From contig JAZKCY010000001.1 in assembly GCA_040387855.1 (NCBI GenBank), positions 910,922-974,921 on the forward strand: DNA of 64,000 bases. The letters are read 5' to 3'. A program made the translations under genes and the position numbers. The stretch comes from Patescibacteria group bacterium. GTDB taxonomy: Bacteria; Patescibacteriota; Minisyncoccia; Phycocordibacterales; JAKAEA01. Positions 1 to 64,000 of this stretch are shown piece after piece. How positions within the stretch are numbered: position 1 is the first letter of the stretch; every line of letters starts with the position of its first letter. A model generated the notes under the pieces. The model ran no database searches and was not told where the DNA came from. It worked only from the letters and a program-made list of their open reading frames with translations.

Positions 1-126
1 TTCCAGAACCTACTTCGCGCACTTTCTTTGCATGTTCTTCTACCGACGAGGCACTTCGAGAATACAAAGCCTGCATCATTGCCATATCTTCGGGACTAAA
101 CTCGTCGTAGATGAATGTTTTCATGG
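1..126 (-). CDS. Partial CDS (N-terminal 42 aa), possibly a ThyX-like flavin-dependent thymidylate synthase. It continues past the window edge.
   Basis: On the minus strand an ATG at 126 opens MKTFIYDEFSPEDMAMMQALYSRSASSVEEHAKKVREVGSG. The A-x-Y-SRS-x-S...EEH stretch loosely resembles the ThyX N-terminus. It lies 8 nt downstream of the dcd-like gene on the same strand. Confidence 0.3.
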
Positions 127-133
127 GTATTTA

Positions 134-1246
134 TTATTTTTGCTTAAAGTGTTTTGCCAATTTTGGACCTGTCTGTTTAATATAATTTGAATTGTATGCG
201 TCGTATGGTAGGTCTGGATTTTCAGTGATTTTTTCAAACTTTATCTTACCAATTGGTTGACCCTGACGCACAATTAAATCCTCAAAGGGTCGTACCTCAA
301 GCGTAAGCGGACGGCCCTTACCTTCACCTTCCATTCCCCACCCCCATCCTGGGTCAATAAAACCTGCGTAGTGTGAACGGAATTCTCCAGAGCGTTCATC
401 CATAGGCACCATTTCACATGCGAGTTCTGGAGGCACACGAATAGCTTCGTGAGTTGAAAGAATATAGAAAGCATTCTTTTTTAAGTACACATAATTACCT
501 TTCTTTTTTATAGGCTTGAAGAATTTCTTGTAATCATAAAAGTTTATCTTTTCGAGATCTACGACATTGTCTGAAACCACACCTTCATAGCCAAGAATTT
601 CTCCAGCAAGATCCAGAGTAAGAATAACAGAACTATCCTGATCACGTACTTTTAGATCCGAATATTCATACGGAGTATTATCTCGTTGTCGCCATAAAAG
701 CTTGTACTTTTTCATTGCAATCTCAAGCTCGGCATCATTCAAGCGTTTGTCTTCATTGAAAAATCGCAGTTGGTTTAAACTCACACCTTCATATAATTTA
801 ATAGGAAATGTTTTTGGCACAATCGAAATCCAGAGTTCACCTTTCCATCCAGGATTTACTGAATCGTATCGTGAGACGCCGTCAGCAATCAGACGAACAT
901 GGGCATCAATTCGTCCCGAAGTAGATTTTGGGTTGCAGAAACCGTAGACAGATTCAGGGAGCTCCATCGTTTCATTAAGACGGATCATATACATGCAATC
1001 TCGCTCTAGAGGTTTGGTGAGAGAATGTTTTTTCTTCTTGATGATATCCAAAACTTGTCGAACGGTTTCATTTTTCTTTGGTTGAAAAATCCCCTCGACG
1101 CTATAAATTTCATCTGAAATAGAAAGATCCAATGACGATGGTCGGACATTGGCTTCCTTAGCTCCTTTAATAAATCCGGCACTTATTAGTTCTAAAATAG
1201 ACTGACTAGGTAATGCTCCCTTTTTCTCTGAATTTCTGCTGTTCAT
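134..1246 (-). CDS. dCTP deaminase superfamily protein, long form of about 370 aa (DCD/PF06559-like).
   Basis: The N-terminus (LPSQSILELI...SSLDLSISDEIY) fits the dCTP deaminase N-terminal pattern. The C-terminal GFIDPGWGWGMEGEGKGRPLTLEV matches the dUTPase/dCTP-deaminase motif G-x-ID-x-G-[WY]-x-G...L-x-L-E. Confidence 0.55.
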   Translation of the reverse strand: MNSRNSEKKGALPSQSILELISAGFIKGAKEANVRPSSLDLSISDEIYSVEGIFQPKKNETVRQVLDIIKKKKHSLTKPLERDCMYMIRLNETMELPESVYGFCNPKSTSGRIDAHVRLIADGVSRYDSVNPGWKGELWISIVPKTFPIKLYEGVSLNQLRFFNEDKRLNDAELEIAMKKYKLLWRQRDNTPYEYSDLKVRDQDSSVILTLDLAGEILGYEGVVSDNVVDLEKINFYDYKKFFKPIKKKGNYVYLKKNAFYILSTHEAIRVPPELACEMVPMDERSGEFRSHYAGFIDPGWGWGMEGEGKGRPLTLEVRPFEDLIVRQGQPIGKIKFEKITENPDLPYDAYNSNYIKQTGPKLAKHFKQK

Positions 1247-1311
1247 GTAGCTTAATGATACGTCCTCTTAATGAAAATGCAAAGCTAGGCAAGTGATCAA
1301 TTTATATGCAT

Positions 1312-1334
1312 AAAAAAACCCGACGCATGCTGGG
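1312..1334 (-). terminator. Putative intrinsic terminator for the NDT-like gene.
   Basis: On the minus strand, an imperfect hairpin CCCAGCATGCGTCGGG is followed by TTTTTTT, right after the stop codon. Confidence 0.35.
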
Positions 1335-1337
1335 CAA

Positions 1338-1766
1338 TTACGTCAGGATATGGCGAGCCTTAAGATCTCTCACTGTCTCGTCGAGTAGCCTCGGGACATC
1401 CGTAAGGAGATCGGTGTAGCGCTTGAACCACACATTCTCCTCGTCGGGATCCTGGATGGCCCGAGTGACGAGTAGTTCGTCCTGCGCGACGATGAGCACT
1501 GGCGTCTTGTGTCGGCCGATGGCCAAGCCAATCTCGATGCCAAGGCCGGTTGAAGCGAAGTCGCCCACAGCAAGCAGGATTTTGCAGTTGGCAACGCACA
1601 CCTTCATGTCCTGAACCCAAACGTCGTGGCATGTGCCCTTCGTCATGTCGAGGAATTCGAGCACCTCGTAGCCGCGTTCCCGCAACAACGACTTAAGAGC
1701 AGTGATGCTGTCCCGGTAGGCCTGGGATGCAAACGTGAGTGCACAACCAACATAAACAGTCGTCAT
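1338..1766 (-). CDS. Nucleoside 2-deoxyribosyltransferase-like protein (NDT/DNPH1-Rcl fold), encoded on a GC-rich island.
   Basis: MTTVYVGCALTF...LLAVGDFASTGLGIEIGLAIGRHKTPVLIV resembles the NDT motif (DSGTAFELGYAYALGKPVI). A GAGGA ribosome-binding site sits 9 nt before the ATG at 1766. The upstream in-frame GTG at 1802 is less likely. GC is about 55-60%, against roughly 35% in the flanks. Confidence 0.5.
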   Translation of the reverse strand: MTTVYVGCALTFASQAYRDSITALKSLLRERGYEVLEFLDMTKGTCHDVWVQDMKVCVANCKILLAVGDFASTGLGIEIGLAIGRHKTPVLIVAQDELLVTRAIQDPDEENVWFKRYTDLLTDVPRLLDETVRDLKARHILT

Positions 1767-1880
1767 AAAACAATCCTCAAAAAGGTTACCCCCTGCCGCC
1801 ACTGTATCAGAAAAAAATTTCTCTGCAATGAAAATTATTATGCACAGGGCAAATAATGCATGAGTTGATATACTATTAAT

Positions 1881-3233
1881 ATGAAAAAGTTTCTACCCTA
1901 CGCAACACTTATTATATTTTTAGTAATTATTTCATCATTAGGTCAGTGGGCATTTGGTTACGCACCGTCACTCATTCACGATATCGATCTTCAACTGTTG
2001 GTATTAGGAGGAGTTCTTTTTATTGGATACTACATAAACCGGATTGCGCCACATACTGCAATTCCTTCTTTTGTATGGGCAATCTTTGCTGGTATGGCAA
2101 TGCAACCAATGCTCGCTACCTATACAAGCGAACTTAATAGCGTAAAAATCTTAATGGAAGTTTTTGCTGCTATTATCCTCTTTTCTGGAGGACTTGATAT
2201 TCCGTTTAAGAACTTTAAAAAATGGTTCTTCCCTATTGCATCTCTCTCATTAGTTGGAGTGATCTTATCATCTGTCTTTTTTGCAGTTGCATTAAGCTAC
2301 ATTGCGAGCTGGTTTGGACTTCTCACACCTGAATTACTACCATCTATAGTTATATTAAGTGCAGCGCTTGCATCTACCGATCCTACAGCAATTATTCCAA
2401 CCCTTGCTACGCTCCGATTTAAGCGAAGCTATATCAAACAAATTGCAATTTCAGAAAGTGCTCTTACTGACGTGAGTGGAAGTATTCTCACACGATTCCT
2501 ACTTTTAGCCATGCTTGGTGCAGCTGCAAGCACACATACTGGTTTGTTTAGCTATTTCACCCCACTCATTAATAAGACTACCTATGATGCTCTTGCACTT
2601 CAGATCCTCACCGGGATAATTGTTGGTTATATTGGCTTTATGCTCATCAAGCGCTTCTATTCAGAAAATGGGACTCATTCAACTGGCCACAAAGAAGCCG
2701 ATCCAGCACTTCTAGTCTCAGTGCCAATATTTACTTTTGTACTTGGAAACGTATTGGGAGGTGCAGGATTCCTTGCTGCATTTATGGCTGGACTCTTTTC
2801 TGATATTGGCCTTGGATTGCGTCAGGCATCAAGATTTACAGAAAGTCTTTTGAATCACCTCATCAAACCATTTATTTTCATAATGCTTGGTGCATTAGTG
2901 CCAGTAGCAACATTGCTTGATCTAGCACCAATTGGAATCCTTTCAGCATTCGTATTTATGTTTGTCATTCGTCCGCTCGTTGTATTTATTTCCCTATTAC
3001 CTTGGATCAAACAGTTTACGTTCTCAGATTTACTTTTCCTAAGTTTTATTCGAGAGACTGGAATTATCGCAGCTATTCTTCTCATCATTGCCGCAACATT
3101 CAGTATCATCACTTCACAGTTTGTTATCGCGATTGGTATGTGGGTAATTCTCCTTACACTTGTTATTGAGCCTCCACTCACGCCTTATATTGCTCGGAAA
3201 ATTGGAGTACTATCTGATAGACCTTCTAAATAA
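1881..3233 (+). CDS. Na+/H+ (cation:proton) antiporter, CPA1/NhaP-like.
   Basis: The 450-aa protein is polytopic, with 10-12 predicted transmembrane helices and an SESALTDVSGSIL stretch like the CPA1 ESxxND region. Confidence 0.55.
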   Translation: MKKFLPYATLIIFLVIISSLGQWAFGYAPSLIHDIDLQLLVLGGVLFIGYYINRIAPHTAIPSFVWAIFAGMAMQPMLATYTSELNSVKILMEVFAAIILFSGGLDIPFKNFKKWFFPIASLSLVGVILSSVFFAVALSYIASWFGLLTPELLPSIVILSAALASTDPTAIIPTLATLRFKRSYIKQIAISESALTDVSGSILTRFLLLAMLGAAASTHTGLFSYFTPLINKTTYDALALQILTGIIVGYIGFMLIKRFYSENGTHSTGHKEADPALLVSVPIFTFVLGNVLGGAGFLAAFMAGLFSDIGLGLRQASRFTESLLNHLIKPFIFIMLGALVPVATLLDLAPIGILSAFVFMFVIRPLVVFISLLPWIKQFTFSDLLFLSFIRETGIIAAILLIIAATFSIITSQFVIAIGMWVILLTLVIEPPLTPYIARKIGVLSDRPSK

Positions 3234-3242
3234 TTCCCTACT

Positions 3243-3279
3243 AAAAAACACCCTGAGATTAATCTCAGGGTGTTTTTTA
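3243..3279. terminator. Bidirectional intrinsic terminator.
   Basis: AAAAAA-CACCCTGAGATTAATCTCAGGGTG-TTTTTT. It sits between the convergent antiporter gene (+) and the small acidic ORF (-). Confidence 0.55.
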
Positions 3280-3283
3280 ATAG

Positions 3284-3487
3284 TTATGACATGCTTTCAT
3301 CATCATCTCCATCCACACTTCCTCCATCATCATTTGATGAATCATCTGCTGGTGTATCAGTACTTTCATCGGCTTCAAAAGAAGCAGGTCGTAATGTTTG
3401 AATTTCAATGCCATCTAAATCTGAAATTGGTCCAGCATCTACGGGCTGAGCATCATCGTTGTGATTCTGATTTTGGTCGTCGTTCAT
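3284..3487 (-). CDS. Small, highly acidic hypothetical protein (67 aa).
   Basis: The ORF is rich in D, E, N and S and is flanked by terminators on both sides. It has no recognisable domain. Confidence 0.3.
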   Translation of the reverse strand: MNDDQNQNHNDDAQPVDAGPISDLDGIEIQTLRPASFEADESTDTPADDSSNDDGGSVDGDDDESMS

Positions 3488-3521
3488 TAGGTTATATCTA
3501 GTTTTTAATAAAATAAGTATA

Positions 3522-3556
3522 CAAAAAATCCCTACGCAATGCGAGGGATTTTTTGG
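3522..3556 (-). terminator. Intrinsic terminator downstream of rplK.
   Basis: AAAAAA-TCCCTACGCAATGCGAGGGA-TTTTTT. It is palindromic with A and T runs on both sides. Confidence 0.55.
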
Positions 3557-3576
3557 TTTATGTAATCTAAAAGAGA

Positions 3577-3999
3577 TTATTTAACATCTACGCCCATTGA
3601 TCGAGCTGAACCTTCGATAATCTTCATTGCGGCATTGATATCAGCAGCATTTAGATCAACGAGTTTCTTTTCAGCAATAGTTTTAATTTGAGCTTTTGTG
3701 ATAGTACCAATTTTTGCTGTGTTTGGCTTACCTGATCCCTTTTCCTTTCCAATCGCTTTTAGGATGAGCTGACTTGCAGGCTCAGTCTTATAAAAAAGCT
3801 TGTAGGTTCGGTCATCGTACACTTCAACAACAGTAGGAACAATTTCCCCAACTCGTGCCTTCGTTTCATCGTTGAATCGCTTTACGAATTCACCAATGTT
3901 GATTCCGGCGCCTCCAAGTACTGGACCAAGAGCCTGACCTGGAACGGCCTTACCTCCAGGAATTTGCATCTTTAGAATTTTTGTAACTTTCTTTGCCAT
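3577..3999 (-). CDS. rplK: 50S ribosomal protein L11.
   Basis: MAKKVTKILKMQIPGGKA...PVLGGAGINIGEF is a canonical L11 sequence. Confidence 0.95.
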   Translation of the reverse strand: MAKKVTKILKMQIPGGKAVPGQALGPVLGGAGINIGEFVKRFNDETKARVGEIVPTVVEVYDDRTYKLFYKTEPASQLILKAIGKEKGSGKPNTAKIGTITKAQIKTIAEKKLVDLNAADINAAMKIIEGSARSMGVDVK

Positions 4000-4055
4000 C
4001 GAATTATTGTTTAGATATATATTAGTGTGAAGCGTAACAGTGCTAAGACTTTAGC

Positions 4056-4601
4056 TTAAATCTTGCGAATTTGCAAGAAATCTAGCTCTACTGGAGTTTC
4101 TCGGCCGAACATGTTTACAAGCACTTCTACCTTACCTCGTTCCTGATCAACCTTGTTTACCTTACCTTCAAGATCCTTAAATGGACCGTCAGCAATCTGA
4201 ACATGATCTTCTACTTCAAGATCAATGTTGTGCTTAGGTGTATCATTTTCCATTCGTCCCATAAGAGCATCAATTTCATGCTTGTTTATAGGTACAGGAT
4301 ATACTCCAGAACCTACGAATCCAGTTACACGAGGAGTGTTTCGAACTACATACCATGAATCGTCAGTAACGATCATATCTACGAGAATATAACCCGGGTA
4401 TACTTTTTCTTCTTCTTCAATTCGCTTGCCTCCTTTTACCTTAATTTTCTTTTCAGTAGGAACAACAACTTGGAAAATTTTGTTCTCCATTCCAAGAGAT
4501 TCGATTCGCTGTCGAAGATTTCGAGCAACAGCATTTTCGTATCCCGCATAGGTGTGGATCACATACCAATTTCGTCCTTCGTCAATTTTTTGTTTTGACA
4601 T
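4056..4601 (-). CDS. nusG: Transcription termination/antitermination factor NusG.
   Basis: The N-terminal NGN domain (WYVIHTYAGYE) and the C-terminal KOW domain (GPFKDLEGKV) are both present, in the standard secE-nusG-rplK order. Confidence 0.9.
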   Translation of the reverse strand: MSKQKIDEGRNWYVIHTYAGYENAVARNLRQRIESLGMENKIFQVVVPTEKKIKVKGGKRIEEEEKVYPGYILVDMIVTDDSWYVVRNTPRVTGFVGSGVYPVPINKHEIDALMGRMENDTPKHNIDLEVEDHVQIADGPFKDLEGKVNKVDQERGKVEVLVNMFGRETPVELDFLQIRKI

Positions 4602-4606
4602 GTATA

Positions 4607-4813
4607 TTAAAAGTTATTGATGAGATATTGAAGCCCCATTGAGAAGATATAATCGAAAAATCCAAGAATGATAGCAAGGCCGAGTGAAAGAAGGATAACT
4701 ACAAGGGTGAAAACTGTAGCCTGGCGTCGTGTAGGCCACGTTACATGCTTTAATTCCCCTCGTGTTTCTCTGATGTAGCTAAATAATGACATAGTGGATT
4801 GATTATATCTCAA
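4607..4813 (-). CDS. secE: Preprotein translocase subunit SecE.
   Basis: It carries the GELKHVTWPTRRQ motif and a single transmembrane helix. The true start may be the internal Met at 4792. Confidence 0.8.
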   Translation of the reverse strand: MRYNQSTMSLFSYIRETRGELKHVTWPTRRQATVFTLVVILLSLGLAIILGFFDYIFSMGLQYLINNF

Positions 4814-4895
4814 ATTCCGGTAATTAAAAACCGCCGGGTGGCGATCTTTAATATAATACTCTATTTGATAGTTTTGTCAAGAACCACTTCTTACC

Positions 4896-5699
4896 TTATC
4901 TTATTTCGTAGGTAATAGTTACAACAGTATTTACTTTATTCTCTCCTGCTGGAAGTGATGGCGCTGCACCTCGTGCATCCATTGCCTGATTCATAACCTT
5001 TGATTCGTATGCTGCTGGCATTGGGTATGGCATTCCTGATCCTGATTCAACGAAGCTTGTGATTCGTACAAGTCTTACTCCAAGATCATTTGCGAGAATT
5101 TCAGCCTTTGCTTTTGCATCTTCGATAGCTGCCTTTCGAGCTTCTCGCATGATAGCTTCATCATCGTTGAATGTCATTTGAAGTCCAGAAACATTCTGTA
5201 CTCCTACTTCTCCAATTCCACCCAAGATAGTTCCCGCTTGTGCTGTGTCTTTTACTTTCACGAGCACTGACTGTAATACTTCATATCCAATAAGTACCTG
5301 CTTTCCTGGCGCACAGTATCCAGATACACATGCTGATGCCTGTCGGTATTCGTATTGTGGATTGATGTTATAAGAAGTAGTTTTAATATCTTTTTCTTCT
5401 ATCTTTGCATCCTTCAAGTATGCGAGAGCTTTATTTGTTTTTTCAGTTGCTTTATCCTGAGCAATTTTTGGGGTTGCCCCTGTTTCAATTACCGTAAACG
5501 TAAAACTTGCTACATCAGGTACTGCAGTCATTTCTCCTTCTCCTGTTACGGTGATTTGAGGCTTTGCATCAGCAGAAAGATCATTTTCTTGCCATCCACG
5601 AACAGTACCTACGGTAAGTACTAAAAGGAAAAGTGAGGCTAGCGCTAAAAACACACCACCACCAATCACCAACGGTCTCTGCCATGAATTATTGTTCAT
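4896..5699 (-). CDS. SIMPL/DUF541 (BP26-like) periplasmic protein.
   Basis: An N-terminal transmembrane anchor is followed by ITVTGEGEMTAVPDVASFTFTV, which is typical of DUF541. Confidence 0.6.
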   Translation of the reverse strand: MNNNSWQRPLVIGGGVFLALASLFLLVLTVGTVRGWQENDLSADAKPQITVTGEGEMTAVPDVASFTFTVIETGATPKIAQDKATEKTNKALAYLKDAKIEEKDIKTTSYNINPQYEYRQASACVSGYCAPGKQVLIGYEVLQSVLVKVKDTAQAGTILGGIGEVGVQNVSGLQMTFNDDEAIMREARKAAIEDAKAKAEILANDLGVRLVRITSFVESGSGMPYPMPAAYESKVMNQAMDARGAAPSLPAGENKVNTVVTITYEIR

Positions 5700-5708
5700 A
5701 AAAATAAA

Positions 5709-6488
5709 TTATTGTTGTTTTACCTCGCTGTTACCTATACTACGCAGCTCAGTGGACTGAGTAACGTAATAATAACCAATAAAAAATATGAGGAGTGTAA
5801 AAATGATGCCAATACGTATATAGTTTTTATTTTGAAATATCGCCTTTTTATGCCCATTTTTATTGCGAAAATAGTGAAATAAACCAATAGAACTTGATAA
5901 GAATGCGACACCTAAAAGCCAGCCAGCAAGAACATCTGTTGGCCAATGAACACCAAGAACAATACGTGAGAGACCAATAAAAATAATGAGTTCAGCTGTA
6001 ACAAGAATCACAAGCACACGCTGCCATGTTGTTTTACATAGGTGGAAAAGCCCGTGACCCACAAACCCATAAAACATTGCAGCAGCAAATGCATGTCCAC
6101 TAGGAAATGCATAGCCACCCTGAGTAATGGCGAGGAAATCTTCAGGTCGTAATCTTCCAAAGGTAATTTTAAATAATCTAATAACACCCTCACCTACCGC
6201 AAGTCCAAACAAAAAGAAAATGATTATTTGAAATTCATGTACGATAAATAAAAGAATCAAAAGGAATATAAAAACAGCAGCGACAACTTCTGGATTTGCT
6301 AAGTAGGTAAAGAAAAGCGCGATTTTAGTGAGCTCGGGTGACGCATGAGAAATAACAGAATTTCGAATTGATTCATCATATGAATGAATAGCTTCTGTCA
6401 CTTCTCCACCACTATTTACGGCAACTGCTATAGCAGCAAAAAGAATGCATGATATGAGGGCACTGTAAAACCATAAACGGATGCGCAT
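5709..6488 (-). CDS. PAP2-family phosphatase (phosphatidic acid phosphatase type 2).
   Basis: The three PAP2 motifs are present: KxxFGRLRP, PSGH and SRIVLGVHWPTDV. Confidence 0.8.
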   Translation of the reverse strand: MRIRLWFYSALISCILFAAIAVAVNSGGEVTEAIHSYDESIRNSVISHASPELTKIALFFTYLANPEVVAAVFIFLLILLFIVHEFQIIIFFLFGLAVGEGVIRLFKITFGRLRPEDFLAITQGGYAFPSGHAFAAAMFYGFVGHGLFHLCKTTWQRVLVILVTAELIIFIGLSRIVLGVHWPTDVLAGWLLGVAFLSSSIGLFHYFRNKNGHKKAIFQNKNYIRIGIIFTLLIFFIGYYYVTQSTELRSIGNSEVKQQ

Positions 6489-6514
6489 ATAAGCGCAATT
6501 ATACTATAAAAAAC

Positions 6515-6784
6515 TTATTGTAGCGCTTCAAAAATAGATGCCATATTAGATTTTAATGGATAGAGCATATCTCCAGGTCCACTGAAAGCTGTATATACAA
6601 TCGCTCCCCCAAATATAACAATACTAAAAACTGTAGCTATTACGAAAAAAGAAGTATTCACTAGTGTTCGCTTTTTATTTAATCTAGAGCTTTTTTCCTG
6701 CACTGGATGCTGCTCCATAAATTCTAAGAGTGATGCACGAATTGCTTGTTTTTCATCTTTTTGTAATGAGTACCGTCTATTCAT
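6515..6784 (-). CDS. Small membrane protein, possibly an anti-sigma factor for the adjacent ECF sigma.
   Basis: It lies immediately downstream of the ECF sigma gene and has a single transmembrane helix. The call rests on position only. Confidence 0.3.
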   Translation of the reverse strand: MNRRYSLQKDEKQAIRASLLEFMEQHPVQEKSSRLNKKRTLVNTSFFVIATVFSIVIFGGAIVYTAFSGPGDMLYPLKSNMASIFEALQ

Positions 6785-6793
6785 AATTAATAT

Positions 6794-7402
6794 TTAAGGT
6801 GTCGCTAAGTTGAGCATTTCTTGAACCTTTTTGATTCCTCGGTTGATTCGTACAGAGACTGCATTTTCAGATTCACCAAGCATACTTGCAATCTCTTTTG
6901 GAGAATAATCTTTTACATATCTCATGAGAATAACTTCTTTATATTTGTCATCAAGCTTATTGATATGTGAAAGCATTGTATCTACTTCTACATTAAAAAT
7001 AGTTTTTTTATGGTCTTGAACTGGAGCATCAAATCCACTAGCTTCCTGAAGTGCCTCAAGAGATACCACTTTTTTCTTGCGGTATTCATCAATGATCATA
7101 TTATTGGCAACTTTAAAGAGAAAGCCCTTAATATTGTTTACTTCTTTACCTGAAGATAGATATTCCCATGTTCGTGCAAAAGTCTCTTGTACGAGGTCTA
7201 GGGCCAATTCTCGATTGGATACCTTAAAAAAGCAATGTCGAAATAGCTGATCGGCCATTTCGTCATACAGCTTTATGAATTCATTTGTTTTTTCAGCACT
7301 AGGTGTCACAATATGTATATTTATTGTCTTGGTAGTAAGTGTACACCCTACCACGTCTTTAAGCAAAGTCAACAGTATCCATCTATGCTGACCATCGAGC
7401 AA
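6794..7402 (-). CDS. RNA polymerase ECF-type sigma-70 factor.
   Basis: Region 2 (LALDLVQETFARTW) and region 4 (YSPKEIASMLGESENAVSVRINRG) are both recognisable. The start codon is uncertain because the ORF overlaps the upstream gene end. Confidence 0.8.
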   Translation of the reverse strand: MLDGQHRWILLTLLKDVVGCTLTTKTINIHIVTPSAEKTNEFIKLYDEMADQLFRHCFFKVSNRELALDLVQETFARTWEYLSSGKEVNNIKGFLFKVANNMIIDEYRKKKVVSLEALQEASGFDAPVQDHKKTIFNVEVDTMLSHINKLDDKYKEVILMRYVKDYSPKEIASMLGESENAVSVRINRGIKKVQEMLNLATP

Positions 7403-8252
7403 AAATTCCTGATGGTAATAGCTTTTGTGATGAAGTTTCTTGAATAGTGAGTTCTCCTATCTCAATTTTACCCTTCCACGCTTTCATCAACTCATCCAAA
7501 TTATTCTTATATGCAATAGCTGAGTATCCTGAAGCATATCCGTTTATGATAAAAAACAACGGTTGATCAGATAAGATTTGTTTACATTCTTCAAGCAAAG
7601 GAAGTAAATCATCTTCAATTTTCCAAACTTCTTTATCTGCCCCATGACCAAATGCCGGAGGGTCCATAATAATAGCATCATACTTGTTCCCTCGTTTTAT
7701 TTCTCGATGCACGAAGACTCGTGCATCATCCAAAATCCATCTGATTGGTTTTTCTGAAAGTCCAGAAATCTCTGCATTTTCGCGTGCCCAGGTAAGGGCT
7801 GTTTTTGATCCATCAACATGCACAACTTCTGCTCCTGCTTGTGCAGCAGCAAGTGTTGCTCCCCCTGTATATCCAAAAAGATTTAACACTTTAATAGGAC
7901 GTCCTGCATTTTTTACTTTGTCTTGAATCCAATTCCAATTTGGAACATGTTCAGGAAATAATCCAGTATGTTTGAATGTAGTAGGTCGAATCCAAAACTT
8001 TAATCCAGCTAATTCTATTTCCCAACGTTCTGGAACATCTGAAGATTTTTCCCATCGTGCATTTTCACTCGTGCGCAAAAAGACTGCTTTGGCTTTTTTC
8101 CATTCAGTTTCTGGAAGTGATCGTTTCCACAAAGCTTGAGGATCGGGTCGTGAGACAATGATATCGCCATAGCGTTCAAGCTTTTCGCCTTCACCACTAT
8201 CAAGCAGTTCATAACCAGCTTCAGGTTTAGTTATTTCAATTTTGAAATCCAT
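7383..8252 (-). CDS. Class I SAM-dependent methyltransferase, RlmI/YccW-like.
   Basis: LNLFGYTGGATLAAAQAGAEVVHVD is the SAM-binding motif I. DAIIMDPPAFG is the catalytic PP motif. Confidence 0.7.
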   Translation of the reverse strand: MDFKIEITKPEAGYELLDSGEGEKLERYGDIIVSRPDPQALWKRSLPETEWKKAKAVFLRTSENARWEKSSDVPERWEIELAGLKFWIRPTTFKHTGLFPEHVPNWNWIQDKVKNAGRPIKVLNLFGYTGGATLAAAQAGAEVVHVDGSKTALTWARENAEISGLSEKPIRWILDDARVFVHREIKRGNKYDAIIMDPPAFGHGADKEVWKIEDDLLPLLEECKQILSDQPLFFIINGYASGYSAIAYKNNLDELMKAWKGKIEIGELTIQETSSQKLLPSGIFARWSA

Positions 8253-8269
8253 ATATGGCCATACTACTA

Positions 8270-8316
8270 TGTTTACATAAAAAACAAAACAACATTCGTG
8301 CTGAAGGAATGTTGTC
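8270..8316 (-). terminator. Intrinsic terminator.
   Basis: A 9-bp stem ACAACATTC...GAATGTTGT is flanked by A/T runs. Confidence 0.5.
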
Positions 8317-8345
8317 TTGTTTAAAGGTTATAACTTTAGTCGCTC

Positions 8346-8549
8346 TTATTGACCTGTCTGTCCTCCTGTGTCGCCTCCTGTTGGGAGATTTACATTAATA
8401 CTTGCTCCTGGATTAGCAGGCGCAGGTGTTCCACGATTCTGAAGATAAGGAAGTCCGAATACTGCTAGTAGAACTACAATCAAGAGTACTACGAGGATTC
8501 CTACAACCACACCTGTTCCAGAACTTTCTCGTTCGATTACAGTTGTCAT
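8346..8549 (-). CDS. Small membrane protein (67 aa from the Met of MTTVIERE).
   Basis: It has a single hydrophobic helix and a Pro/Gly-rich tail. The ORF has high coding potential but no known domain. Confidence 0.4.
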   Translation of the reverse strand: MTTVIERESSGTGVVVGILVVLLIVVLLAVFGLPYLQNRGTPAPANPGASINVNLPTGGDTGGQTGQ

Positions 8550-8618
8550 AATAATAAGGTAATTAAAATTAAAACGACCTTTACTATACAGACGAGCAAA
8601 CCCGCAAAACATTACACA

Positions 8619-9803
8619 CTACTGTGTTTGAGGGAATTCACCGAGTACAAGTGTAATAATACGCTCCTGACCAGATCGCAAAATTTTAAGACTTATCGTG
8701 TCACCTGGTTTCTTGTTCCGAATAATTGATGATACTGACTTATCAGCTGTGATTTTTGTTCCTTCTATTTCGAGAATTATATCTCCATCTTTTATGCCAG
8801 CTCGTTCTGCAGGTGAATCCTTAACAACCCCAGATTCACTTGCTCTACCACCACTTACTTCTACTCCATTTTCTACAGTACCATAGCGAATTCCCATATA
8901 AGGTCGACTCACTATCCCGCGAGTTCGTACAGAATCAACAGCAGTCTTCACACTATCTGCAGGTAAGGCAAATCCGATATTCTGTGATCCAATAGCTACA
9001 GCAACGTTTACTCCAATTACATTTCCAGCAAGATCAAGTAACGGACCACCAGAGTTTCCTGGATTAATAGCAGCATCCGTTTGAATTACTTCATTTAATT
9101 CTTCAGATACTCCTGCTCCGTTCCCTGCAATGAGTGATCGTGACAATCCAGAGACAACCCCCACAGAAACAGTATTTCTAAATTCACCCAGTGCATTTCC
9201 TATTGCAATTACTGTTTGTCCAAGCTGAATATCTTTTGAAGAAGCAAATGTAAGGTAAGGATAATCCTTGGCAAATTCTGGTTCGATTTTAATAAATGCT
9301 ATATCTTCAACAGGATCTTTTGCAACTACTTTTGCAGGATGTTTTTTACCATCGTTTGTATATACCGTGTATGCAGCATCTTCATCATTGACTACATGTT
9401 GGTTTGTTACGATAAGACCATCGGGAGCAACGAAGAATCCTGATCCCCCACCCACTTGTCGCTCTTCAGTTCCATTCTGCGTATATTCAGGAGTATCGAA
9501 AATATCACCAAACAAATCAAAGAACGGACTTCGCGATCGGTTGTTACTACGTTCAAACACAGGCACATCTTTTGTAATAATAATTGAAACTACTGCAGGG
9601 TTTGTTTTTTCTACAGCTTGAACGACTGAAGTATCAGCACCTTCAGAATGTGAAGCAACCATTGTTCCTTGATTACTACCTAACAGATACAAAGCCACTT
9701 GTGTCTTGTTTGAGAAAACCAAACCTACAGTAAGAGCAACTACTATAATTGCTGTAATTGCACTTGTAGCAATAACTATAAGAATATTTTTCTGATCATG
9801 CAT
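8619..9803 (-). CDS. htrA: HtrA/DegP-family serine protease with a PDZ domain.
   Basis: The trypsin-like catalytic motif GNSGGPLLDLAGNVIGVN is present, with an N-terminal transmembrane helix and a C-terminal PDZ domain. Confidence 0.9.
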   Translation of the reverse strand: MHDQKNILIVIATSAITAIIVVALTVGLVFSNKTQVALYLLGSNQGTMVASHSEGADTSVVQAVEKTNPAVVSIIITKDVPVFERSNNRSRSPFFDLFGDIFDTPEYTQNGTEERQVGGGSGFFVAPDGLIVTNQHVVNDEDAAYTVYTNDGKKHPAKVVAKDPVEDIAFIKIEPEFAKDYPYLTFASSKDIQLGQTVIAIGNALGEFRNTVSVGVVSGLSRSLIAGNGAGVSEELNEVIQTDAAINPGNSGGPLLDLAGNVIGVNVAVAIGSQNIGFALPADSVKTAVDSVRTRGIVSRPYMGIRYGTVENGVEVSGGRASESGVVKDSPAERAGIKDGDIILEIEGTKITADKSVSSIIRNKKPGDTISLKILRSGQERIITLVLGEFPQTQ

Positions 9804-9806
9804 AGG

Positions 9807-10340
9807 TTAATCGTGAAGACTTACTAATTTATTAAGATCTGCGTATCTCACTTTTGCGTTACCTCGCAGCGCACATATTTTTATAAACTCCTGATTATCA
9901 TTTACTGTTGCCGTAATGAGACGCAATGATGGATAATTTGTTTCAGCATTTGTGGTATTAAGTACCCGAACATCATACTTAGTAAGAATTCCCATTGCTG
10001 TTGCGAAATTCACATCAGAAGTAAAACCCACTAAAATAGAACCACGTTCATATTCAGTATTTGTTGCCCGTGTTTGCTCCCACAAATCTTCAGCACATGC
10101 TGCGGAATTATTTGGAGCTGGAGATGGAGTTGCTGTAGTTGATGATCCAGTAGATGTTTTTATACCTGAATTTTCCGATTCTGGTGTAGTACTAGCACTA
10201 TCTGTAATTATAGGAGTTGATGTAGCGACAGGTGGTCTATAGGGAATCGCTCGAGATGGACGTGACGTAAGATATAATCCCCACCCGATTAAACCAAACA
10301 AAATGACGATACTACCAATGATATAACTTCGTGTTCTCAT
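9807..10340 (-). CDS. Membrane-anchored hypothetical protein.
   Basis: A transmembrane helix is followed by an S/T-rich linker and a globular domain. Confidence 0.45.
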   Translation of the reverse strand: MRTRSYIIGSIVILFGLIGWGLYLTSRPSRAIPYRPPVATSTPIITDSASTTPESENSGIKTSTGSSTTATPSPAPNNSAACAEDLWEQTRATNTEYERGSILVGFTSDVNFATAMGILTKYDVRVLNTTNAETNYPSLRLITATVNDNQEFIKICALRGNAKVRYADLNKLVSLHD

Positions 10341-10355
10341 ACTCTCTATTATACC

Positions 10356-10817
10356 CTAAGATATTTGAGAGGTGCACTGCGGACAACGGGTTGCCTTAAT
10401 TGGGATAACAGACATACAAAATGGACATGGTTTGGTTGTCGGAATTTCTTCATTGCCTTCATTTCTTCGTCGGTGAAGTGCATTCATCCATCGAACCAAC
10501 ATAAATACCACAAACGCGGTAATAATAAAGCTGATTACATCATTTATGAATAATCCGTATTTAAGCACTGGAGCGCCTGCCTGTTCTGCATCTGCTAAAG
10601 ATTTAAAATCTTGACGACTTAGGTCAAAATAAAGATTTGAAAAGTTAACTTTGTTGAGTGCTAGTCCAATAGGCGGAAGTACAATATTTTTAACAAGAGA
10701 ATTAACGAGATTATTGAATCCAGCACCAACAATAATACCAACAGCGAGATCAATAACATTTCCACGAAGTGCAAATTCTTTAAATTCCCGAGCTAAATTT
10801 TTTGCTGAAAAAATCAT
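10356..10817 (-). CDS. mscL: Large-conductance mechanosensitive channel MscL with a C-terminal Zn-ribbon extension.
   Basis: FALRGNVIDLAVGIIVGAGF is the MscL signature. The C-terminal CPFC...CPQC is a 4-Cys ribbon. Confidence 0.85.
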   Translation of the reverse strand: MIFSAKNLAREFKEFALRGNVIDLAVGIIVGAGFNNLVNSLVKNIVLPPIGLALNKVNFSNLYFDLSRQDFKSLADAEQAGAPVLKYGLFINDVISFIITAFVVFMLVRWMNALHRRRNEGNEEIPTTKPCPFCMSVIPIKATRCPQCTSQIS

Positions 10818-10822
10818 ACTAA

Positions 10823-11314
10823 TTAAGATTTAAATACCCACAAGCGATTAAGAAAAAAGTTCCAAAATATTGTTACTAATGTTGCTACAATTTTTGCTAC
10901 AAGATCATGCATACCAATATATCTTCGTAAAACTGCAAAAAGAGCAAGACTCAACAACAATGCAGTAATAGTACTGATATAAAACTTTGTAGCCTCTCCC
11001 ATTGATGCTCGCTCTTGTCGTTTGAATGTCCATGAGCGATTGAGGAAATAACTAAAAGTTGCGGCAGCAGCAAATGCAATAATGATAGCTATAGCATACT
11101 TACTATCACCTTCCAGTAATGTGAGTGGTGAATATCGAGTGAGTATATAATACGCACAAAAGTCTATTGCTGTGTTTGCTACACCAATAATACCAAATTT
11201 CACAAACTGGTGAAGTGATTGTTGAGTCTTATGTGATTTTACAAACACAGCTATACAAGCTAAGACAAGACCATCAAATCTAGTAATAAGAGAGTTCATG
11301 GAAATAGTATACAC
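10823..11314 (-). CDS. GtrA-family membrane protein.
   Basis: FVKFGIIGVANTAIDFCAYYIL is typical of GtrA, with 4 transmembrane helices. Confidence 0.75.
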   Translation of the reverse strand: MYTISMNSLITRFDGLVLACIAVFVKSHKTQQSLHQFVKFGIIGVANTAIDFCAYYILTRYSPLTLLEGDSKYAIAIIIAFAAAATFSYFLNRSWTFKRQERASMGEATKFYISTITALLLSLALFAVLRRYIGMHDLVAKIVATLVTIFWNFFLNRLWVFKS

Positions 11315-12489
11315 TAGCCAACCTGTGTTCCGTTTTCATACACAGCAGGAATAACGATCAAGTGATTCTTGATAAGAAATATCCATGACACTGTGAGGTT
11401 CCATGCAAAGCTAATAGTTGTTGCTAATACAATTGCAAGAATATCATTTACCCCAAGTACTAGGAATGATGTAAGTGCTGAAGTGTTTATAAAGAATGCG
11501 GCTGCAAGAATAGCGTACATTGTAACTCGCCCACTTCGTGTCTGTGTTGATTGTGGGAATACCCAGTACGAACCAGTAAGCAAGATTGGAAGACTTCCAA
11601 TAAAGAATGCAGCACTCTTCGCAATGATAAGATGATCAGCAAAAAATGGAATTGATCGAGTGAGTGCTAAATAAAAGATCCAGTCTATTGCAGTGTTGAT
11701 TGCTCCTAAAATCAAAAACTTAGCTAGAATAATATGTCGCTGATCTCCAAGTCGTTTATCATACATACCATAAATTCCGTTTGAGAGATTGAGCTTAATC
11801 TGAAATGTTTCCTTAAGCATCCGAACCATTCCCTTTAATGTTACGTGTGTTCGTTCATCATTTACCCAAGTAATTGGTTCTTCTTTAATCTTAAAACCAA
11901 ACAATTTTGCGATAGCAAGAATTTCCACATCAAATGCCCATGCAACTATTTTTTGCTTGCTAAATATCTTTTCTGCAGCTTTAGCTGTAAACATTTTAAA
12001 ACCGTTTTGTGAATCTGTAATTCCTAGAGGAACCATCATATGAATCATTGTTCGAAATATAGTTCCCAATAATTCACGTAATTTACTCTGATCTTTCACG
12101 AGCACAGATCCATCGATTCGACGAGAACTTACAACAACATCATACCCTTCTTCAAATTTAGGAAAAAATTGTTCAACATGATCAATAGTTGTTGAATTGT
12201 CTGCATCCATAAAGAGGCGGTACTGCCCGGTTGCTTCTAGCATACCTTGTCGTACGACAAAGCCTTTACCGTGATTTTTAGCATTATTACTCAAACGGAG
12301 GTTTTGAATAGATGGAAGTAAGTTTTGTACTACTTCAGCTGTTGTGTCTTTAGAACCGTCATTTACCACGATAATTTCGTAGGTGTAATGTTGTGACTTT
12401 AAATACGTATCAATAGAAAGGAGCGTAGCCTCAATTCGTTCAGCTTCGTTGTATGCCGGTATTACGACAGATAAAAGGGGGTTTTGCAT
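11314..12489 (-). CDS. Family 2 glycosyltransferase (GT2), DPM1-like, with a C-terminal GtrA-like membrane domain.
   Basis: LSVVIPAYNEAERI...VVNDGSKD...FMDADNS carries the DxD motif. The C-terminus contains AINTAIDWIFYLAL. Confidence 0.8.
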   Translation of the reverse strand: MQNPLLSVVIPAYNEAERIEATLLSIDTYLKSQHYTYEIIVVNDGSKDTTAEVVQNLLPSIQNLRLSNNAKNHGKGFVVRQGMLEATGQYRLFMDADNSTTIDHVEQFFPKFEEGYDVVVSSRRIDGSVLVKDQSKLRELLGTIFRTMIHMMVPLGITDSQNGFKMFTAKAAEKIFSKQKIVAWAFDVEILAIAKLFGFKIKEEPITWVNDERTHVTLKGMVRMLKETFQIKLNLSNGIYGMYDKRLGDQRHIILAKFLILGAINTAIDWIFYLALTRSIPFFADHLIIAKSAAFFIGSLPILLTGSYWVFPQSTQTRSGRVTMYAILAAAFFINTSALTSFLVLGVNDILAIVLATTISFAWNLTVSWIFLIKNHLIVIPAVYENGTQVG

Positions 12490-12536
12490 GGTGATTTTAT
12501 AATCTATGCATAGTGTGACGGTAAAAGACCGATTCT

Positions 12537-12595
12537 CTTACAGATTAAGAAGCAAACGCGGGTATTATTATACCTGTAAGAATAAGCCTTTTTTA
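12537..12595 (+). promoter_or_regulatory. Structured leader element with a T-run upstream of the + strand polysaccharide operon.
   Basis: A 7-bp stem CTTACAG...CTGTAAG encloses an inner GGTAT...ATACC hairpin and is followed by CCTTTTTT. It lies in the divergent intergenic region. Confidence 0.25.
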
Positions 12596-12644
12596 GCGTC
12601 TTTATTCCTGAGACCGCAATCGAAATCCATTAACTGAGAAATTT

Positions 12645-13232
12645 ATGACCATCAAAAAATTACTAAAATTACTGCTCATCCTTATCATAGTTGTAGCATT
12701 TTCAAGCACAACAATAAAGGCTTTTGCCGCAGTTGAAGATAAAGCCAACAGTAAAAAGGACGACGATGCCTCACCTACTTTATCAGAAGTCATCAAAGAC
12801 TTGGTAGCTCCCTCACAGGCAACCACAACTGAGCCAGTTGCAGAACAAGAACAAACAGCTACAACAACACCCGTTGTAGAGCCAAAAGAAGAACCAAAGA
12901 CGGTTGAAGAAGTTCTTAATACAGTTATCCCTCCACGAGATACCCCACAGAAAAACCCACCTACAAAATCAACAATAGGCACAACTACTCCAGTTGCAGG
13001 ATCAACAGACGAGACTCCTTTCCAACGTCTTATTGGTGGAATTACACAAGGTTACTCACCTACTAATTACTACTCACCTCTCAATTCACTAAGCCCAATG
13101 GCGACCTATGCATTTAGCTTTTGTGCAATGGTTATGGGAATAGCTGGCGCAGTATGCATTCTACGTGATCCACGTGAAGCAACGGTCTGGGCACCAGAAT
13201 CTATGGCAACATCACCATTATTAGAGCAATAA
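12645..13232 (+). CDS. Secreted or surface hypothetical protein with a Thr/Pro-rich linker.
   Basis: It has a signal peptide, a TTTP-rich low-complexity stretch and a C-terminal hydrophobic segment. It is the first gene of the GH8-GT2-GT-C operon, ending 17 nt before the GH8 start. Confidence 0.5.
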   Translation: MTIKKLLKLLLILIIVVAFSSTTIKAFAAVEDKANSKKDDDASPTLSEVIKDLVAPSQATTTEPVAEQEQTATTTPVVEPKEEPKTVEEVLNTVIPPRDTPQKNPPTKSTIGTTTPVAGSTDETPFQRLIGGITQGYSPTNYYSPLNSLSPMATYAFSFCAMVMGIAGAVCILRDPREATVWAPESMATSPLLEQ

Positions 13233-13248
13233 TCCAACTACCATCACA

Positions 13249-14445
13249 ATGTCACGAAAAACCTGGGGGATATTTTTATTAGTCGGAGCATTCCTAATTT
13301 TAGGATTTGTTGCGTATAAAAATAGTCCAAAACGACAAGTACCAATCATTTTCTCACCTCGAACTGAACTTCTTACACTGTGGGAAGCATACAAACAAGA
13401 ATATATCGAGAAAGGAAGTTTTCGAGTACTTGATAAACAAAAAGATTCTATAACCACATCTGAAGGTCAAAGTTATGCAATGCTTAGAGCAGTGTGGCTT
13501 GATGACAAACCAACGTTTGATGGAGTGTGGAAGTTTACAAAAGACAATCTTCAACACAAAGAAGGAGATAAGCTTTTTGCATGGCTCTTTGGTAAGCAGC
13601 CAGATGGTTCATACGGAATTATGACAAGCCAAGGTGGCCAAAACAGTGCAACTGATGCAGATACAGATATTGCTCTTGCTCTTATCTTTGCTTCTGCGCG
13701 ATGGAACAATCAGGATTATTTAAATGAAGCAAAATTGATTCTTGATAGTGTTTGGGCGCACGAAGTAGTCGATATTAAAGGCCGACCATACCTTGTTGCA
13801 AACAATCTCGAGAAAAACTCACCAACAACAATGGTGGTCAATCCTTCATACTTCTCTCCTTATGCATATCGAGTATTTGCAAAAGTTGATCCAACACATA
13901 ACTGGATGGGCCTTGTAGATACTTCATATGAAGTACTAGAAAAGAGTATGGCGGCTCCTCTTGATCAAACAAAGAGTGCAAATATTCCACCAGACTGGAT
14001 TTTCCTCGATAAAACCAATGGCGCGATCTTACCACCAAAGGCAGAAAATCTTTCTACCAACTTTGGATATGATGCACTTCGCACACCATGGAGAATTGCG
14101 CTTGATTGGCAGTGGTTTGAAGAACCTCGAGCAAAAGCGCTCTTAACTGATATGAAATTCCTAAGCGAACAATGGAATAGTAATTCTGTATTGTATGTGC
14201 CATATAAGCACAATGGCGAACCTGCTGAGAAACATCAATCTGCGGCCTTCTATGGCGGTACAATTGGTTATTTCATGGTAGCAGATCCAGAGAATGCAAA
14301 GGTCATTTATGACAATAAACTCCAAGTACTTTACAACCCAGATACAAATTCTTGGAAAGTTAAGCTCGGCTATTACGACGATAACTGGGTATGGTTTGGA
14401 ATTGCACTTTATAACAATCTTCTCCCAAATCTCGCAGCAAATTAA
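13249..14445 (+). CDS. Glycoside hydrolase family 8 endoglucanase (BcsZ/CelY-like).
   Basis: The GH8 signature A-T-D-A-D-T-D-I-A-L-A-L-I-F-A-S-A-R-W matches exactly. SEGQSYAMLRAV and an N-terminal signal anchor are also present. Confidence 0.85.
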   Translation: MSRKTWGIFLLVGAFLILGFVAYKNSPKRQVPIIFSPRTELLTLWEAYKQEYIEKGSFRVLDKQKDSITTSEGQSYAMLRAVWLDDKPTFDGVWKFTKDNLQHKEGDKLFAWLFGKQPDGSYGIMTSQGGQNSATDADTDIALALIFASARWNNQDYLNEAKLILDSVWAHEVVDIKGRPYLVANNLEKNSPTTMVVNPSYFSPYAYRVFAKVDPTHNWMGLVDTSYEVLEKSMAAPLDQTKSANIPPDWIFLDKTNGAILPPKAENLSTNFGYDALRTPWRIALDWQWFEEPRAKALLTDMKFLSEQWNSNSVLYVPYKHNGEPAEKHQSAAFYGGTIGYFMVADPENAKVIYDNKLQVLYNPDTNSWKVKLGYYDDNWVWFGIALYNNLLPNLAAN

Positions 14446-14456
14446 TTATCACCATT

Positions 14457-16004
14457 ATGACACCCTACACAAAAACAGCCTTGCCTTCGAAGATGTCGTT
14501 TCTGTTCAACAACATCCCAAAATTCTTGGTATTTGTTGATATTGTGATTGCGATTATTTACACATTTATACTTACCTTCTGGTTTCAGGTATCAAATGTG
14601 TATCTTTTCAGTGCACTTATTGTAGGGCAAGCATTCTCATTGTGGATGGCACTCACCTTCCTTTACACCATTTGGGACATGTCATACATGCCAGAAGGTG
14701 ATGATTCTTTTAGTGAGCCTGTAGATGTATACATTACTGTAGCTGGTGAACCAACAAACATTGTTGAAGAAACACTTGTCGCAGCTCTTGCAATGGAGTA
14801 TCCAAAGTTTAGTGTCTATCTTTTGAACGATGGATTTGTTGCTAAAAAAGACAATTGGAAAGAAATTGAAGACTTAGCTATTAAATACGGTGCTGGATGT
14901 ATCACACGTACAGTTCCTGGAGGAGCAAAAGCAGGAAATATAAATAACGCACTCAAGAATACAACAAGTCCATTTGTTGCTATCTTTGATGCTGATCATA
15001 TTCCTCACAAAGACTTCCTTCAAAAGACAATGCGATACTTTGCAGATGAAAAAATGGCATTCGTACAGTCTCCTCAATACTACAAAAACTATGCTACAAA
15101 TTATGTAACTCGTGGTGCATGGGATCAACAGTCACTCTTTTTCGGATCAATTCTTAAAGGAAAGAATCGTCACAATGCAGTAAGTATGTGTGGAACCAAC
15201 ATGGTTATCCGACGTGAACCCCTAATTGCAGTAGGTGGTATGTGTGATACCAACATTGCTGAAGACTTCGTAACAGGTCTTATGATCCACAAGCTTGGAT
15301 ACAAGTCTACCTATGTTCCTGAAGTACTCGCAGAAGGACTCGCACCAGAAGACTTCCTGTCATATTACAAGCAGCAGCTACGATGGGCACGAGGGAGTTT
15401 GGAAGTGCTTTTCAAGTACAATCCAATCTTTAGTAGAAAACTCACATGGGCACAAAAGATTCAATACATGTCATCTGCTAGTTATTACCTTTCAGGAATC
15501 TTTGTGATCATGAATGCGATAATTCCAATTATCTTCTTCTTTACTGGTTCTGTTCCCTTCCTGATTTCAACAATGGCATTGGCAATTGTGTTTATTCCTT
15601 ATATCTTCTTACTCATTTACAGTCTCCAGCTTTCAACCAACTTCACCTATAGCTTCCAAGCAATCGCATTCTCAATGGCATCATGGTCTATTCATGTCCG
15701 CGCATTATACGAGCTTATTATTGGAAGAAAGAGTGGGTTCGCGATTACTTCAAAAACAGCGATTAAAGGAAACTTTATAAAACTAGTACGTCCTCATATT
15801 GCTTACTATGTGATAGCATTAATTGGTCTCGGTGTTGCTCTCTTCCGAGAAGGATTGAGCGCATCGGTATCAACAAACATGGCATGGGTGCTTTTGAATG
15901 TTGTCATCTTTTACCCATTTATTAAAGCATCACTTCCTGAAAAGGAATCAAAGGAAGAAGCAGCCGTTGTAACTACAAACGCATATGCATTACCAAAACG
16001 ATAA
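14457..16004 (+). CDS. Processive GT2 beta-glycan synthase, BcsA/cellulose-synthase-like catalytic subunit (no PilZ domain).
   Basis: The BcsA catalytic motifs are present: DAD (FDADH), AED (IAEDFVTG), the QxxRW motif as KQQLRWARGSLEV, and VSMCGTN in place of FFCGS. Transmembrane helices flank the catalytic domain. Confidence 0.8.
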   Translation: MTPYTKTALPSKMSFLFNNIPKFLVFVDIVIAIIYTFILTFWFQVSNVYLFSALIVGQAFSLWMALTFLYTIWDMSYMPEGDDSFSEPVDVYITVAGEPTNIVEETLVAALAMEYPKFSVYLLNDGFVAKKDNWKEIEDLAIKYGAGCITRTVPGGAKAGNINNALKNTTSPFVAIFDADHIPHKDFLQKTMRYFADEKMAFVQSPQYYKNYATNYVTRGAWDQQSLFFGSILKGKNRHNAVSMCGTNMVIRREPLIAVGGMCDTNIAEDFVTGLMIHKLGYKSTYVPEVLAEGLAPEDFLSYYKQQLRWARGSLEVLFKYNPIFSRKLTWAQKIQYMSSASYYLSGIFVIMNAIIPIIFFFTGSVPFLISTMALAIVFIPYIFLLIYSLQLSTNFTYSFQAIAFSMASWSIHVRALYELIIGRKSGFAITSKTAIKGNFIKLVRPHIAYYVIALIGLGVALFREGLSASVSTNMAWVLLNVVIFYPFIKASLPEKESKEEAAVVTTNAYALPKR

Positions 16005-17490
16005 AACTAATAATGATCGAAGTGCCTTTCTCCCACTATTGGGCCTCATTATCTTTGTAATTGCAATTGCGTTCCTTTTCTTTACTCAGCAAAGTCTACG
16101 CCTCGATGAAGCGCAAAGTTTATGGCAAACAAGTCATACGCCAACTAAAATATTAAACATCATTGCTCAAGATGTGCATGTACCGTTTTATCACATGATC
16201 TTGCACTTCTGGCAGTTATTTCTTGGTAATACCGTAGAAACAGGACGAGCACTTTCTCTCATTTTCTTTGTGCTCTCAATTCCTGCAATGTACTTCTTAG
16301 GTAAACGTGCATTCAATAGAAATGTTGCGTTGTTTGCAACAACTCTCTATGCTGTTTCACCATTTATGAATTGGTACGGAAGTGAAATTCGAATGTACAG
16401 TTTGCTTACACTTCTTACAATTCTTTCTCAGTATTTCTTCTTAGGAATCTATAAATTACGAGATGGTGATTCTTGGATTGGATATTCTATTGTTGCACTC
16501 TTTGGAATCTTCACCCACTACTTCTTCTTCTTTGTACTTCTTGTACAAGCATTATTCTATTTTATTTATCGACCTGGCTTTGCACCCAATTCACTTAAAA
16601 AATTTATAACTATAGCTGTACTTTTGGTACTCATATTTAGTCCATGGGTCTACTATATGCAAATTCAAGGTAGTGGAAGTACTACAGCTCCAATGCTTAC
16701 TGCTCCATCTACTATTGATGTTTTCAATTCATTCTCACAATTCTTGTTCGGATTCCAGAATGATCACATGAATACCCTTCTTGTTTCATTGTGGCCAATT
16801 ACAGTGCTCTTAGGATTCTTGGCTTTACGAGAAAACGAAAAAGTATCTTCAGACGCAGTGTATATGTTGATGTCGATTTTGATTCCAATGGTAGCTGCGT
16901 TTGTGGTGAGTGTTACCCTTCGACCATTGTTTGTATCACGATATCTGATTCTCACCATACCTTCTTTGTATTTATTTATTGGTTGGGTATTTTCTACCTA
17001 TCCAAAGCAATTGCAGAATGTAGTAAAAGCAGTTCTTATCTTCGCAATGCTTGCTAGTCTTGCAATTGAAATTGTAAGTCCTACAACTCCAACCAAAGAA
17101 AACTACCGAGAAGCTGTAACCTATCTTGAACAGCGCACAACAGCTCAAGATGTTATTGTTCTCTCAGCACCATTCACTCGATACCCTGTAGAATATTATT
17201 ATCGTGGACCAGCAGAACTCACGACCCTTCCAATTTGGAATCAGCTTACTGGTGCTATGCCTCAGTTTAGTGAAGAAAAACTTCCAGAAGAAATCAACAC
17301 TATTAAGCAAGGTCATAAAATTGCCTGGGTTCTCTTAAGTTATGATCAGGGATATTCAGAAACAATCCGACTCTACATGGACAACAACTTTGAACGAATT
17401 GATACCCACGTATTCTCTCCCGACCTCAAACTCTATGTCTATAAATTAAACTACGACGAGCCAATCTTTGGTCAAGCTACATCTCAATAA
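15985..17490 (+). CDS. GT-C fold glycosyltransferase (family GT39/GT83, PMT_2/ArnT-like) membrane protein.
   Basis: The 501-aa polytopic protein has the N-terminal loop LRLDEAQSLWQT with a DE motif, and YAVSPFMNWYGSEIRMY. Its start overlaps the GT2 stop by 20 nt. Confidence 0.6.
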   Translation: MHYQNDKTNNDRSAFLPLLGLIIFVIAIAFLFFTQQSLRLDEAQSLWQTSHTPTKILNIIAQDVHVPFYHMILHFWQLFLGNTVETGRALSLIFFVLSIPAMYFLGKRAFNRNVALFATTLYAVSPFMNWYGSEIRMYSLLTLLTILSQYFFLGIYKLRDGDSWIGYSIVALFGIFTHYFFFFVLLVQALFYFIYRPGFAPNSLKKFITIAVLLVLIFSPWVYYMQIQGSGSTTAPMLTAPSTIDVFNSFSQFLFGFQNDHMNTLLVSLWPITVLLGFLALRENEKVSSDAVYMLMSILIPMVAAFVVSVTLRPLFVSRYLILTIPSLYLFIGWVFSTYPKQLQNVVKAVLIFAMLASLAIEIVSPTTPTKENYREAVTYLEQRTTAQDVIVLSAPFTRYPVEYYYRGPAELTTLPIWNQLTGAMPQFSEEKLPEEINTIKQGHKIAWVLLSYDQGYSETIRLYMDNNFERIDTHVFSPDLKLYVYKLNYDEPIFGQATSQ

Positions 17491-17491
17491 T

Positions 17492-17530
17492 AAAAACTAA
17501 AACACCCTGATTTAAATCAGGGTGTTTTGT
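17492..17530. terminator. Bidirectional intrinsic terminator.
   Basis: AAAAACTAAAA-CACCCTGATTTAAATCAGGGTG-TTTTGTT. The stem sequence is shared with the terminator at 3249. Confidence 0.6.
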
Positions 17531-17868
17531 TATGCTTCAGGATTTAATGATTCAATAAATGCCTGTACAGAATCAGGACTTTGAAAGTCAAAGAGTGTAC
17601 ATTTTTCTTCAGGCTTTTCCTTATCCGATACGAGGAGATAATATAATTCATACTGTTTGTAATTCTGATATTTAGTCTGTAGACGTGTAGCAAATCCCGT
17701 TAAGAGCTCTTTTGTCTTTTGTGGATCATCCATGTATAGATTAAGCAGGATTTGATCAAGTGATTTTGTAATCTGCTCACGGCTTTTTGGAGGCTCATGA
17801 TAAACATGTCCATGCTCATGATCATTTGTGGGTTCTTCTTCTTGATAACTACCAAAGCCCTCATTCAT
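17530..17868 (-). CDS. Hypothetical protein with a His-rich N-terminus.
   Basis: 112 aa (HEHGHVYHE). No known domain is recognisable. Confidence 0.45.
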   Translation of the reverse strand: MNEGFGSYQEEEPTNDHEHGHVYHEPPKSREQITKSLDQILLNLYMDDPQKTKELLTGFATRLQTKYQNYKQYELYYLLVSDKEKPEEKCTLFDFQSPDSVQAFIESLNPEA

Positions 17869-17990
17869 ACCTTAATTATGAACTCAATATTTTTTTTGTA
17901 CAGTATATTAGTATGATCATTCTTGCATTTACCTTTGAAACTTGTAGTATTGCCACTGGACGAGATGTCACCCACACAAGGAGGTTAACC

Positions 17991-18464
17991 GTGCCTACGG
18001 AACCTAATACGATTCATGCGGTTTTCGCAGACCAAATTTGCAGCGATTGCTATGTCCCTAGGCCTCACTGGAGGCATTCGGGCGCGTTGGTTCCTGAGGG
18101 AAGCCCGCTTGGGCACTTCTGCGACGACTGCTGGGAAGTCCGCAAGAAGGGAGCAAAACTCCCCCTCGGGACAACGGTCTACACCGACCGTGCCCAGGGC
18201 AAGTACGTCCTACTTCGCTTCCCCGACAAGCTCCCGCCGCCGTCAGGAATTGAGGTTCCCGACATTGCCGCCCTTGGCGAACGTGTCAGAAGGCATCTCG
18301 GCGTGCGTGTCAACAACGCAAGCGTCATGAGAGCAGTGCAGTTCTTTTGGGATCCCAAGCTTGATCAAGAGCTCGTCAACAGGTTCTTAAACGAGCTTCA
18401 TGGCGAGATCCGAATACTCCTCTTCGCCGCGCGCAACGTTCCATACGTCGCTCCGGAAAGCTGA
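17991..18464 (+). CDS. GC-rich hypothetical protein with CxxC...CxxC Zn-ribbon-like motifs (157 aa, GTG start).
   Basis: A perfect AAGGAGG ribosome-binding site lies 7 nt upstream of the GTG at 17991. GC is about 58%. The two Cys pairs are CSDC...CDDC. Confidence 0.5.
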   Translation: MPTEPNTIHAVFADQICSDCYVPRPHWRHSGALVPEGSPLGHFCDDCWEVRKKGAKLPLGTTVYTDRAQGKYVLLRFPDKLPPPSGIEVPDIAALGERVRRHLGVRVNNASVMRAVQFFWDPKLDQELVNRFLNELHGEIRILLFAARNVPYVAPES

Positions 18465-18492
18465 GAAACCTGCCATCAACCTGTGTACCCCG

Positions 18493-18514
18493 CCGACTTC
18501 ATGTCGGTTTTTTT
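18493..18514 (+). terminator. Intrinsic terminator.
   Basis: CCGACTTCATGTCGG followed by TTTTTTT. Confidence 0.45.
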
Positions 18515-18555
18515 ATTGATAGTTTATGAATTTTAATAATAAAAAACAGCATCGG

Positions 18556-18879
18556 TTAGGACTGCTGCCAACGAACTTCTCCTCTTTTGTGCACGAAATC
18601 GTACTCGCCTTCGACAACCCCAATATACTTATACTCGGGGCTATCAACCCAGGCTACAAAGCTCATCCTCCCAAAGTCATCGGAGCTGGGCTGCTTTGTC
18701 CTCCAAACCAAAAAAACGGCGTAAAGCGAGGGACTCCAGGTATCAGACTCAGCCGATACTTTCAGCCCCAATCTCACTCGATGTCGTGCTGGCAACTGAA
18801 TTCTTGCCGCTTGAGCTAGGCACAGAACGATATCTTCGGGTGCCAGCTCATTCATAATACAGAACTTCTGCTGTCCCAT
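18556..18879 (-). CDS. GC-rich hypothetical protein (107 aa).
   Basis: An AAAGGAG ribosome-binding site lies 7 nt upstream of the ATG (MGQQKF...). It is convergent with the 17991 gene. GC is about 50%. Confidence 0.45.
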   Translation of the reverse strand: MGQQKFCIMNELAPEDIVLCLAQAARIQLPARHRVRLGLKVSAESDTWSPSLYAVFLVWRTKQPSSDDFGRMSFVAWVDSPEYKYIGVVEGEYDFVHKRGEVRWQQS

Positions 18880-18944
18880 GATTGAGCTCCTTTTAGCAAT
18901 GAATTTCCCCACGATGATAGTAAATTATTTACTAAGAAATGCAA

Positions 18945-18990
18945 GTAACACAAAACCCGCATACTAATATGCGGGCTTTATGCTTTTTTT
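18945..18990 (-). terminator. Intrinsic terminator downstream of the 19001 hydrolase gene.
   Basis: An 8-bp stem CCCGCATA-ctaa-TATGCGGG with flanking A/T runs. Confidence 0.5.
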
Positions 18991-19000
18991 CTGGTAACTA

Positions 19001-20785
19001 TTATTTCACAAATACATTTACTGCTTTCTGAGAAAATGTAGTATTGCCGGCATTATCTTTTGATACGAAGTTGAGTGTGTATGGACCCTGGCCTTTCCAA
19101 TTCCATCCAATAAAATCTACCAATGCTTCCTTGTGAGGATAATCTTGATTACTATTAAACATTTCAACAAGTCCCCCTCCGTCTACTTGCCAATACATTT
19201 TATAATCTGCAATTGCTTTGTTTGTAAGCATAGCCTTAAGTGGTACAACTCCATTCACAGAGCTACCATCTGTTGGCCACCAGATATTTGTTGAGTATGT
19301 GGTTGGTGTTGGAGTTGGAGTTGTTGGCGGGGTTGTTGTTGCTGGAGGAGTTGTTTGACCTTGGCCAACAGTGATTGTTGAAACATTTCCATTCCAATAA
19401 TATGCAGTCGTCCAATTATTATTGAATACTCCTACTTTTAATTTATAAGTTCCAGCTGTTGTTGGAGTCCATGATGTTGTATACGAACCTGGTTGCCCAT
19501 TTGAGACTGTTTGGTTCTCATAAAACTTCTGAAATATTTTCTGATCCGCAGAGTTATATACTTCAAGGTCTACGATTGCTCCAGATACACTTCCAGAGTT
19601 TGTAAGATCCACTTTGAGACTCACCGGATTATTTACGGTATTCCCCGTTACAGTTCCTGTTGTATTCCAAGCACCTGGTTGTGGCTGGGTTGGGTTTGTA
19701 GGATTTGTGGGTGTTGTTCCTGTTGTGCCATACCACTTTTTAAGAGTGTCAAATGCAGGCTTATTTTGAGGCGTATAATCACGATTTCCTTGTCCTCCAG
19801 CTGCAGGATCAGCTATCCAATCCCACAAATACATACCTTCTATATGTGATTTATCATTCCAAAAGCTAAACAATGCTTCATAATTATTTACTTGCTCTTG
19901 AGCATTGTATGCACCACCCATTCCACTATTCCATGGCTGACTATGAGAATTATCTACACTCATGTATCCAATCTCAGTAAAAATCACCTTCTTTCCATAT
20001 TGATCTGAAATTGGTTTTATTTTCGAGGTATTCCAATTGTTCCATGATGACTTAAGGGCTTCTTGAGATGGATTCCACTGTCCTTCTGCTAGTGGGTAAT
20101 ATCCAGAAATACCTATGTAATCTAATTTATTCCAAAATCCAATATGTGGAACTTCTTCTGCAAAATCTCCCGATCCCCAATTTGCACTATAGGTCAAAAA
20201 TCCTGGAAAACGTGTTCTTAGACTATCAATCATAGTTGACCAGCGCTGAGTATTGTCACTGTTTGACGTATACGTAGCGACGGTAATTAATTCTGATCCC
20301 ACCACAATACCAGCTGCTCCTGTTTGCCTTCCGATATCACCTAAATGATTTAGTTTGGCACTGTAATTTGTATAAAAAGCACTTCTGTTACTAGGATTTA
20401 TACTCGCTCGCCAAACTCCATCATGTGATTCAAGATGGGGTTTAAGAACAACTTTAAAACCGAGTGATTTTGCATAGGTAATACCATCAATCAATGCCGC
20501 GTCTGTAGGAGTATTCCATCCATTCTGAATATCAGATGCTGTTGTATTTGCTACGTAATATGGAATAACTAACGATACAGTGTTTGCACCTGTAGACCGC
20601 AAATTTCGCAACGAAGCACGATACGCCTCGGTTGCATATTCACCACTGGATGTTGGATCTATACTTGCTCCTTTTTGCCAGTCTCCTGTTGCCGCTGATG
20701 CAATGTGTGGACTTGTTAATGCAAACGATCCGACAAAAAGTGCGACTATCACAAACAGACTACAGATTTTTGATGTTGTTTTCAT
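19001..20785 (-). CDS. Secreted TIM-barrel glycoside hydrolase of clan GH-A (GH5/26/113-like) with C-terminal beta-sandwich domains.
   Basis: It has a signal peptide. The candidate acid/base Glu is in VGSELITV and the nucleophile Glu in VIFTEIGY, which is the GH-A arrangement. A T/P-rich linker, an Ig-like domain and a C-terminal module of about 90 aa (W-Q-V-D-G-G...W-N-W-K-G-Q-G-P-Y) follow. Confidence 0.7.
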   Translation of the reverse strand: MKTTSKICSLFVIVALFVGSFALTSPHIASAATGDWQKGASIDPTSSGEYATEAYRASLRNLRSTGANTVSLVIPYYVANTTASDIQNGWNTPTDAALIDGITYAKSLGFKVVLKPHLESHDGVWRASINPSNRSAFYTNYSAKLNHLGDIGRQTGAAGIVVGSELITVATYTSNSDNTQRWSTMIDSLRTRFPGFLTYSANWGSGDFAEEVPHIGFWNKLDYIGISGYYPLAEGQWNPSQEALKSSWNNWNTSKIKPISDQYGKKVIFTEIGYMSVDNSHSQPWNSGMGGAYNAQEQVNNYEALFSFWNDKSHIEGMYLWDWIADPAAGGQGNRDYTPQNKPAFDTLKKWYGTTGTTPTNPTNPTQPQPGAWNTTGTVTGNTVNNPVSLKVDLTNSGSVSGAIVDLEVYNSADQKIFQKFYENQTVSNGQPGSYTTSWTPTTAGTYKLKVGVFNNNWTTAYYWNGNVSTITVGQGQTTPPATTTPPTTPTPTPTTYSTNIWWPTDGSSVNGVVPLKAMLTNKAIADYKMYWQVDGGGLVEMFNSNQDYPHKEALVDFIGWNWKGQGPYTLNFVSKDNAGNTTFSQKAVNVFVK

Positions 20786-20839
20786 GCGGTTTTAATAAAG
20801 TATATAAATTATTTGACGCCGCATTGATTTAACTCTTAC

Positions 20840-20875
20840 ACAACACAACAGCACATTTCTGTGCTGTTGTGTTGT
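20840..20875. other. Perfect 16-bp inverted repeat or hairpin in an intergenic region.
   Basis: ACAACACAACAGCACA-tttc-TGTGCTGTTGTGTTGT. It lies 55-90 nt upstream of the 19001 gene start and downstream of the 20911 gene. Confidence 0.45.
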
Positions 20876-20910
20876 TCTGTATTTTACTAATGTCTGAACG
20901 CCTGTATGAA

Positions 20911-23403
20911 TTAAGGATTTACGTAGATCGTAACATCTTTCTGTCCAATAACTTTCTGTTCAAGATCCTTGGCAATGAATGTGAATACATACGGACCATT
21001 ATCTTTCCAAGTCCATCCTGTAAAATCTACCCATGATTCTTTTGATGTACCGTCTTCACTTGAAACCATATCTACAAGTCCTCCCCCATCTACCTGCCAT
21101 GTGAGTGAATAATCTGCAGCATTTTTTCCGGTTACTCGTGCTTTAAGAAGATGTAAACCTTTCATTACCTGTCCTTCAGTTGGTTCACTTATTTCGAGAA
21201 TAGGTGTAACTGGTGGAGTAACTGGTGGTGTGGTTTGTGACACTACGGTGACTTCAATTGTATATGCAGCACCTGCTGTTCCAGTTCCTGCAGTTCCACT
21301 ATAAGGAACAACACGTACTGTGTGTTTCCCTAATGGAGCATTCCATTTATTGTAATTTGTACCTCCTAGATCGCCTCCAATTCCATATGGTGCATTTGTC
21401 TCAGTTGCGACTTTAACTCCATTGAGGAAGAAAACAAGGCTTCCAGGCTTAGATTTTAGATTGGGAACGATTGTTATATTTGGAGTTTCTGCAAGATTGA
21501 TAGTATCAGTTGCATTCAATACTCGAATTGGCTGATCAGTATCTGAATTGTAGAGTGAAAGTGATTCTATAACTGTGCCAGTTGTAGGTGGAGGAGGTGG
21601 TGGTGTTGTGCTCTTTGCAACAAAGGTTACATCAATAGAAAGAGATGTTCCTATACTTCCCGCTGCACCACTTTGTGAGTAAGGAGTAGCCTTGATTGTA
21701 TGCTTACCAAGTGGAGCACTCCATGGAGTATAATTTCCTCCTGCGTCAGTTCCTAATGCATATGGTGCAGCACTTTCTGTTCGAATAGTTTTACCATCAA
21801 CAAAGAATTTAACACTCTTTGTACCGGTGCCTGCAATTGCTTGGATATTCATTTCAGGATAATCAGCAAGAACCACAGTATCTCCTGTTTTTAATTCTCG
21901 TACCGGTTTGTCAGTCTTAGCATCAATCAACATGAATGCAGAAACCTTATTACCAGTAGGTGTAGTTGGTGGTGTAACAGGTGGAGTCACTGGAGGTGTT
22001 GGAGGAGTACCAGTTCCTTGTGGCACTACAAACGATACGACACTATTTCCCCAGTATAAATTCTTTGACCAATCATTTGAGAATACTCCCACTTTCACAA
22101 CATGCTTTCCTGTTGTTGTTGGGGTCCAATTCACAGTATATTGACCAGGCATACTATTTGAAATAGTTTGATGATCATATACTTGCTGAAAGACTAGCTG
22201 ATTTGATGCATTATAGATTTCAATATCAACAACAACATCTGATGCTGATTGTGAATTTGTAACTTTTACTGAAAGATTTGAGGCAGTATTCACTGGATTG
22301 ATAAGTCCAGATGCTGATGCTCCCCACACTCCTACAGGATTTGGATTACCGGTACCTTTGAACCACTCTGTCATTGTTTGCTGAGCCTTTTTGTTTTGAG
22401 GAGTGAAATGGTTTTCTGATGGCCCTCCAGTATTTGGATCAATGTTCCAGTTCCAAAGATGAACACCTTGCATATATGGCTTGCTATCCCAATATTTGAA
22501 CAATGCTTCATAGAGATTTGCTTGTTCTTGTTCATTTACATTTCCAGCACGACTTCCGTTCCATGGATCTGAATGTGCACCATCAACACTTCTGTATCCT
22601 ATTTCAGTAAAGACGATTGGTTTTTTATAAGTATCGTAAAGAGGCTTAATTTTAGTTGTATCCCATGTTTCCCATGACTTCATAAAACTATCTACTGTTC
22701 CTCCTGACAATGGGTAATATGCTGAAATTCCCAAGTAATCAAGTTTGTCCCAGAAAGCGATATGTGGTGCTTCTTCAGCAAAATCTCCTGCTCCCCAGTT
22801 TGCACTATAGGTAAGTAAACCAGAGTATCGTGCTCGAACATCAGCAATCATTTTCACCCATCGCTGAGTGTTGTCTGGATTTTCAGTGTAGGCAGCTACA
22901 TTAATGAGTTCTGTTCCAATACAAATCTCTTCAGCTTTTGTTTCCTGAGCAATTACAGCAAGTTTGTTCAACATAGCTCCATAACTTGCATACCAGGTAT
23001 TTCGATTTGTTGGTTTTATGAGAGCTCTCCATGTTCCTCCACGTGCTTCTATGTGTGGCTTAAGCATCACCATCATGCCCTGACTATGAACATAATTGAT
23101 AGCATCTTTGAGTGAGGCATCGGTAGGTGTATTCCATCCACTAAGAATCTCAGAACCAGAATTACCTTCTTGGTAATAAGTAACTACAAGAGACACGTAG
23201 TTTGCACCTGTAGATTTCAAATTTCGTACAGACTGCTTAAACTGTTCTCCTGAGAAGTCAGTTGTTGATAACGAATAAATACTGGCGCTTTTTTGCCAGT
23301 TTGAAATATCTGCCTGTGTATTATTTGCTAAAAAAGGCATATAAGAGGCCAAAAGACCTACAATTATAGCCGGAACCATCATTAAGACCATTATCTTTTT
23401 CAT
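20911..23403 (-). CDS. Secreted GH-A clan glycoside hydrolase, a paralog of the 19001 gene, with extra tandem beta-sandwich repeats.
   Basis: The N-terminal catalytic domain is colinear with the 19001 protein (IGTELINV, VFTEIGY). Two repeats of about 110 aa carry APY-x-LG-x-D-x-GG...W-x-APLGKHT. Pro/Thr linkers and the same C-terminal W-Q-V-D-G-G module follow. Confidence 0.7.
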   Translation of the reverse strand: MKKIMVLMMVPAIIVGLLASYMPFLANNTQADISNWQKSASIYSLSTTDFSGEQFKQSVRNLKSTGANYVSLVVTYYQEGNSGSEILSGWNTPTDASLKDAINYVHSQGMMVMLKPHIEARGGTWRALIKPTNRNTWYASYGAMLNKLAVIAQETKAEEICIGTELINVAAYTENPDNTQRWVKMIADVRARYSGLLTYSANWGAGDFAEEAPHIAFWDKLDYLGISAYYPLSGGTVDSFMKSWETWDTTKIKPLYDTYKKPIVFTEIGYRSVDGAHSDPWNGSRAGNVNEQEQANLYEALFKYWDSKPYMQGVHLWNWNIDPNTGGPSENHFTPQNKKAQQTMTEWFKGTGNPNPVGVWGASASGLINPVNTASNLSVKVTNSQSASDVVVDIEIYNASNQLVFQQVYDHQTISNSMPGQYTVNWTPTTTGKHVVKVGVFSNDWSKNLYWGNSVVSFVVPQGTGTPPTPPVTPPVTPPTTPTGNKVSAFMLIDAKTDKPVRELKTGDTVVLADYPEMNIQAIAGTGTKSVKFFVDGKTIRTESAAPYALGTDAGGNYTPWSAPLGKHTIKATPYSQSGAAGSIGTSLSIDVTFVAKSTTPPPPPPTTGTVIESLSLYNSDTDQPIRVLNATDTINLAETPNITIVPNLKSKPGSLVFFLNGVKVATETNAPYGIGGDLGGTNYNKWNAPLGKHTVRVVPYSGTAGTGTAGAAYTIEVTVVSQTTPPVTPPVTPILEISEPTEGQVMKGLHLLKARVTGKNAADYSLTWQVDGGGLVDMVSSEDGTSKESWVDFTGWTWKDNGPYVFTFIAKDLEQKVIGQKDVTIYVNP

Positions 23404-23487
23404 ATAGAGTAATAGACGCTATATGGCCGAGCTTCTTACAGCTTTTTAAAGATGAGGTTTTGATTAAGTAACCCTAAAAATAAGCAA

Positions 23488-23955
23488 TTATAGGCAGGTT
23501 ACATCATCCACAGCACTCAAACTTGAACCTGCAGTTACCTCAGCTTTTCCTAAATAATCCACACAATACAATCCACCGGGAGTAGACTTTAATGGGATTT
23601 CAATTGCCCACCCAGTAGAGGTGTCATTACATGTTGAGCTATCATAATTACCAATTGCATCTACAGATACTGATACATCAGAACTTTCAGCAGCAGCTGC
23701 ATTTACCATAGGATATATTCCCCCTACAGTTCCTTCTGTACAAATGGTGTCATAACTAAATTCGAAACCCGCATTATCTGTTGCAAATTGTTCTGCCTGA
23801 GTACGTGCACTTGCTAGATTAGTTTTTACCGCTGTATCACTTGCCTTACTTCGAGCAACATTAAGAGAAACTAAGATGACAGCAGATAAAAGACTTATTA
23901 TTGCAATAACTACTAAAAGTTCTATAAGAGTAAAACCGTTTTTATTTTTGCTCAT
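23488..23955 (-). CDS. Type IV pilin or pseudopilin with a prepilin-type N-terminal cleavage/methylation domain.
   Basis: MSKNKNG|FTLIELLVVIAIISLLSAV shows the G/F cleavage site and Glu at position +5. Confidence 0.8.
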   Translation of the reverse strand: MSKNKNGFTLIELLVVIAIISLLSAVILVSLNVARSKASDTAVKTNLASARTQAEQFATDNAGFEFSYDTICTEGTVGGIYPMVNAAAAESSDVSVSVDAIGNYDSSTCNDTSTGWAIEIPLKSTPGGLYCVDYLGKAEVTAGSSLSAVDDVTCL

Positions 23956-24001
23956 GTTTACTACATTATAAGACAATAAATTTTATTAACTAGGGATAAC
24001 A

Positions 24002-24031
24002 AAACCACTCATACTTGTATGAGTGGTTTTG
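24002..24031 (-). terminator. Intrinsic terminator downstream of the GH6 gene.
   Basis: AAAACCACTCATAC-ttg-TATGAGTGGTTTT, an 11-bp stem with A/T runs. Confidence 0.55.
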
Positions 24032-24062
24032 TGTTTATTAGTCGTTGCTACGAAATGTTGGT

Positions 24063-25961
24063 TTAGTATGCTGAACGCTTTGCAATATCGAGAGCATATT
24101 CTGGCCACCATTCCCCTGCATTTGGACCTCCGTTACAGTTTCCGTCAGATCCTCCAGGGCCCTTTACCCACAAGAATGCATCCACTAATGGATATCCGGT
24201 ATTTGTAGTCGGCTTTGCTCCGAGAGCTCGTCCCCATGGGTTACACCATTCATTGTTTGGTGCAGAACCAAGTCCGTTTCGGCCGGTATCAATTACGAAG
24301 TGCTTGCCTCCAACCTTATCTGAAACCTGAGTTCCGTACGCAATATTTTTCTGAGTGTCTACGAAGTTTGAAGTATTCAATGCGAATCCATCAGCTTGAG
24401 CAATACCTGCTTGCTTCAATCGATTTGCCATATCATCTGGTGTAATCCATCCAGGGTGACCGGCATCAATGTAGACTGAAATATTACCCTTTGATTTGAA
24501 TGTACTTACGGCATCTTTGATTAGTGAGAATCGTTCTGCTGTTCGTGATCCGAGACAATCAGTAAGTGTTGTACCATCTGGTTCAATTATCATTGCTGCT
24601 TTGTTTCCTCCAATTGCATCAGCAATTTTTCGAATCCAATTTCGATATTCATCTGCACTTCCCACTCCTCCGGCTGAGTACTGACCGCAGTCTCGTCCTG
24701 GAATATTGTAAGCTACAAATACAGGCATTGCTCCTTGAGCTTGTGCATCCTTAATTGCATTTTGCACATCTCGAGTAATATCCCAGTTCCATCCTCCAAG
24801 CCATGTCACACTTGCACCGTTCGCAATTTTCTTAAGCTGTTCTGCATCTGCAGGTCGTGAATTCTGCCATTGCTTAATAACTTGTGAAGCTTCATTATTT
24901 GGATTTACATACAACTTCTGACCACTAATAGGATTACCCGCTATAGCCTGCACAGGAGCCGTTACAGCTTGAGTAATAGTATTTACAACAGTAGCTGTTT
25001 GATTTTTTTTCTGAGTATCTGTTGGAGATACTGTTGGTGATGTAGTAACAAGTGCTGGCTTCGCCACAGTTACAGAACCTACAGACATACTTGTATCCTT
25101 AGTTGTAATTAAGTTTCCAGAATTATCTCTAACAACAAAAGTAATTGCGTATGGCCCAGAACCTTTCCAATTCCATGTAGATACATCTACAGAAGCTTCT
25201 TTGTGGTCACCCACGTTGTTCATTACTGTTTCTCCACCATTATCAACCTTCCAAGACATTTTGTAACTATCTGGAGTTGAATTATCAAGCTTTGCACTGA
25301 AGACAGTAACACCACCTACGGTTGAACCTGAAGTTGGAGCAATAACACTCACGGTTGAATATATTGCTGGAGGCGTGGTTGTTTGTGGTTGCTGAGTAGG
25401 AGCAGGTGCCTGAGCAGATGCTACAGGAACTCCTGCTGCTTGTAGCAATGCACTACCTACTGATGCAGATAATGTTGATGACGCTGCTTCTATTTGTACT
25501 GGGCCTTGTGGTGCATCAGGAGTACTGATTTCAATACTTGTTTCACCAAGTGAATTATTATTTTTATCTAATGCTTTAAAGGTAATCTTGTATGGACCAG
25601 ATCCTCGCCATGTCCATGACTTAAGATCTACCACAGCCTCCTTATGAGGATGATCTGTGTATGAATCATACATAGAATTCATCTGACCGTTATCTACTGA
25701 CCAAGACATAGTGTAATCAGAAACATTTTTGTCCTGTACCATTGCCTTGAATGTTTGTGTATCACCTATCTTTGCCCCCTGAGTTGGCCACCAAAGATTA
25801 ATGTTACCATCTGCGTTTACTCCCGTAGTAACAGTATGAGGGAGTATGTCAGATTTGTTTAACCACTCAAACGCATACACACCACCCAACCAAAGAACTG
25901 TTATTAAGAGAAGTTTTGAAGATAAAGAAAGTGCTTTTTTTAGAGACCTATTGTATATCAT
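24063..25961 (-). CDS. Glycoside hydrolase family 6 (cellulase/cellobiohydrolase-like) with two N-terminal W-x-VDNG modules.
   Basis: Both GH6 signatures are present: VFVAYNIPGRDCGQYSAGG and MIIEPDGTTL. A signal anchor and two copies of the shared 90-aa module lie at the N-terminus. Confidence 0.85.
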   Translation of the reverse strand: MIYNRSLKKALSLSSKLLLITVLWLGGVYAFEWLNKSDILPHTVTTGVNADGNINLWWPTQGAKIGDTQTFKAMVQDKNVSDYTMSWSVDNGQMNSMYDSYTDHPHKEAVVDLKSWTWRGSGPYKITFKALDKNNNSLGETSIEISTPDAPQGPVQIEAASSTLSASVGSALLQAAGVPVASAQAPAPTQQPQTTTPPAIYSTVSVIAPTSGSTVGGVTVFSAKLDNSTPDSYKMSWKVDNGGETVMNNVGDHKEASVDVSTWNWKGSGPYAITFVVRDNSGNLITTKDTSMSVGSVTVAKPALVTTSPTVSPTDTQKKNQTATVVNTITQAVTAPVQAIAGNPISGQKLYVNPNNEASQVIKQWQNSRPADAEQLKKIANGASVTWLGGWNWDITRDVQNAIKDAQAQGAMPVFVAYNIPGRDCGQYSAGGVGSADEYRNWIRKIADAIGGNKAAMIIEPDGTTLTDCLGSRTAERFSLIKDAVSTFKSKGNISVYIDAGHPGWITPDDMANRLKQAGIAQADGFALNTSNFVDTQKNIAYGTQVSDKVGGKHFVIDTGRNGLGSAPNNEWCNPWGRALGAKPTTNTGYPLVDAFLWVKGPGGSDGNCNGGPNAGEWWPEYALDIAKRSAY

Positions 25962-26124
25962 TACGTAGCAAACTAACTAATAAACCAACATAGTTGATCC
26001 TAATAGAGTGACCTTTTTTGACAAGGGGTGTTGTTGGGTACGCTTATATAGAGCCATATCGAAAAAGCCAGACAATACAATTGTCCAGCTGAGCAAATCC
26101 TTGAGGCTGCTTTTTAATGGGATC

Positions 26125-26754
26125 TTAATCTTGCACTTTCTGTACTGCTGACTTCTTTGGTTTTAGGAGAAATTCGTACACTACAGGTAAAACAGACACT
26201 AAAATTATGCCTATAATGATGTAGGTAAGGTAATCTTCAATGCCGGGAATGCGTGTTCCAAGCTGATATGAGGCATAGAGTATTCCACCAGCCCAGATAA
26301 CACCACCAATAATATTGTAACTAATAAACGTTTTGTAATTCATCTTTCCTACCCCAGCCATAATAGGAGCAAACGTTCGGACAATAGGTATAAATCGAGC
26401 AACTATAATGGTTCTTTTTCCATATTTTTCAAAATATTCTTGAGTTTTTTCCACGTATTCTTTTTTGAAGAAAAATGAATCTTTTTTACTAAACAATCGA
26501 GGTCCAAAGCGGTATCCAATGTAGTATCCAAAGCTATCACCTAATATTGCAGCAGAAACACAAAGGATAATTAGTACATTAATATTGAATACTCCCTTAG
26601 AAGCCAAAAGGCCTAATGTAAACAAAAGTGAGTCTCCAGGAAGAAAAAAGCCAAAAAGGAAGCCTGATTCGGCAAAAATAGTAAGGAATATGCCAATATA
26701 TCCTAGGCTAATAATAAAGTCTGAAAGTCCATGTAATTGTTCAATAATATTCAT
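26125..26754 (-). CDS. DedA-family membrane protein.
   Basis: GYIGIFLTIFAESGFLFGFFLPGDSLL is the DedA (SNARE-associated) motif. Confidence 0.85.
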   Translation of the reverse strand: MNIIEQLHGLSDFIISLGYIGIFLTIFAESGFLFGFFLPGDSLLFTLGLLASKGVFNINVLIILCVSAAILGDSFGYYIGYRFGPRLFSKKDSFFFKKEYVEKTQEYFEKYGKRTIIVARFIPIVRTFAPIMAGVGKMNYKTFISYNIIGGVIWAGGILYASYQLGTRIPGIEDYLTYIIIGIILVSVLPVVYEFLLKPKKSAVQKVQD

Positions 26755-26876
26755 GTGTTTAGTATATAACGGATGAGGTAGCTCTAACTTACCATATTAT
26801 TTGTTTTTTTCTAATACCTTGCTAGTATTGCCTCATAATAATAATTAATGCTAATAGTTTCACTTTAATTCAGAAT

Positions 26877-28733
26877 ATGAAAAAGATTATTGCCGGAATC
26901 ATTGTTTTCAGTTTTATATCAGTTAGCTTATTCGGTAATAATGCTCAAGCAGCCACAAAAACTACTGACTTACAAAAAAAGACTCCTCAAGTTGAAAGCA
27001 GTAGTGATCCTGAAGTACAGAGAGCCCCCACCCAAGAACTACGTGCTCAAGCCCGCTCAATCAATATTCAAGCACTACTTGCTCCTCAAGCAATAACAAC
27101 AACATCTCTCGGTCCCAATCTTATAGCTAATCCTGGATTCGAAAATGGAAGTCCATCACTTCCTACAAGCTGGCAAAAAAACCGTTGGTCAAACAACCTT
27201 GGTGCTTTCATGTATCCGGTTACTGGAATTGATGGATCAAAAGCCGCAAGTGTTTCAATTACTAGCTATACCGCAGGTGATGCAAAGTGGTTTTTTGCTG
27301 ATGTGCCTGTTACTGCTGGTAAAACATATGAATTTTCAAATTACTCTCAAGCGTCAATCAGTAGCATCCTAACAATAAGATACAAGATGACTGATGGTTC
27401 ATACACATACAAATATTTGAGCGCAGTTCCAGCACAATCTACATTCACTCAAAATAAATACACGATAATTGTTCCAACAAATGCAGTGGCAATGACAGTA
27501 TTTCATCTTATAGATAAAGTAGGAATATTAAGTGTAGACGATTATGAATTGCGAGAAGTAATTACAACAACAATTCCAGATCCCACTCCTACCCCATCTG
27601 AGAATCTTGTTCCCAATGGGAATCTAGAATCCCAGGCAACCAATGGTAATCCTACAGGCTGGAGTAAAAATCGTTGGGGAAATAATACAGGTTCGTTTAC
27701 CTATCCACTATCAGGAGTAAGTGGATCAAAGGCAGCTCGAGTAACAACAACAAGTTATACAACGGGAGATGCAAAGTGGTATTTTGAACCAGTAGCAGTA
27801 TCTGCTGGAACATATGAATATACCGATACCTACAGTTCAACTGTTCCTACAGAACTTACTGCACAATTCATTCACAAAGATGGAAGTATTACATACAAAT
27901 GGCTTGGTACAGCTCCGGTTACCACAGAATTCACCACGATAAAAAAATCTATAACAGTTACTGACAGTGTTGCAAAAGTCACTGTATTACATGTACTACC
28001 TGCAGTTGGTTTCCTGACGATAGATAATGTGAGTTTAGTAAAAGGATCAACTCCTACCCCACCGCCAACACTATTTAGTAATGGTGCTGTTAGCCTCACT
28101 TTTGATGATGGTTGGTTATCTCAATATCAAAACTCAGTTCCAAAAATGAACAGTGTAAACATGAAAGGTACTTTCTATGTAACAAGTCGCCAGCTTTCAG
28201 ATTTTGGATTTACGGGATTCTTTAGCAAAGATACTATCAAGACTATTTATGCTGATGGACATGAAATTGGATCTCATACGCAGACCCATCCTCACCTCAC
28301 TACGTTAAGTCAAACTCAACAGACAACCGAAATCCAAGGATCACGACAAGATCTTCTAGATCTAAATGTGGGACCAATTACTACTTTCGCCTACCCTTTT
28401 GGAGAATATAATGAGATCTCAATTCAAGCAGTAAAAAATAGTGGGTACTCATCAGCACGATCTACAATTGATGGCTATGCAACCGTAGGGACAGATAAAT
28501 ATCAGCTCCCCCGACAATCAGTAGAAGTAGATACATCAATAGAACAAATTCGGCAGTGGATCGATACAGCTATTGCAAATAAGCAGTGGCTCATCCTTGC
28601 ATTCCATAGAATAGATCAGAGCAATGATCAATATGCAGTAACACCAGCAAATTTTAATTTAATCATTGATTATCTTGCACAAAAGAATGCACGAGTTATC
28701 ACAGTAGACCAAGGAATTAAAGCTCTACAATAG
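26877..28733 (+). CDS. Secreted CBM4_9-CBM4_9-CE4 polysaccharide deacetylase.
   Basis: Two repeats of about 150 aa begin NPGFENGS / PNGNLESQ. The carbohydrate esterase family 4 (CE4) motifs follow in order: TFDDGW, HEIGSHTQTH, AYPFGEY and LAFHRI. Confidence 0.8.
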   Translation: MKKIIAGIIVFSFISVSLFGNNAQAATKTTDLQKKTPQVESSSDPEVQRAPTQELRAQARSINIQALLAPQAITTTSLGPNLIANPGFENGSPSLPTSWQKNRWSNNLGAFMYPVTGIDGSKAASVSITSYTAGDAKWFFADVPVTAGKTYEFSNYSQASISSILTIRYKMTDGSYTYKYLSAVPAQSTFTQNKYTIIVPTNAVAMTVFHLIDKVGILSVDDYELREVITTTIPDPTPTPSENLVPNGNLESQATNGNPTGWSKNRWGNNTGSFTYPLSGVSGSKAARVTTTSYTTGDAKWYFEPVAVSAGTYEYTDTYSSTVPTELTAQFIHKDGSITYKWLGTAPVTTEFTTIKKSITVTDSVAKVTVLHVLPAVGFLTIDNVSLVKGSTPTPPPTLFSNGAVSLTFDDGWLSQYQNSVPKMNSVNMKGTFYVTSRQLSDFGFTGFFSKDTIKTIYADGHEIGSHTQTHPHLTTLSQTQQTTEIQGSRQDLLDLNVGPITTFAYPFGEYNEISIQAVKNSGYSSARSTIDGYATVGTDKYQLPRQSVEVDTSIEQIRQWIDTAIANKQWLILAFHRIDQSNDQYAVTPANFNLIIDYLAQKNARVITVDQGIKALQ

Positions 28734-29709
28734 AGTAATCATCAAATTCAACATCCATAAAATCTGTACGAATGCCGGCATACCCGGCATTTGTTAATGG
28801 TGAGGGACCATACGACTCAGCTTTATCTTTTGTTTCAAGGACTAGACGCCAAACTCCGGTCTTACCTTCATCAACATAGAGACGAATAGTGACAGATGCA
28901 TCTTGATTAGTAATCACCTCACTTTTAACTCCTATCCATGTAGCAACTGGCAAAAGATTTGGTTCTGAATCTCGATCATATTTTTGATTCTTTGTACCAA
29001 ATATTTTCTTCATTGCCATCGTATAGTATGCGCCTTTAATTTTTTTCTTAATGACTGCAGCTCCATCAACTCGAATTCCTGTATAGTACAAATCATCACC
29101 TGTTTGATATCGGTTAAACAACAAGACTCCATTCGATGCATTTCGATTAGGGCTCTCACTTAGAATTAAAGAATTAATTTTAAAGTACGCTTGCTGAGTA
29201 AAATCACCCCATACATGAGTATTCACAAGACGAAAAATGTTTTGTGGGTGTGCACCATCATCAGTATCTTCTGGATTACTCCGAATATATCGCTTGTACC
29301 ACGCGTCAGAAGGAGCTAGGTCACCCTGAATTGTTTTGGCAGTTCCATTTGAAACATAGAGACGTCCCCCAGAATTGAGCCACCAATTTTTATTTGAACT
29401 TTTTGAAATCTTTGCTGATTCCTCGAGTGTTTGAGGCGTAAGAAAGGCATCAGAAAACATTCGTGGTTCAGACACAGAAGATGTAGGTTGTGGTCTTTGT
29501 AGTACTGCGATAGCTGAGGTAGCTGAAGCCGAATTTGGCAGACCATCTTCTTTTAGGAAATCTCCTCCCTCCAACTCATTAGATTCTGGATTTAATACTA
29601 TTACAGGTTTACTTTCTCTCGATAACAAAAATATAACTCCAATTCCAATGAAGACAAATAGAATATTAACGATAATGATGTTCTTATTCTTCATGCTATG
29701 CTTGAGCAC
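28717..29709 (-). CDS. Secreted hypothetical protein with a probable jelly-roll (ConA-like) C-terminal domain.
   Basis: It has an N-terminal transmembrane/signal segment and no named family. Its C-terminal region resembles the C-terminal domain of the 29728 protein. Confidence 0.45.
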   Translation of the reverse strand: MLKHSMKNKNIIIVNILFVFIGIGVIFLLSRESKPVIVLNPESNELEGGDFLKEDGLPNSASATSAIAVLQRPQPTSSVSEPRMFSDAFLTPQTLEESAKISKSSNKNWWLNSGGRLYVSNGTAKTIQGDLAPSDAWYKRYIRSNPEDTDDGAHPQNIFRLVNTHVWGDFTQQAYFKINSLILSESPNRNASNGVLLFNRYQTGDDLYYTGIRVDGAAVIKKKIKGAYYTMAMKKIFGTKNQKYDRDSEPNLLPVATWIGVKSEVITNQDASVTIRLYVDEGKTGVWRLVLETKDKAESYGPSPLTNAGYAGIRTDFMDVEFDDYSIVEL

Positions 29710-29727
29710 AGTATACCAGGATAAGCT

Positions 29728-31278
29728 CTAAAAAGCTGGTGCGATAGTGAGACTAGAAACCTCAGAATGAGCTGTAGACATGAGATCCCATATCTTAATT
29801 CCTGCTTTACCTCCCTTCTGTTTAATACTTACATTTCTAAAGAGATGATACCCATTTACATACGTAGTAATTTTGCCGTTTTTTATTTCAACTTTAAATT
29901 CAATAGGTTTATCAGTAACTCGGGTTGATGTAAAAGGTGGAACCAAATCTTTTGTAACACCCTGCACTGTACTTCGCAGGAAATAATAATTACCACTCAA
30001 ACCAAACGCAACATAATTTTGTGCGTCTTTATAGTAAAGCAATAATCCTGTAGAGGCTCCTTGTATACGATCTATATTTGCTGTAACTGAATAATTTTCC
30101 CAATAGTCTTCACCAAAAAGCACCTTTCCACTTTGATCTGGTTCTATAGTTTTTATATGTAGCCCAGTTTCCTGAATTGTAACTTCAGCATCTGTTACCC
30201 CATTTTGAGGAATAACAAAATTAGTATTTGCATAGACAAGGTCTGGTGATATTGGAGCTTGGCTATGAAGTATCTTCACAAGATCAAGCGCAGACATATT
30301 TTTAACTTCTATTCTTCGAATGAAATATGGATCTGTATCTTTATAGTTGTAAACTGGCAGTCGCAATGTTGTTACATTTGAAGGGTCATTGGCTTCGATA
30401 AATGCCATCTTAAAATACTTTCTAATCACCTTTTGGTTAAATGGGATAGCCTCTTCATAGTTTGTATGTTCTTGCTGACCATAATCATTTAATGGAATAG
30501 CATAATATTGAGCATCTAATCCTAGATTGATTTTAATATCTTGAAGTCCAGCAAGATAGTCGGCTTCTACTCGTGCCTCAAATTCTTCTGTTGTCTCAAG
30601 TCGATTCTTATCTTCTAAATACATTTTTGAATTTAGGAATCTTCCCCAATCTTCTTCATCTGATGCATTTTTAACAAGAGGAATCTCTGCATGTGAATCA
30701 CGTCCATGGGCTTCGATCTCCCATCTTCCAGAGTCTCGAAGTGTTCTCAAATCATTCCAATCCAAATAGAATGGATCTTTGTTATTAGCTTTTGCTGTAG
30801 CAACAAACATTGTTGCTTTGAAATTCAGTTTCTTTAAAACATCATCAGTTGTGTAATAACTATCTTTTCGGCCATCATCAAAACTAATGATTATAGGCTT
30901 TGGAGGAAGCGTAAATGTTCCCTGTCGGAATTGATCGTATTCAGCTACTGATATTGTGGTAAAACCACTTTGCTTTAATAGCTCCAGCTGCTGGATAAAA
31001 TTCTTTATTGTTGTATTTGTGTCATCCTTTACAGTATTTACGCCGTGATACATAAGCATTGGTACCGCTAATGCAGGAGATGACGACACACTCTGTACTT
31101 CAATATTGGCAAACACACGTGGCTTGTAGGTGTAATACTCAATTGAATATGGGTTGAGCTTTCTCAACGTATTTTGAGCCTCTGGGTAAAAAGCATTAAT
31201 CGAAATACCAATACTTACAATAAGTACTACACATAATACTAATCTAAACCACGGTGAATGTTTTATCGGGTGCCCCAT
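29728..31278 (-). CDS. Membrane-anchored CE4 polysaccharide deacetylase (PgaB/NodB-like) with a C-terminal ConA-like domain.
   Basis: The CE4 motifs are MLMYHGV, IISFDDGRKDSY and EAHGRDSH. It overlaps the upstream GT2 gene by 16 nt, which indicates translational coupling. Confidence 0.75.
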   Translation of the reverse strand: MGHPIKHSPWFRLVLCVVLIVSIGISINAFYPEAQNTLRKLNPYSIEYYTYKPRVFANIEVQSVSSSPALAVPMLMYHGVNTVKDDTNTTIKNFIQQLELLKQSGFTTISVAEYDQFRQGTFTLPPKPIIISFDDGRKDSYYTTDDVLKKLNFKATMFVATAKANNKDPFYLDWNDLRTLRDSGRWEIEAHGRDSHAEIPLVKNASDEEDWGRFLNSKMYLEDKNRLETTEEFEARVEADYLAGLQDIKINLGLDAQYYAIPLNDYGQQEHTNYEEAIPFNQKVIRKYFKMAFIEANDPSNVTTLRLPVYNYKDTDPYFIRRIEVKNMSALDLVKILHSQAPISPDLVYANTNFVIPQNGVTDAEVTIQETGLHIKTIEPDQSGKVLFGEDYWENYSVTANIDRIQGASTGLLLYYKDAQNYVAFGLSGNYYFLRSTVQGVTKDLVPPFTSTRVTDKPIEFKVEIKNGKITTYVNGYHLFRNVSIKQKGGKAGIKIWDLMSTAHSEVSSLTIAPAF

Positions 31279-32567
31279 GTTGTGTCTCTTAATTTAAATA
31301 CTGCATACGGCATTTGCCAGACTAAAGCGAATGTATACATAACAGTAAACGGAACTACATACCACCAATACTTATTATTTGATTGCCAGTAGTAAAACAA
31401 TCCATACACGAAGCTTAGTGATACAACGCCAATCAAGAATACATACGGCATTTGTTGATTCAATAAAATCTGTATTACTAATGCATTGAGTACTATAAAC
31501 GGACTAAATATTGGGAGTAACAAGTTTGTGTAGAAAGAAAGTGAGGCAATAATATTCTTTCTCCAAATAAAAGATGATGCCGCTAAACCTTCTCTGACCC
31601 ATGATTTCTTCCAACGAAGCTGTTGCTTAAAAAACTTTCGATATTTATCTGGCACAATAGTAACTGCCTTTGCAGTACTGCAATATACAACCTTCCAATT
31701 TCTAAGCACAAAGTTTGTGAGACTTCGATCATCACCAAATGTACTTCGCGTTCCCATAAACATTTGATTTCGCCATTTATCCAAAACAGTAAGCAATATA
31801 GTACGTCGATACGCAGAAAAACATCCAGGGCAGCACGTTACCGTACCAAACACACTCTCACATGCTTTGAATATATCAAATGAAACACCATATCGAGCTG
31901 ACTGCATCTTGGTTAGCGCATTTGTAGAATCATTGTCTACTCCAGTATTTCCTGCTACAGCACCAACCATAGAATCTTCTAAAAAGTGCTCCACAAGATG
32001 CTTAACTGCTGTCTTTTCAAGAAAGCTATCTGAATCCACAAATACAACTATTTCTCCAGTTGCAGCTAAAATTCCTTCTGCCATACCTTCACGCTTCCCT
32101 CGATTTTTTGCAAAAGAAATAACATTTACTGATACTCCTTTATTTTTATAAAATTCATGTGCCCGCTCCATTTCAGCTTTCGTTTTATCGGTAGAGCCAT
32201 CATCTACCGCAATGCATTCTAACGTTCCAGGATATGCAGATTGCATACAGGTCTCAATAGTTTTGTATATAGAATCCTCTTCGTTTTTTGCGGCAATTAC
32301 AAAACTCACACTTGGATATAGTGTGTCTGCATATTTTTTATAATGAGCATCTTTATAAAAAATAATAATAAGAAATCGTGATGTAAGAAAGAATCCTGTA
32401 AGGATGATATAAATCTTAACTAAAATAAACTGACTACCTCCCAGAAGCAACGTGAATTTATAAATAAAGAGAACATGAAGTAATACAAGAAACACAGCCA
32501 AAACAAACATCTTCTTTACAGAAGAAAAAGGAGATAGTAAACGTGGGAGAATTGCTTGTAGAGTCAT
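31263..32567 (-). CDS. Processive GT2 of the HasA/NodC class (hyaluronan/chitin-oligosaccharide/PNAG synthase-like).
   Basis: VSFVIAAKNEE...IAVDDGSTD is followed by CCPGCFSAYRR, FGDDRSLTNF and KQQLRWKKSW (QxxRW). The order and spacing parallel HasA and NodC, and transmembrane helices sit at both ends. Confidence 0.8.
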   Translation of the reverse strand: MTLQAILPRLLSPFSSVKKMFVLAVFLVLLHVLFIYKFTLLLGGSQFILVKIYIILTGFFLTSRFLIIIFYKDAHYKKYADTLYPSVSFVIAAKNEEDSIYKTIETCMQSAYPGTLECIAVDDGSTDKTKAEMERAHEFYKNKGVSVNVISFAKNRGKREGMAEGILAATGEIVVFVDSDSFLEKTAVKHLVEHFLEDSMVGAVAGNTGVDNDSTNALTKMQSARYGVSFDIFKACESVFGTVTCCPGCFSAYRRTILLTVLDKWRNQMFMGTRSTFGDDRSLTNFVLRNWKVVYCSTAKAVTIVPDKYRKFFKQQLRWKKSWVREGLAASSFIWRKNIIASLSFYTNLLLPIFSPFIVLNALVIQILLNQQMPYVFLIGVVSLSFVYGLFYYWQSNNKYWWYVVPFTVMYTFALVWQMPYAVFKLRDTTWGTR

Positions 32568-32573
32568 GGGAGA

Positions 32574-33320
32574 TTAGGCTGTTTTCCCTACTACTTCCTG
32601 AGGTGCTTTCATATTTACTGCGGCATAGTCTGCATTAGCTTTTTTAATTCGCTCAGCAGATAAGCTATTTAGTAAGTGTGAATTCTGAACCACACAGTGT
32701 CCTCCAATCGGACCATCCATGTATTTGAGGTAGGGTCGTACTACCTCTTTTCGACCTAGTTCTTGATACCCTTCATTATAACTGGCATTAAATTCTTTAT
32801 AGACAATATCAAAATCAAGTCCATTTTCCTCACAATATGCATGAATCTCTTTATTAAGAAGGATCATTACTCCATACTGAGTTGTATCCCAGAGCTTTGC
32901 AGCTTCGGTATCTTCTTGTCGAGATGTACACTTTGTTTTTACCCCTTTCGCCTCAAAAAGTGCTGCAGCTTCCTCGGCTCGTTCTCCACCAAAAAACTTC
33001 ACAAAAGTTCTAATTCCTTTTGCTAAATGAGGATGAACACCACGAATTGGAGAATGCACGGCGTTAAGTCCTCGTGACGTACCTAGGGGTACAGTTGAGT
33101 GAATTATTATTAAATCAGGAGTGAATTTGGTTTTATACTCATTTATAAGTGCCGCAAAATCATAATGTGCAGGATTATATGGAATAGCAATATGCATTAC
33201 ATCATAATGACCTTCTGCAATTACACCTTTATACGGATCATGACCGTCACACCCTAAGACTTCCCGAACCGCTCCTCCTACTTCCCCAAGCCCTACGACT
33301 ATTTGTGTTAAATTATTCAT
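32574..33320 (-). CDS. Short Rossmann-fold NAD(P)-binding protein resembling the N-terminal and central part of UDP-glucose/GDP-mannose dehydrogenases.
   Basis: VVGLGEVGGAV is a GxGxxG Rossmann motif. DVMHIAIP and IIIHSTVPLGTS are UGDH-like strands. GGHC is a Cys-motif candidate. The C-terminal UDP-binding domain of true UGDH is missing. Confidence 0.35.
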   Translation of the reverse strand: MNNLTQIVVGLGEVGGAVREVLGCDGHDPYKGVIAEGHYDVMHIAIPYNPAHYDFAALINEYKTKFTPDLIIIHSTVPLGTSRGLNAVHSPIRGVHPHLAKGIRTFVKFFGGERAEEAAALFEAKGVKTKCTSRQEDTEAAKLWDTTQYGVMILLNKEIHAYCEENGLDFDIVYKEFNASYNEGYQELGRKEVVRPYLKYMDGPIGGHCVVQNSHLLNSLSAERIKKANADYAAVNMKAPQEVVGKTA

Positions 33321-33420
33321 ATAATGAGTATTGTTGAGACTACCTTTAATAAGGACCCCATACTACAACACATTCTAAAAAAAGCAAGTACCGGTCTCGA
33401 CTACCACTATATTTTATGGT

Positions 33421-33723
33421 TTATATTAGGCAATGTTGAGCTTCCTCTCTAATTCTCCTTTCTATTTTGCTTTTAAAAAAAGTAAGCGCCCATGGTACTT
33501 TCGCATCTAGTATTACTTCCATCTTTCCCACTATAAGTGTTCCGGATAGTTCATATCCCTTTGTTTTAAAACTGAATGTGCATTCATGACTATCCCATTC
33601 CTCCTTAAGATTAGTTATCTCTTTCGAATACTTTTCTTTTACATTATCTAATAAATTTTTGACGCATGAGATAGCTTCTTCTTGAGTCTTATTGTGAGGA
33701 ATCTTAATAGTTATGTTTGCCAT
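33421..33723 (-). CDS. PHA_gran_rgn-like small protein (putative polyhydroxyalkanoic acid system protein family).
   Basis: The 100-aa protein has a pattern (IKIPHNKTQEEA...KYSKEI...W..H.C.F...G..L.G.L...) that fits TIGR02610-like proteins. Confidence 0.45.
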   Translation of the reverse strand: MANITIKIPHNKTQEEAISCVKNLLDNVKEKYSKEITNLKEEWDSHECTFSFKTKGYELSGTLIVGKMEVILDAKVPWALTFFKSKIERRIREEAQHCLI

Positions 33724-33789
33724 ACCTACAAAAGACGAAGTAGATGAGTGTCTGTTACGATGATTGACAGTACATCAGTTTATTTATAA

Positions 33790-34050
33790 CGTATATTCTG
33801 AACCACGTTCCCGCATGAGGTATGAAAGATGCTAGATATCATCTTGTGGCCGTTCCGTTTTCTTGGGAGATGTTGGGACAGACTTGATAGAAGGATGTGC
33901 AGGTCCCTACCCAACGTTGTGAGGATTCCATGGTGTAGGCTGTGGATCCGCAAAGACGAGTTCCATCCTTCGCTCGATATCGACACCGGTAGTAACGACC
34001 CGATGGATGTTGTGAGGCGCAGACAAATAGCTCACGAGCGTGAGCCATAA
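33790..34050 (+). other. GC-rich element of about 260-290 nt: candidate structured ncRNA or small foreign ORF (73 aa, W/R/C-rich).
   Basis: GC is about 50% against about 35% in the flanks. Several hairpins are present (AAGATG...CATCTT; GCTCAC-gagc-GTGAGC) and the element ends at its own terminator. A GAGGT ribosome-binding site lies 9 nt before the ATG at 33829. The frames on both strands give improbable proteins. Confidence 0.3.
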
Positions 34051-34076
34051 CGATAGAGTACCCCTCTATCTTTTTT
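34051..34076 (+). terminator. Intrinsic terminator ending the GC-rich element.
   Basis: GATAGAG-taccc-CTCTATC followed by TTTTTT. Confidence 0.5.
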
Positions 34077-34077
34077 A

Positions 34078-34638
34078 TTACTTAGAAAATCGAAGCTTAA
34101 TTCCAATCACCAATGCGAGCGCTACGAATGTAGAAAATGCCATCCAAGGGATAGTAATGTAACCAAATTCAACAAATGGAATCTGAGAACATGAAACTCC
34201 AGTTGCAATACATGCATCCAAAAGACTTGGATTAAACATTTGGCCGTAATAGTGGAAACCTGTTACAAGCACCCCCATGATAGAGAAAACCAATGCATAA
34301 ATATAAACAGCACTATCTGTTATCTTATATTTCCATGATCTAAACCATGCTACAAAAAAGAGTACTGCCTGAGGGAATAATAGAATTCGTGCCCACCAAC
34401 AGAATTCACATGGAATGAAGCCAATCACTGATGAATAGATGAGACTGCCTATAGTTCCTCCTATTGCAATAAGAGCAGAAAGTACCAAAGCATGTGAAGC
34501 AATTTTACTGCCAAGATCTTTATTTTTTTTATCAGGAGTTCCAAGCACTAAGATCCACAGTAAAATCACACTGAGAATATTTAATACGACAACACCTAAC
34601 GAAATAACAAATGTAATGTTTTGTGCGAATGGTGTCAT
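34078..34638 (-). CDS. Disulfide bond formation protein B (DsbB/BdbC family).
   Basis: PCEFCWWARILLFPQAVL is the BdbC CxxCWxxR motif. The protein has 4 transmembrane helices. Confidence 0.65.
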   Translation of the reverse strand: MTPFAQNITFVISLGVVVLNILSVILLWILVLGTPDKKNKDLGSKIASHALVLSALIAIGGTIGSLIYSSVIGFIPCEFCWWARILLFPQAVLFFVAWFRSWKYKITDSAVYIYALVFSIMGVLVTGFHYYGQMFNPSLLDACIATGVSCSQIPFVEFGYITIPWMAFSTFVALALVIGIKLRFSK

Positions 34639-34655
34639 AAATAATATACCTAAAC

Positions 34656-35150
34656 TTATTGAACTTTAAGAGTTGTAGTTGCTGTAGAAGTAGCACCTGA
34701 AGTTGCCGATGAAGAAGTTGTTGAAGTACCTGTAATTACATCTGCACTTGTGCCTCCAGAAAGTTCTGCCGGAAGTGGACAACTAGTTTTTTCTGAAAGC
34801 TGCTGGAGTGAAAGTTCTCCCTTGAGGATAGAACCATCTTTGAAGATCCATGTTGGATAGGTATCAATTCCCTTTTCAATACAAATAGGAAGCTGTCCTT
34901 TTCCATCTGGAGTTGAACATTCTACGTATGGAAGATTATCCTTTGAAGATCCAAATAGTTTCTTTGTAGCTTGGCAGTGTGGACACCAGAAAGCTCCGTA
35001 AAAAGTTGCTCCTTCATCTTTAAGACACTGAGTAAATGCACTGAGATCAACACGTGATGCTGGGTTTTGAGCTCGATATGTAATAAATATAAAAATCCCT
35101 AACAATGCAGCAATGCCGACAACAAATCCTATAATGTGTTTTGTTTCCAT
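34656..35150 (-). CDS. Membrane-anchored thioredoxin-fold thiol-disulfide oxidoreductase (DsbA/BdbD-like).
   Basis: The WCPHCQ (CxxC) active site is present, with an N-terminal transmembrane anchor and an S/T-rich tail. Confidence 0.65.
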   Translation of the reverse strand: METKHIIGFVVGIAALLGIFIFITYRAQNPASRVDLSAFTQCLKDEGATFYGAFWCPHCQATKKLFGSSKDNLPYVECSTPDGKGQLPICIEKGIDTYPTWIFKDGSILKGELSLQQLSEKTSCPLPAELSGGTSADVITGTSTTSSSATSGATSTATTTLKVQ

Positions 35151-35169
35151 ATGTTTATACTATTTGATT

Positions 35170-36066
35170 CTAACCTTTTATACAAGTATTAAATGCTCTC
35201 ACATCTGCATTATAGGTATCAACATCTTCTTTAAGCTCAGCAATCATATCATTATACGTCCCTACCTTTTTGTTGTATTCCTGGGCTTTCTGCTCATACG
35301 CAGCATCTTCATCTGGATTTGAACGTGACATACTACTAATATCTCCCCGCATTGCCTCAAGCTCAACTTCTGTTGCACTAATCTCTTGTTTTGCTACATC
35401 TATACGTGTTTTTAAGCTAGGACTTACTATAGGGCACTCAGAAGAAGCAAGCCCAAATTCTTGAACGGCCATCCAAACCTTTTTGCCCTTGTATGTTCCC
35501 TGACCTACAGCTACTCCAATTTCTTTAAAACGATCATGGAGAATATTTGCTTTGTGACCTGGACTTGCCATCCATGCATCAACAAGTGCTTTATCATCAG
35601 CAAAATTTCCCATAGCGAGATTTTCTCCTACTATAATGTAGGTATATGTTGCTTCAGTTGCCAGGTATCCAGGACCGTGACCATTTGGAGAAATATGCTC
35701 GAAATACTGTTGCTCAAACATATCCTGAAGTTTCATGCGAGCTGCAGCAGCTAGTTTTGTATTTTCTTTAACTCCAGGTAATCCTGCGTTTGCTCGTTCT
35801 TGATTTGAAAAGGAAATCACTCCTGTTGCACTCAATCGTGCGTCTTCGCTATCTTTGGCTGAGCGAAGTGGATTTGAAAAAAACTCTTGTCGTATTTCAC
35901 TTACAACAGTATCTTTACTCTCAATTACATGATATGTAACATCCTGAGTTGCTTTTACCCATACATTTACTGTCTCTTTCATATTGGGATACCACAGATA
36001 AAATCCTCCTCCTAAGAAAAGTAGTACGCATGCTGTGATACTAATACCAATAAAATGTTTTTTCAT
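35170..36066 (-). CDS. Secreted CAP/SCP (PR-1-like) domain protein.
   Basis: NQERANAGL...LAAAARMKLQDM...ALVDAWMASPGHKANIL...EIGVA are the CAP-domain motifs. A coiled-coil C-terminus follows. Confidence 0.7.
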   Translation of the reverse strand: MKKHFIGISITACVLLFLGGGFYLWYPNMKETVNVWVKATQDVTYHVIESKDTVVSEIRQEFFSNPLRSAKDSEDARLSATGVISFSNQERANAGLPGVKENTKLAAAARMKLQDMFEQQYFEHISPNGHGPGYLATEATYTYIIVGENLAMGNFADDKALVDAWMASPGHKANILHDRFKEIGVAVGQGTYKGKKVWMAVQEFGLASSECPIVSPSLKTRIDVAKQEISATEVELEAMRGDISSMSRSNPDEDAAYEQKAQEYNKKVGTYNDMIAELKEDVDTYNADVRAFNTCIKG

Positions 36067-36500
36067 TATTCGACGATAAGTGAGAATCTAAAGTCTGAAA
36101 CTGTGTCTGTACTACTCTTTACAATAATATCAGCCATACCTTTTTTCACAACCTGAAATTCAGCTGCCCAGTTTCCACGCCCTTTTGGTGATGGCTGTCC
36201 AATCTTTTTTAGGATATTAGCAGGATTTTGCAATGCTGTAAGATTTGCTTCGGGATAGAGATCCTCAGGCAGTTCTATTGTAATAGTTTCAGAAAGTTGA
36301 ACTGTCTTTGATGTGTTATTTTGAGCTATCGTTATGCATTTTTTACAGCTCGTAGCCGAAGAATATTCAGGAGTATTGCTTTTGATCCCAAGTACTGGCT
36401 TTAGTGTCGTAATCATTCCATATAAAAGCGCAATCCCTACAAGGATACCAAGAGCGACAATAAGATGGTTGACCCAGTCTTTTGTGTGAATATCAATCAT
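36066..36500 (-). CDS. Membrane-anchored hypothetical protein.
   Basis: One transmembrane helix and no known domain. Confidence 0.4.
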   Translation of the reverse strand: MIDIHTKDWVNHLIVALGILVGIALLYGMITTLKPVLGIKSNTPEYSSATSCKKCITIAQNNTSKTVQLSETITIELPEDLYPEANLTALQNPANILKKIGQPSPKGRGNWAAEFQVVKKGMADIIVKSSTDTVSDFRFSLIVE

Positions 36501-36509
36501 AAGGTAATA

Positions 36510-37346
36510 CTATGCCCTATCGAGTTTTTGATCAATGACATGAGTTATAGCAGCACCAACAATAAATATCTGGGCAGTAATATATGCCCATACAAGAAGT
36601 ACGGTTATGGTACTTACTGCGCCATAGCCAGAAGAAGCAAAACCTGAGGCAAGATACCATCCCATTACAAATTTTCCAGCCATAAATAAAAATGATGTCA
36701 TAATTCCACCAAATATAGCTGCTCTCCATTTTATCTTTTGTGCAGGCAAAGCAATGTAGAGCAAGACAAACATACCGGTAAGAATCATAATTGATAAACC
36801 GAGATTTGCGAGATTAATTATTGATTCAATATTCTGAACATATTTTGAAAGTGCTGTACCAAACAATGTCACTATTGTACTTGCCATAAATGAGGCAGAT
36901 AAAAGAAAGCCCAACATAATGACAATAAGGATTGCGGCAACTCTCTCTTTAATTACAGTAAGTATTCCAGGATTGGCATCTTCCTTAACTTCCCAAATCT
37001 TTTTCATTGATGTCTGCAATTGGCCAAATGCTCCTATTGAACCCCAAAGTACAGAAATTAATCCTATGATACTCACTACGATACTGGTTCCTGGCTGTCG
37101 AATTTCTGTAATCAGTGTTCGAATTGCAGATGATGCTTGTGAACCAAACAAAATAGTTAGCTCATTTATTAAACGTTTTTCTACCAGATCAGGACTTACC
37201 AAAAGCCCCGCTACTGCCAATGCTAAAATAAATGCAGTAGGCAATGAAAACAATAAATAGTATGCAAGCGCAGCACCAGTTGTTGCTGGATCGGCAGCTT
37301 TCCAAGCTTTGAATGTATGAGCGATAATATGAGGTTGTCGTTTCAT
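36510..37346 (-). CDS. YihY/BrkB-family membrane protein.
   Basis: TTGAALAYYLLFSLPTAFI and 6 transmembrane helices are typical of YihY. Confidence 0.7.
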   Translation of the reverse strand: MKRQPHIIAHTFKAWKAADPATTGAALAYYLLFSLPTAFILALAVAGLLVSPDLVEKRLINELTILFGSQASSAIRTLITEIRQPGTSIVVSIIGLISVLWGSIGAFGQLQTSMKKIWEVKEDANPGILTVIKERVAAILIVIMLGFLLSASFMASTIVTLFGTALSKYVQNIESIINLANLGLSIMILTGMFVLLYIALPAQKIKWRAAIFGGIMTSFLFMAGKFVMGWYLASGFASSGYGAVSTITVLLVWAYITAQIFIVGAAITHVIDQKLDRA

Positions 37347-37354
37347 TACAAATA

Positions 37355-37798
37355 CTATATATGGTGTCGAGAATGCATGAGTGACTTTATACTGAAGTAG
37401 TCTCCTGCACGAGCCGCATGTAGATATACTAATGCAATTGCATATATAAAATAATCATTAACAATTATTTGATTTGTTCCAACATATGGAAACTTTAAAA
37501 GCGGAAAATATAAAAACAACATAATAAATGCACCGATGAGCGCAACAATCCGAACAAACAATCCGAGTATAAGTAATGCTCCTACGGCAATTAATACAAT
37601 TTTAAATCCAGTATTCAATAGATTGAGCATTTCTGGAGTTGAAAATGCATCATAAAATTCAGGAAATGTATCAGAGTTCTCAAGGAGAGATGCAATAGAC
37701 CAACCTTCGGTTGTGAAGGCAACTATTCCCCAATACAAAAGGTACCATCCTAATGATATTCGCAATAATACAATACTAATTATTGATAGTTTACTCAT
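37355..37798 (-). CDS. DoxX-like membrane protein.
   Basis: LLRISLGWYLLYWG begins the DoxX-type helix 1. The protein has 4 transmembrane helices. Confidence 0.45.
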   Translation of the reverse strand: MSKLSIISIVLLRISLGWYLLYWGIVAFTTEGWSIASLLENSDTFPEFYDAFSTPEMLNLLNTGFKIVLIAVGALLILGLFVRIVALIGAFIMLFLYFPLLKFPYVGTNQIIVNDYFIYAIALVYLHAARAGDYFSIKSLMHSRHHI

Positions 37799-37810
37799 GT
37801 GATTAGTGTA

Positions 37811-38305
37811 TCACGAATCTTTATTCTGTTGCTTGAATTTTTCCACGTCTTCAACTAATTTTTTCAAATCAGTATAAATAGTATGAAGTGTTGTTTGTTG
37901 ATCGAGCGGTAACACATCAGTGTGGTGAATTTCACTAATTTCCCCAACATCATCCTGAATTTCATCGACGTCTTCTTGGATCTCATCAACGTCTTCCTGA
38001 ATTTCGTCGATATCCTCTTGAATTTCATCCACATCTTCCTGGATCTCATCAATACCTTCCTCAACGTTTTTAATTACTTCCGATTGACTGTTGATTGTCA
38101 TCTGAATAAACAGTGCTAGATAGATAGCTTCGAGTGACACTCCCGTCGTGAGCGTAAGTAAAACAGTGTCGATAGGCACACCAAAACGTATAGAAGCAAA
38201 GCTCGCAATAAAAATAATCGTGTGTATAACGATTGATGAAGGAGAACCAAGCCATCGAGTAAATTTTAAGGCGATCTTCTCAAATGGGCTTGGAGTATTA
38301 CTCAT
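37811..38305 (-). CDS. Membrane protein with C-terminal acidic heptad tandem repeats (DUF1003-like N-terminus).
   Basis: The N-terminus is a 2-TM helix region. It is followed by five or more tandem copies of EDVDEIQ. Confidence 0.5.
   Translation of the reverse strand: MSNTPSPFEKIALKFTRWLGSPSSIVIHTIIFIASFASIRFGVPIDTVLLTLTTGVSLEAIYLALFIQMTINSQSEVIKNVEEGIDEIQEDVDEIQEDIDEIQEDVDEIQEDVDEIQDDVGEISEIHHTDVLPLDQQTTLHTIYTDLKKLVEDVEKFKQQNKDS
37925..38045. repeat. Tandem 21-bp coding repeats, about six imperfect copies.
   Basis: gacgtcttcttggatctcatc-like units repeat in the DNA. They encode the (E/D)(D)(V/I)DEIQ heptads of the 37811 protein. Confidence 0.6.
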
Positions 38306-39084
38306 GAGTACAGTATACCTAAAAGTGCTAAAGCGAGAAAGATTCTGTAGATACCAAACCCAATCATTGTATGGTTGCGTATATATTTTAAGAAAGTTTT
38401 CACTGCAATGAGGGCAGAAATAAAAGCAGCTACAAATCCTATTCCCAATAATGAAAACTCATGTGATGAAAAACTTGATGCTTCTTTTAGCAATGAATAC
38501 CCTGTTGCAGCAGCCATGGTAGGTATTGCTAATAAAAAAGAAAATTCAACAATAGCTTGTCGGGATACACCTAATGATCGCCCAGCTATAACTGTTGCAG
38601 CAGAACGTGATACTCCAGGAATCACAGCAATAGCTTGTACCAATCCAATAATAAAAGCTTTCTTATACGATAATGTTTCCAACTCTTGCTCTGAAGAAAC
38701 AGTCTTCGGCTTTTCTTTATATAAAAGTTCAAACAGTATAAGAACAATACCTCCAATACCCAGAGTCCATACCATTATTTCTATATTACCCAACAATATA
38801 CTTTTTATAAGTTTATAAAGAACAAAACCTATAATACCTGTAGGCAAAAAGGCTATGATTATTCTCTTCCATAGTTCACGGCTTCGCTTAAGCCATGAAG
38901 CATAAATAATTACCACAGCAAGAATGGCACCAAGCTGAATAGCAATTTCAAATGTTTTTAAAAACTCACTCGTGGGGATGCTCAACAGTCGAGCAGATAG
39001 ATCCAAATGTGCAGTAGATGATACGGGAAGAAATTCAGTTATTCCTTCAATAATTCCCAATATAAGCGCATGAATATAGGTCAT
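38302..39084 (-). CDS. uppP: Undecaprenyl-diphosphate phosphatase.
   Basis: LGIIEGITEFLPVSSTAHL is the canonical UppP/BacA N-terminal motif. Confidence 0.85.
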   Translation of the reverse strand: MTYIHALILGIIEGITEFLPVSSTAHLDLSARLLSIPTSEFLKTFEIAIQLGAILAVVIIYASWLKRSRELWKRIIIAFLPTGIIGFVLYKLIKSILLGNIEIMVWTLGIGGIVLILFELLYKEKPKTVSSEQELETLSYKKAFIIGLVQAIAVIPGVSRSAATVIAGRSLGVSRQAIVEFSFLLAIPTMAAATGYSLLKEASSFSSHEFSLLGIGFVAAFISALIAVKTFLKYIRNHTMIGFGIYRIFLALALLGILYS

Positions 39085-39101
39085 ACGCTAGTATACCCTA
39101 T

Positions 39102-39488
39102 TTAGATTACGTAGGTATAGAGTAAATATGTTCCAATAAGTACTATTGGTACCGCAAGAGCTACCATGAAGTACAAAGATGTAATTCCTAGTGCTACATA
39201 GCTAATAGTGAGTCCTTTATCACCTGAGCGGTGAATTTGTCGAAGAGAAACAACAGCTGAGAAGAGTGCTACAACAGGTGCAAGAATCACAAATAGTAAT
39301 GAGGCATCAAAAATATATGAGAACACGCCAACATGCGGTACAAGGAAGTAAGAAAGGAAAAGTACAGTAAGAGAAATACTTACAAGTGCAGCCTTATTTA
39401 CTGCTTGCAATGCATTACTTGCTTGAAATGATCGTGATGCTTTTTGTGATTGAATTGCTATTGTTGCCATAATAGTAAAGAGACGCAA
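39102..39488 (-). CDS. Hypothetical membrane protein.
   Basis: The ORF encodes 4 transmembrane helices and has no known domain. Confidence 0.4.
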   Translation of the reverse strand: MRLFTIMATIAIQSQKASRSFQASNALQAVNKAALVSISLTVLFLSYFLVPHVGVFSYIFDASLLFVILAPVVALFSAVVSLRQIHRSGDKGLTISYVALGITSLYFMVALAVPIVLIGTYLLYTYVI

Positions 39489-39650
39489 GCAACCTGAACT
39501 TCTTACACAAAAAAGTCACACAGCTGTTGTATGATTTCATCTTTTGTTACGTCATTAGTTGTATGAATCTTTAAGCGTTCAGATATCTTTCAATACACCA
39601 AAGATTAAAGCTTAGAATTCCAAATGCCCGCTACACGGGCATTTTTATTT

Positions 39651-40739
39651 TTAATAGATTATCGTTTGTAGAGCCGGCTGTGAAGTAACAGATTCGACTA
39701 CAAACTTTATGGTGCCAATCACCTGACCTCGTGGAGTTTCAACTCTCACTTCCCAGCGACCTGGTGTTAATGCTGATTTAGTACTATAACCTCTATAACC
39801 ATCTTCCCTTCCTCCTCGAATAGGAAAATCAAGTTTGTTTTTTGTCAGCCATTTTCGTTGATTCTCATCATAATAGCGCCAATGATGAACTACATTTGTT
39901 GTGAGTGATGTTGGTGCAAATACAGAACTGTAGACATAGACTGAGCCTCCTGGAACAACATGTACTTTTTGATAGATCTTTAAGAAATCAAAAAGCTTTT
40001 TCTCTTCTTGCTGTAACCGATAACCTGTGGAAGTACGCTCGAGGGTATGTGCAACCTCGATAGATTTTATTGAAAGTGGGATTGGAGGGATAATATTTAA
40101 AAAATAGAAAAGGGTTATAACTGCATAAATAGACCCAATACTTATTATTAACAGTTTTTTAACTTCTTTAATTCTTTGAGGTATAAAAAGATAAAGTATC
40201 CCGATAAACAAACCCATAATTACTAGACTTGCAAAACCACTTGAGAGAAAAACCAAATCCCCTATTCGTTTTACCAATACCGGGAGTGAAAATATTGAGA
40301 ATGAAAAAATACAGAAGAAAAATATACTTAATGTAAAAACCATTCTCTTATAAAACTTTTTAAAGACTTCGTTGCCAATAAGTAGAATCAGAAGACCTAA
40401 GATAAAAGGCCAGCTTGAAGCTATAGAAGAACTTCTAAAATAGAACACAAAGAATCCACTAAATAAACCTCCAAACACGAATTGAATAACTATTGGTAAA
40501 AATGTATGGAGCCGCTCAAACAATCTACCTTTTAGATATCCGCCTTCATATAAATTAACAAGTGCAATTGATACCGCAGCAACAAGAATGTAAAAAATGA
40601 TTATGAGGTTTTCAAATAGTTGATCAATTCTTTGAAGGGTCAAACTATCAATAATAAAGCCCCCAATAAGTGCACCAGATGAAATATGACGTTCATATCG
40701 CTCAACAAACTTTTTCAGCCTATCAATGAGAGCTTTCAT
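39651..40739 (-). CDS. Hypothetical polytopic membrane protein with a C-terminal soluble domain.
   Basis: About 6 transmembrane helices are followed by a domain of about 120 aa. No family was recognised. Confidence 0.45.
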   Translation of the reverse strand: MKALIDRLKKFVERYERHISSGALIGGFIIDSLTLQRIDQLFENLIIIFYILVAAVSIALVNLYEGGYLKGRLFERLHTFLPIVIQFVFGGLFSGFFVFYFRSSSIASSWPFILGLLILLIGNEVFKKFYKRMVFTLSIFFFCIFSFSIFSLPVLVKRIGDLVFLSSGFASLVIMGLFIGILYLFIPQRIKEVKKLLIISIGSIYAVITLFYFLNIIPPIPLSIKSIEVAHTLERTSTGYRLQQEEKKLFDFLKIYQKVHVVPGGSVYVYSSVFAPTSLTTNVVHHWRYYDENQRKWLTKNKLDFPIRGGREDGYRGYSTKSALTPGRWEVRVETPRGQVIGTIKFVVESVTSQPALQTIIY

Positions 40740-40771
40740 AATTACCTCGAGTATAGCATTTATTTACAAAG

Positions 40772-40797
40772 AAAAACTCTGCATGTGCAGAGTTTTT
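40772..40797. terminator. Bidirectional intrinsic terminator.
   Basis: AAAAA-CTCTGCA-tg-TGCAGAG-TTTTT. The motif is related to the terminator at 51823. Confidence 0.55.
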
Positions 40798-40836
40798 CTT
40801 TGTAATGAAACGTAGGTGTACACCCGCATTACATAA

Positions 40837-41115
40837 TTACATAGCTGTTCGGTGACTTCGTGATGAAGCTCCACGTACAGCACGCACGAGTGCGAGTAGT
40901 ACTACGGCTCCTACAATTGCTACGATGAGACTGTAAACATTGAATCCATCAACTCCGGTTGTTCCGAAGAGACTCATAATCCATCCTCCAAGAACAGCTC
41001 CCACAATTCCCACGATCACATTCATGACAGCACCTTGCTGTGCATTTGTTCCCATGATAATTGATGCGATCCATCCTGCTAATGCTCCTAATACGAGCCA
41101 TGAAAGTAATGCCAT
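40837..41115 (-). CDS. GlsB/YeaQ/YmgE-family transglycosylase-associated stress membrane protein.
   Basis: [20 protein letters not shown]...[14 protein letters not shown] is the family signature. Confidence 0.8.
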
Positions 41116-41193
41116 ATATTTGTTTATATTAATTACTAATATTTACCTCTCTATACTACTGAGACGATGAGCAATACAGAATATTACAAGAAA

Positions 41194-41715
41194 TTATTTT
41201 GTATATTCTCGTATCTCCTCAGCGTTATATTTTGTAAATACATTTCGCACACCTGTGGCTGCACCAGATCGAGCGGTCACAAGAATACCTCCACTTTTTA
41301 CGCGAGTCTCATAAATTTCTGCATCTTCAGAACTCACTCCAAGTCCGGTGAGTGCTCCTACTAGACCTCCTGCTGCAGCTCCAGTCATTGCACCGGCAGC
41401 AGTTGTTGCAGCACCTCCGGTAAGACCAATCGCAGTCGCTAACGGACCAGCAACAAACAAAGTACCCAATCCCGGTAGGATTCCGTTTGCCACAGCAAGC
41501 CCAGCTAGTGCTCCTACGACAGCTCCTGTAGTTGCTCCACTTGCAGCACCTCCAGCAACCTTTGCTCCTGTTGCATCTTCTGCAATAGCTTTTCCTTCTT
41601 CAGACATATAGATATATGAAATATCAGTATCTGCTACACCGAGAGCGCGCAATTCTTGAAGTGCTCCTTCTGCATTTATCCTATCGTTAAACACACCAAT
41701 CGTTGTTGTATCCAT
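41194..41715 (-). CDS. Gly-zipper membrane protein (general-stress-protein/DUF1269-like).
   Basis: A Gly/Ala-rich transmembrane core lies between small soluble segments (GVFNDRINAEGALQEL and EDAEIYETRVKSGGILV). Confidence 0.4.
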   Translation of the reverse strand: MDTTTIGVFNDRINAEGALQELRALGVADTDISYIYMSEEGKAIAEDATGAKVAGGAASGATTGAVVGALAGLAVANGILPGLGTLFVAGPLATAIGLTGGAATTAAGAMTGAAAGGLVGALTGLGVSSEDAEIYETRVKSGGILVTARSGAATGVRNVFTKYNAEEIREYTK

Positions 41716-41787
41716 AATCTTTACTATTATCTAGTAATATGGAAACTGAGACGTGAAAGTCAACAAAAAGTTACTATCGAAAAATAG

Positions 41788-42159
41788 TTATTCAGCTGGA
41801 ACTAATAGTTTTGGAATGTTATTCCACGCTTTACGAAGTGCATATACTTCAAGCGATGGTGAAGGAGATTCTGCCATCACTGCTTCTGTATGAAGCATGC
41901 TCACAATATCTTCATAATATACAGTTCCCTCTTCAAGCAGATAGAAAAGAATTAATTTTTCACAATGAGCTACAGTCATAGTCTCATCTGAAAATATCTC
42001 ATCAATATTTCTTTCTGAAAGATAACTCACGCGTTCTTCATAAAGCTCATCCACGTTTTGCATTGGAGCAGCTTCAGTGATTTGTAAAATATTTATTGGT
42101 GCTGATGGAAATTCCTGATCTAGCTTTTCTTTATACTTTTTTTCTAAAGATTGGTTCAT
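41788..42159 (-). CDS. Hypothetical protein.
   Basis: An acidic 123-aa protein with no known domain. Confidence 0.4.
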   Translation of the reverse strand: MNQSLEKKYKEKLDQEFPSAPINILQITEAAPMQNVDELYEERVSYLSERNIDEIFSDETMTVAHCEKLILFYLLEEGTVYYEDIVSMLHTEAVMAESPSPSLEVYALRKAWNNIPKLLVPAE

Positions 42160-42323
42160 ATAGGCTATTTATACACTGGTTTCTACCTTTTTTCTAGTCT
42201 ATTTATTAACGTCCAGCCTATTCCTGATGGGATCGCAATAGCGAGTGACCAGATGATATCGAAAATTGTCATGAGCACCTTTCTACACTATTGCTCACAA
42301 AAAGAAAAGCAAACTCATCTATA

Positions 42324-43118
42324 TCACTTCATTCTAGTCAATATACTTGTAGGCGAAATAACATCGCGTAATTCAGAAAGAGGTACGGTCACAGCTTCCT
42401 CACAAGCTTCCATAACATGGGGCCACATTGGCTCAATAGTTAGTCCTTTATCACTCACTGTATATGCATAATACGAAGTTACTACTTGATATCGCGTGTA
42501 GACACTATCACAAGTATCTTGATCTACGGTGAGCTCTGCTTTTGCTATTTGAGGTGCATACATGGTGGTAACAAAATTTTCTTTAATCTTCTCATAATCG
42601 GCAAAAAGGTTCTCAAATGCTACGAGCTCCCCTGTTTTCATATCAAACGTGACAGATTCATTCACATCATTATTTGGATGTGCTCCTCCACAAAAATATG
42701 AGCTATGTATGGAGACACTATAAATATCATTCTTTGCATATGTCACACTTGAAGTTGCAGTATACGTATAATATTGTTTCAACTCATCGCCCACTCGTCC
42801 TGAATCAGGATTACACGTCATTTCATTACTCATGCCCAAAAGATGACCATTTACCTTATTCAATACTTCTTTGTTTTCATAGGAAGTAATAAAAGGCATG
42901 ACCACACCAGTCGAGCTACGACTTTCGTATTGATATCGAATCGGTGAATATCCAGTTTGTTTGATAGTAGCTGAAATATAAGAATCATGTAGTACCGTCA
43001 ACGTTTTTTGATACTGCATACCAATATAAAATGTAAGAGCTGGTACTATCAGCATGAAAAAGAATGCTGCGATAAGCATTGAATACCATGTGCACGTATC
43101 CCACATACTATTTTTCAT
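42324..43118 (-). CDS. DUF3298/DUF4163 (RsiV/PdaC-like) domain protein with an N-terminal transmembrane helix.
   Basis: SYFCGGAHPNNDVNESVTFDMKTGELV is the DUF3298 motif. The Met at 43118 (MKNSMWD...) is the likely start. The longer ORF from 43214 overlaps the response regulator gene. Confidence 0.6.
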   Translation of the reverse strand: MKNSMWDTCTWYSMLIAAFFFMLIVPALTFYIGMQYQKTLTVLHDSYISATIKQTGYSPIRYQYESRSSTGVVMPFITSYENKEVLNKVNGHLLGMSNEMTCNPDSGRVGDELKQYYTYTATSSVTYAKNDIYSVSIHSSYFCGGAHPNNDVNESVTFDMKTGELVAFENLFADYEKIKENFVTTMYAPQIAKAELTVDQDTCDSVYTRYQVVTSYYAYTVSDKGLTIEPMWPHVMEACEEAVTVPLSELRDVISPTSILTRMK

Positions 43119-43143
43119 TACTCTAGTATAGATCACATATGAC

Positions 43144-43503
43144 CTACGGCACAAACTGACGAACCGTCTGAATAAGATGGTCCATATCAAATGGCTTTTC
43201 AATAAAGCCATCATTCATAATTTCTTTTTGATTTGCTATTATTGCAGATCGAGCATTTGCTGAAAATAGTATTATGGGTATGGTATGGGTAGCTTTGTGT
43301 TTTTTTAGCTTCTTGCAAATTTCCCGGCCATCTTCCCCTGAAAGCATGACGTCGAGTAAAATTAAATTTGGTTTTTCTTTATCTAATTTTTTAATACAAG
43401 CAGTATTTGTATAGGTTTCTACGCTATAGCCCTGAAGTTCTAAAATCAGTTTGGTTGCGTGAAGGATTGCCTCATCGTCATCAATTACTAAAATCTTTTT
43501 CAT
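43144..43503 (-). CDS. Single-domain response regulator (CheY-like receiver).
   Basis: MKKILVIDDDEAIL has the DD pair, LILLDVMLSGEDG the phospho-acceptor Asp, and a conserved Lys lies in IEKPF. Confidence 0.8.
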   Translation of the reverse strand: MKKILVIDDDEAILHATKLILELQGYSVETYTNTACIKKLDKEKPNLILLDVMLSGEDGREICKKLKKHKATHTIPIILFSANARSAIIANQKEIMNDGFIEKPFDMDHLIQTVRQFVP

Positions 43504-43578
43504 TACTTTATTTTTTGGTTACACTTAATAAAAGCATAACGAAATTAATACTAAATGAAGTTAACCTAAATTTGCATA

Positions 43579-44061
43579 TTATCTTTTATACAGCTTTAAT
43601 TTTGTAAAAAAAGATGCGGTGTAATGCTCTTCATTGGGTACAATTTCAGGATTTTGAGTATCAATACATATAGCATCGTCAACATCATCAGGATGATCTT
43701 TATATACGATGCAGTATGAAGTGATCTCCCCATTTTGTTCTTGTACTCGCACCATTATTCTATTCCGAACAACAGATTCATTCAAATCCTGAAAGGGATA
43801 ATAATCTGTTGCACGAATATTTGTAGTGTAATTCCTATTTTGTTGATAGTTTTGTTTGAAAATTGATTCAAGCTCGCCAAGCGTTTTACTATCTGTTTTA
43901 AAAACATCATCAAAATCATACACTCCTGAAGAAGTATGAACTTGATTTATGTTTTGAGATTCTTGATAACGCGAGAAATAGAAAATGATTCCTGCAATAA
44001 CGGCAAGCATGATTAGAACTAATAATATGATTGAGCTAAAACCTCTTTGATAGTTTCTCAT
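43579..44061 (-). CDS. Membrane-anchored hypothetical protein.
   Basis: One transmembrane helix and no known domain. Confidence 0.4.
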   Translation of the reverse strand: MRNYQRGFSSIILLVLIMLAVIAGIIFYFSRYQESQNINQVHTSSGVYDFDDVFKTDSKTLGELESIFKQNYQQNRNYTTNIRATDYYPFQDLNESVVRNRIMVRVQEQNGEITSYCIVYKDHPDDVDDAICIDTQNPEIVPNEEHYTASFFTKLKLYKR

Positions 44062-44099
44062 ATCTTTATATTCTACATTACTCTTCTGTAAGAGTCATT

Positions 44100-45335
44100 C
44101 TACTCGTAGCGTAGAGCTTCCATAGGACTCTTTTGCGCAGCACGTTTTGCAGGATAGATTCCGAATATTAGTCCTATAAATGCGGATACACTAATACCTA
44201 GAATTGCTGCTGAAATTGGAAATGCAAATTCCCATCCAGAGGCAACTGTAGAACTCAATACTACAGCAGCAAGATATGAAATACTTGCTCCAAGAATAAT
44301 TCCAATAACTCCACCAAGCCCTGTAAGCATTACTGATTCATACAAAAACTGTGTAAGAATATCTTTTTCTGTTGCTCCTAAAGCTTTTCGCAAACCTATT
44401 TCACGAGTTCGTTCACTCACTGATACAAGCATGATATTCATAATTCCAATTCCACCTACTAAGAGTGAGATGCCTGCAACAGATCCTAGCAATGCTGTGA
44501 GTACAGTAGTAATAGTGCCAACAATAGCAGCAGCATCTTCAGGGGTACTTACATTAAAATCATCATTTTCTGGATCAGTAATATCATGAGATTCACGCAA
44601 TGTAGCCTCTACATCAGCCACTACTCGTGGAACCATTTGTTCGGTTTGAGCTCGCAATAACATTGAATTGAAATGCGAGGTTCCAGTGAGATATTGCTGG
44701 ACTGTTGTATAGGGAGCAACCATCATTTCATCTACACTAAAAATAGATGTCTCATCATTTGGAAATATACCAACTATTCTAAAATTTTGATCTTTCACTC
44801 TGATCGTCTTCCCCATCGCATCAGATTGACCAAATAGATTTTCTTTTACTTTAGATCCTAAAATTACGATCCGCGCTTTCTGCTTTACGTCATCTTCCGT
44901 AAAAAACTGTCCCACTTCTGGATATACGCCAATAATATCTGCAAAAGATTCAGAAACTCCAACTACGGTGGATCGCTCTGTATCATTCTCAAATATGGCT
45001 GATGCAGGTTGCATAACCATTGGAGTAATGTCTCTCAATCCCTGAACATTTGCAGGATTTTTTAAAGCATCTATATCTTTTTGCTTAAGTGAATCTGTAT
45101 ACAGCTGAGCAAAATCAGAAGGACCTGATGGCTGCTTCCCTGGATCAATATTAATTGTTGTTGCCCCGAGTCCTTCTATCTGTCCAAGAATTAAGTTCTC
45201 AGCTCCCTGTCCAATAGACATCACAATAATAATAGAAGTAATACCAATAACGATTCCTAAAATAGTAAGAAGTGATCGTGATTTATTTGTTTTAAGTCCT
45301 GTAAAAGCCGTTTTAATACGATGTTTTAAGAGCAT
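44100..45335 (-). CDS. ABC transporter permease, MacB/FtsX-like.
   Basis: It has an N-terminal transmembrane helix, a large periplasmic domain and a C-terminal FtsX 3-TM bundle. Confidence 0.85.
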   Translation of the reverse strand: MLLKHRIKTAFTGLKTNKSRSLLTILGIVIGITSIIIVMSIGQGAENLILGQIEGLGATTINIDPGKQPSGPSDFAQLYTDSLKQKDIDALKNPANVQGLRDITPMVMQPASAIFENDTERSTVVGVSESFADIIGVYPEVGQFFTEDDVKQKARIVILGSKVKENLFGQSDAMGKTIRVKDQNFRIVGIFPNDETSIFSVDEMMVAPYTTVQQYLTGTSHFNSMLLRAQTEQMVPRVVADVEATLRESHDITDPENDDFNVSTPEDAAAIVGTITTVLTALLGSVAGISLLVGGIGIMNIMLVSVSERTREIGLRKALGATEKDILTQFLYESVMLTGLGGVIGIILGASISYLAAVVLSSTVASGWEFAFPISAAILGISVSAFIGLIFGIYPAKRAAQKSPMEALRYE

Positions 45336-45336
45336 A

Positions 45337-46053
45337 TTATTTCGTGTAATTATCTATAGCACGGCGTTGAGTTGATACTTTAGTATCACTTTCAATGTTA
45401 CCGTCGCGAATTCTAATGATTCGCTTTGCATGTTCTGCAGTTGAGGTTTCGTGTGTGATGAGGAGGATAGTGTGACCTTTATCATTCAGTTTCTGAATGA
45501 TTTCCATAACAGCTTTACCAGATTTTGAATCTAGGTTTCCTGTTGGCTCATCAGCAAAAATAATACTTGGCTCACATACAAGAGCTCTCGCAATCGCTAC
45601 ACGTTGTTTTTCTCCTCCCGATAACTGTGCAGGTTCATGATCAATTCTATGAGTAAGGCCCACTGCTTCAATCGCATCTTTCGCTCGGCGTTCCCACTCT
45701 GATTCTTTAATATTTGAATACAAAAGAGGTAGCTTCACATTTTCAAGTACCGTAGTTCGTGGTAACAAATTGAAAGCCTGAAAAATAAATCCCAGTTTTT
45801 CATTTCGAATTTTTGCAACTTCTGCTTTTGAATATCCTGATACTTCTCTACCCTCAAAGATATATTCACCTTTTGTATGGGTATCAAGAAAACCCAATAT
45901 CTGCAAAAGTGTTGATTTTCCAGATCCTGAAGGCCCCATTACAGCTACAAATTCTCCAGGTTCAATAACAAAATCAATTCCATGAAGTACTGGTGTTGGG
46001 ACCCCGTCAGTGTAATATGTCTTTTCTAATTTTTTTAAGTTAACAAGTGACAT
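45337..46053 (-). CDS. ABC transporter ATP-binding protein (MacB/LolD-type).
   Basis: Walker A (GPSGSGKST), the ABC signature ([15 protein letters not shown]) and Walker B (IIFADEPT) are all present. Confidence 0.9.
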
Positions 46054-46076
46054 AAAGATTGGTATGTGAAATTCAA

Positions 46077-47585
46077 CTACTTTGCTTCAGTAAACACAAC
46101 AACTTTATCTCCTTCTACAATTCCACTTGTAATTTCAATGTTTCCATCAGAACCTCGAAGTCCAGTCTGAACAGGTTTATCTACAATTGTTTCACCCACT
46201 AATACCTGCACAAACTTTTGATCATTCTTTGTAATGACAGATCGCTGGGGTACTGCAATAACATTTTCTTTCTGTTCACCCTTTACCTCAATACTTGCAG
46301 TCATTCCAGATTTGATTCGTTCATCTTTTTCAACAAACTGGAATGTGGTTCTATATGTTGCTACACCTTCGACTAGAGTTTCTGCAGGATCTATAGCAAC
46401 TACTTTTGCTTTAAACACGACGTCATTGCCATATGCATCTAGGGTCACATCGGTGTCAGCACCCACGGCAATCTTTGCCATATCAGCTTCAGGAATATTT
46501 GCTTCAATTTCAAACTGATTTGCCGAAATAATTGAGATCACAGGGCCACTTGGAGAAATAGTTTCCCCTACTTCTGCATCTACTTTTGTAACAATGCCAT
46601 TTACTGGTGATTTAATTGTTCGATTACTTATTTGAACTAGCGTATCTTGAATATCAAGTTGAGCCTGTTGAATATCAATACGATTACTTTGTGTATCACT
46701 TGATTCATCAGTTAATCCCTTTCGTGAGTTTTTAATAGTATTTTGAACAGTCACAATTTCAGAAAGGTGTGAGTTTACTTTAGTTGTGTATCCTTCAAGA
46801 GTATCCTCATCTCGAGCAATTTCACTTGGTTGCGGTGCGGCTGTGCGATCAGAAATATACTTCACAAGGTTTCGCATGTCTTTTATAACATCTGAAAGAT
46901 TCTTAGTGAGCGCGTAGGTTTCATTGAGCATACTTTCGAGTTCTTCTGTAGATGCAGTTCTACTAAAAGATTGGTATCGTTTGATGATCACATCATAGGC
47001 ATCTTCCACACGATCAAATTCATATCCAGTATCTAATTTTAATTTCTGTGCTGTATCACCAGTGTTTCGAACGTTATTATCAGATAAATATGGTGAGTAT
47101 GAATTGTCATACAACATATCATGTACTTCGGAAATTATAGTTGGTACATCTACGAATGCATCTTCAATAGCACTAAATCCATCATCATATGCCTTCTTCA
47201 AATCCCCCTCTGCTGTCTGGCTTGATCCTTTATTAAGAGTAATTTGAGCCTTTGCTAGAGCCGCTTGCTGGCGTCCTAGTCGAATTTGTAGATCTGCACT
47301 ATCAACACGTAGCAATGTTTGTCCTGCTGTTACTTCTTGTCCAACTTTTGCAGTAATAGAAGTAACTTTACCTCCAGACTGAACAGCAAGATCTACATCT
47401 TGAGCAGGAATTACTCTGCCAGTTACACTTACTTCTTGAGCCACTGTTCCCCGAGCAGCAGTAATTGTGTCACTTTTTACAACAGCTTTTCCTCGAGTAG
47501 CTGCAAATCCAATGATAATAAGTACAACAATGAATACTGGTACCGATACTTTATAGTTTTTTATGAATCTTTTAATCTTTTGCAT
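46077..47585 (-). CDS. Efflux periplasmic adaptor (HlyD/MacA-like membrane fusion protein).
   Basis: An N-terminal transmembrane helix, biotin-lipoyl-like and coiled-coil segments, and a beta-barrel C-terminus are present. It is operonic with the ABC pair. Confidence 0.8.
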   Translation of the reverse strand: MQKIKRFIKNYKVSVPVFIVVLIIIGFAATRGKAVVKSDTITAARGTVAQEVSVTGRVIPAQDVDLAVQSGGKVTSITAKVGQEVTAGQTLLRVDSADLQIRLGRQQAALAKAQITLNKGSSQTAEGDLKKAYDDGFSAIEDAFVDVPTIISEVHDMLYDNSYSPYLSDNNVRNTGDTAQKLKLDTGYEFDRVEDAYDVIIKRYQSFSRTASTEELESMLNETYALTKNLSDVIKDMRNLVKYISDRTAAPQPSEIARDEDTLEGYTTKVNSHLSEIVTVQNTIKNSRKGLTDESSDTQSNRIDIQQAQLDIQDTLVQISNRTIKSPVNGIVTKVDAEVGETISPSGPVISIISANQFEIEANIPEADMAKIAVGADTDVTLDAYGNDVVFKAKVVAIDPAETLVEGVATYRTTFQFVEKDERIKSGMTASIEVKGEQKENVIAVPQRSVITKNDQKFVQVLVGETIVDKPVQTGLRGSDGNIEITSGIVEGDKVVVFTEAK

Positions 47586-47589
47586 AGTA

Positions 47590-48027
47590 TTATTTTTTAT
47601 TAATTATATTTTTTATTATTTTTTTATGTAAATGTATATACTGCTCAAACTCTGTATCATCTAATGCTTCAAACAACTTCCTAAAACCCTGTACATGCTG
47701 ATCTTTAAACTTCTGAATGAATTTTTTGGTATTGCGAGTTAAGGTTATTGCTGTTGCTCGCTTATCATCAGGATGTGCCTCTCTTGCTACATGCTTTTTC
47801 TTTTCTAATTCATTTACAAGCTGGGTTGCTGCACTACTCGTAATGTTTAGAGCTGTATGTATATCCTTAATAGTAACATAATCGTGCTCATCTATAACAT
47901 CGAGCACCCTCCATTGGGAAAACGTTACCTGATCAATACTTGCCATCGGTTTATGCTTTGCCAGCATTTTTTGCTGCATAAGATGAAAACCTTCCATGAG
48001 GTCGGCTATATGTGGAGTTCTATTCAT
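47590..48027 (-). CDS. MarR-family transcriptional regulator.
   Basis: The winged helix-turn-helix is FSQWRVLDVIDEHDYVTIKDIHTALNITSSAATQLVNELE...DDKRA. Confidence 0.8.
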   Translation of the reverse strand: MNRTPHIADLMEGFHLMQQKMLAKHKPMASIDQVTFSQWRVLDVIDEHDYVTIKDIHTALNITSSAATQLVNELEKKKHVAREAHPDDKRATAITLTRNTKKFIQKFKDQHVQGFRKLFEALDDTEFEQYIHLHKKIIKNIINKK

Positions 48028-48098
48028 TATGTAAGCATCTTACATAATTATATACAATAGTCAATATGCTCAAGTATAAGTTGATGTATACTACCTTC

Positions 48099-48710
48099 AT
48101 GATAAAAAATATTGCCGTCTATTGTTCTTCAAGCGATGTACTTTCATCTCAGTATTTTACAGCTGCAAAAGAGACAGGCACAGCAATTGGCGCCAATATG
48201 TATTCTCTAGTATACGGAGGTGGTAATACTGGCCTTATGGGGAGTGTTGCTGAATATACACAAAAAGCTAATGGCACTGTTGTTGCTGTTATACCAAAAG
48301 CAATGGAAGTGCTTGGTCTCGCATACTCTACGGCAGAAGAGCTTATTGTTACCTCAGATATGTATGAGCGCAAAAAGATAATGTCGGACCGTGCAGATGC
48401 ATTTATCACACTTGCAGGAGGATTTGGAACACTCGAAGAAGTATTAGAAGTGATCACACAAAAACAATTACACCTTCATAGTAAGCCTATAGTATTTGTT
48501 AATACTAATAAATTTTATGACAAGCTCATAGAAATGTTTGAAGTACTATTTAAAGAAAAAACGGCAAAAGAATTATATAGAGATCTTTATTATGTTACTG
48601 CTACCGTCGAAGACGCATTTGAATATATAAAAAAATATACTCCTCCAGAGTTACCGACAAAATGGTTTAAAGATACTGGAGAAAATATTGCTGAGGCTTC
48701 CCCTATTTAA
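48099..48710 (+). CDS. LOG-family protein (cytokinin riboside 5'-monophosphate phosphoribohydrolase-like; TIGR00730).
   Basis: YGGGNTGLMG and LAGGFGTLEE are the LOG motifs. The alternative upstream start at 48066 is less likely. Confidence 0.8.
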   Translation: MIKNIAVYCSSSDVLSSQYFTAAKETGTAIGANMYSLVYGGGNTGLMGSVAEYTQKANGTVVAVIPKAMEVLGLAYSTAEELIVTSDMYERKKIMSDRADAFITLAGGFGTLEEVLEVITQKQLHLHSKPIVFVNTNKFYDKLIEMFEVLFKEKTAKELYRDLYYVTATVEDAFEYIKKYTPPELPTKWFKDTGENIAEASPI

Positions 48711-49123
48711 TCAGAATACATAACTCCTCCCAAATAATTTTTTATTGATTTTCTACTCGGTATAAATATATTTTCTGGTAAATCATTTCGATCGTACCAT
48801 TTCCAATTTTTAGATTTTTCTGGTTCTGCATCATACGGCTCGCCGGTCTTTGATTCCACAAGCATAGTAATAGAAACATAATGCTTATCATAGGCAATAT
48901 CATTACTAATCGAAACTATGCCTTTCATAATGAGATCTATAAGCCCTGTCTCCTCTTTTGCTTCACGTAATGCAGCTTGTTCAAATGATTCCCCAAATTC
49001 CAAATGACCACCTGCAATCATAAAGGTACCAGAGCCATGATTCCCCACTCGTTCACCAATAAGAATCTTTCCATCACGGACAATGATTACTCCTATTCCC
49101 ACTTTTGGTCTTTCTTCTTGCAT
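48707..49123 (-). CDS. NUDIX hydrolase.
   Basis: The Nudix box is GGHLEFGESFEQAALREAKEETGL. Confidence 0.8.
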   Translation of the reverse strand: MQEERPKVGIGVIIVRDGKILIGERVGNHGSGTFMIAGGHLEFGESFEQAALREAKEETGLIDLIMKGIVSISNDIAYDKHYVSITMLVESKTGEPYDAEPEKSKNWKWYDRNDLPENIFIPSRKSIKNYLGGVMYSD

Positions 49124-49127
49124 ATTT

Positions 49128-49376
49128 TTACGCAGCTGTCTGATTTTCTCCAGGATTTTGTAGCGCTTTAATTCTATTTTTAACCATTCTTTCCATTGTT
49201 GTATCAGGCATTACATACAAAAGCACAGTATTCAATTGATCTACTGTTGTAGCAGCTCGTTCCATTCTAGATAATAAAGCTCTCTTCTCTTCTGAATTAT
49301 GGGACTTATAAAAAAGGTCGTTTACTATATCAAATTCAGATCCTTCATTTTCTTGTAAAAATATTCTTTCGTTCAT
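49128..49376 (-). CDS. Hypothetical protein.
   Basis: 82 aa with no known domain. Confidence 0.35.
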   Translation of the reverse strand: MNERIFLQENEGSEFDIVNDLFYKSHNSEEKRALLSRMERAATTVDQLNTVLLYVMPDTTMERMVKNRIKALQNPGENQTAA

Positions 49377-49386
49377 ATGGATTACA

Positions 49387-49959
49387 TTAGCTTTGAACTT
49401 CTTTAAGTAATTTTTTAATGATATGTAATGGCATTCCCATCATACTATCAATACTGCCTATTTGTTCTTTTATATATGGTTTTAAAATTGGAAGCTGCAC
49501 ACTAAAGCCTCCCGCTTTACTAAATGGGTCCCCTGTTGCGATAAACTCATCTACAACATGAAGGGGTATCGGACTAAACAAAATCTTAGTTATCTCACGT
49601 TCCTCTACTTTTTTTCCTGTATGAGTATTTACTACAACTATTCCGCATGAAATTTCTGCGGGGTATCCTTCTCCATATTTTTTAAGCCATGCATGTACTT
49701 GCTCAGGTGATTCAGGCTTTTCATATAATTCACCATCGCAGATAACCACTACATCCCCTGTTATAACAAGTGCTGGTTCTGTAACGTTAGGAATAATAGC
49801 TTCCGACTTAGCTCGAGCTAATATTAGGGGTAATTCATAATAATCAGTAGATCGAATTGCCATCTCATCTACATCAGGACTCATAACATCAAATGTATAT
49901 CCCGCACTCTCAAGTACAGCTTTCCGGTATTTTGATGATGATCCTAAAATGATTTTCAT
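49387..49959 (-). CDS. maf: Maf-like nucleoside triphosphate pyrophosphatase.
   Basis: MKIILGSSSKYRKAVLE...GDVVVICDGELYEKPES matches the Maf/YhdE family. Confidence 0.8.
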   Translation of the reverse strand: MKIILGSSSKYRKAVLESAGYTFDVMSPDVDEMAIRSTDYYELPLILARAKSEAIIPNVTEPALVITGDVVVICDGELYEKPESPEQVHAWLKKYGEGYPAEISCGIVVVNTHTGKKVEEREITKILFSPIPLHVVDEFIATGDPFSKAGGFSVQLPILKPYIKEQIGSIDSMMGMPLHIIKKLLKEVQS

Positions 49960-50390
49960 AGAGTTATTTCGTGAGTAACATCTGGCTGGACACTCATATC
50001 AAGAATTCTAATCCATGTAGGCTTTACAAGAAAATACCGTTGATCTTCTCGTTTCATGAATTTCTCTGACCGAGGATTCTTTGCAATCATTATCTGTGCA
50101 TAAGCATCTTTCTGTTCTAGTGGGACTTCCTGAGCTATTCCTTCATATTGCACAGTACCAATAGTGGGATCCCAACCAATAACAAATGAAACATGAGGAT
50201 TCTTTTGAAGATTTTGATATTTTCTACTGAGATTTGAAGTACCAAAAATTAACTCTAAATTTTCTCGCTCAGCAAAAGCAATACAAGCACTTTCTGGTTT
50301 GTTATTAGCTTGATCTACCGTAGCAATAACAGTTAGCTTTTGCTTAGAAATGAAATCGGAGATTTTACTTTTTATTTCTACATCATTCAT
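49956..50390 (-). CDS. Pyridoxamine 5'-phosphate oxidase-like FMN-binding split-barrel protein.
   Basis: The pattern TVIATVDQANNKPESACIAF...FVIGWD fits the PNPOx-like family. Confidence 0.5.
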   Translation of the reverse strand: MNDVEIKSKISDFISKQKLTVIATVDQANNKPESACIAFAERENLELIFGTSNLSRKYQNLQKNPHVSFVIGWDPTIGTVQYEGIAQEVPLEQKDAYAQIMIAKNPRSEKFMKREDQRYFLVKPTWIRILDMSVQPDVTHEITL

Positions 50391-50493
50391 ATTGCTATAA
50401 CACTAGCACATTAGATTTTCAAGGCAAATTGCCAACCAAACAAAAACCCCAAACCATAGCGGCTGGGGTTTTGTCATTCAAATTACTTTGAAT

Positions 50494-51666
50494 TTAGATA
50501 GTTGCAGGTGTTGTTGTTGCTGATCCATTAGCAACTGAACTTACACACTGTCCCTGATTCTTGAATGTAGGATTTGTGAATGTCTTCCATCCATCATTCT
50601 TACACTGATCCTTATTTGTAGGACCTGTTGGTGCTGGTGGCGTTACTGTATTGTTTACGGTAAAGCTCCATGCATCAGACCACGCACTTGAGTTTGGAAC
50701 TGTTGCACTATCTACTGCACGTACATGCCAGTAGTATGTTCCCTCTGGTGTTCCTGGTGTCGCAATTTCAGAAGCTGCGAGTGGACCTGATACATATACC
50801 GGTGCGGTAAATGATCCATCAGGATTTGTGGTACTTGCATATGATGATTCATAGAAGTATGTAACTGGTGATGATGAAGCATCGGTTACATCTGTCCAAT
50901 CTACTTTAAGCAATGATGCTGTTGTAGTTGTTGCACCGTTGAGTGGTGAAACATGCATTGGAACTGCTGGTGCAGTTGTGTCTACATCTTCAATCACTAC
51001 ATTAACTTCAAAGTTGTAGGTAGTATCGTTGAATACAACTCCGTCTGTATACACATTGTATCCAGGATTGTATGTACCAACATTTACTCCGAACCCAAGT
51101 ACTACAGCATCAGGACAAGCTGTCTTCAAAGCTTCTAGAGTGTAGAAAGGTGGACCTCCTGCTCCATTTGTTGTTGAACATGTTCCTTCAGTAAATGTTT
51201 TACTTGACCAGAATTGTCCAGCATCAACATCCCACTGCTGCCATGTTCCTGGCACTACGGTTCCGTTCCAATATGGTTCGTAGACCAAGTTTGCAAATCC
51301 ACCTTCAGCTGCACCGTTAAGATCTACTGCAAGTTGATATGAAGGTGCTGCCACTGCTGGGCCTGCAACCTGCTTTGTGTAGTAGCTAAGATCAGTTACT
51401 GATGCGAGAGTTCCAGTTGCCGCGTGAAGATACTGTGCTTTTGCAGCATTTGTATCATCAGTAGTTAACTGAAGTGCTCCATCCGGAAATGGAGATGTTG
51501 GATCAACAACAAAGTTTACTGTCCCTCCTGGACGAGTATCTGCTGTTGCCCAACCTTGTGTGTTAGATGGAGTAACAACAGTTGTCATTGCGGCTTGAGA
51601 CACTGAAGCAAATGCAACAGCAACCAATAACGTCGCTACACCACCTAAGGCTAATTTTTTTACCAT
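50494..51666 (-). CDS. Secreted hypothetical protein rich in T, A, G and V.
   Basis: It has a signal peptide and no named family. The composition suggests beta-rich extracellular domains. Confidence 0.45.
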   Translation of the reverse strand: MVKKLALGGVATLLVAVAFASVSQAAMTTVVTPSNTQGWATADTRPGGTVNFVVDPTSPFPDGALQLTTDDTNAAKAQYLHAATGTLASVTDLSYYTKQVAGPAVAAPSYQLAVDLNGAAEGGFANLVYEPYWNGTVVPGTWQQWDVDAGQFWSSKTFTEGTCSTTNGAGGPPFYTLEALKTACPDAVVLGFGVNVGTYNPGYNVYTDGVVFNDTTYNFEVNVVIEDVDTTAPAVPMHVSPLNGATTTTASLLKVDWTDVTDASSSPVTYFYESSYASTTNPDGSFTAPVYVSGPLAASEIATPGTPEGTYYWHVRAVDSATVPNSSAWSDAWSFTVNNTVTPPAPTGPTNKDQCKNDGWKTFTNPTFKNQGQCVSSVANGSATTTPATI

Positions 51667-51817
51667 TATGTGTAATAAGACTTATGAATAAAACTGCACT
51701 GCCTCAATATGACAATGCATATATAGTATAACGCTTTGCATCAATAATTCTTATATGAAAAAGTATTAAAGGATATATAAAAAGTATAAGCAAACGCTAT
51801 ACTAAGATTTGGAATAT

Positions 51818-51851
51818 AAAAACTCTGTACATGTTGTGTACAGAGTTTTTA
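51818..51851. terminator. Bidirectional intrinsic terminator.
   Basis: AAAAA-CTCTGTACA-tgttg-TGTACAGAG-TTTTT. Confidence 0.5.
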
Positions 51852-51869
51852 AAAACCAAATAGTTCCTA

Positions 51870-52715
51870 TTACTGTGAGCGAGTCATAAATGACTGCTGA
51901 CTTGTAGATGTTGAAACATTTGAACTATTTGTTGCTGAGATAGTGTAGTAGTATGTTGTTGAAGCAGTAAGGTTTGGAATTACAACACTGTGATTCATAC
52001 CATTTAAAGTTGTACTCATGATAGAGCTACTTGATGCTGTTACGGGAGAAGTAGTTGAATACCATACTTTTCCTGTAGTGCTTACATTTGTATTCCATGT
52101 AATTAATGCTGTTGTTGTGGCGGTACTTGTTGCAACAACATTTGAAATTATTGGAGCGACTATTGCAGGAGGAGTTGTTGTTCCAGTAGTAGTACCTGTT
52201 CCCATCCCCAACTTTGCAGCAATTCCTGGTGGAAGCTTTTGGCACGTTGGTGCAACTGGGAGCTGACCTAATTTCTTAAGCTGACCAGGAGCAATCAAAT
52301 GTCCTGGTGGAATTTTTGCACATGCTACAGTCAATCCATTCTGTGTTTGAAGTGTTATATCAAGTGAACCTAAATTATTCTTTAAAGCTGCAAGGGTTGC
52401 AGGACCCACTCGGCCTACAGCAGGCAATCCCATTTTCTTTTGTAACTTTGCTACTGCCTTTGTGGTAAGTGGACCATAGTATCCAGTAATTTGTCCTCCT
52501 GGATAAATGTCAGGCTGAGTTGCGAGATATGCCTGAAGCATTTTCACATCTTCACCAGTCATTCCCTGCTGAAGCTGTCGCAAGTTTTGAAGCTGAGTTA
52601 TATATGCGTTTACAGCTGGGGATGTTGTTGCGGTAGTTGTACTTGTTTGAGCGAATGCAGGAGTTGCAGCCAATGCGCAGGCAACAATGAGCATGCTAAT
52701 ACCAATTTTCTTCAT
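51870..52715 (-). CDS. Secreted protein with a peptidoglycan-binding domain (PG_binding_1) and a C-terminal FN3-like domain.
   Basis: GEDVKMLQAYLATQPDIYPGGQITGYYGPLTTKAVAKLQKKMGLPAVGRVGPATLAAL is a PG_binding_1 sequence. The C-terminal ITWNTNVSTTGKVWYS...TYYYTISATN is FN3-like. Confidence 0.6.
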   Translation of the reverse strand: MKKIGISMLIVACALAATPAFAQTSTTTATTSPAVNAYITQLQNLRQLQQGMTGEDVKMLQAYLATQPDIYPGGQITGYYGPLTTKAVAKLQKKMGLPAVGRVGPATLAALKNNLGSLDITLQTQNGLTVACAKIPPGHLIAPGQLKKLGQLPVAPTCQKLPPGIAAKLGMGTGTTTGTTTPPAIVAPIISNVVATSTATTTALITWNTNVSTTGKVWYSTTSPVTASSSSIMSTTLNGMNHSVVIPNLTASTTYYYTISATNSSNVSTSTSQQSFMTRSQ

Positions 52716-52810
52716 AACAAAAATTATTAACTAATACAGATATATATACGTACAGAAAGTCAGAACATTTCATGTACATACTTAGTATATCATTGTCTAT
52801 TTTTATCCAA

Positions 52811-52829
52811 TAAAAAAACCCCGAAGGGG
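52811..52829 (-). terminator. Intrinsic terminator abutting the stop codon of the 52830 gene.
   Basis: On the minus strand, CCCCTTCGGGG is followed by TTTTTTT. Confidence 0.55.
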
Positions 52830-53132
52830 CTATTCGTACACATACATTTTCTGGCGTGGAATATGGGCACAGGTTCCAGTCACCGTAGGCTTCCCTTCGC
52901 AGCGAGGGCAATACGGCAACGCAACAGAGTACACATTTCCTGGCCCTTTGCATTCGTCGGAACTCCGGTCGTGCAGTGAAATTGCGCAGCTATCAAACGC
53001 AATTTCAGCACCACAGGTAGAACAGACAAATTTGCCATCAACACCAGTAGGTCTGTAACGACTTTCTACGTGAGCTGCGATGATCCTTTCAACTTCTTCA
53101 ACCGAACGTTGACGAGGTGGAGGAGCATTCAT
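52830..53132 (-). CDS. GC-rich Cys-rich (Zn-ribbon-like) hypothetical protein (100 aa).
   Basis: An AAAGGGG ribosome-binding site lies 9 nt before the ATG (MNAPPP...). CSTC...C and CPRCEGK...C motifs are present. GC is about 50%. It has its own terminator. Confidence 0.5.
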   Translation of the reverse strand: MNAPPPRQRSVEEVERIIAAHVESRYRPTGVDGKFVCSTCGAEIAFDSCAISLHDRSSDECKGPGNVYSVALPYCPRCEGKPTVTGTCAHIPRQKMYVYE

Positions 53133-53186
53133 GGATAAAACCCCTTTCCAAATGCAGATTACCGCACCCACAAACAAAGTCAATTA

Positions 53187-53831
53187 TTATAGTGTATGTT
53201 TTTTCAAACTATTCATTAATTCTTTAATAGATTGGTCAGTAATATCTTCTGGCTTAATTTTTGAATCAGCAAAAAGTGCTTTCTCAATATTTCTAAGGGA
53301 CTGCGCAAGTGATTCATGTTCGCCGGTATTTACAGTATGCAATCTTCCCTCATATCTTTTTCTCGCATCAGCCAAACGTTGTTCGATTGAAAGCACACCG
53401 TGAGGTCCCACTCGCATATCTGCATAGCTGCAAATTTTAAATTCTGGATGCTCATCTTTTTCATTTATAGTAAGTTTTGAAAAACCAATTCGGTTCAGAT
53501 ATTCAAAAGCATTATCTGGCACTCCCAATTCTTTAGCAATAATTATAGTTGCCTCATGTTCTTTTGGCCCATACTTTAAAATGTATTCATCTTTGACCCC
53601 TTGCCAGTATTCTATTCCCTCAGGTTCGAGAAATTCTGGAAACCGTGGGAGGTCAGATTTAATAATATTCCCCATGTCATGGAAGAGACATGCGAGAACT
53701 ACGTTATCTGAATCAACATTATATGGAAGACTTTCACATACGATTTTTGCTACAGACGCAACGCGCAATTGGTGCAGTTGAAGCCCGGGCATGATTTTAT
53801 AGTCTTTATAAATTTGTTCGATTGTTTGCAT
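53187..53831 (-). CDS. HD-domain phosphohydrolase.
   Basis: LACLFHDMGNIIK carries the H...HD metal-binding motif. Confidence 0.65.
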   Translation of the reverse strand: MQTIEQIYKDYKIMPGLQLHQLRVASVAKIVCESLPYNVDSDNVVLACLFHDMGNIIKSDLPRFPEFLEPEGIEYWQGVKDEYILKYGPKEHEATIIIAKELGVPDNAFEYLNRIGFSKLTINEKDEHPEFKICSYADMRVGPHGVLSIEQRLADARKRYEGRLHTVNTGEHESLAQSLRNIEKALFADSKIKPEDITDQSIKELMNSLKKHTL

Positions 53832-53836
53832 GATAG

Positions 53837-54487
53837 CTATCGTGATTTTTTAATACTCTCATATGCATCTTCCCATGTTGGGCAGCATACAACATTAATA
53901 TCTGTGCGATTACATGAGTTTAAATTATAAAGATAGATAGTACCTTTATAGTCTGGAGTCATATCACGCTCAAGCTTTTGATTATCATCTATTATTCCTT
54001 GCACCTGAGGATACAAATAATGAAGCACTCCTGCTTTCCACTTGTTTGCATCTCTTATATGGAATTCTGGAGGGCGCAGTATGACAGGAGCTTCTGGGAA
54101 GTTGTGTTTAGTGAGCCAGCGCTTTGTCGATTCTCGAACCGATTCTGGACGAGCTGTAATATATGCAACTATAGGAACAATAGTATTAATCCTCTGAACA
54201 ACTGAGTGTGCATTTTCTATTATCGGTAATGATTCGTTAATTTCATCAGACCCCATTGTTCTGTTCATCCAATCAAGATGTTCTTGTTCCAACCAATATG
54301 GAACATCATTCGGATATCTATATTTCTGTACCATTTCTTCAGCAGTAAGTCCTTCTCTACTTCCAAAGCTTTTATGCATATCTGCAATCCAGATCTTTGA
54401 GGTATGAGAGAGCGTCTCGTCTATATCCAAAGCAAGGCCAGTAATCCCAAGTGCTCCCAGTGATGCTTTTAACTCTTCAGGTTTCAT
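53837..54487 (-). CDS. HAD-superfamily-like hydrolase (putative).
   Basis: LALDIDETLSHT looks like HAD motif I (DxDxT). The later motifs are less clear. Confidence 0.4.
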   Translation of the reverse strand: MKPEELKASLGALGITGLALDIDETLSHTSKIWIADMHKSFGSREGLTAEEMVQKYRYPNDVPYWLEQEHLDWMNRTMGSDEINESLPIIENAHSVVQRINTIVPIVAYITARPESVRESTKRWLTKHNFPEAPVILRPPEFHIRDANKWKAGVLHYLYPQVQGIIDDNQKLERDMTPDYKGTIYLYNLNSCNRTDINVVCCPTWEDAYESIKKSR

Positions 54488-54490
54488 ATT

Positions 54491-55021
54491 TTATTTTTTA
54501 AACTTTGCTCTATATTCGTTTCTGCTCATAAAACTTTCTGTATCTGTTATTCGATCGAGAAATACTTTACCCTCAATATGATCTTGTTCATGCTGAATCA
54601 CTCGAGCTAGTAATCCCTGTGCAGTAAATTCAAATGGCTCGCCCTTCTCATTGTAAGCTTTAATAACAATAGATTCAGATCGGGGCACTTTGCCAAACAA
54701 TTCTGAGCTTGCAACACTTCCACAACCTTCATATCCTAGTGCTACTTTTTTAGAATAATATGTAATCTCAGGATTAATGAATACTCTGATAGGATCCAAA
54801 TCTTTTGGCTTACGATTTTTTGTTTGTCGAATTTCGGTAACAAAAACTCGTAAGCTTTTACCAATTTGAGGAGCAGCCATTCCCACCAATGCATGATAGT
54901 GCATTGAATCAACGAGGTCTTTAATAATCTTCTTAGTTTCCTTTGAGGTTATATTTTTAACTGACTTAGCCTTTGAGCGAATAATCGGATTTCCAACTTG
55001 TGTAGCATGTTTAACAATCAT
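54491..55021 (-). CDS. def: Peptide deformylase.
   Basis: GMAAPQIG is motif 1, EGCGS motif 2 and QHEQDHIEG (HExxH) motif 3. The start is taken at the Met of MIVKHATQ. The longer ORF from 55087 is less likely. Confidence 0.85.
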   Translation of the reverse strand: MIVKHATQVGNPIIRSKAKSVKNITSKETKKIIKDLVDSMHYHALVGMAAPQIGKSLRVFVTEIRQTKNRKPKDLDPIRVFINPEITYYSKKVALGYEGCGSVASSELFGKVPRSESIVIKAYNEKGEPFEFTAQGLLARVIQHEQDHIEGKVFLDRITDTESFMSRNEYRAKFKK

Positions 55022-55116
55022 ATTTGAACAGTAACAAAATGAATGGCATCTATCAAACAAATACAATAAAAGCTCTATGTTTTTCATAAAGCTTTCATTG
55101 ATTCTCTCCCCTACAC

Positions 55117-55386
55117 TTATGAGATCGGCATTATTTGCACTACATTAAACTTAACTCTATTGCCTATTTCCTCTTGCTTTGTTTGGTGTGATACATGAAT
55201 AAGACTATCTCTATTTTCCAGTACAACATTAAACTCCACACAGCCCTTCCCTTTATCTTCAAAAAATGTCGAGTTCTTGAGTGCGAAAGATGGTTTAGAG
55301 GTATCTCCTTTCATTTCACTATTTGCTTCTTTTACTCCACTAGCAATCCCAACTAAAACACTTTTCACAAAATCATTTAATACCAT
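55117..55386 (-). CDS. Hypothetical protein.
   Basis: 89 aa with no known domain. Confidence 0.35.
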   Translation of the reverse strand: MVLNDFVKSVLVGIASGVKEANSEMKGDTSKPSFALKNSTFFEDKGKGCVEFNVVLENRDSLIHVSHQTKQEEIGNRVKFNVVQIMPIS

Positions 55387-55500
55387 ATACCTTTATTGTT
55401 ATTGAGTAATAAATTAATGGTAGTAAGAATGGGAAAGACTCACAACGCAAAAGCTGTTACTAAACTCACATAAATAGAGGTACAACGTGGGGAAAACCTG

Positions 55501-56007
55501 TTACTTATCTTCTAAGTATATAAACTTCATTTCCTTGCCTGCTTTTTGTTCTATCTTTGAACTAATTTCAACAAACCCCAATTTCTTCCAAAATTCTAAT
55601 GCCTGAGTATTATTTTCAAATACTGATATCTGAATAGACTCAAAATCCCCACGGCTTTTTAATTCTGCTTTAAGGCCTGTATATATTTTTCTTCCCAAAC
55701 CTTTATTTCTATATTCTGGGTCAAGTAGTAATAATCCGATAAACCAAATATTTGCTTTTGGATAATCTTTAATCACATCAATAACACCTATAAACGCTTC
55801 CCCCTCGCGAATAGCTAAAACATATTTATCTTCCATTTGTTTGCCATCAGGCAATGAAAGCAACATATCTCCAGCATCACTTTCCCTTAGCGGCCGTCCT
55901 TCGACAAGTTCGATATAGTCTTTTGATTTCTCTGCGAGATTTTGAAGACTCCCGATGTCTTGTAATAAAATTGGATCTATTGAAATAGTATCGATAGTGA
56001 ATTTCAT
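55501..56007 (-). CDS. GNAT-family N-acetyltransferase.
   Basis: YRNKGLGRKIYTGLKAELK is acetyl-CoA-binding motif A (R/Q-x-x-G-x-G/A). Confidence 0.75.
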   Translation of the reverse strand: MKFTIDTISIDPILLQDIGSLQNLAEKSKDYIELVEGRPLRESDAGDMLLSLPDGKQMEDKYVLAIREGEAFIGVIDVIKDYPKANIWFIGLLLLDPEYRNKGLGRKIYTGLKAELKSRGDFESIQISVFENNTQALEFWKKLGFVEISSKIEQKAGKEMKFIYLEDK

Positions 56008-56012
56008 ATTAT

Positions 56013-56282
56013 TTATCTTAGATTTTTAATCCACCACTTCTTTATGTATGGCAAAGATAATGTAGAAAGTATATAACCAATAGTTGGTATAAGCGCATTT
56101 AGAAATACATTCCCGGCTCCAATCACATACATTACAGCAGCAGCCACAAAATACGTAACCACAGCAATACTCATTCTTCGCACAAAGCTTGTTTCCCAGG
56201 CTTTATCAGCATCCACCCGTAAGTTTCGCATCTGTAAAATCTGGATTTCTTTCTGAAGTTTGTGGAAGTATTTTTCTTTCAT
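56013..56282 (-). CDS. Small membrane protein.
   Basis: Two transmembrane helices and no known domain. Confidence 0.35.
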   Translation of the reverse strand: MKEKYFHKLQKEIQILQMRNLRVDADKAWETSFVRRMSIAVVTYFVAAAVMYVIGAGNVFLNALIPTIGYILSTLSLPYIKKWWIKNLR

Positions 56283-56302
56283 ACGGTAACACTACCACAA
56301 TA

Positions 56303-56330
56303 AAAAATGCCGGACTAGCCGGCATTTTTT
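56303..56330. terminator. Bidirectional intrinsic terminator.
   Basis: AAAAAAT-GCCGGACTAGCCGGC-ATTTTTT. Confidence 0.55.
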
Positions 56331-56350
56331 ATGTTGAAATATGCTCTGTT

Positions 56351-56947
56351 TTATACCATTCGCTTGAAGTATCTAAACCCAACGACAATAAGAACAATCG
56401 GTACAAGATAGGCAAACGAAACTCCCCAGAGAAGTTGTGGGTCAAAGAATGAAATCCCTGACTCCATATATTGAGCTCCTATATATACAATCGATCCGAT
56501 TTGAGAAATTGTATAAAGATACAATCCCACTCGTTTCATAAACCAAATTCCCACAACTCCAATAAATGCTGCAAGCATCATTATCGTTACTACATTTAGT
56601 GTAAGATACTGAGCAAAAGAAACTCCTCCCATTCCTGAATACATTACATATAAAATCACTTGCTGAAGTATGAGTAACAACCAGGTAATAAAATAGTATC
56701 CACAAATAGCTGTAATAAGTGTCGGTCGATCTGCAGTAAAAAACTTTCTTATTGCTGTTACTGGCATACCATATGCATCGGTTCTTTTTGACACCTCTGG
56801 TTCTTTATTTGTTTCAACAGCTGTATATGCTTCTGATATGAGTTCTTGATTTGATCCCCCTTTTGAAAGGGTTTCAAAAATCTCTTCCTTCGATTTACCC
56901 TGTGCCTTTGCGTTCTTGATAAAATTGTAGAGTCCTAGGTCAACCAT
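56351..56947 (-). CDS. Hypothetical polytopic membrane protein.
   Basis: The ORF encodes 4-5 transmembrane helices and no known domain. Confidence 0.45.
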   Translation of the reverse strand: MVDLGLYNFIKNAKAQGKSKEEIFETLSKGGSNQELISEAYTAVETNKEPEVSKRTDAYGMPVTAIRKFFTADRPTLITAICGYYFITWLLLILQQVILYVMYSGMGGVSFAQYLTLNVVTIMMLAAFIGVVGIWFMKRVGLYLYTISQIGSIVYIGAQYMESGISFFDPQLLWGVSFAYLVPIVLIVVGFRYFKRMV

Positions 56948-56985
56948 AAAGTTTTGTTATTTTGTAATTGTAGAGTCATTATACA

Positions 56986-58044
56986 TTATTTAGAAATAAT
57001 TATTTCTCCTATCGCAGCTCTAAATGCATTTATAACAGACGCATCTTTTGGTCGTGTTGGATAAATGCGATTTGTTAATACAACATACGCAATTCCCTTT
57101 TCAACATCGCATACACAAAGCGTTCCGGTAAAACCCGTTTTCCCAAACGTATGAGGCCCACAATTTTTTCCCATAAATCGAGGCTGATTGAGCTCCCATC
57201 CAAGTCCAGTAGAATCTCCCAAAGTTTCAATCTGATTAGTACCCATTTCACCAATCATCTTTTCTGAAAAATAGGTGGTACCCTTAAAAGTCCCTTTGTG
57301 TAGAAGCATTTCTAAAAAAGTGAGGGTATCTCCAGCTGTAGAAAACAATCCCGCATGCCCCACGACTTTGTTTCCTTTAGTTTTAAATATGTATGCGCTT
57401 TCATCGTGTACCACCCCCTGCACAATTCCCCGGTTATCGATCTCAGTTGGCACGATTTCTTCTTTACTAAGAAGTTCTGGATGAAAGGTAGTTCGCGTCA
57501 TTCCCAATGGTTTATAGAAATATTCTTGGGCAAGCACATCTAATGTACTGCCGTATATTTTTTCAACGACCAAACCTAAAAGATATGCAGGAATATTTGT
57601 ATACTTGAATACTTTTCCTGGAGGACTGTTGAAGTCATGCTTCATAATATATGCATGCAATTCTTCTGGTGGTATGTCCCCTAAAGATGCCAAACCATAT
57701 CCATCTATTGTATAGGTAAGCAAATGCCTAATGAGCACTGTATCTTTATCAGAATTAGAAAACTCTGGAATGTAATCAACTAATTTATCTTCAACACTTA
57801 GTTTCCCTTCATCAATAAGTTTTAGAGCTAAGCATCCAGTTGCAAGAGATTTTGTAAGTGATGCTACATCAAAGATAGAATCTGATTTTACTTCTTGAGC
57901 TCCCGCATCATAGGTAAAATTCCCAAACGGAAGAATATTCCGTTCGCCATTTGTTTTTACATAGCCTATTACTCCTCCAGGAAAAATCTTAGCGTCTATA
58001 GCTTCTTGAGCTTTTTGTAAAATCTGTTCGTCCATAAAATCCAT
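56986..58044 (-). CDS. Serine hydrolase of the beta-lactamase/penicillin-binding-protein (class C-like) family.
   Basis: FDVASLTKSLATGCL carries the SxxK active-site motif. YGS is a YxN-like region and a KTG-like HAGLF segment follows. Confidence 0.75.
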   Translation of the reverse strand: MDFMDEQILQKAQEAIDAKIFPGGVIGYVKTNGERNILPFGNFTYDAGAQEVKSDSIFDVASLTKSLATGCLALKLIDEGKLSVEDKLVDYIPEFSNSDKDTVLIRHLLTYTIDGYGLASLGDIPPEELHAYIMKHDFNSPPGKVFKYTNIPAYLLGLVVEKIYGSTLDVLAQEYFYKPLGMTRTTFHPELLSKEEIVPTEIDNRGIVQGVVHDESAYIFKTKGNKVVGHAGLFSTAGDTLTFLEMLLHKGTFKGTTYFSEKMIGEMGTNQIETLGDSTGLGWELNQPRFMGKNCGPHTFGKTGFTGTLCVCDVEKGIAYVVLTNRIYPTRPKDASVINAFRAAIGEIIISK

Positions 58045-58045
58045 T

Positions 58046-58465
58046 CTATACTTTCAACTTCTTCGCAAAATACTCTTCCATCATTTTCACGCTTCTTTTA
58101 TCTTTCTTTCGTGGCAAATTTTTTGCAAAAGCTAATAAATCTTCCAATCGTAAAAACGGCACGCCATCATGCATCTCTGCCCTATCAATGAGATCCTGAG
58201 TCTTTGGTCGATACTTCCATGTCCAATGAATGTTGGTGAATGCCTCATTTTCACCATTAACGATTGCTTTGCACCACAACGTTCTCCAGAAAAACCATTT
58301 ACGCTTCCATCCCTGCTTTTTTAATTCTTTATACAAATCTTGTGTTACCAAAACATCAACATCTTTTGCTTTTCGAATGCCATGCACTTCCATTACCCCG
58401 CTGCCAAAGACACAGTATTTTCCTAAGGGTAAGTTGAGAGCTTTTGCTCGAGAGATGATGTCCAT
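58046..58465 (-). CDS. Hypothetical protein with a minimal nucleotidyltransferase-like motif.
   Basis: VFGSGVMEVHGIRKAKDVDVLV fits the hG[GS]...DhDh NTase-fold pattern. Confidence 0.35.
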   Translation of the reverse strand: MDIISRAKALNLPLGKYCVFGSGVMEVHGIRKAKDVDVLVTQDLYKELKKQGWKRKWFFWRTLWCKAIVNGENEAFTNIHWTWKYRPKTQDLIDRAEMHDGVPFLRLEDLLAFAKNLPRKKDKRSVKMMEEYFAKKLKV

Positions 58466-58475
58466 ATATTTTTAA

Positions 58476-59189
58476 TTAAGCATAATTCGCAAGTATATCT
58501 TTCATTTCATCCCATGCCTTACGTAAAGAATAGGTTATGAGAGAAGATGGAGGGATATGACTAAACGCAAGATCAACTTCAACCATTCTTCTAACCTGAT
58601 CAAAACTAATAGATCCCTTTTTAATTACGGCAACAATAATATCTGCATGAATACTGAGAATCATCAGATCTTCATCCATGTATTTTCTTTCTTCATCTTC
58701 TTCATTAAACAGAGAAACTTTCTTATCATACAAAGCTTCTAGTTTAGCAACTACTTTTGGGTCATCTATATTTGCTGAGAGCTCGCCAATGGGATCAAAT
58801 GAATATTCTTCTTGAAGTTTTTGGGCGTAATGCTGTTCAAGAGACTCCTCTCGTTTTATCTCAACTTTTTCTTTTTTTATTGCTCCTGCTAGTTTGGGAT
58901 ATTCGTTAATCGCAAGTTGATTAACCTTCTCACGAAGACCACAGCTTCCAGTTACCCCTATAACACTATACATAAAACCACCTGGGTTATCTTCAGCCAT
59001 TTTCCTAATCAGATCAATATACTTAATCAGCTTGTCTGCAGAATAAAAAGATGTACTTCCTTGGACACCTTCTATTTGTCGGAGTACCTCATACAGCTCA
59101 TCAAAATTAGTAGCAGCAGCGATTTTTTCAGTCGCTATTTCGATACTATTATCATTACCTTCATCAAACCCCGGAAACTTGTCTGGCAT
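58476..59189 (-). CDS. Hypothetical protein.
   Basis: 237 aa with no known domain. Confidence 0.4.
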   Translation of the reverse strand: MPDKFPGFDEGNDNSIEIATEKIAAATNFDELYEVLRQIEGVQGSTSFYSADKLIKYIDLIRKMAEDNPGGFMYSVIGVTGSCGLREKVNQLAINEYPKLAGAIKKEKVEIKREESLEQHYAQKLQEEYSFDPIGELSANIDDPKVVAKLEALYDKKVSLFNEEDEERKYMDEDLMILSIHADIIVAVIKKGSISFDQVRRMVEVDLAFSHIPPSSLITYSLRKAWDEMKDILANYA

Positions 59190-59265
59190 TGAATTGTTGT
59201 GTTATTTTTGTGATAAGTATACTCTCTTCATTTACACAAGTATATATATTACATACAATTCATGT

Positions 59266-59613
59266 ATGAATATATTTTTACAATGGCTAGTATCTGCTTT
59301 AGCCGTACTTATTACAGCTTACCTATTACCGGGGGTTACTCTCTCAGGATTTGGTGCAGCACTTATTGTCGCAGTAATATTAGGAGTCTTAAATATTTTT
59401 ATTCGGCCAATTCTACTCATTCTTACTCTCCCAATTAATATACTCACGTTGGGATTATTTACCTTTGTCGTAAACGCACTCATCATTATGCTTGCATCAG
59501 GAGTTTCTCCTGGCTTTTATGTTGTGAACTTTTGGTGGGCACTTATCTTTAGTGTTGTCCTTTCACTCGTAAACTCATTGTTTGATCGAATGGTTGCAAA
59601 AGATCCAAACTAG
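59266..59613 (+). CDS. DUF360/YvlD-like 4-TM membrane protein (phage holin family IV-like).
   Basis: LQWLVSALAVLITAYLLPGV...GFGAALIVAVILGVLNIFIRPIL is a DUF360-type sequence. Confidence 0.55.
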   Translation: MNIFLQWLVSALAVLITAYLLPGVTLSGFGAALIVAVILGVLNIFIRPILLILTLPINILTLGLFTFVVNALIIMLASGVSPGFYVVNFWWALIFSVVLSLVNSLFDRMVAKDPN

Positions 59614-59850
59614 ATGACCTCGCTCGTCAAAATCCACCCTTTTACATAGCGATCTATTACCGCGTATACTTTTTATGGCTCAAAATATTGGTTATGCGAC
59701 CATATATCTGTACTCCTGTAAAAAACTGTTGTAATTACGAAGCAGTATTCCATACGGCTGAGATACCTGTTAATTACTCATATTGATCAACCCGCTGTGC
59801 TTGCTATAGTGCCAAAGTCGGTTTATTAGGGATTAAGTAGGTGTATATAA

Positions 59851-60945
59851 ATGAGTAAGCTGTTAGTTCGCAAGATCATCATGGTGACACTGGTGATGGT
59901 TCTCGCAGGAGTAAGTACTGGGGCACTTCAGGTTTTTGCCCAGATACGAGATTATAGATACGATTACGAAAAAACTAAAACAAGTCCTGAATATATTACT
60001 AGCATAAATAATTATTGGAAAAAATATTGGCAGAATTATTATAAAATAGCCGAAGCATCATCAACTCCAACTGTCGCAACAACTACTCAGCCAGTAGCAA
60101 CAACTACCCCACCACAAATACCAACTACAATGACTGGCACACAAGATACTTTTGGTATCAAAAAATTGTACACGACAATTTCTGGTGGAAAAGAATGGGC
60201 ATCATCTTGGAATAATGGTGTCGCTCGAAACTTTACAGGGGTAGATCCAAAAGATCCATGGTTTGATGCCGATCATGGTAATGCTTCATACAAAGTTGAT
60301 GGTCAGGGACAATTAAAAATTACTGGCTCTGTACCCCGCATGTATATTCACGATCCAGCTCTACAAAACAGTTGGAGAAATGTTGAGATGACCGTGTATG
60401 CTATGCGTAAGGCAGATAGCAGTACTCCATGGGGAGGTATTGTAGGTATTGCCCGTACCAATCACGGCACAACTGGAAATGAAAACGAAAACGCATGTGA
60501 TACCAGAGGGATGGGAGCTCGCATGAGATACGATGGACGAATTGATTTTGAGAAAGAAACAAAACATCCAACATCTGTTGCAGTACAAAATAAACCAATA
60601 TGGTCTGGAGGTCTTCCCTACAACACCTGGATTGGATACAAATATATTGTGTACGATCTTCCCGATGGTAACGTCAAAGCAGAATTGTGGCTTGATGAAA
60701 CCGATGGTCTCAACGGAGGTACGTGGAGGAAGGTAAATGAAATTATCGACACTGGTAAAAACTTTGGAGTTGGTGGCGCACCCTGTGCTTCAGGAATTGA
60801 TCCAGCACTACGTTTGACGAGTGGTAATTCACGGGCTGGTTCTGAATCAGGTAAACCAAACATAAGTGTGTACTTTAGAAGTGACAATGTCGGTACTGAT
60901 GGTTTGATCTATAAAAAAATGAGTGTTCGAGAGATTACTCAGTAA
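59851..60945 (+). CDS. Secreted hypothetical protein, possibly with a ConA-like/polysaccharide-lyase-like beta-jelly-roll.
   Basis: It has a signal peptide and a T/P-rich linker. No named family was recognised. Confidence 0.45.
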
Positions 60946-60960
60946 TAATTAAAACTAAAT

Positions 60961-60990
60961 AAAAAGCTGACTCATCCGAGTCAGCTTTTT
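60961..60990. terminator. Bidirectional intrinsic terminator.
   Basis: AAAAA-GCTGACTC-atcc-GAGTCAGC-TTTTT. It overlaps the stop codon of the 60989 gene. Confidence 0.55.
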
Positions 60991-61591
60991 ATTTGTTTAA
61001 AGATTTAATGTCTGCAATAATTTCTGGAAATGTTTGTAGATTAAAATGTTTTCTATCCTCAAAAAAACGAGCATGCGCATGTGGCAAAGCCTGATAATAT
61101 TTTTCACCATTTGAAAATGGCACAACTACGTCATCTTTACTCTGATAAATAAAAATCTCGCCTCCCTGCTTCGCTAGGTTATCAAGGCTGTTTGAGAAAA
61201 TAAAATCAACAAGTGGATGTTCATCTTTTGTATTAAACGGTGCAGCTACTAGAAAAGTTCCAGCAATCTTTTTAGAAAAAGTGTTCTCAGACAAATATTT
61301 TGCAAGAAAGATTCCTCCTAATGAGTGTCCAATAAGTATAACTTCATCATCTAACAATGGAATGATTCTCTCAAACCAAATCTTCCACTCTGAATATCGA
61401 GCATTTTGTGAATTTGGCATTTGAGGGGTTAGAACATCATATTCATTACCCAACACTTCTCCCAAAGTTCTTTTCCAATCTTTTGCTCTTAATTTTTCAA
61501 GGGAAATATCTTTAGTACGTAAATATGACAGATACTCTTCATATTTTTCAAAAGCATTCCCGCCATGTAGTACAAGCATTTGCTTTGTCAT
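60989..61591 (-). CDS. Alpha/beta hydrolase, YdeN/RBBP9-like serine hydrolase.
   Basis: LIGHSLGG is the GxSxG nucleophile elbow. The size of about 200 aa and the LVLHGG N-terminus fit this family. Confidence 0.6.
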   Translation of the reverse strand: MTKQMLVLHGGNAFEKYEEYLSYLRTKDISLEKLRAKDWKRTLGEVLGNEYDVLTPQMPNSQNARYSEWKIWFERIIPLLDDEVILIGHSLGGIFLAKYLSENTFSKKIAGTFLVAAPFNTKDEHPLVDFIFSNSLDNLAKQGGEIFIYQSKDDVVVPFSNGEKYYQALPHAHARFFEDRKHFNLQTFPEIIADIKSLNK

Positions 61592-61714
61592 AGAGTAAGC
61601 CTACCATATATTTTATACACTTGTTATTTAATTAAAATCATGTGAATGTAGAGTCTGCTGCGGACCGTACGTTATACGGTTTGCTGTTCAGTGAGGTACG
61701 TAAGAGGAAGTGCT

Positions 61715-62578
61715 ATGCGTAAGACTGGAAAGTTTGCTTCGACGATGATCGAAGGGCTCGAGAGGCGTCGGCTGTTCGCGGTGTCGATGACGCTCGAACC
61801 CACCGGCGTGCTCAACGTCGTCGGGGATGACGGGCCCAACACCGTGACCATCACCGCGGATGCACGGGAGACGCGCGTGAGCGTGCTCGGCGTCAGCAAG
61901 GTAAAGGTCTTCAAGGGCACGCCGCAGATCGAAGTCAGCATGAAGGGCGGAGACGACATCGTTACCGCCAGGCATGTCGGGCGTGCTGCCCTGGATGCAG
62001 CCGCCAAGCACGTGTTGACCAGGATCTTCGGCGGCGACGGCAACGATAGGATCTCTGCCACGACCGATGGTGGCATCCTGATCGTGGTCGGTGACGGCGG
62101 AGCCGACATCGTCGACTTCGACAACGGCAATTCACCAATCCCAAACGGCCACATGATGCTGGGTGGCCCGGGCAACGACAAGTTGACCAACTACGGGAAG
62201 GTCTACCTCCAAAGCCAGGGCGGTGACGGTGACGACGAGATCTTCGGCGAAGACGGCAACGATGAGATCTACGGTGGCCCGGGCAACGACATCCTCCGGG
62301 GTGGCGCGGGCAACGACACGCTGAGCGGCGAAGATGGGAACGATTCCCTCTTCGGAGGCGTCGGCAACGACGTGCTCTGCATCACCAACGGAGTCGACGA
62401 GATCTTCGGCGAAGACGGCGACGACTTCGTCTACCAGATCCCGGTGACCGTGAGCAACTGGAGTCTGATCGACGGTGGTAACGGGTTCGACACCTTCTAC
62501 TACCACCCCGATACCGACCCCAGCACGCTCGGCCACACGTTCAGCAGCATCGAGATCTCGCTCCCCAATCCGTACTAG
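61715..62578 (+). CDS. RTX-type calcium-binding repeat protein (hemolysin-type Ca-binding nonapeptides), encoded on a GC-rich island.
   Basis: At least seven GGxGxDxUx nonapeptides occur in tandem: GGPGNDKLT, GGDGDDEIF, GEDGNDEIY, GGPGNDILR, GGAGNDTLS, GEDGNDSLF and GGVGNDVLC. GC is about 62%. A GAGGAAG ribosome-binding site lies 5 nt upstream of the ATG. Confidence 0.7.
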   Translation: MRKTGKFASTMIEGLERRRLFAVSMTLEPTGVLNVVGDDGPNTVTITADARETRVSVLGVSKVKVFKGTPQIEVSMKGGDDIVTARHVGRAALDAAAKHVLTRIFGGDGNDRISATTDGGILIVVGDGGADIVDFDNGNSPIPNGHMMLGGPGNDKLTNYGKVYLQSQGGDGDDEIFGEDGNDEIYGGPGNDILRGGAGNDTLSGEDGNDSLFGGVGNDVLCITNGVDEIFGEDGDDFVYQIPVTVSNWSLIDGGNGFDTFYYHPDTDPSTLGHTFSSIEISLPNPY

Positions 62579-62601
62579 GAACAAGGAGCATCGTTCTTTC
62601 C

Positions 62602-62632
62602 AGACGGCACTGAAAGGTGTTGTCTTTTTTTA
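62602..62632 (+). terminator. Intrinsic terminator for the RTX gene.
   Basis: AGACGGCAC-tgaaag-GTGTTGTCT (two G.U wobble pairs) followed by TTTTTTT. Confidence 0.45.
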
Positions 62633-62635
62633 TAC

Positions 62636-62992
62636 TTAAGCTTCAGCCTTCTGATATTTGGTTACAATCCCAACGGACACATCAACACTTATCCAAATCT
62701 CACTATCAGTCATCCTATTTTCAGGAGTAAATGTCAGGTGATATACATTTTCGGTATCAGGTGACTTTATTATATGAATTAATTTATATGATACACCACG
62801 AATCTCACCATCTTTAAAATGCTTAGTAAGTTCAGCCCATGCAATATCATACGCTTTCTGCTCTTGGATATTTAAAGTCATAGTTGGTTTTGTTGGTTTC
62901 TCAGCTTGTAGCTTTAATTCTTTATTCCTGATTATTAAGAACATTGCAAGACCAACAACAATCACAATTAAAACTATATACATTATTTTCAT
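62636..62992 (-). CDS. Membrane-anchored hypothetical protein.
   Basis: One transmembrane helix and no known domain. Confidence 0.4.
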   Translation of the reverse strand: MKIMYIVLIVIVVGLAMFLIIRNKELKLQAEKPTKPTMTLNIQEQKAYDIAWAELTKHFKDGEIRGVSYKLIHIIKSPDTENVYHLTFTPENRMTDSEIWISVDVSVGIVTKYQKAEA

Positions 62993-63001
62993 ATATGAGA
63001 T

Positions 63002-63922
63002 CTACTTAAAAATCGCAGAACCACTATCCCGCTCAAGATCTAGAACAAGCTCACCTTTGCTTGTAAATAGATATCCCGCTGCTCGATCAAGTACTTTGTG
63101 AAAATCGGTTTCTTGAGAACCCTCACAATACATTTTAGTTGAAATAATATCTGAAAAATCTATTGATCCATTTTTAGTAACTACCTTTCCAGCAAAACGA
63201 TTACAATCGGTTGTTGCAGAGAATGTCTCATCCCCATTAAACTCAAGGGTAAATGCTAGGGTTTGCTTTGGCTTAATTACGGTGCCGTCACTATAGGTCA
63301 CATTAATCCAAGTCCAAGATTTCATACCCAGATTCATAACCTTTGGATCTGCCTCCCCCTCAAAATCTTTTGCCACTTCTCCAAACTGCATTGAATTTAC
63401 ATCCAATAAAAGCTGAATTGATTTTCCTACTGATGGCTTCACACTAAAGTCTTCGCCAGGTCGTCGATCAGAATAATTAACTACAACTAGTTTCTTTTCG
63501 TTTATTTCTGTAGTTTGTGGAGCGATGCGATCACCTAATAATAATCCCTGAGAACCTTCATATCCATTCACTTTATTGAGTGCTGCTACAACATAATAAA
63601 ATGTGCCGCTACCTCCAGTTTGTTGAGTGAGAATAAAAGCCACATCTTCTCGTCCGTCATTATCAAAATCGGCTTTCACTTCATTACCAAAATACTGAGT
63701 AACAATTTTTGATGATGAACCAGGAGCAGCCTCTACTTCAACCTTCCCATCTTTGAGCATTACAACTTTCCCATCAATAACGTAGGTAGCATCTTTATGT
63801 GATGCGACAGGAGCTGGAGCTTGATCCCCTTGCTTTTCATTATAGATATAGCTATTAAGCACATAAAATCCGGTAATACAAAGTATGAGAATACCAACTA
63901 GTATTATTAAAGTTTTTTTCAT
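63002..63922 (-). CDS. Secreted META-domain (HslJ-like/DUF306) protein.
   Basis: TTDCNRFAGKVVTKNGSIDFSDIISTKMYCEG is the META motif. The start is taken at MKKTLIIL (63922). The longer ORF from 63943 is less likely. Confidence 0.55.
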   Translation of the reverse strand: MKKTLIILVGILILCITGFYVLNSYIYNEKQGDQAPAPVASHKDATYVIDGKVVMLKDGKVEVEAAPGSSSKIVTQYFGNEVKADFDNDGREDVAFILTQQTGGSGTFYYVVAALNKVNGYEGSQGLLLGDRIAPQTTEINEKKLVVVNYSDRRPGEDFSVKPSVGKSIQLLLDVNSMQFGEVAKDFEGEADPKVMNLGMKSWTWINVTYSDGTVIKPKQTLAFTLEFNGDETFSATTDCNRFAGKVVTKNGSIDFSDIISTKMYCEGSQETDFHKVLDRAAGYLFTSKGELVLDLERDSGSAIFK

Positions 63923-64000
63923 TATGTATGTAGTATACCTCAAGAGCCTACTTTCTAATTAATACTACAATGTAACGTTTATCAGCGATTCTATGGATTT

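Follow-up and report, generated by a model that had tools for sequence, protein, structure and literature searches.

A BcsA-like synthase lacking PilZ and BcsB is linked to a GT-C glycosyltransferase in a small-genome Patescibacteria

Introduction

Among the closest described systems to the locus reported here is the BcsA-BcsB-BcsZ system of Proteobacteria (Bcs types I-III), with which it shares a homologous catalytic and channel core (2e-59, TMq 0.80), the same catalytic and gating-loop motifs, and a GH8 gene beside the synthase, there called bcsZ. However, our synthase lacks PilZ and the N-terminal extension (the alignment starts at E. coli residue 235) and scores under the CelA/BcsA equivalog cut-offs; BcsB, BcsC and other Bcs subunits are missing, and the fixed partner is instead a GT-C enzyme.

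The apical glucan system of Streptomyces, CslA-GlxA-CslZ (plus LpmP), also belongs to a monoderm host, and its CslZ is a GH6 enzyme. CslA is a BcsA-like synthase needing a membrane-anchored partner other than BcsB, an endoglucanase is encoded alongside in cslA-glxA-cslZ, and CslA, with part of the PilZ motif still present, is responsive to c-di-GMP (PMC11022532). Its partner is a copper radical oxidase, whereas that of our locus is a glycosyltransferase; no GlxA-like family was found among the scanned ORFs, and our synthase has no room for PilZ. Likewise, the clostridial CcsA-CcsB-CcsZ is a Gram-positive trio of synthase, partner and hydrolase (PMC11022532, PMC8892547). It resembles our locus in this composition, although its sequences were outside our comparison, its partner is functionally BcsB-like, acetylation genes accompany it and no GT-C has been described for it.

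Three-component extracytoplasmic glycosylation systems (GtrA/GtrB/GtrC, CsbB-GtcA-YfhO, GacI-L, PpgS-Rv3779) also encode together a GtrB/DPM1-like synthase, a GtrA-type protein and a GT-C, and decorate already-exported polysaccharides. Their known acceptors (O-antigen, teichoic acids, rhamnan, arabinogalactan) are made by other export routes, whereas the GT-C described here is coupled to a BcsA-type synthase, in some cases as one fused protein. Finally, BcsG, a membrane enzyme bound to BcsA, takes its donor from lipid and acts at the outer face to modify nascent glucan (PMC8892547), as we propose for our GT-C; BcsG belongs, however, to the alkaline-phosphatase-type superfamily, uses phosphatidylethanolamine and is optional. 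No Bcs review, paper or curated family model that describes the synthase/GT-C pairing, seen here in a tiny-genome bacterium, was found.

Results

Organization of the locus

The window, that is, the entire stretch of 64,000 nucleotides analysed, contains at positions 12645-17490 four co-directional genes on the + strand, in agreement with the initial annotation. Genes 3 and 4 overlap by 20 nt as previously indicated, but the exact spacings are 16 nt (genes 1-2) and 11 nt (genes 2-3) and not 17 and 12 nt. The term "minimal" applied to this operon needs qualifying, because genes for a GtrB-like GT2 and for GtrA precede it in divergent orientation and GH6/GH113 hydrolase genes follow downstream; all of them are probably part of the synthase system. 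The features are:

10823..11314, - strand: GtrA-family small polytopic membrane protein (PF04138 GtrA_DPMS_TM, E 1.1e-27), a putative polyprenyl-phosphate-sugar flippase
11314..12489, - strand: fusion of GT2 (PF00535, 7.9e-30) and a GtrA/DPMS-type TM domain (PF04138), divergent from the operon; polyprenyl-phosphate-sugar synthase-like
12490..12644, unstranded: divergent intergenic region of 155 nt, read from the sequence, with the presumed promoters of both transcription units
12645..13232, + strand: tail-anchored T/P-rich protein, 195 aa (signal peptide, low-complexity extracellular stretch, juxtamembrane motif, C-terminal TM helix)
13249..14445, + strand: membrane-anchored GH8 endo-beta-1,4-glucanase (BcsZ-like), 398 aa (PF01270, E 1.5e-45)
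14457..16004, + strand: BcsA-like processive GT2 synthase core, 515 aa (six TM plus interface helices, gating loop, no PilZ)
15985..17490, + strand: GT-C fold glycosyltransferase (PMT_2 type), 501 aa (PF13231, E 1e-11, above the Pfam cut-off)
17498..17529, unstranded: hairpin with a 14-bp stem, directly 3' of the GT-C stop codon; a terminator-like operon end
19001-20785 and 20911-23403, - strand: two secreted GH113-family hydrolases (PF22612, 3.5e-48 and 4.5e-56) with T/P-rich linkers and Ig-like domains
24063..25961, - strand: secreted GH6 (cellulase-family) hydrolase (PF01341, 2e-62)

A scan of the divergent intergenic region for the sigma-70 consensus showed no enrichment over shuffles, so that a promoter is inferred here from position only.

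The synthase is a PilZ-less relative of BcsA

All the motifs previously assigned to the third gene product as a processive GT2 were located (DAD at 178, CGTN at 245, AED at 268 and QQLRW at 306), together with LNDG at 123, AKAGNINNA at 157 and the gating-loop FAITSK at 428; no catalytic motif is missing. Among 14 synthase homologues, the D, DxD, (T)ED, QxxRW, KAGN and FxVTxK-type motifs are invariant, and in the UDP-binding KAGN block the synthase nearly matches BcsA. The best NCBIfam match is CelA TIGR03030 (8e-81), covering profile positions 80-573 of 714 and hence stopping before the PilZ part, and the best PDB relative is E. coli BcsA (7lby; 2e-59, aligned to BcsA residues 235-704). The AlphaFold2 model (pLDDT 77.7) superimposes on BcsA 9b8v/4p00 with a Foldseek TMq of 0.80; structures 9b8v and 9fmz, from the BcsG context, appear in the same Foldseek results. 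By HMMs and fold, this GT2 belongs with the processive QxxRW synthases beside BcsA and not with DPM1-like enzymes; a DPM1-like identity would have refuted the original proposal.

No PilZ family was detected in a Pfam scan of the synthase, which is too short to hold one. Likewise, neither BcsB nor PilZ was found in the operon, as anticipated from the letters alone, nor in the scanned window neighbours, nor in the precomputed Pfam assignments for genes within 6-8 kb on either side of five related loci. The FFCGS acceptor motif is replaced by SMCGTN, and the synthase scores far below both the CelA and BcsA equivalog cut-offs; together, this makes a product other than plain cellulose possible.

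The GH8 enzyme and the T/P-rich protein

The exact GH8 signature of the initial annotation holds on alignment: PROSITE PS00812 matches at residues 134-152 (ATDADTDIALALIFASARW), and alignment with C. thermocellum CelA recovers both catalytic residues, Glu (SEGQ, 71-74) and Asp (YDALR, 274). The best solved relatives are endo-1,4-beta-glucanases, BcsZ among them, and the score against the BcsZ equivalog NF008305 is below the cut-off (147 bits versus 299).

The product of the first gene, described before as secreted, is indeed T/P-rich and has a signal peptide (..AFA|AVE), but it also has a C-terminal transmembrane helix, from which we deduce that it is tail-anchored and not simply secreted. It matched no family in a Pfam scan and has a conserved juxtamembrane motif, NYYxPL..LSPxxT; its syntenic counterparts show the same architecture and C-terminal motif. 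Under strict criteria, 29 of 73 loci have this gene upstream of GH8; the actinobacterial loci lack it.

The GT-C protein

The fourth product is a GT-C as proposed, since it matches PMT_2 and its AlphaFold2 model (pLDDT 80) has ArnT 5f15 as best fold match (TMq 0.61), followed by STT3, ALG9/12, AftD and Pmt4. It carries a small C-terminal extracytoplasmic alpha/beta domain. The loop-1 motif is invariant (QSLRLDEAQSLWQ): the putative catalytic LDE and many extracytoplasmic residues do not vary among 16 homologues, the least similar of which is 50% identical to the window protein; LRLDE is kept in five of seven synthase::GT-C fusions checked. This invariance argues that enzymatic activity has been retained, and the protein is probably catalytic as far as can be judged from sequence. 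There was no sequence-level match to any solved GT-C, so homology does not reveal its donor or acceptor. Nor did this protein hit the true PMT family, PF02366, at E 0.01 or below. JGI names its homologues "mannosyltransferase", and the GT-C of a more distant system (L090) does match PF02366.

The GT-C is strictly linked, and repeatedly fused, to the synthase

The GH8, BcsA-like and GT-C genes are adjacent in all 64 related loci with enough flank, three actinobacterial ones being checked by eye. These loci come from Patescibacteria and from cultured Actinobacteria (Geodermatophilus, Klenkia, Quadrisphaera) that form a nested clade. Of the membrane proteins, the GT-C alone is linked throughout. 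Synthase and GT-C diverge together, with a pairwise-distance correlation of r = 0.85 and congruent major clades.

Moreover, both occur as a single polypeptide (P0241, P0242, P0243 and others). Using one of these fusions, P0241, as a query, we retrieved 12 full-length BcsA-like::GT-C fusions at 42% identity or higher and around 20 more distant ones; one fusion gene is present on three independent assemblies (four contigs read). As the fusions have three different nearest unfused relatives, they arose independently: at least three events lie within the family, and fusion recurred in a clade further away. Their topology would be sensible, because the synthase C-terminus and the GT-C N-terminus are both predicted to be cytoplasmic by analogy with BcsA and ArnT. 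The coupling is thus better supported than originally claimed.

Genes around the module

Related PilZ-less cores are also fused to GH8 (P0496), GtrA (P0405) or GtrB/DPM1-like GT2s (P0249, P0251, P0473), and it is homologues of the last two partners that the window encodes, in divergent orientation, immediately upstream of the operon. Related loci repeatedly have GtrA genes close to the module. The upstream GT2 has GtrB sll0501 (3.5e-16), the P. furiosus Dol-P-Man synthase and ArnC as its best PDB relatives. Within 8 kb of the module, GH6 occurs in 22 of 45 loci, a probable CslZ-like accessory, and GH113 in only 6 of 45, a possible accessory with a weak link, even if in one locus (L091) it directly follows the fused synthase gene on the same strand. 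Other PilZ-less BcsA-like clades are linked to GH81 (in Demequina) or GH26 (elsewhere), so the hydrolase seems to track the polymer. A GMPPB-like nucleotidyltransferase is found near one fused homologue.

Discussion

We propose, giving it about an even chance, that the operon is a synthase-dependent beta-1,4-glucan machine of monoderm, small-genome Patescibacteria, with the GT-C as obligate partner that uses a polyprenyl-phosphate sugar to act on the glucan once exported. The BcsA-like protein would polymerise a beta-1,4-linked glucan, most likely from UDP-glucose, and thread the chain through its own membrane channel; lacking PilZ, it is inferred not to be gated by c-di-GMP, although the gating loop is kept. 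The GT-C would replace BcsB as fixed membrane partner, in an inferred physical complex that in some lineages is one polypeptide. On the outer face, it would move a sugar onto the emerging glucan, its presumed acceptor, from a polyprenyl-phosphate donor, itself inferred, that the divergent GtrB/DPM1-like GT2 would make and GtrA-type domains would flip. The product is probably a modified beta-glucan for the cell surface, but there are no biochemical data on any member; the unusual route suggested initially is supported, with its beta-glucan product still inferred. Against this reading, only about half of the loci have, within 8 kb of the module, a GT2 gene related to the upstream one for a polyprenyl-phosphate-sugar synthase. 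Besides, decoration systems are usually optional and this GT-C is universal, so an essential structural or ligase-like role fits at least as well.

One such role would have the DPM1-like GT2 make polyprenyl-phosphate-glucose, the synthase elongate it and the GT-C, as a ligase, transfer the finished glucan en bloc from the lipid to the wall, to another lipid or to a protein; the T/P-rich tail-anchored protein is one candidate acceptor. Retention of the GT-C in 64/64 loci favours this, and the fusions of synthase to GT-C, DPM1-like GT2 and GtrA fit a single linear pathway better than optional decoration; also, a processive GT2 that starts on a lipid is known, the pneumococcal type 3 synthase. 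(That enzyme is mentioned in PMC8892547.) We nevertheless consider it unlikely, if the least so of the alternatives, because fold and Pfam both put the GT-C closest to ArnT/PMT_2-type enzymes and not to STT3/WaaL-type en-bloc transferases. ArnT and PMT_2-type enzymes transfer single sugars from polyprenyl monophosphates and, to our knowledge, no BcsA-type synthase studied so far needs a lipid primer. Next in rank, and also improbable, is a polymer other than beta-1,4-glucan (glucomannan, mannan, mixed-linkage or beta-1,3-glucan), the GH6, GH8 and GH113 enzymes serving nutrition on environmental plant polymers. It would account for SMCGTN, the sub-cut-off scores, the GMPPB-like gene and the association of related cores with GH26 or GH81; with GH113 in the window and GH26 in relatives, both mannanase families, mannose-containing polymers are not excluded. 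However, GH8 is linked in every one of the 64 loci, is even fused to related cores and has endo-1,4-beta-glucanases including BcsZ as best solved relatives, the KAGN block is nearly that of BcsA, and characterised GH6 enzymes are beta-1,4-glucanases.

Slightly behind we place a Pmt/Ppm1-like protein O-glycosyltransferase, acting not on glucan but on secreted proteins rich in T, S and P, with the first gene product and the linkers of the GH113 and GH6 enzymes as examples. Such candidates are encoded in and beside the operon, and the PMT_2 match, the JGI naming and the PF02366 match of the L090 GT-C agree with it, but the window GT-C lacks that match at the threshold used, actinobacterial loci keep the GT-C without the T/P-rich gene, and recurrent fusion to a synthase is hard to square with a general protein glycosylase. 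The least favoured possibility is that the GT-C serves mainly to stabilise and activate the synthase as a non-homologous second subunit, like BcsB, CcsB or GlxA, its transferase chemistry being irrelevant or lost. Each characterised bacterial cellulose synthase requires a membrane-anchored partner, these being mutually non-homologous (PMC11022532), and the GT-C is the sole candidate linked everywhere; its invariant putative catalytic residues, including LRLDE in most fusions checked, speak against such a loss.

Returning to the glucan machine with a sugar-transferring GT-C, the membrane-anchored GH8 would trim or release chains in the manner of BcsZ, and the nearby GH6 may aid polymer passage or wall remodelling, as CslZ does in Streptomyces. 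The T/P-rich protein would be a lineage-specific accessory, and could fill a BcsB-anchor-like role as stabiliser or act as a scaffold.

The operon encodes a BcsA-like synthase without PilZ or BcsB

The ORF listing of the window contained all four plus-strand genes that the initial annotation had grouped into an operon, exactly as listed. Spacings are of 16 nt and 11 nt, and the synthase and GT-C genes overlap by 20 nt; a strong hairpin (17498-17529) lies directly 3' of the GT-C stop codon, and a gap of 155 nt separates gene 1 from the divergent gene upstream. A sigma-70 promoter scan retrieved sites that were rarer than in shuffles, and tRNA and Rfam scans of the window, whose G+C content is 38.5%, gave no match.

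Genes of the operon and its flanks (flanking families assigned with Pfam)
10823-11314, divergent, upstream of the operon: separate GtrA gene
11314-12489, divergent, upstream of the operon: GT2 and GtrA/DPMS-type membrane domain in one protein
12645-13232, plus strand: gene 1, tail-anchored T/P-rich protein
13249-14445, plus strand: GH8 protein
14457-16004, plus strand: BcsA-like GT2 synthase, 515 aa
15985-17490, plus strand: GT-C protein, 501 aa
Downstream of the operon, opposite strand: two GH113 proteins and one GH6 protein

The synthase does have the motifs of a BcsA-type GT2 enzyme, as had been proposed: LNDG (123), DAD (178), AED (268) and QQLRW (306) align with those of E. coli BcsA. The D, DxD, (T)ED and QxxRW motifs are invariant across 14 homologues, in which AKAGNINNA and the gating-loop FAITSK (residue 428) are also conserved, and the UDP-binding block differs very little from the one in BcsA. 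The best NCBIfam match was CelA (TIGR03030, profile positions 80-573 of 714) and the best PDB match was E. coli BcsA (E 2e-59), with the aligned BcsA residues, 235-704, corresponding to the region before PilZ; the equivalog cut-offs of TIGR03030 (272 versus 699 bits) and PRK11498 (218 versus 992 bits) were not reached. An AF2 model of the protein (pLDDT 77.7) superposes on BcsA (9b8v/4p00; TMq 0.80), ahead of the fold matches to plant CesA, CslF6 and hyaluronan synthases, and predicts that the synthase has its own transmembrane channel, with interface helices and a gating loop of the FxVTxK type. At the position of the FFCGS acceptor motif the alignment places SMCGTN, where C-G alone is kept, and MCGTN is near-invariant among the synthase relatives.

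The reported lack of a PilZ domain was also supported, because a Pfam scan of the synthase returned no PilZ family and because the early end of the CelA match, at position 573 of 714, together with a C-terminus of only about 24 residues past the last transmembrane helix, leaves no room for one. Likewise, we found no BcsB partner in the operon or in the scanned neighbours (20 window ORFs, with Pfam; the rest of the genome was outside the search), nor any BcsB family among the genes in the 6-8 kb around related loci; the 20 scanned ORFs were likewise without a PilZ family. Since the synthase is without PilZ, its control is presumably transcriptional or exerted through a partner. In about ten related loci (L012, L027, L038, L044, L057, L064, L068, L076, L083 and others, and also L090), genes for a sensor histidine kinase and an OmpR-type response regulator lie within a few kb of the GH8, synthase and GT-C genes (hereafter, the module), at no fixed position; transcriptional control by such a pair could substitute for c-di-GMP.

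The second gene was rightly called a GH8 endoglucanase (PF01270, E 1.5e-45), with the exact PS00812 signature at residues 134-152. Its catalytic Glu (SEGQ 71) and Asp (YDALR 274) align with C. thermocellum CelA (1cem), its closest solved relatives are endo-beta-1,4-glucanases, BcsZ among them, and it carries an N-terminal membrane anchor. It scored 147 bits against the BcsZ equivalog NF008305, whose cut-off is 299; the protein functions like BcsZ by context, and it is not a BcsZ orthologue by the curated threshold.

The 195-aa product of gene 1 matched no Pfam family. It contains a cleavable signal peptide, a low-complexity stretch rich in T, P and E, and a C-terminal transmembrane helix preceded by a weakly conserved NYYxPL..LSPxxT motif. 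Homology to BcsB was considered and rejected in the absence of any Pfam or meaningful NCBIfam match, the signal peptide and C-terminal anchor being its sole, architectural, likeness to that protein. Counterparts occur patchily; strict criteria detected them in 29 of 73 loci, and Actinobacteria have none, for which reason we regard gene 1 as a lineage-specific accessory and not as a core part. In the actinobacterial loci, its place as seen in Patescibacteria is taken by a GT4-like gene (Glycos_transf_1-type motif) with a C-terminal extension, situated between the GtrB-like GT2 and GH8 genes (L052, 5250-6746; equivalents in L054, L056 and L059-L061), which we judged by eye from the translation only.

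The GT-C protein and a putative lipid-linked donor

Assignment of the fourth gene to the PMT_2-type GT-C proteins was confirmed (PF13231, 45.7 bits against a cut-off of 26.1). The predicted structure (pLDDT 80) has a polytopic GT-C fold and matches ArnT best (5f15, E 1.4e-7, TMq 0.61), followed by STT3/PglB, ALG9/12, AftD and Pmt4; searched against PDB sequences, the family profile gave no match at E ≤ 1, and the placement is at fold level only. Residues L40-D41-E42, the putative acidic catalytic motif, lie inside the invariant motif QSLRLDEAQSLWQ of the first extracytoplasmic loop, and many aromatic extracytoplasmic residues are also invariant among homologues.

The closest solved relatives of the divergent GT2 at 11314-12489 are GtrB sll0501, a polyprenyl-phosphate-glucose synthase, an archaeal Dol-P-Man synthase and ArnC. 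A GtrB-like synthase, a GtrA-like protein and a GT-C protein are therefore all encoded together, as in a three-component set of the Gtr type. That the GT-C protein uses a polyprenyl-phosphate-sugar donor is inferred from this context only, i.e. from the adjacent GtrB-like GT2 and GtrA genes.

Wide distribution and strict co-location of the module

A word-indexed search retrieved more than 2,400 homologues of the synthase at E ≤ 1e-10, 1,725 cluster representatives reached E ≤ 1e-30 in an exhaustive search, and scanning of species-representative genomes yielded at least 525 loci. The best 80 loci included Paceibacteria/Parcubacteria, Saccharimonadia, Doudna-, Kaiser-, Adler- and Taylorbacteria, Gracilibacteria, Microgenomates and WWE3, as well as, at about 50% identity, the cultured Actinobacteria Klenkia, Geodermatophilus, Quadrisphaera and 'Streptomyces sp. 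NP160'. The module also appears in MAGs labelled 'uncultured Gammaproteobacteria', Verrucomicrobiia, Acidobacteriaceae or Chloroflexi (L062, L071-L073, L077, L082, L083 and L085; also L016, L026 and L039). Those of 'Gammaproteobacteria' cluster with Levyi- and Blackburnbacteria; two of them, L077 and L083, lie on contigs of 650-770 kb, and L077, the only one measured, has a G+C content of about 37%; the taxon labels of these MAG records are probably wrong.

When the six-frame ORFs of all loci were searched with the window proteins, the GH8, BcsA-like and GT-C genes were adjacent and co-directional in every one of the 64 loci with enough flank (61 scored by script; the remaining three are high-GC loci with over-long ORF calls, in which the genes are visibly present), with the order GH8, GT-C, synthase in one clade. 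Additionally, the synthase and the GT-C protein have correlated pairwise distances (r = 0.85), and their neighbour-joining (NJ) trees have major clades in common. Under stricter score thresholds, and among the 45 loci flanked by 6 kb or more on both sides, a GtrB-like GT2 was found within 8 kb in 20 of 45 loci (about 40 of 84 at the laxer E ≤ 1e-5), GH6 within 8 kb of the module in 22 of 45, and GH113 in six of 45. All-against-all clustering of the remaining flanking ORFs revealed no further conserved partner.

Fusions of BcsA-like cores to every core class of the cluster

The exhaustive search also uncovered three proteins of about 1,000 aa (P0241, P0242 and P0243) in which the synthase makes up the N-terminal half and the GT-C protein the C-terminal half. 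Four contigs were read for P0241, which proved to be encoded by three independent assemblies. Each of the three fusions is closest to a different unfused protein, at 57-62% identity, and they are only 41-45% identical to one another, indicating that they arose in independent events. With P0241 as the query, 12 full-length fusions were listed at 42% identity or more; Actinomycetota and Gaiellaceae MAGs contributed about 20 others that were more distant. Fusions of other PilZ-less BcsA-like cores involve GtrA (P0405), GH8 (P0496 and others), GH26 (P0491) or an N-terminal DPM1-like GT2 (P0249, P0251 and P0473), and in locus L090 a GT2::synthase fusion is followed by GT-C and then GH8. In all, for each core class of the cluster (GtrB-like GT2, GtrA, GH8 and GT-C) there is a lineage in which it forms one polypeptide with a BcsA-like core, and this is the strongest available genomic argument for one working system.

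A possible horizontal transfer between Saccharimonadales and Actinobacteria

The phylum Actinobacteria includes hosts of Saccharibacteria. In outgroup-rooted NJ trees of the synthase (distance trees with 100 bootstraps, and taxonomy taken from MAG labels), the actinobacterial sequences (L052, L054, L056 and L058-L061, from Geodermatophilus, Klenkia, Quadrisphaera and 'Streptomyces sp. NP160') were monophyletic in 100/100 replicates and grouped with three sequences of Saccharimonadales (L028, L037 and L041) to the exclusion of all others (100/100), and the resulting clade fell inside the Patescibacteria radiation (100/100). The GT-C tree gave the actinobacterial sequences the same placement. 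This nested position, taken with the differing G+C content of the loci (44-48% in Saccharimonadales versus 74-77% in Actinobacteria), suggests that the whole module was transferred horizontally long ago, between Actinobacteria and a lineage of episymbionts.

A possible hybrid route for a cellulose-like polymer

Bacterial cellulose synthesis is understood through BcsA and BcsB under the control of c-di-GMP, the described exceptions to BcsB being GlxA in Streptomyces and CcsB in clostridia. The module would be a further, and very widespread, solution, spanning most Patescibacteria lineages, in which the partner would itself be a glycosyltransferase using lipid-linked sugars. Both families, synthase and GT-C, are familiar; the novelty lies in their being obligately paired. 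No NCBIfam model reached its cut-off for any of the four operon proteins, and NCBI names the homologues only 'glycosyltransferase' and 'glycosyltransferase family 39 protein'. We found no GT-C-coupled type in Bcs surveys (a 2021 review and a 2020 operon survey) and, in the literature searched, no description of a cellulose synthase in Patescibacteria, CPR, Saccharibacteria or Geodermatophilaceae, or with a GT-C protein; subscription journals were outside this search and a prior description is possible.

In the mechanism that we favour, the synthase would make and export a glucan, the GT-C protein, docked or fused to it, would add a sugar from a polyprenyl-phosphate donor to the emerging chain, and the GH8 enzyme would trim the glucan. 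Systems of the Gtr, GacL, YfhO and Rv3779 types decorate exported polysaccharides and are one of the two closest functional analogies to such a machine. The other is BcsG, which is bound to BcsA and uses a lipid donor to modify cellulose as it is being made (PMC8892547). Moreover, characterised bacterial cellulose synthases require a non-homologous membrane-anchored partner, BcsB, CcsB or GlxA (PMC11022532), a role that, by analogy, the GT-C protein probably fills as well. Unlike the Streptomyces CslA-GlxA-CslZ system, which has the copper radical oxidase GlxA as partner, the operon has none such: scans of 20 window ORFs, and of the genes flanking related loci, revealed no GlxA-type family.

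The linked endoglucanase-type GH8 and GH6 genes point to beta-1,4-glucosidic bonds in the product; that this is a beta-1,4-glucan made from UDP-glucose is an inference, drawn only from those linked genes and from the conserved UDP-binding block, and the synthase departs from BcsA in its acceptor motif (SMCGTN). A polymer other than a beta-1,4-glucan is a rival reading. The linked hydrolase varies by synthase clade, being GH8 plus GH6 here, GH26 in the fused Actinomycetota-type clade and GH81 beside two Demequina synthases paired with HlyD-like proteins. The mannanase-family GH113 genes, and a GMPPB-like nucleotidyltransferase near one relative of the module, leave open a role for mannose, which could, for instance, be the sugar on the lipid donor.

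The GT-C protein, in turn, might be a protein O-glycosylation enzyme. PMT_2 was the only family reported, PF02366 (PMT, GT39 proper) was not matched at E ≤ 0.01, and the GT-C family profile found no solved PMT by sequence. Further rival readings are that it is a purely structural partner, or that it takes part in lipid-primed synthesis with en-bloc transfer. In our most far-reaching proposal, the BcsA-like/GT-C pair would be a hybrid of synthase-dependent and lipid-carrier-dependent assembly lines, producing a glycosylated or lipid-primed cellulose-like glucan that is fixed covalently to the envelope, where ultra-small Patescibacteria would use it for attachment or as a surface polymer; Actinobacteria (Geodermatophilaceae and Quadrisphaera) would have acquired the entire module from an episymbiont lineage resembling Saccharimonadia. 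Taken as a whole, we consider this proposal speculative and unlikely to be correct in full.

If the GT-C protein does modify the nascent chain, the product would be a new natural cellulose derivative and a synthase-dependent route would be linked to a polyprenol-dependent one. The module would also supply the uncultured, host-dependent Patescibacteria with a concrete pathway to a surface polymer. The presence of the module in cultured Geodermatophilus, Klenkia and Quadrisphaera, together with the single-chain fusions, makes these ideas directly testable by genetics, biochemistry and cryo-EM.

Other genes of the window and other synthase arrangements

The two GH113 paralogues (window 19001-23403) contain T/P-rich linkers, Ig/filamin-like domains and a common C-terminal end module, and after both comes a type IV pilin-like gene with an N_methyl motif (23488-23976). 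Overlapping long ORFs occupy both strands at 17787-18912, where G+C is raised (0.448 at 18001-20000 versus 0.385 overall); the one ORF scanned there, 17787-18464, gave no Pfam match. Further along, a second processive-type GT2 (31263-32567; Chitin_synth_2/Glyco_tranf_2_3 matches) adjoins a Polysacc_deac_1 protein (29728-31278), and there is a further deacetylase at 26877-28733; the region 26877-32567 looks like a separate PNAG- or chitin-like synthase and deacetylase cluster.

Locus L094 (Demequina sp. NBRC 110054) has a different, curdlan-like arrangement without GT-C, in which PilZ-less BcsA-like synthases of 703 and 1033 aa are each followed by a HlyD/membrane-fusion-like protein, with a GH81 gene (beta-1,3-glucanase family) between both synthases. 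Demequina P0283 (1033 aa) was accordingly rejected as a synthase::GT-C fusion, as it has no PMT_2 domain and sits in this GH81/HlyD-type cluster; the C-terminal half of the 1033-aa protein gave no Pfam match. A distant BcsA-like::GT-C fusion occurs in L093, a metagenome contig of 73% G+C, beside genes for a GT2, a CDP-alcohol phosphatidyltransferase, a GT4, an LPG_synthase_TM protein and a GH26 protein (mannanase family). These neighbours are a hint that the polymer of this fused clade is another one, perhaps linked to a lipid or containing mannose. Finally, some matches to the BcsA-like core (P0262, P0267, P0270 and P0482) have unusual architectures: there are proteins of about 1,070-1,200 aa with two synthase domains in tandem, and a synthase core is joined to a Ser/Thr protein kinase.

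Follow-up and report, generated by a model that had tools for sequence, protein, structure and literature searches.

BcsZ is known to trim or release glycan, chitin, PNAG and peptidoglycan are the classical substrates of family CE4, and GH113 is a family of mannanases. In Streptomyces, the GH6 enzyme CslZ is needed for deposition of the CslA glycan (PMC9040799), and for the DedA family a role as a flippase in polyprenyl-phosphate recycling is described in a further report (PMC12893004). Parcubacteria have been read as potential cellulose users and became 13C-labelled in (hemi)cellulose microcosms (PMC6415789). Genes related to these enzymes are brought together in the window analysed here, a stretch of 64,000 nucleotides from a member of the Patescibacteria (contig JAZKCY010000001.1), and their arrangement inclines us towards two independent synthase-dependent surface beta-glycan modules, juxtaposed in this genome and each widely conserved in Patescibacteria.

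An earlier note on this DNA had listed the genes largely correctly. Searches of Pfam, NCBIfam and PDB recovered its two processive synthases, GH8, two clan GH-A paralogs, GH6, pilin and DedA (Table 1), with catalytic motifs intact in every enzyme of the interval and the NCBIfam equivalog cut-offs missed throughout (BcsA, BcsZ, NodC and PgaB). Its three deacetylases or esterases come down to two CE4 enzymes, the CBM4_9 pair assigned to the first of these amounts to one sub-threshold match (E 4e-4), and a ConA-like fold was demonstrated for one of the two secreted proteins so described. An N-terminal leader or anchor, as judged by a hydropathy heuristic, is present in every predicted extracytoplasmic protein, in line with the signal peptides that had been expected. 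The high density of CAZymes inside 10.8-33.3 kb is also real, as no others were detected among the genes inspected on either side, at 6.8-10.3 kb and 33.4-47.6 kb. The statement that only DedA interrupts the interval overlooked the GT-C gene, the dehydrogenase-like gene and three small ORFs at 17.5-18.9 kb; these ORFs have no Pfam, PHROG or plasmid matches and are absent from siblings, and the second and third have a GC content of 0.48-0.62 against approximately 0.37 for the genome.

Table 1. Features of the two modules and the genes around them, in window coordinates.
Feature	Coordinates	Strand	Basis or remark
GtrA-family small membrane protein, candidate polyprenyl-P-sugar flippase	10823-11314	-	Pfam GtrA_DPMS_TM, E 1e-27
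GtrB/DPM-synthase-like polyprenyl-phosphate glycosyltransferase	11314-12489	-	Pfam Glycos_transf_2, E 8e-30, and GtrA_DPMS_TM
hyp195, 195-aa exported protein	12645-13232	+	first gene of GH8-GT2-GT-C operon
Membrane-anchored GH8 endo-beta-1,4-glycanase, BcsZ-like	13249-14445	+	Pfam GH8, E 1.5e-45
BcsA-like processive GT2 synthase without PilZ	14457-16004	+	PDB matches, motifs
GT-C fold glycosyltransferase (PMT_2)	15985-17490	+	Pfam PMT_2, E 1e-11; NCBI name GT39
Perfect palindromic hairpin	17498-17529		likely bidirectional terminator of GH8-GT2-GT-C operon
Small ORF	17530-17868	-	part of neither module
Small ORF, GC-rich	17991-18464	+	part of neither module
Small ORF, GC-rich	18556-18879	-	part of neither module
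Secreted GH113 (GH113a), beta-1,4-mannanase family	19001-20785	-	Pfam GH113, E 3.5e-48
Second GH113 paralog (GH113b)	20911-23403	-	Pfam; clan GH-A
Type IV pilin/pseudopilin	23488-23955	-	Pfam N_methyl, E 1.8e-9; NCBIfam IV_pilin_GFxxxE
GH6 beta-1,4-glycanase	24063-25961	-	Pfam GH6, E 2e-62
DedA/VTT-family membrane protein, candidate flippase for polyprenyl-phosphate recycling	26125-26754	-	Pfam VTT_dom, E 1.4e-23
Secreted CE4 deacetylase (CE4a)	26877-28733	+	Pfam Polysacc_deac_1, E 2e-26
Membrane-anchored ConA-like jelly-roll protein	28717-29709	-	AF2 pLDDT 87.6, Foldseek
Membrane-anchored CE4 deacetylase, PgaB N-domain-like	29728-31278	-	Pfam E 1.2e-11; NCBIfam PgaB, E 4e-20
NodC/hyaluronan-synthase/chitin-synthase-like processive GT2	31263-32567	-	NCBIfam, PDB, motifs
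248-aa 'mini' NDP-sugar-dehydrogenase-like protein	32574-33320	-	6 nt upstream of NodC-like synthase

The gene order of the backbone in the nearest siblings is BacA...CAP-Trx-DsbB-DedA-GH6-GH113-GT-C-GT2-GH8-...-GtrB, and the stretch from BacA to GtrB is colinear across the sibling loci L081-L083. DedA abuts DsbB there, and the region of the window at about 26.8-34.0 kb is therefore an insertion, for which a search revealed neither a mobile-element signature nor flanking repeats. In one sibling the NodC-like/CE4 set shares the contig at a distance of approximately 50 kb (L084 relative to L081), and in a second it is on another contig (L086 relative to L082), so that the interval comprises two co-localised modules, and the single island of about 21 kb proposed earlier fails the note's own synteny test. 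With the BcsA-like synthase as anchor, a single locus among the 25 that are fully flanked has a module-2 gene within 10 kb. Pieces of the two modules do lie side by side three times independently, in this window, in L095 and in L168, given which some functional cross-talk may exist between them.

Module 2 is centred on the NodC-like synthase, whose top NCBIfam model is NodC (positions 9-394 of 395, 184 bits against a cut-off of 550) and which carries the motifs DDGS, DSD, GDDR, QQLRW and WGTR, the protein ending at the last of these. The membrane CE4 directly follows this synthase in all nine loci, contains SFDDG and HGRDSH motifs, and ends in an uncharacterised region of about 180 aa, for which an hhalign comparison with the family of the ConA-fold protein was negative. 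That family comprises at least 1768 proteins and has no Pfam model; its members are adjacent in eight of the nine module-2 loci, with seven strong matches and one weak match, and putatively in the ninth, and the gene adjoins the synthase in L084-L086 and L168-L170. CE4a, with HfsH as its top NCBIfam model and the motifs TFDDG, HTQTH and LAFH, begins with two repeats of about 150 aa that are CBM4_9-like at sub-threshold score, and in L085 and L086 its orthologs are likewise convergent at this place. In one distant locus, GlmS and a sugar-nucleotidyltransferase are encoded upstream.

The product of module 2 is best read from these sequences as a GlcNAc polymer that would be de-N-acetylated, likely giving a cationic chitosan-like adhesive coat. 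Two features would point away from plain chitin or chitosan: among proteins of solved structure, those nearest to the synthase are hyaluronan synthases (Chlorella-virus HAS 7sp7, E 1e-32, where chitin synthases reach 3e-8, a ranking biased by the lack of a NodC structure in the PDB), and the CE4 of two distant orthologous loci carries a heparinase II/III-like, lyase-type domain as a fusion partner. A uronic-acid-containing, GAG-like polymer (hyaluronan- or heparosan-like, GlcNAc-GlcA), with the ConA-fold protein as a lyase-like enzyme, is thus conceivable if rather unlikely; it would also suit the JGI annotation of homologs as hyaluronan synthase, the dehydrogenase-like gene next to the synthase, and the alginate, glucuronan and heparin lyases among the Foldseek matches of the ConA-fold protein. 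Against it, the NodC profile ranks first in NCBIfam, the top fold matches of the ConA-fold protein are lectins and CBM66, the classical CE4 substrates are of another kind, and the dehydrogenase-like protein, which has a Rossmann and a central domain with a GGHC cysteine, lacks the C-terminal nucleotide-sugar domain and shows no linkage to module 2 in siblings.

The core of module 1 is the operon of hyp195, GH8, the BcsA-like synthase and the GT-C protein, which ends at a likely bidirectional terminator. In hyp195, hydropathy analysis shows a signal peptide and, at the C-terminus, a TM segment, besides a stretch of low complexity; the protein has no match in a Pfam search, and its conservation in siblings, where it holds the equivalent position, is weak (5e-15 to 9e-22). 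The GH8, whose TSEGQ motif and PS00812 signature are intact, scores best with the NCBIfam model BcsZ (147 bits, below the cut-off of 299). The synthase matches residues 235-704 of E. coli BcsA (7lby, E 2e-59) as well as R. sphaeroides BcsA (4hg6, E 3.5e-49), and contains the motifs NDG, GAKAGNIN, DADH, AED and QQLRW. Its gene is overlapped by 20 nt by that of the GT-C protein, which has roughly 10 hydrophobic segments, the first (TM1) being followed by an LDEA motif. Among testable metagenome loci, the GH8 lies directly upstream of the synthase in 51 of 54 and the GT-C directly downstream in 54 of 57, and the cluster also occurs in contigs labelled Taylorbacteria, Adlerbacteria, Saccharibacteria, Doudnabacteria and Parcubacteria. 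Near this triad of genes, in 25 fully flanked loci, were found GH6 (12, counted within 10 kb), the GtrB-like GT2 (10) and GH113 (5).

The earlier note had also passed over two genes just upstream of its interval, GtrA and the GtrB-like gene, both of which group with module 1. The GtrB-like gene is kept beside module 1 in L081-L083 and adjoins the GtrA ortholog in L082 and L083, and DedA adjoins GH6 in all three. Module 1 is best read as one system that would make a cellulose-like glycan and carry a lipid-linked-sugar arm for its decoration. It is improbable that the GT-C and the GtrB-like GT2 instead form a Pmt/Ppm1-like protein O-glycosylation system acting on the PT-rich linkers of the secreted enzymes and pilins. 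Such a system would accord with the GT39 name of the GT-C, its weak best NCBIfam model (a mannosyltransferase), the adjacent DPM-synthase-like GT2, the nearby mannanase-family GH113 and the PT-rich linkers of GH113a, GH113b, GH6 and CE4a; however, the near-constant pairing of GT-C and synthase extends to short loci without GH6 or GH113, and fusions of synthase with GtrA domain (L017) and of GT-C with GH8 (L168) connect the lipid-sugar arm with the glycan machinery itself.

The secreted hydrolases share an Ig/FN3-like module. GH113a combines an Ig-like domain and a PT linker with a C-terminal copy of it, aligns with the GH113 mannanase structures 5ylh and 3civ, including at the two catalytic Glu residues, and has an ortholog in L081-L083. 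GH113b, 49% identical to it, bears two extra Big_7-like domains besides the same C-terminal module, and no second GH113 copy is present in siblings. GH6, with its RDC and EPD catalytic motifs, has two N-terminal copies of the module, their fold being supported by AF2 (pLDDT 92) and Foldseek. The pilin, likely starting at MSKNKNG|FTLIE, is absent at the equivalent position in siblings. Strong hairpins separate DedA, GH6, pilin-GH113b and GH113a, which are therefore not obviously one operon.

A mannanase family fits a pure glucan product poorly, and since only about half of the loci link GH6 to the triad, and about a fifth GH113, these two may have an independent (nutritional) role. That GH6, GH113 and GH8 together are foraging enzymes for environmental cellulose or mannan or for host glycans, only incidentally close to the synthase, seems doubtful. 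Signal peptides, PT linkers and Ig/FN3-like modules do give GH6 and GH113 the appearance of classical cellulases, around half of the triad loci lack GH6, many CPR loci hold GH6 without a synthase, and the literature on Parcubacteria as potential cellulose users (PMC6415789) agrees; but GH8 is bound to the synthase by position and, in L168, to the GT-C by fusion, GH6 is enriched near the triad, CslZ supports glycan deposition and not feeding, and no sugar transporter or phosphorylase was found in the neighbourhood. The "cellulases" reported for Patescibacteria may accordingly be components of machinery for building the cell's own coat.

A single dedicated toolkit, co-inherited and acting jointly over the whole 21 kb, is very unlikely, since the CAZyme density, the juxtapositions in L095 and in L168 (where the PMT_2-GH8 fusion adjoins a NodC-like synthase) and the presence of both modules on one 100-kb contig of a sibling are outweighed by the insertion without mobile-element signature or flanking repeats, the remote module 2 of siblings, and a linkage (1/25 fully flanked triad loci, 1/8 module-2 loci) close to chance in a genome of about 1 Mb. 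The surface-glycan role suggested earlier for these genes gains support from the conserved linkage of hydrolases and deacetylases to membrane synthases; the attack on a partner cell wall that the note also considered is conceivable.

For the products, donor sugars and roles of the two modules, sequence suggests the following scheme. In module 1, which would span 10.8-26.8 kb, the synthase would polymerise and translocate a beta-1,4-glycan, most likely glucan, and the anchored GH8 would trim or release it. The GtrB-like GT2 would supply a polyprenyl-phosphate sugar, GtrA would flip it, and the GT-C would use it either to decorate or anchor the glycan or to O-glycosylate the PT-linker enzymes, with the lipid carrier recycled by DedA and BacA; GH6 and GH113 would remodel the deposited glycan. 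In module 2 (26.9-32.6 kb), the NodC/HAS-like GT2 would make a GlcNAc-containing polymer or oligomer, the anchored CE4, together with the second, secreted CE4 in this genome, would de-N-acetylate the chain outside the membrane, and the anchored ConA-fold protein may bind or cleave it.

Module 1 has no BcsB, and its synthase contains no PilZ domain detectable by Pfam. Its predicted remodelling step finds its counterpart in the action of CslZ on the CslA glycan: in the Streptomyces loci that a scan anchored on GH6 recovered, GH6 accompanies a BcsA-like GT2, just as GH6 lies near the triad in 12 of 25 loci here.

Two independent, conserved gene modules brought side by side by an insertion very probably make up what the earlier note had described as a single ~21-kb polysaccharide toolkit island (12645-33320). 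The gene order, obtained by ORF calling together with Pfam, NCBIfam and PDB searches, is listed in the table, and the window (locus tags V4519_05055-05130) lies on a contig of 981,549 bp from a MAG of the Patescibacteria group, with whose NCBI entries GH6, GT2 and other proteins agree at 100% identity. The two synthases, four hydrolases, type IV pilin and DedA named in the earlier note were upheld by the domain searches, and every predicted extracytoplasmic protein carries an N-terminal signal-like or anchor segment by a hydropathy heuristic. The two "GH-A paralogs" are indeed paralogs and can now be placed in GH113; a recent duplication of these genes was rejected on their identity of only 49%. 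Other parts of the description required revision. Domain searches recovered two CE4 proteins rather than three deacetylases, the proposed CBM4_9 domains correspond to one sub-threshold match (E 4e-4), and, of the two ConA-like proteins, one was borne out by its predicted structure (pLDDT 87.6) and by Foldseek, while the second was not. The proposed boundary missed the upstream GtrA and GtrB-like pair, and the statement that only DedA interrupts the interval takes no account of the dehydrogenase-like gene, of GT-C or of the ORFs at 17.5-18.9 kb.

Genes of the two modules and their flanks, in window coordinates
Feature	Position	Strand	Remark
MscL	10356-10817	-	
GtrA	10823-11314	-	GtrA match E 1e-27
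GtrB-like GT2 (GT2 + GtrA/DPMS domain)	11314-12489	-	GtrA_DPMS_TM
Exported 195-aa protein (hyp195)	12645-13232	+	
GH8	13249-14445	+	
BcsA-like GT2	14457-16004	+	
GT-C glycosyltransferase	15985-17490	+	PMT_2 E 1e-11
Three small unrelated ORFs	17530-18879	mixed	
GH113 (GH113a)	19001-20785	-	
GH113 (GH113b)	20911-23403	-	
Type IV pilin	23488-23955	-	
GH6	24063-25961	-	
DedA	26125-26754	-	
CE4, secreted (CE4a)	26877-28733	+	
330-aa protein without Pfam match (ConA-fold)	28717-29709	-	
CE4, membrane (CE4b)	29728-31278	-	
NodC/HAS/chitin-synthase-like GT2	31263-32567	-	
248-aa NDP-sugar-dehydrogenase-like protein	32574-33320	-	
PHA_gran_rgn protein	33421-33723	-	
DsbB, Trx-like, CAP, BrkB, DoxX, DUF948, BacA	34078 onward	-	

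The division into two modules is drawn from synteny. In a GH6-anchored scan of one-genome-per-species contigs, the triad GH8 - BcsA-like GT2 - GT-C was found beside GH6, with or without GH113, on contigs labelled Taylorbacteria, Adlerbacteria, Saccharibacteria, Doudnabacteria and Parcubacteria, and no NodC-like or CE4 gene lay within 10 kb in those triad-bearing CPR loci. In the closest siblings (loci L081 and L082/L083, with GH6 53-57% identical to that of the window), the order is BacA - BrkB - CAP - Trx - DsbB - DedA - GH6 - GH113 - GT-C - GT2 - GH8 - hyp - GtrB-like (- GtrA / MscL), with which the window is colinear apart from three differences. The siblings have one GH113 copy, with no pilin between it and GH6, they have no counterpart of the 17.5-18.9 kb ORFs, and their DedA directly adjoins DsbB, so that the segment at ~26.8-34.0 kb of the window is an insertion. 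The same sibling assemblies hold the inserted genes elsewhere as a compact unit, in which the NodC-like GT2 is followed by a CE4 protein (~510 aa) and the ConA-fold protein, with a convergent secreted CE4 at two of the sibling loci (L085 and L086). This unit, module 2, lies ~50 kb from module 1 on the same contig (L084 versus L081) or on a different contig (L086 versus L082), and the synteny test thus replaces the single co-localised island with two modules. A search for direct or inverted repeats flanking the 26.8-34.0 kb insertion found none, and a mobile-element origin is therefore not supported.

What looks like a further, foreign insert separates the GT-C and GH113 genes. The ~1-kb patch at 17900-18900 has a GC content of 0.48-0.62, against ~0.37 for the genome, and contains two convergent small ORFs (17991-18464, +, and 18556-18879, -). 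One of the two comes with an AGGAGG ribosome-binding site and a hairpin terminator of its own, and alongside them is a third ORFan (17530-17868, -) whose GC content is normal. The three ORFs, absent from the siblings, gave no Pfam, PHROG or plasmid (tblastn) match. The idea that the 17.5-19 kb gap holds remnants of the sibling PPIase and hypothetical genes was rejected, as tblastx against all loci found nothing. Neither tRNA scans nor Rfam scans in gathering and E-value modes gave a credible hit across the window or within the 17.4-19.05 kb gap.

For module 2, nine loci including the window were compared, with synthase identities of 52-76%. A CE4-containing membrane protein directly follows the synthase in all nine, the ConA-fold protein is adjacent, downstream or upstream, in the eight of them with DNA (seven strong matches and one weak, 1e-8), and three of the nine also carry a secreted CE4; at one distant locus, GlmS and a nucleotidyltransferase are encoded upstream. 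The synthase of the window retains the motifs DDGS (122), DSD (178), GDDR (278), QQLRW (315) and a C-terminal WGTR (431). Its best NCBIfam model is NodC, matched end-to-end at 184 bits and under the cut-off of 550, and its nearest solved relatives are hyaluronan synthases (E 1e-32), followed by chitin synthases (3e-8). PgaC and PgaB likewise fall short of their cut-offs (150 against 422 bits and 72 against 322 bits, respectively), and no small PgaD/IcaD-like gene was found at the module-2 locus. The synthase stands nearer to NodC and HAS than to the Pga/Ica type. Both CE4 proteins score above the Pfam gathering threshold, with TFDDG, HTQTH and LAFH in the secreted protein and SFDDG and HGRDSH, in PgaB-like spacing, in the membrane protein; the best models are the N-domain of PgaB and the holdfast deacetylase HfsH.

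The ConA-fold protein is the third component of module 2. Foldseek placed its predicted model nearest to CBM66, the L-type lectin VIP36, alginate lyases and GH16; a PDB sequence search with the family gave no match, and neither hhalign between its family and that of the membrane CE4 nor BLASTP between the two proteins indicated a relation. The family (homologs P0242-P0252) comprises at least 1768 proteins without a Pfam model, including members of ~550 aa that score like tandem duplications, and the sibling locus L085 carries an additional 603-aa copy (4458-6287) ~5 kb upstream of its module.

The module-2 product may instead be GAG-like and contain uronic acid, a reading that is doubtful yet still in play in view of four observations. 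In two distant loci, L167 (7396-10680, +) and one in ERZ1426665, the ~510-aa CE4 gives way to a ~1,080-aa membrane protein in which CE4 is joined by heparinase II/III-like N and C domains. The other three are the similarity of the synthase to HAS, the lyase-like fold matches of the ConA-fold protein, and the presence in this genome of a dehydrogenase-like gene only 6 nt upstream of the synthase. However, that gene has no linkage to module 2 in the siblings. Its product weakly matches the N-terminal and central domains of NDP-sugar 6-dehydrogenases, with a Rossmann domain, a central domain and an invariant cysteine in GGHC, and has no C-terminal domain. It belongs to a family of at least 1062 clusters (50% identity) without family annotation, uniformly ~230-250 aa in length, and a truncated pseudogene was rejected because the protein belongs to this large, uniformly short family.

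Module 1 was surveyed in metagenomes with the BcsA-like synthase as anchor, and 80 loci were returned. In 51 of 54 testable loci, the gene directly upstream of the synthase, in the same orientation, is GH8, and in 54 of 57 the gene directly downstream is GT-C. Where at least 8 kb was available on both sides (25 loci), 12 loci have GH6, 10 the GtrB-like GT2, 5 GH113 and 1 a module-2 gene. The synthase aligns to residues 235-704 of E. coli BcsA (7lby; E 2e-59) with intact NDG, GAKAGNIN, DADH, AED (at the TED position) and QQLRW motifs. It has no Pfam match to PilZ, the BcsA alignments extending no further than the beginning of the PilZ region, and no BcsB-family match was found among the ORFs at 6.8-47.6 kb. 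GH8 has intact TSEGQ and PS00812 signatures, and its best NCBIfam model is BcsZ, at 147 bits against an equivalog cut-off of 299. Near-perfect palindromic hairpins with stems of 11-17 bp (17498-17529, 18947-18984, 20840-20875, 23999-24032 and 26066-26090) follow the GT-C gene and separate DedA, GH6, the pilin-GH113b pair and GH113a, filling almost every gap between the minus-strand module-1 genes. They are probably bidirectional terminators or attenuators, and their placement implies a core operon of hyp195-GH8-GT2-GT-C, with the remaining genes probably in separate transcription units.

The GT-C protein has ~10 TM segments and an LDEA motif, and a PDB sequence search gave no match. Genes of the polyprenyl-phosphate cycle cluster round module 1, comprising DedA, BacA/UppP (38302-39084), the GtrA and GtrB-like pair and GT-C itself, which suggests that the conserved backbone around the module is a lipid-carrier neighborhood. 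In one locus (L017, 1777-3783, -), the BcsA-like synthase carries a C-terminal GtrA domain (PF04138, E 8e-18), a fusion that links the synthase to a lipid-sugar flippase-like component. The DedA family has been reported to include undecaprenyl-phosphate flippases (PMC12893004). DedA and BacA may contribute to a lipid-carrier cycle that would supply GT-C, and DedA is therefore plausibly a participant rather than an interruption. Protein O-glycosylation by GT-C is considered unlikely in view of the near-constant position of GT-C beside the synthase.

GH8, GH6 and GH113 are beta-1,4-specific families. GH6 lies 8 kb from the BcsA-like synthase in the window and within 10 kb in 12 of the 25 loci flanked on both sides; its catalytic signatures YNIPGRDCG and IEPD are invariant across 25 homologs (RDC, EPD). 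In the two GH113 proteins, the catalytic Glu residues of 5ylh find their counterparts in GSELI/GTELI and FTEIG. A module of ~98 aa, predicted to be Ig/FN3-like (pLDDT 92) and resembling accessory domains of C. fimi Man26A and C. thermocellum CbhA, occurs twice in GH6 and in both GH113 proteins. Three loci labelled Gammaproteobacteria/Acidobacteriaceae (L005, L008 and L012) encode a CPR-type GH6 with N-terminal Ig-like modules, and L008 also bears the GH8-GT2-GT-C triad; all three contigs probably come from Patescibacteria and were binned in error. CPR glycoside hydrolases are commonly taken as degradative capacity (PMC6415789); given the linkage to a synthase, a role as foraging enzymes is regarded as improbable for module 1.

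That all genes form one system is very unlikely, although a module-2-type GT2 lies within 10 kb of the triad in L095, and in L168 an 819-aa PMT_2 (GT-C)-GH8 fusion (3467-5926, +), whose GH8 part matches that of the window (E 4e-90), directly precedes a NodC/HAS-like synthase - CE4 - ConA-fold triad. Module-1 accessories can thus accompany a module-2 synthase, and the two modules may share accessories such as GH8 and GT-C.

Taken over homology, motifs, linkage and fusions, the functional reading that has reasonable overall probability is that module 1 would be a beta-1,4-glycan synthase of the Bcs/Csl kind, equipped with hydrolases for remodelling and with an arm that decorates or anchors the glycan by way of a lipid-linked sugar, and that module 2 would be a GlcNAc-polymer synthase with extracellular de-N-acetylation. 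A more tentative joint reading is that the module-1 triad is an undescribed, Patescibacteria-wide cellulose-synthase machine in which a lipid-sugar-dependent GT-C would replace BcsB and PilZ control, branching or anchoring a surface beta-1,4-glycan; GH6, GH8 and GH113 would then be mainly biosynthetic or remodelling accessories of the cell's own coat, possibly of host-gluing material, and the module-2 triad would yield a deacetylated, possibly GAG-like GlcNAc polymer. Patescibacteria, whose genomes are tiny and which live attached to other cells, have a poorly characterized surface, and the presence of two conserved synthase modules within ~1 Mb of genome points to testable surface polymers in which the cell invests. 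If the hydrolases are synthase accessories, the inference of cellulose degradation (e.g., as cited in PMC6415789) needs re-examining, and if the obligate BcsA-like/GT-C pairing holds, with its GtrA-synthase and GT-C-GH8 fusions, it would represent a new route of control or modification for a cellulose-type polymer in a monoderm-like cell. The ConA-fold and mini dehydrogenase-like proteins are also sizeable unannotated families with clear genomic contexts.

In comparison with known systems, the nearest experimental analogues of module 1 are Bcs and the Streptomyces CslA-GlxA-CslZ system. The synthase of module 1 is, like that of Bcs, a processive GT2 built on the BcsA core for catalysis and channel, with the BcsA motifs, and the GH8 encoded beside it is a candidate counterpart of BcsZ; in contrast, the window locus is without PilZ, BcsB and BcsC, its GH8 is membrane-anchored, and GT-C is an obligate neighbor, often with GtrA and a GtrB-like GT2. 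A 2021 Bcs review makes no mention of candidate phyla. The CslA-GlxA-CslZ(-LpmP) system likewise joins a PilZ-less BcsA-like synthase to a GH6 glycanase in a monoderm, the GH6 (CslZ) supporting glycan deposition (PMC9040799), and the Streptomyces loci of the GH6-anchored scan pair GH6 with GT2. It differs in that the window locus has no LPMO and no GlxA radical copper oxidase domain by Pfam, whereas CPR loci add GH8, GT-C and GH113, and the CPR GH6 has two Ig/FN3-like modules that CslZ lacks. At the domain level, module 1 recalls the three-component extracytoplasmic glycosylation systems GtrA/GtrB/GtrC, CsbB/GtcA/YfhO and Ppm1/Pmt in encoding together a GtrA-family protein, a GT-C and a GT2 that carries a GtrA/DPMS domain; it differs from them in the coupling of GT-C to a processive synthase and GH8.

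Module 2 resembles NodC/NodB, PgaC/PgaB, IcaA/IcaB and HfsH in having a GT2 with GDDR, QxxRW and WGTR followed by a CE4 with intact metal-binding motifs, and by analogy its product would be a partly de-N-acetylated, cationic adhesive polymer. However, all equivalog cut-offs were missed, the locus has no PgaD/IcaD or PgaA, a conserved membrane protein of the undescribed ConA-fold family is added, and some orthologous loci contain a heparinase II/III-like domain. The class I hyaluronan synthases (HasA, Cv-HAS) are the best solved relatives of its synthase, and a dehydrogenase-like gene stands directly upstream, as in hasAB, where HasB is a UDP-glucose dehydrogenase, but the 248-aa protein has no nucleotide-sugar-binding domain, the synthase stops at WGTR without the HAS C-terminal helices, and has operons have no CE4 partners. 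Searches of the accessible literature on CPR with cellulose synthase, GH6 or GT39 yielded no account of either cluster architecture. The window is one ordinary instance of widespread clusters, which belong to known kinds of system, namely three-component glycosylation, pairs of a synthase with a CE4, and exopolysaccharide systems of the synthase-dependent type; they are set apart by their architecture, with a PilZ-less, BcsB-less BcsA-like synthase obligately paired with GT-C and GH8, and a NodC/HAS-like synthase paired with CE4 and an unannotated ConA-fold family.

Follow-up and report, generated by a model that had tools for sequence, protein, structure and literature searches.

The window, the whole 64-kb stretch of DNA analysed here, comes from a Patescibacteria (CPR) MAG. 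It contains three minus-strand open reading frames, present as an earlier sequence-only reading had given them, which encode proteins A, B, and C. Protein A (19001–20785, 594 aa; "hypothetical protein" MES2437353 in NCBI) consists of a signal peptide, a GH113 domain (aa 46–353; Pfam, E 3.5e-48), a linker, an Ig-like domain termed MID, a Pro/Thr linker, and an unannotated module of ~96 aa, for which we use the working name MOD. Protein B (20911–23403, 830 aa) comprises a signal peptide, GH113 (Pfam, E 4.5e-56), MID, a linker, two Big_7-like repeats, a second linker, and MOD. The two proteins are paralogs, with 49% identity across GH113 plus MID. Protein C (24063–25961, 632 aa) starts with an N-terminal hydrophobic signal or anchor, followed by MOD, a linker, a second MOD, another linker, and a GH6 catalytic domain (aa 342–629; 24075–24938, minus strand; Pfam Glyco_hydro_6, E 2e-62). 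Among solved structures, it is nearest to M. tuberculosis Cel6 (1uoz, E 7.6e-71) and to T. fusca E2 (E 3e-53); the GH6 motifs RDCG, EPDG, DAGH, and GGSDG were all found, and the catalytic motifs are intact. The Pro/Thr linkers claimed previously are visible in the hydrolase sequences. The label "cellulase-type" is appropriate for protein C, an endoglucanase-type GH6 enzyme, but not for the two GH-A enzymes, because both belong to GH113, a member of clan GH-A whose characterised enzymes are beta-mannanases rather than cellulases or glucanases.

MID (19361–19687 in A and 22012–22335 in B, minus strand) is a second Ig-like beta-sandwich common to A and B, which had gone unmentioned in the sequence-only reading. 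The two extra repeats that it did describe in protein B (21226–21942, minus strand; aa 488–604 and 612–726) are Ig repeats of ~115 aa each with 40% identity (E 4e-28). The Big_7 model scored 32.7 bits on the whole of protein B, against a cut-off of 24.1, and was sub-threshold on each repeat alone. MOD showed no similarity to MID or to the Big_7-like repeats of the same proteins (hhalign probability 0.1%). Copy 1 of MOD (19004–19291, aa 499–594) lies at the extreme C-terminus of protein A and copy 2 (20914–21201, aa 735–830) at that of protein B, while copies 3 (25518–25808, aa 52–148) and 4 (25074–25358, aa 202–296) are in protein C; all four are on the minus strand. When the window was scanned in all six frames with an HMM, precisely these four copies and no others were returned. 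They align across ~96 aa with 38–47% identity and 21 invariant columns (pairwise BLASTP E 1e-18 to 3e-28), unlike the other Ig-like domains there, and thus the three enzymes do have a module in common. The core motif proposed for it was likewise correct and is kept family-wide (WWPT, Y-x-M-x-W-x-V-D-G-G, H-K-E-x-x-V-D, W-x-W-x-G-x-G-P-Y, F-x-A-K-D). The module is real and distinct.

The module had been said to lack a family assignment, and this held in all of our searches. Among 70 diverse MOD members, none attained the gathering cut-off of a Pfam model, NCBIfam gave no match, and searches of PDB sequences returned nothing below E 0.02. Neither a known CBM family nor a Big family matched the module significantly. 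The further proposal of a new domain stands for the sequence family but not for the fold. The AlphaFold2 model of copy 1 (pLDDT 97.1) is an eight-strand beta-sandwich, and the predicted fold is Ig-like (E-set) with weak PKD-like affinities. Sub-threshold PKD matches were obtained for 19 out of 70 members (best E 1.4e-4), mainly covering the C-terminal strand pair Y-x-I-T-F-x-A-x-D-x-x-G-N. Because of the Ig-like model and these matches, MOD is best described as a sequence family that is new but falls in a known superfamily, distantly PKD-like. The PKD (PF00801 / PF18911) and Big_x families of the E-set clan have the Ig-like fold in common with MOD, whereas the N-terminal two-thirds of MOD (WWPT, QPFKA, YxMYWQVDGG, PHKE) has no counterpart in their models. 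In chitinases and proteases, exposed Trp residues can enable PKD domains to bind insoluble polymers. The best structural matches of MOD were Ig-like modules of mannanases (Cellulomonas fimi Man26A, 2bvt; Thermotoga GH5 mannanase, 6tn6) and the X1 module of CbhA; these closest structural relatives are not proven binding modules. The mannanase modules have 13–15% identity to MOD, with no detectable sequence relationship, and they pack beside the catalytic domain. Unlike them, MOD is located at or near the terminus, set off by Pro/Thr linkers, and is found in tandem copies; it also bears a distinct signature (WWPT / WQVDGG / HKE / WxW).

An exhaustive search revealed 510 representative clusters of the MOD family with a limit of E<=1e-3; with the stricter E<=1e-30, the number was 196. 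Carriers are mostly Patescibacteria, with CPR labels on 56 out of 80 genome loci, and nearly all are secreted hydrolases. The partner domains include GH113, GH6, GH5, GH8, GH12, GH26, and GH44; beta-1,4-glycanase families account for ~104 of the 114 identifiable partners and M23 or CHAP peptidoglycan hydrolases for 8/114, and S8 and C14 domains are also found. MOD ends at the final residue in all genomic GH113, GH5, GH8, M23, and CHAP carriers. It is N-terminal to the catalytic domain in all GH6 carriers, in most of them as the first domain past the signal peptide; in five, MID stands ahead of it. Arrays contain up to 5 copies. A position at or near the terminus behind flexible linkers is usual for binding modules, and MOD resembles CBM2, CBM3, and CBM6 in this placement behind Pro/Thr linkers, in its tandem copies, in its attachment to GH5, GH6, GH8, and GH12 cellulases, and in its many conserved aromatics. 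The median pairwise identity in the family is ~48%, while a set of residues that includes W4, W5, W34, W63, W65, Y30, and Y71, as well as K19, H53-K54-E55, D37, and D59, is 83–99% conserved. This conservation exceeds what the fold requires, and strand periodicity in the model suggests that those of its residues that are Trp, His, or Glu are surface exposed.

MOD could be an inert domain that merely spaces, solubilises, or stabilises its enzyme, like the Ig-like, Fn3, and X1 modules of other glycoside hydrolases. Its best structural matches are of this kind, and other Ig-like spacers (MID, Big_7) are already present in these proteins. However, a spacer is expected between functional domains, while MOD comes last or, with GH6, mostly first; five near-invariant Trp residues and the H-K-E triad go far beyond the needs of an Ig core; and in the model the adjacent strand residues W4-W5 and H53-K54-E55 would force some side chains outward. 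An inert role is therefore very improbable.

A cassette of three plus-strand genes (13249–17490) falls outside the region covered by the sequence-only reading, which had missed it. The first gene (13249–14445) encodes a GH8 endoglucanase-type protein resembling BcsZ and CelA (Pfam Glyco_hydro_8, E 1.5e-45), with CelA 1cem (E 1e-28) and BcsZ 3qxf (E 4e-20) as PDB relatives. The second (14457–16004; Pfam Glyco_tranf_2_3, Cellulose_synt) encodes a BcsA-like processive GT2, cellulose-synthase-like, which matches E. coli BcsA 7lby with E 2.2e-59 across aa 53–507. Its DADH, AED, and QQLRWARG align with the BcsA motifs DxD, ED, and QxxRW, and Pfam gave no PilZ match. The third (15985–17490) encodes a PMT_2 (GT-C-like) polytopic membrane protein (Pfam PMT_2, E 1e-11) with no sequence relative in the PDB. 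Homologs of the cassette genes adjoin module genes elsewhere: among 80 loci, GT2 was found in 30, PMT_2 in 24, and GH8 in 23. The cassette is located within 3 kb of 23 out of 31 MOD-GH6 genes and within 500 bp of 16/31, and PMT_2 and MOD-GH6 are typically tail-to-tail, with gaps of -45 to +30 bp. GH5-, GH113-, and CHAP-MOD genes also occur co-oriented with a cassette gene, at distances of 10–212 bp. A synthase-first search yielded one close cassette locus (L082), with no MOD gene in the 8 kb of it that were available. Together with the cassette, the MOD enzymes of the window make up a locus that is conserved among CPR lineages.

This linkage has to be weighed against a nutritional role, in which the enzymes would attack external plant, algal, host, or biofilm polysaccharide with MOD as a conventional CBM. 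The hydrolases would then feed a fermentative CPR cell, and their proximity to the synthase would reflect a general "polysaccharide island". Both parts of this account appear possible but unlikely. The great majority of catalytic partners come from classical biomass families (GH5, GH6, GH8, GH12, GH26, GH44, and GH113), signal peptides and Pro/Thr linkers are typical of free cellulases, GH113-MOD genes are often away from the cassette, and the window contains a second polysaccharide gene set (26.9–32.6 kb). Yet MOD-GH6 and PMT_2 are tightly and repeatedly juxtaposed across many CPR classes, with gaps of a few bp and 23/31 genes within 3 kb, while we estimate that ~1–2% would be expected by chance in a ~1-Mb genome. 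The co-oriented GH5-, GH113-, and CHAP-MOD genes also argue against a nutritional role, as do the absence of recurring sugar-uptake genes among the conserved neighbours and the fact that hydrolases are known as integral to cellulose-synthesis loci (PMC7710045, PMC9040799).

Alternatively, MOD may have no glycan substrate and serve as an anchor that holds enzymes on the producer's wall or S-layer, or it may dock them on a partner protein, e.g., the synthase complex or, through its extracellular loops, PMT_2. In favor of such a tag are its presence on enzymes of unrelated substrates (glycanases, M23/CHAP hydrolases, S8/C14 proteases), its terminal or near-terminal position, its tandem copies, and its close association with PMT_2. 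Genuine CBM2 or CBM6 domains co-occur with MOD in some carriers, and hence MOD could be something other than the substrate-binding module itself. However, the near-invariant residues do not change between CPR phyla that are very divergent, nor even in non-CPR bins, a pattern more in keeping with a ligand of constant chemistry than with a protein partner that co-evolves. In addition, no candidate scaffold protein recurs among the neighbours, and many MOD genes are far from any PMT_2. We consider the anchor and the docking version alike to be decidedly unlikely.

The sequence-only reading had also pointed to a type IV pilin between B and C and suggested that the enzymes might act together with pili. 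The gene itself is genuine: the type IV pilin or pseudopilin-like frame (23488–23976, ATG at 23955, minus strand) has a canonical G|FTLIE prepilin motif and passes N_methyl (E 1.8e-9) and TIGR02532. It is on the same strand as its neighbours and is the sole pilin-like ORF in the window, as would suit pilus-associated display, with MOD attaching to pili or pilus-bound surfaces. The connection found no support in related genomes. None of 94 related module genes had a pilin-like ORF within 1 kb, and 1.07 Mb of related loci contained only 5 such ORFs. A tblastn search of these loci with the window pilin gave one weak match, confined to the N-terminal helix and 5 kb from a module gene. Furthermore, hairpins part the transcription units. 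Pilus-associated display is thus extremely improbable, and the pilin neighbour looks incidental rather than a conserved part of the cluster.

Among known systems, the locus can be compared with cellulose-synthesis loci. In the monoderm Streptomyces cslA-glxA-cslZ (+lpmP) system, a BcsA-like synthase is clustered with a GH6 enzyme, in some loci divergently transcribed, and the GH6 CslZ beside CslA is required for a cellulose-like glycan to pass the wall and be deposited (PMC9040799). Two CPR loci (L068, L074) have the same head-to-head arrangement of GT2 and GH6. Unlike MOD-GH6, CslZ has no CBM or accessory module (PMC9040799), and in the CPR locus GH8 and PMT_2 replace GlxA and LpmP, and GH113-, GH5-, or CHAP-MOD is added. 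Gram-negative Bcs and clostridial Ccs loci similarly combine a BcsA-type GT2 (DxD, ED, QxxRW) and its cognate endoglucanase, which is GH8 BcsZ in the former and GH5 CcsZ in the latter (PMC7710045). The CPR locus differs from them in a GT2 lacking PilZ, in PMT_2 as a constant third gene, and in extra secreted hydrolases that bear MOD; no BcsB, BcsC, or CcsB homologs were detected among its neighbours.

We therefore favor, with moderate confidence, a CPR locus for synthesis and remodelling of a cellulose-type polymer, in which MOD is a putative glycan- or envelope-binding tag. The position of the hydrolase genes beside a cellulose-synthase-like set suggests that MOD may retain the enzymes on a surface glucan made by the cell itself. 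At the cell surface, the GT2 synthase would extrude a polymer, probably a cellulose-like beta-1,4-glucan. The secreted hydrolases would trim, release, or remodel it, or open a way for it through the wall, in parallel to BcsZ (GH8), clostridial CcsZ (GH5), and Streptomyces CslZ (GH6). MOD, a presumed non-catalytic tag, single or in tandem for avidity, would keep them on the glycan or the cell envelope via a conserved surface of aromatic and charged residues. The role raised from the sequence alone, binding to carbohydrate or to a surface, is plausible. The M23, CHAP, S8, and C14 partners do not act on glucans, and the characterised GH113 enzymes are mannanases; both points count against this synthesis and remodelling explanation. 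We also infer a division of labour among the enzymes. The linkage of GH113-MOD genes to the cassette is much weaker than that of MOD-GH6, with a cassette gene in the locus for 13/48 and within 3 kb for 7/48; therefore, the two GH113 enzymes of the window may have a different role.

The three minus-strand open reading frames (ORFs) reported by the sequence-only reading were recovered at 19001–20785 (protein A, 594 aa), 20911–23403 (protein B, 830 aa) and 24063–25961 (protein C, 632 aa), on a contig of 981,549 bp from a Patescibacteria metagenome-assembled genome. Each of the three has a hydrophobic, signal-type N-terminus, and the Pro/Thr linkers described earlier are plainly present in the sequence. 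Assignment to GH113 was based on a Pfam GH113 score above 27 bits together with the two catalytic Glu motifs of the clan GH-A barrel. Protein A (164.9 bits, E 3.5e-48) and protein B (190.8 bits, E 4.5e-56), both named "hypothetical protein" by NCBI, exceed this score and, when aligned to AxMan113A (5ylh), retain the Glu in G-S/T-E-L and the Glu in F-T-E-I-G-Y. Assignment to GH6 was based on a Pfam Glyco_hydro_6 score above 27 bits and the conserved Asp-containing motifs; protein C scores 212.2 bits (E 2e-62), and its RDCG, EPDG, DAGH and GGSDG motifs are aligned and intact. The catalytic domain of C (aa 342–629, about 290 aa) has an endoglucanase-like length and is nearest to M. tuberculosis Cel6 (E 7.6e-71 over the whole domain) and the T. 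fusca E2 endoglucanase. The label "cellulase-type", given to all three enzymes from the sequence, is only loosely right for A and B: among solved structures, these two come closest to the beta-1,4-mannanases 5ylh, 4cd6 and 3civ (E about 1e-24 to 1e-26). A and B share 49% identity across the catalytic region and MID, a second beta-sandwich domain common to both, and on sequence grounds are paralogs. The two extra repeats noted in B are real (40% identity, E 4e-28) and Big_7-like, the whole protein matching Big_7 (PF17957) over these internal repeats with 32.7 bits against a cut-off of 24.1 bits; they are a gain in B.

A single module (MOD) is common to the three enzymes, as had been proposed. 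Its four copies, of approximately 96 residues, lie at aa 499–594 of A, 735–830 of B, and 52–148 and 202–296 of C; they share 38–47% identity and 21 invariant columns, and match one another by BLASTP with E-values between 1e-18 and 3e-28. An HMM scan of all six frames of the 64-kb window returned these four copies and no others. The similarity is not that of any two beta-sandwiches: MOD showed no similarity to the two other kinds of beta-sandwich domain that these proteins contain (BLASTP E >0.1; hhalign probability 0.1%).

The claim that the module lacks a family assignment also held, as searches of Pfam, NCBIfam and PDB sequences yielded no significant match. No Pfam model covers the module segments of A, B and C, and the four window copies gave sub-threshold matches only, to PKD, PKD_4 and Bact_surface_Ig-like. 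The best of these copies reached 18.8 bits (E 0.0017), below the gathering thresholds of PKD (PF00801, 23.5 bits) and PKD_4 (27 bits). When 70 diverse family members were scanned singly, none attained any Pfam gathering score. A weak PKD signal in 19 of the 70 (best E 1.4e-4) was the only recurrent one, followed by lesser signals for PKD_4, InlK_D3, Bact_surface_Ig-like, Big_1 and Big_13. Big_7 (24.1 bits) matched neither the window copies nor any of the 70 members. Among known carbohydrate-binding module (CBM) families, CBM2, CBM3, CBM6, CBM10 and the others in Pfam gave no match at E ≤ 1e-1 to the 70 members, and PDB sequence searches with MOD recovered no CBM chain; this comparison covers CBM families with a Pfam model or a structure. 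NCBIfam contained no match to MOD, and PDB sequence searches with 4-sequence and 70-sequence profiles gave nothing better than E 0.02. No description of the module was found in the literature searched. A library protein of 4676 aa (P0050) matches MOD profile positions 101–131 alone, in 35 stretches that correspond to the "Y-x-I-T-F-x-A-K-D-x-x-G-N" strand pair. The C-terminal motif of MOD is therefore generic to many bacterial Ig repeats, which explains the weak PKD and Big matches.

The AlphaFold2 model of MOD (pLDDT 97.1, pTM 0.87) is an eight-strand all-beta domain. We took a two-sheet Greek-key sandwich of 7–9 strands matching solved Ig-like domains as diagnostic of the E-set/Ig-like beta-sandwich fold, and the model shows this fold; a Foldseek search with it returned no solved structure at E ≤ 1e-3. 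MOD is thus a new sequence family in a known fold and superfamily: the fold is not new, and no existing family includes the module. The 282 copies compared have a median pairwise identity of about 48%, and the following residues are each conserved in 83–99%: W4, W5, P6, G14, Q16-P17-F18-K19-A20, Y30, M32, W34, V36, D37, M44, H53-K54-E55, V58, D59, W63, W65, Y71 and F75. Five near-invariant Trp and a charged triad exceed the needs of an Ig core. Since conserved residues are direct neighbours within strands (W4-W5, H53-K54-E55), we infer from the strand periodicity of the AlphaFold2 model that some must be solvent-exposed.

Next, the distribution of the family was determined. A word-indexed homolog search with MOD returned 17 short fragments only. 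The family proved far larger when 1.84 billion representatives were searched exhaustively with the profile: 510 proteins matched at E ≤ 1e-3, 387 of them at E ≤ 1e-10 and 196 at E ≤ 1e-30. Scanning one genome per GTDB species confirmed 124 MOD loci; 80 of these were retained. CPR labels are carried by 56/80 loci, from Paceibacterota/Parcubacteria, Saccharibacteria, Adler-, Kaiser-, Taylor-, Magasanik-, Doudna-, Peri-, Wildermuth- and Liptonbacteria; 10/80 carry only the unclassified label "bacterium", and 14/80 are labelled Acidobacteriota, Gammaproteobacteria-type, Chloroflexia or Clostridia. With a GC content of 44–68%, at least some of the non-CPR loci look genuine and not mis-binned. Their architectures differ: loci L047, L067, L079 (Acidobacteriota-labelled), L049 and L026 encode GH5-fn3-MOD, fn3-MOD, M23-Glucodextran_B-MID-MOD and CHAP-MOD proteins. 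A viral origin of MOD, or its identity as a lysin wall-binding domain, was rejected, as the single match in 2.9 million viral contigs was another MOD-MOD-GH6 gene.

The architectures found in the window are the dominant ones in the whole family. GH113-MID-MOD accounts for 36 of 94 genomic carriers and for 32 representatives, and MOD-MOD-GH6 or MOD-GH6 for 26 genomic carriers and 27 representatives. Further partners are GH5, GH8, GH12, GH26, GH44, Peptidase_M23, CHAP, S8 and C14, sometimes with fn3, PA14, CBM2 or CBM6 alongside, and the longest arrays contain five copies (library protein P0018). Beta-1,4-glycanase families make up roughly nine in ten of the carriers with an identifiable catalytic domain. 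In the 94 genomic carriers, the position of MOD follows the enzyme type: in all GH113, GH5, GH8, M23 and CHAP types MOD ends at the final residue, while in all GH6 types it is N-terminal of the catalytic domain, usually directly after the signal peptide and often in tandem, with MID ahead of it in five. A T9SS-type C-terminal sorting domain was rejected, since MOD is also N-terminal and tandem and its carriers are mostly CPR, which are not known to have a T9SS; one MID copy gave an insignificant Por_Secre_tail match (E 0.06). A dockerin/cohesin-like assembly was likewise rejected, there being no recurrent scaffold partner among the neighbours. MOD sequences group mostly by catalytic partner, and a module resembles its best counterpart in another genome (60%) more closely than its paralogs in the same locus (median 51%). 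The fusions are thus old, and recent intragenomic shuffling of the module was rejected on the same figures. MID itself, at 19361–19687 (−) in A and 22012–22335 (−) in B, is a second unassigned Ig-like domain, which most GH113-MOD proteins and some of the GH6 carriers contain. The Wzt glycan-binding domain and CARDB are among its structural neighbours, and a word-indexed homolog search with MID returned one protein.

Directly upstream in the window is a cassette of three genes encoding a GH8 (13249–14445), a BcsA-like GT2 (14457–16004, 515 aa) and a PMT_2 membrane protein (15985–17490). A BcsA-type synthase was defined as a processive GT2 with DxD, (T)ED and QxxRW motifs and a C-terminal transmembrane channel region. 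The window GT2 has these features: it matches E. coli BcsA over aa 53–507 (E 2.2e-59), with DADH, AED and QQLRWARG aligned. Pfam detected no c-di-GMP-binding PilZ domain in it, and the 515-aa protein stops before the start of PilZ in BcsA. When the neighbours of MOD genes in the 80 loci were clustered, GT2 (30 loci), PMT_2 (24) and GH8 (23) were by far the most recurrent, followed by an OmpR-type regulator (12/80), and the order GH8, GT2, PMT_2 was conserved. The association was closest for MOD-GH6 genes, which have a cassette gene in the locus in 24/31 cases, within 3 kb in 23/31 and within 500 bp in 16/31; chance adjacency within 3 kb is estimated at about 1–2% for a genome of ~1 Mb. For carriers with GH113 only, the corresponding fraction in the locus is 13/48, and for other carriers 7/15. 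MOD-GH6 and PMT_2 are typically arranged tail-to-tail, −45 to +30 bp apart. Genes co-oriented with a cassette gene at 10–212 bp encode GH5-MOD (L051, L071), GH113-MOD (L017, L061) and CHAP-MOD (L026). The window has the same layout as other loci, with two GH113 genes and a pilin gene inserted between PMT_2 and GH6. A reverse search from the synthase on metagenome contigs yielded five loci, one of them informative. In eight loci (L024, L029, L036, L044, L055, L076, L078 and L080), two or three BcsA-like GT2 genes, some divergent, lie near the cassette, which suggests synthase duplication or diversification in many CPR loci.

The locus differs from known Bcs and Ccs operons in its accessory gene. 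Whereas these have BcsB or CcsB (and BcsC in diderms), the CPR locus has PMT_2 as its constant third gene, and at the family level neither the neighbours in the window nor the ten neighbour clusters that recur most often include BcsB, CcsB or BcsC. The literature searched contained no paper that connects Patescibacteria with a cellulose-synthase locus. PMT_2 (protein-O-mannosyltransferase-like, GT-C; 15985–17490) is a constant neighbour of secreted enzymes with long Pro/Thr-rich linkers, and its co-occurrence with the "mannanase-family" GH113 is curious. Pmt enzymes of Actinobacteria O-mannosylate Pro/Thr-rich linkers; hence the role of PMT_2 might be to glycosylate these linkers or to decorate the glucan, and not to stand in for BcsB.

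In the best-supported reading, each functional step of which we infer, the locus would be the CPR version of a system that synthesises and remodels a cellulose-type polymer. In it, the hydrolases A, B and C would play the part of the cognate glycanases of other cellulose-synthesis systems, such as BcsZ (GH8) and CcsZ (GH5) (PMC7710045). In Streptomyces, CslZ (GH6) adjoins the BcsA-like CslA, and CslZ and LpmP are needed to deposit the glycan through the wall via localised peptidoglycan remodelling (PMC9040799). MOD, in turn, may be a non-catalytic tag that retains the enzymes on the glycan or the envelope. Such a role would explain its flexible-linker position at or near the protein end, the tandem copies and the conserved putative surface across phyla, as well as its presence in beta-1,4-glycanases and, less often, in peptidoglycan hydrolases. 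This mechanism has weak points: GH113-MOD genes are often without linkage to the cassette, and some MOD carriers also have bona fide CBMs. Less probable alternatives, in falling order, are that MOD is a CBM for an external substrate, a tag that docks the enzymes onto the envelope or a protein, an inert spacer, or a means of display on pili. We put forward tentatively, and with low confidence, the full proposal that Patescibacteria may possess a minimal c-di-GMP-independent cellulose-type surface glycan system, comprised of the PilZ-less BcsA-like synthase, GH8 and PMT_2, in which a largely lineage-restricted Ig-like module would serve as the common address tag bringing GH6, GH113, GH5, M23 and CHAP enzymes to the glycan or its exit site. 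If true, these bacteria would have a new type of apparatus by which monoderms secrete and remodel exopolysaccharide, and it could underlie the attachment of these episymbionts to hosts or surfaces.

CPR/Patescibacteria account for a large share of bacterial diversity and their surface biology is barely known. The fold and the enzyme families are ordinary; MOD is new as a family, and the locus is a variation on a known kind of system. The repeated tight pairing of the MOD enzymes with the BcsA-like/GH8/PMT_2 cassette suggests that a cellulose-like glycan is made, and actively remodelled, at the surface of many CPR. MOD is a domain family of at least 510 representative clusters that is currently unannotated; because it marks a recurrent set of secreted hydrolases, a name and a model for it would allow hundreds of CPR proteins to be annotated better. 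The finding thus bears on both CPR surface biology and annotation, and the hypothesis is directly testable. If MOD binds the glycan, it would be a new CBM family and a useful polymer probe; if it binds nothing, it would be one more Ig-like accessory domain.

The gene lying between B and C, recognised from the sequence as a type IV pilin gene, encodes a type IV pilin or pseudopilin. With an N-terminal prepilin cleavage/methylation motif and a hydrophobic helix as the criterion, it has the motif KNG|FTLIELLVV and scores 37.2 bits for N_methyl (cut-off 21.2) and 34.2 bits for TIGR02532 (cut-off 16.3). This is the sole pilin-like ORF in the 64-kb window. The suggested association of pili with the module was not borne out: none of 94 related MOD genes has such an ORF within 1 kb (0/94), and only five occur in 1.07 Mb of related loci. 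A tblastn search with the window pilin gave one weak match, to the N-terminal helix only. We treat the pilin as a lineage-specific passenger. Three long, near-perfect intergenic hairpins with stems of 15–17 bp lie at 18947–18984 (after A), 20840–20875 (between B and A) and 23999–24032 (between C and the pilin gene). They probably act as terminators or processing sites and divide the cluster into three transcription units, C, pilin-B and A.

Between PMT_2 and protein A lies a GC-rich island (17950–18900; 55–62% GC in 200-nt windows, against about 37% in the genome), which is probably a foreign insertion. It contains two small convergent ORFs without a Pfam family, at roughly 17991–18464 (+) and 18556–18912 (−), the first followed by a clear intrinsic terminator at about 18490–18515. 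Rfam found nothing at gathering threshold in the whole window, and sub-threshold noise only in this GC-rich gap. On the far side of the MOD cluster is a second polysaccharide gene set (26877–32567), comprising a secreted polysaccharide deacetylase that has two long repeats at its N-terminus (26877–28733, +), a second deacetylase (29728–31278, −) and a chitin-synthase/NodC-like GT2 (31263–32567, −), which suggests a deacetylated polymer of the chitin or PNAG type. Farther downstream, the minus strand has a run of envelope-related genes (33421–40739), for DsbB-like, CAP-domain secreted, BrkB-like, DoxX, BacA (undecaprenyl-pyrophosphate phosphatase) and DUF2914 proteins. The whole region appears to be devoted to cell-surface functions.
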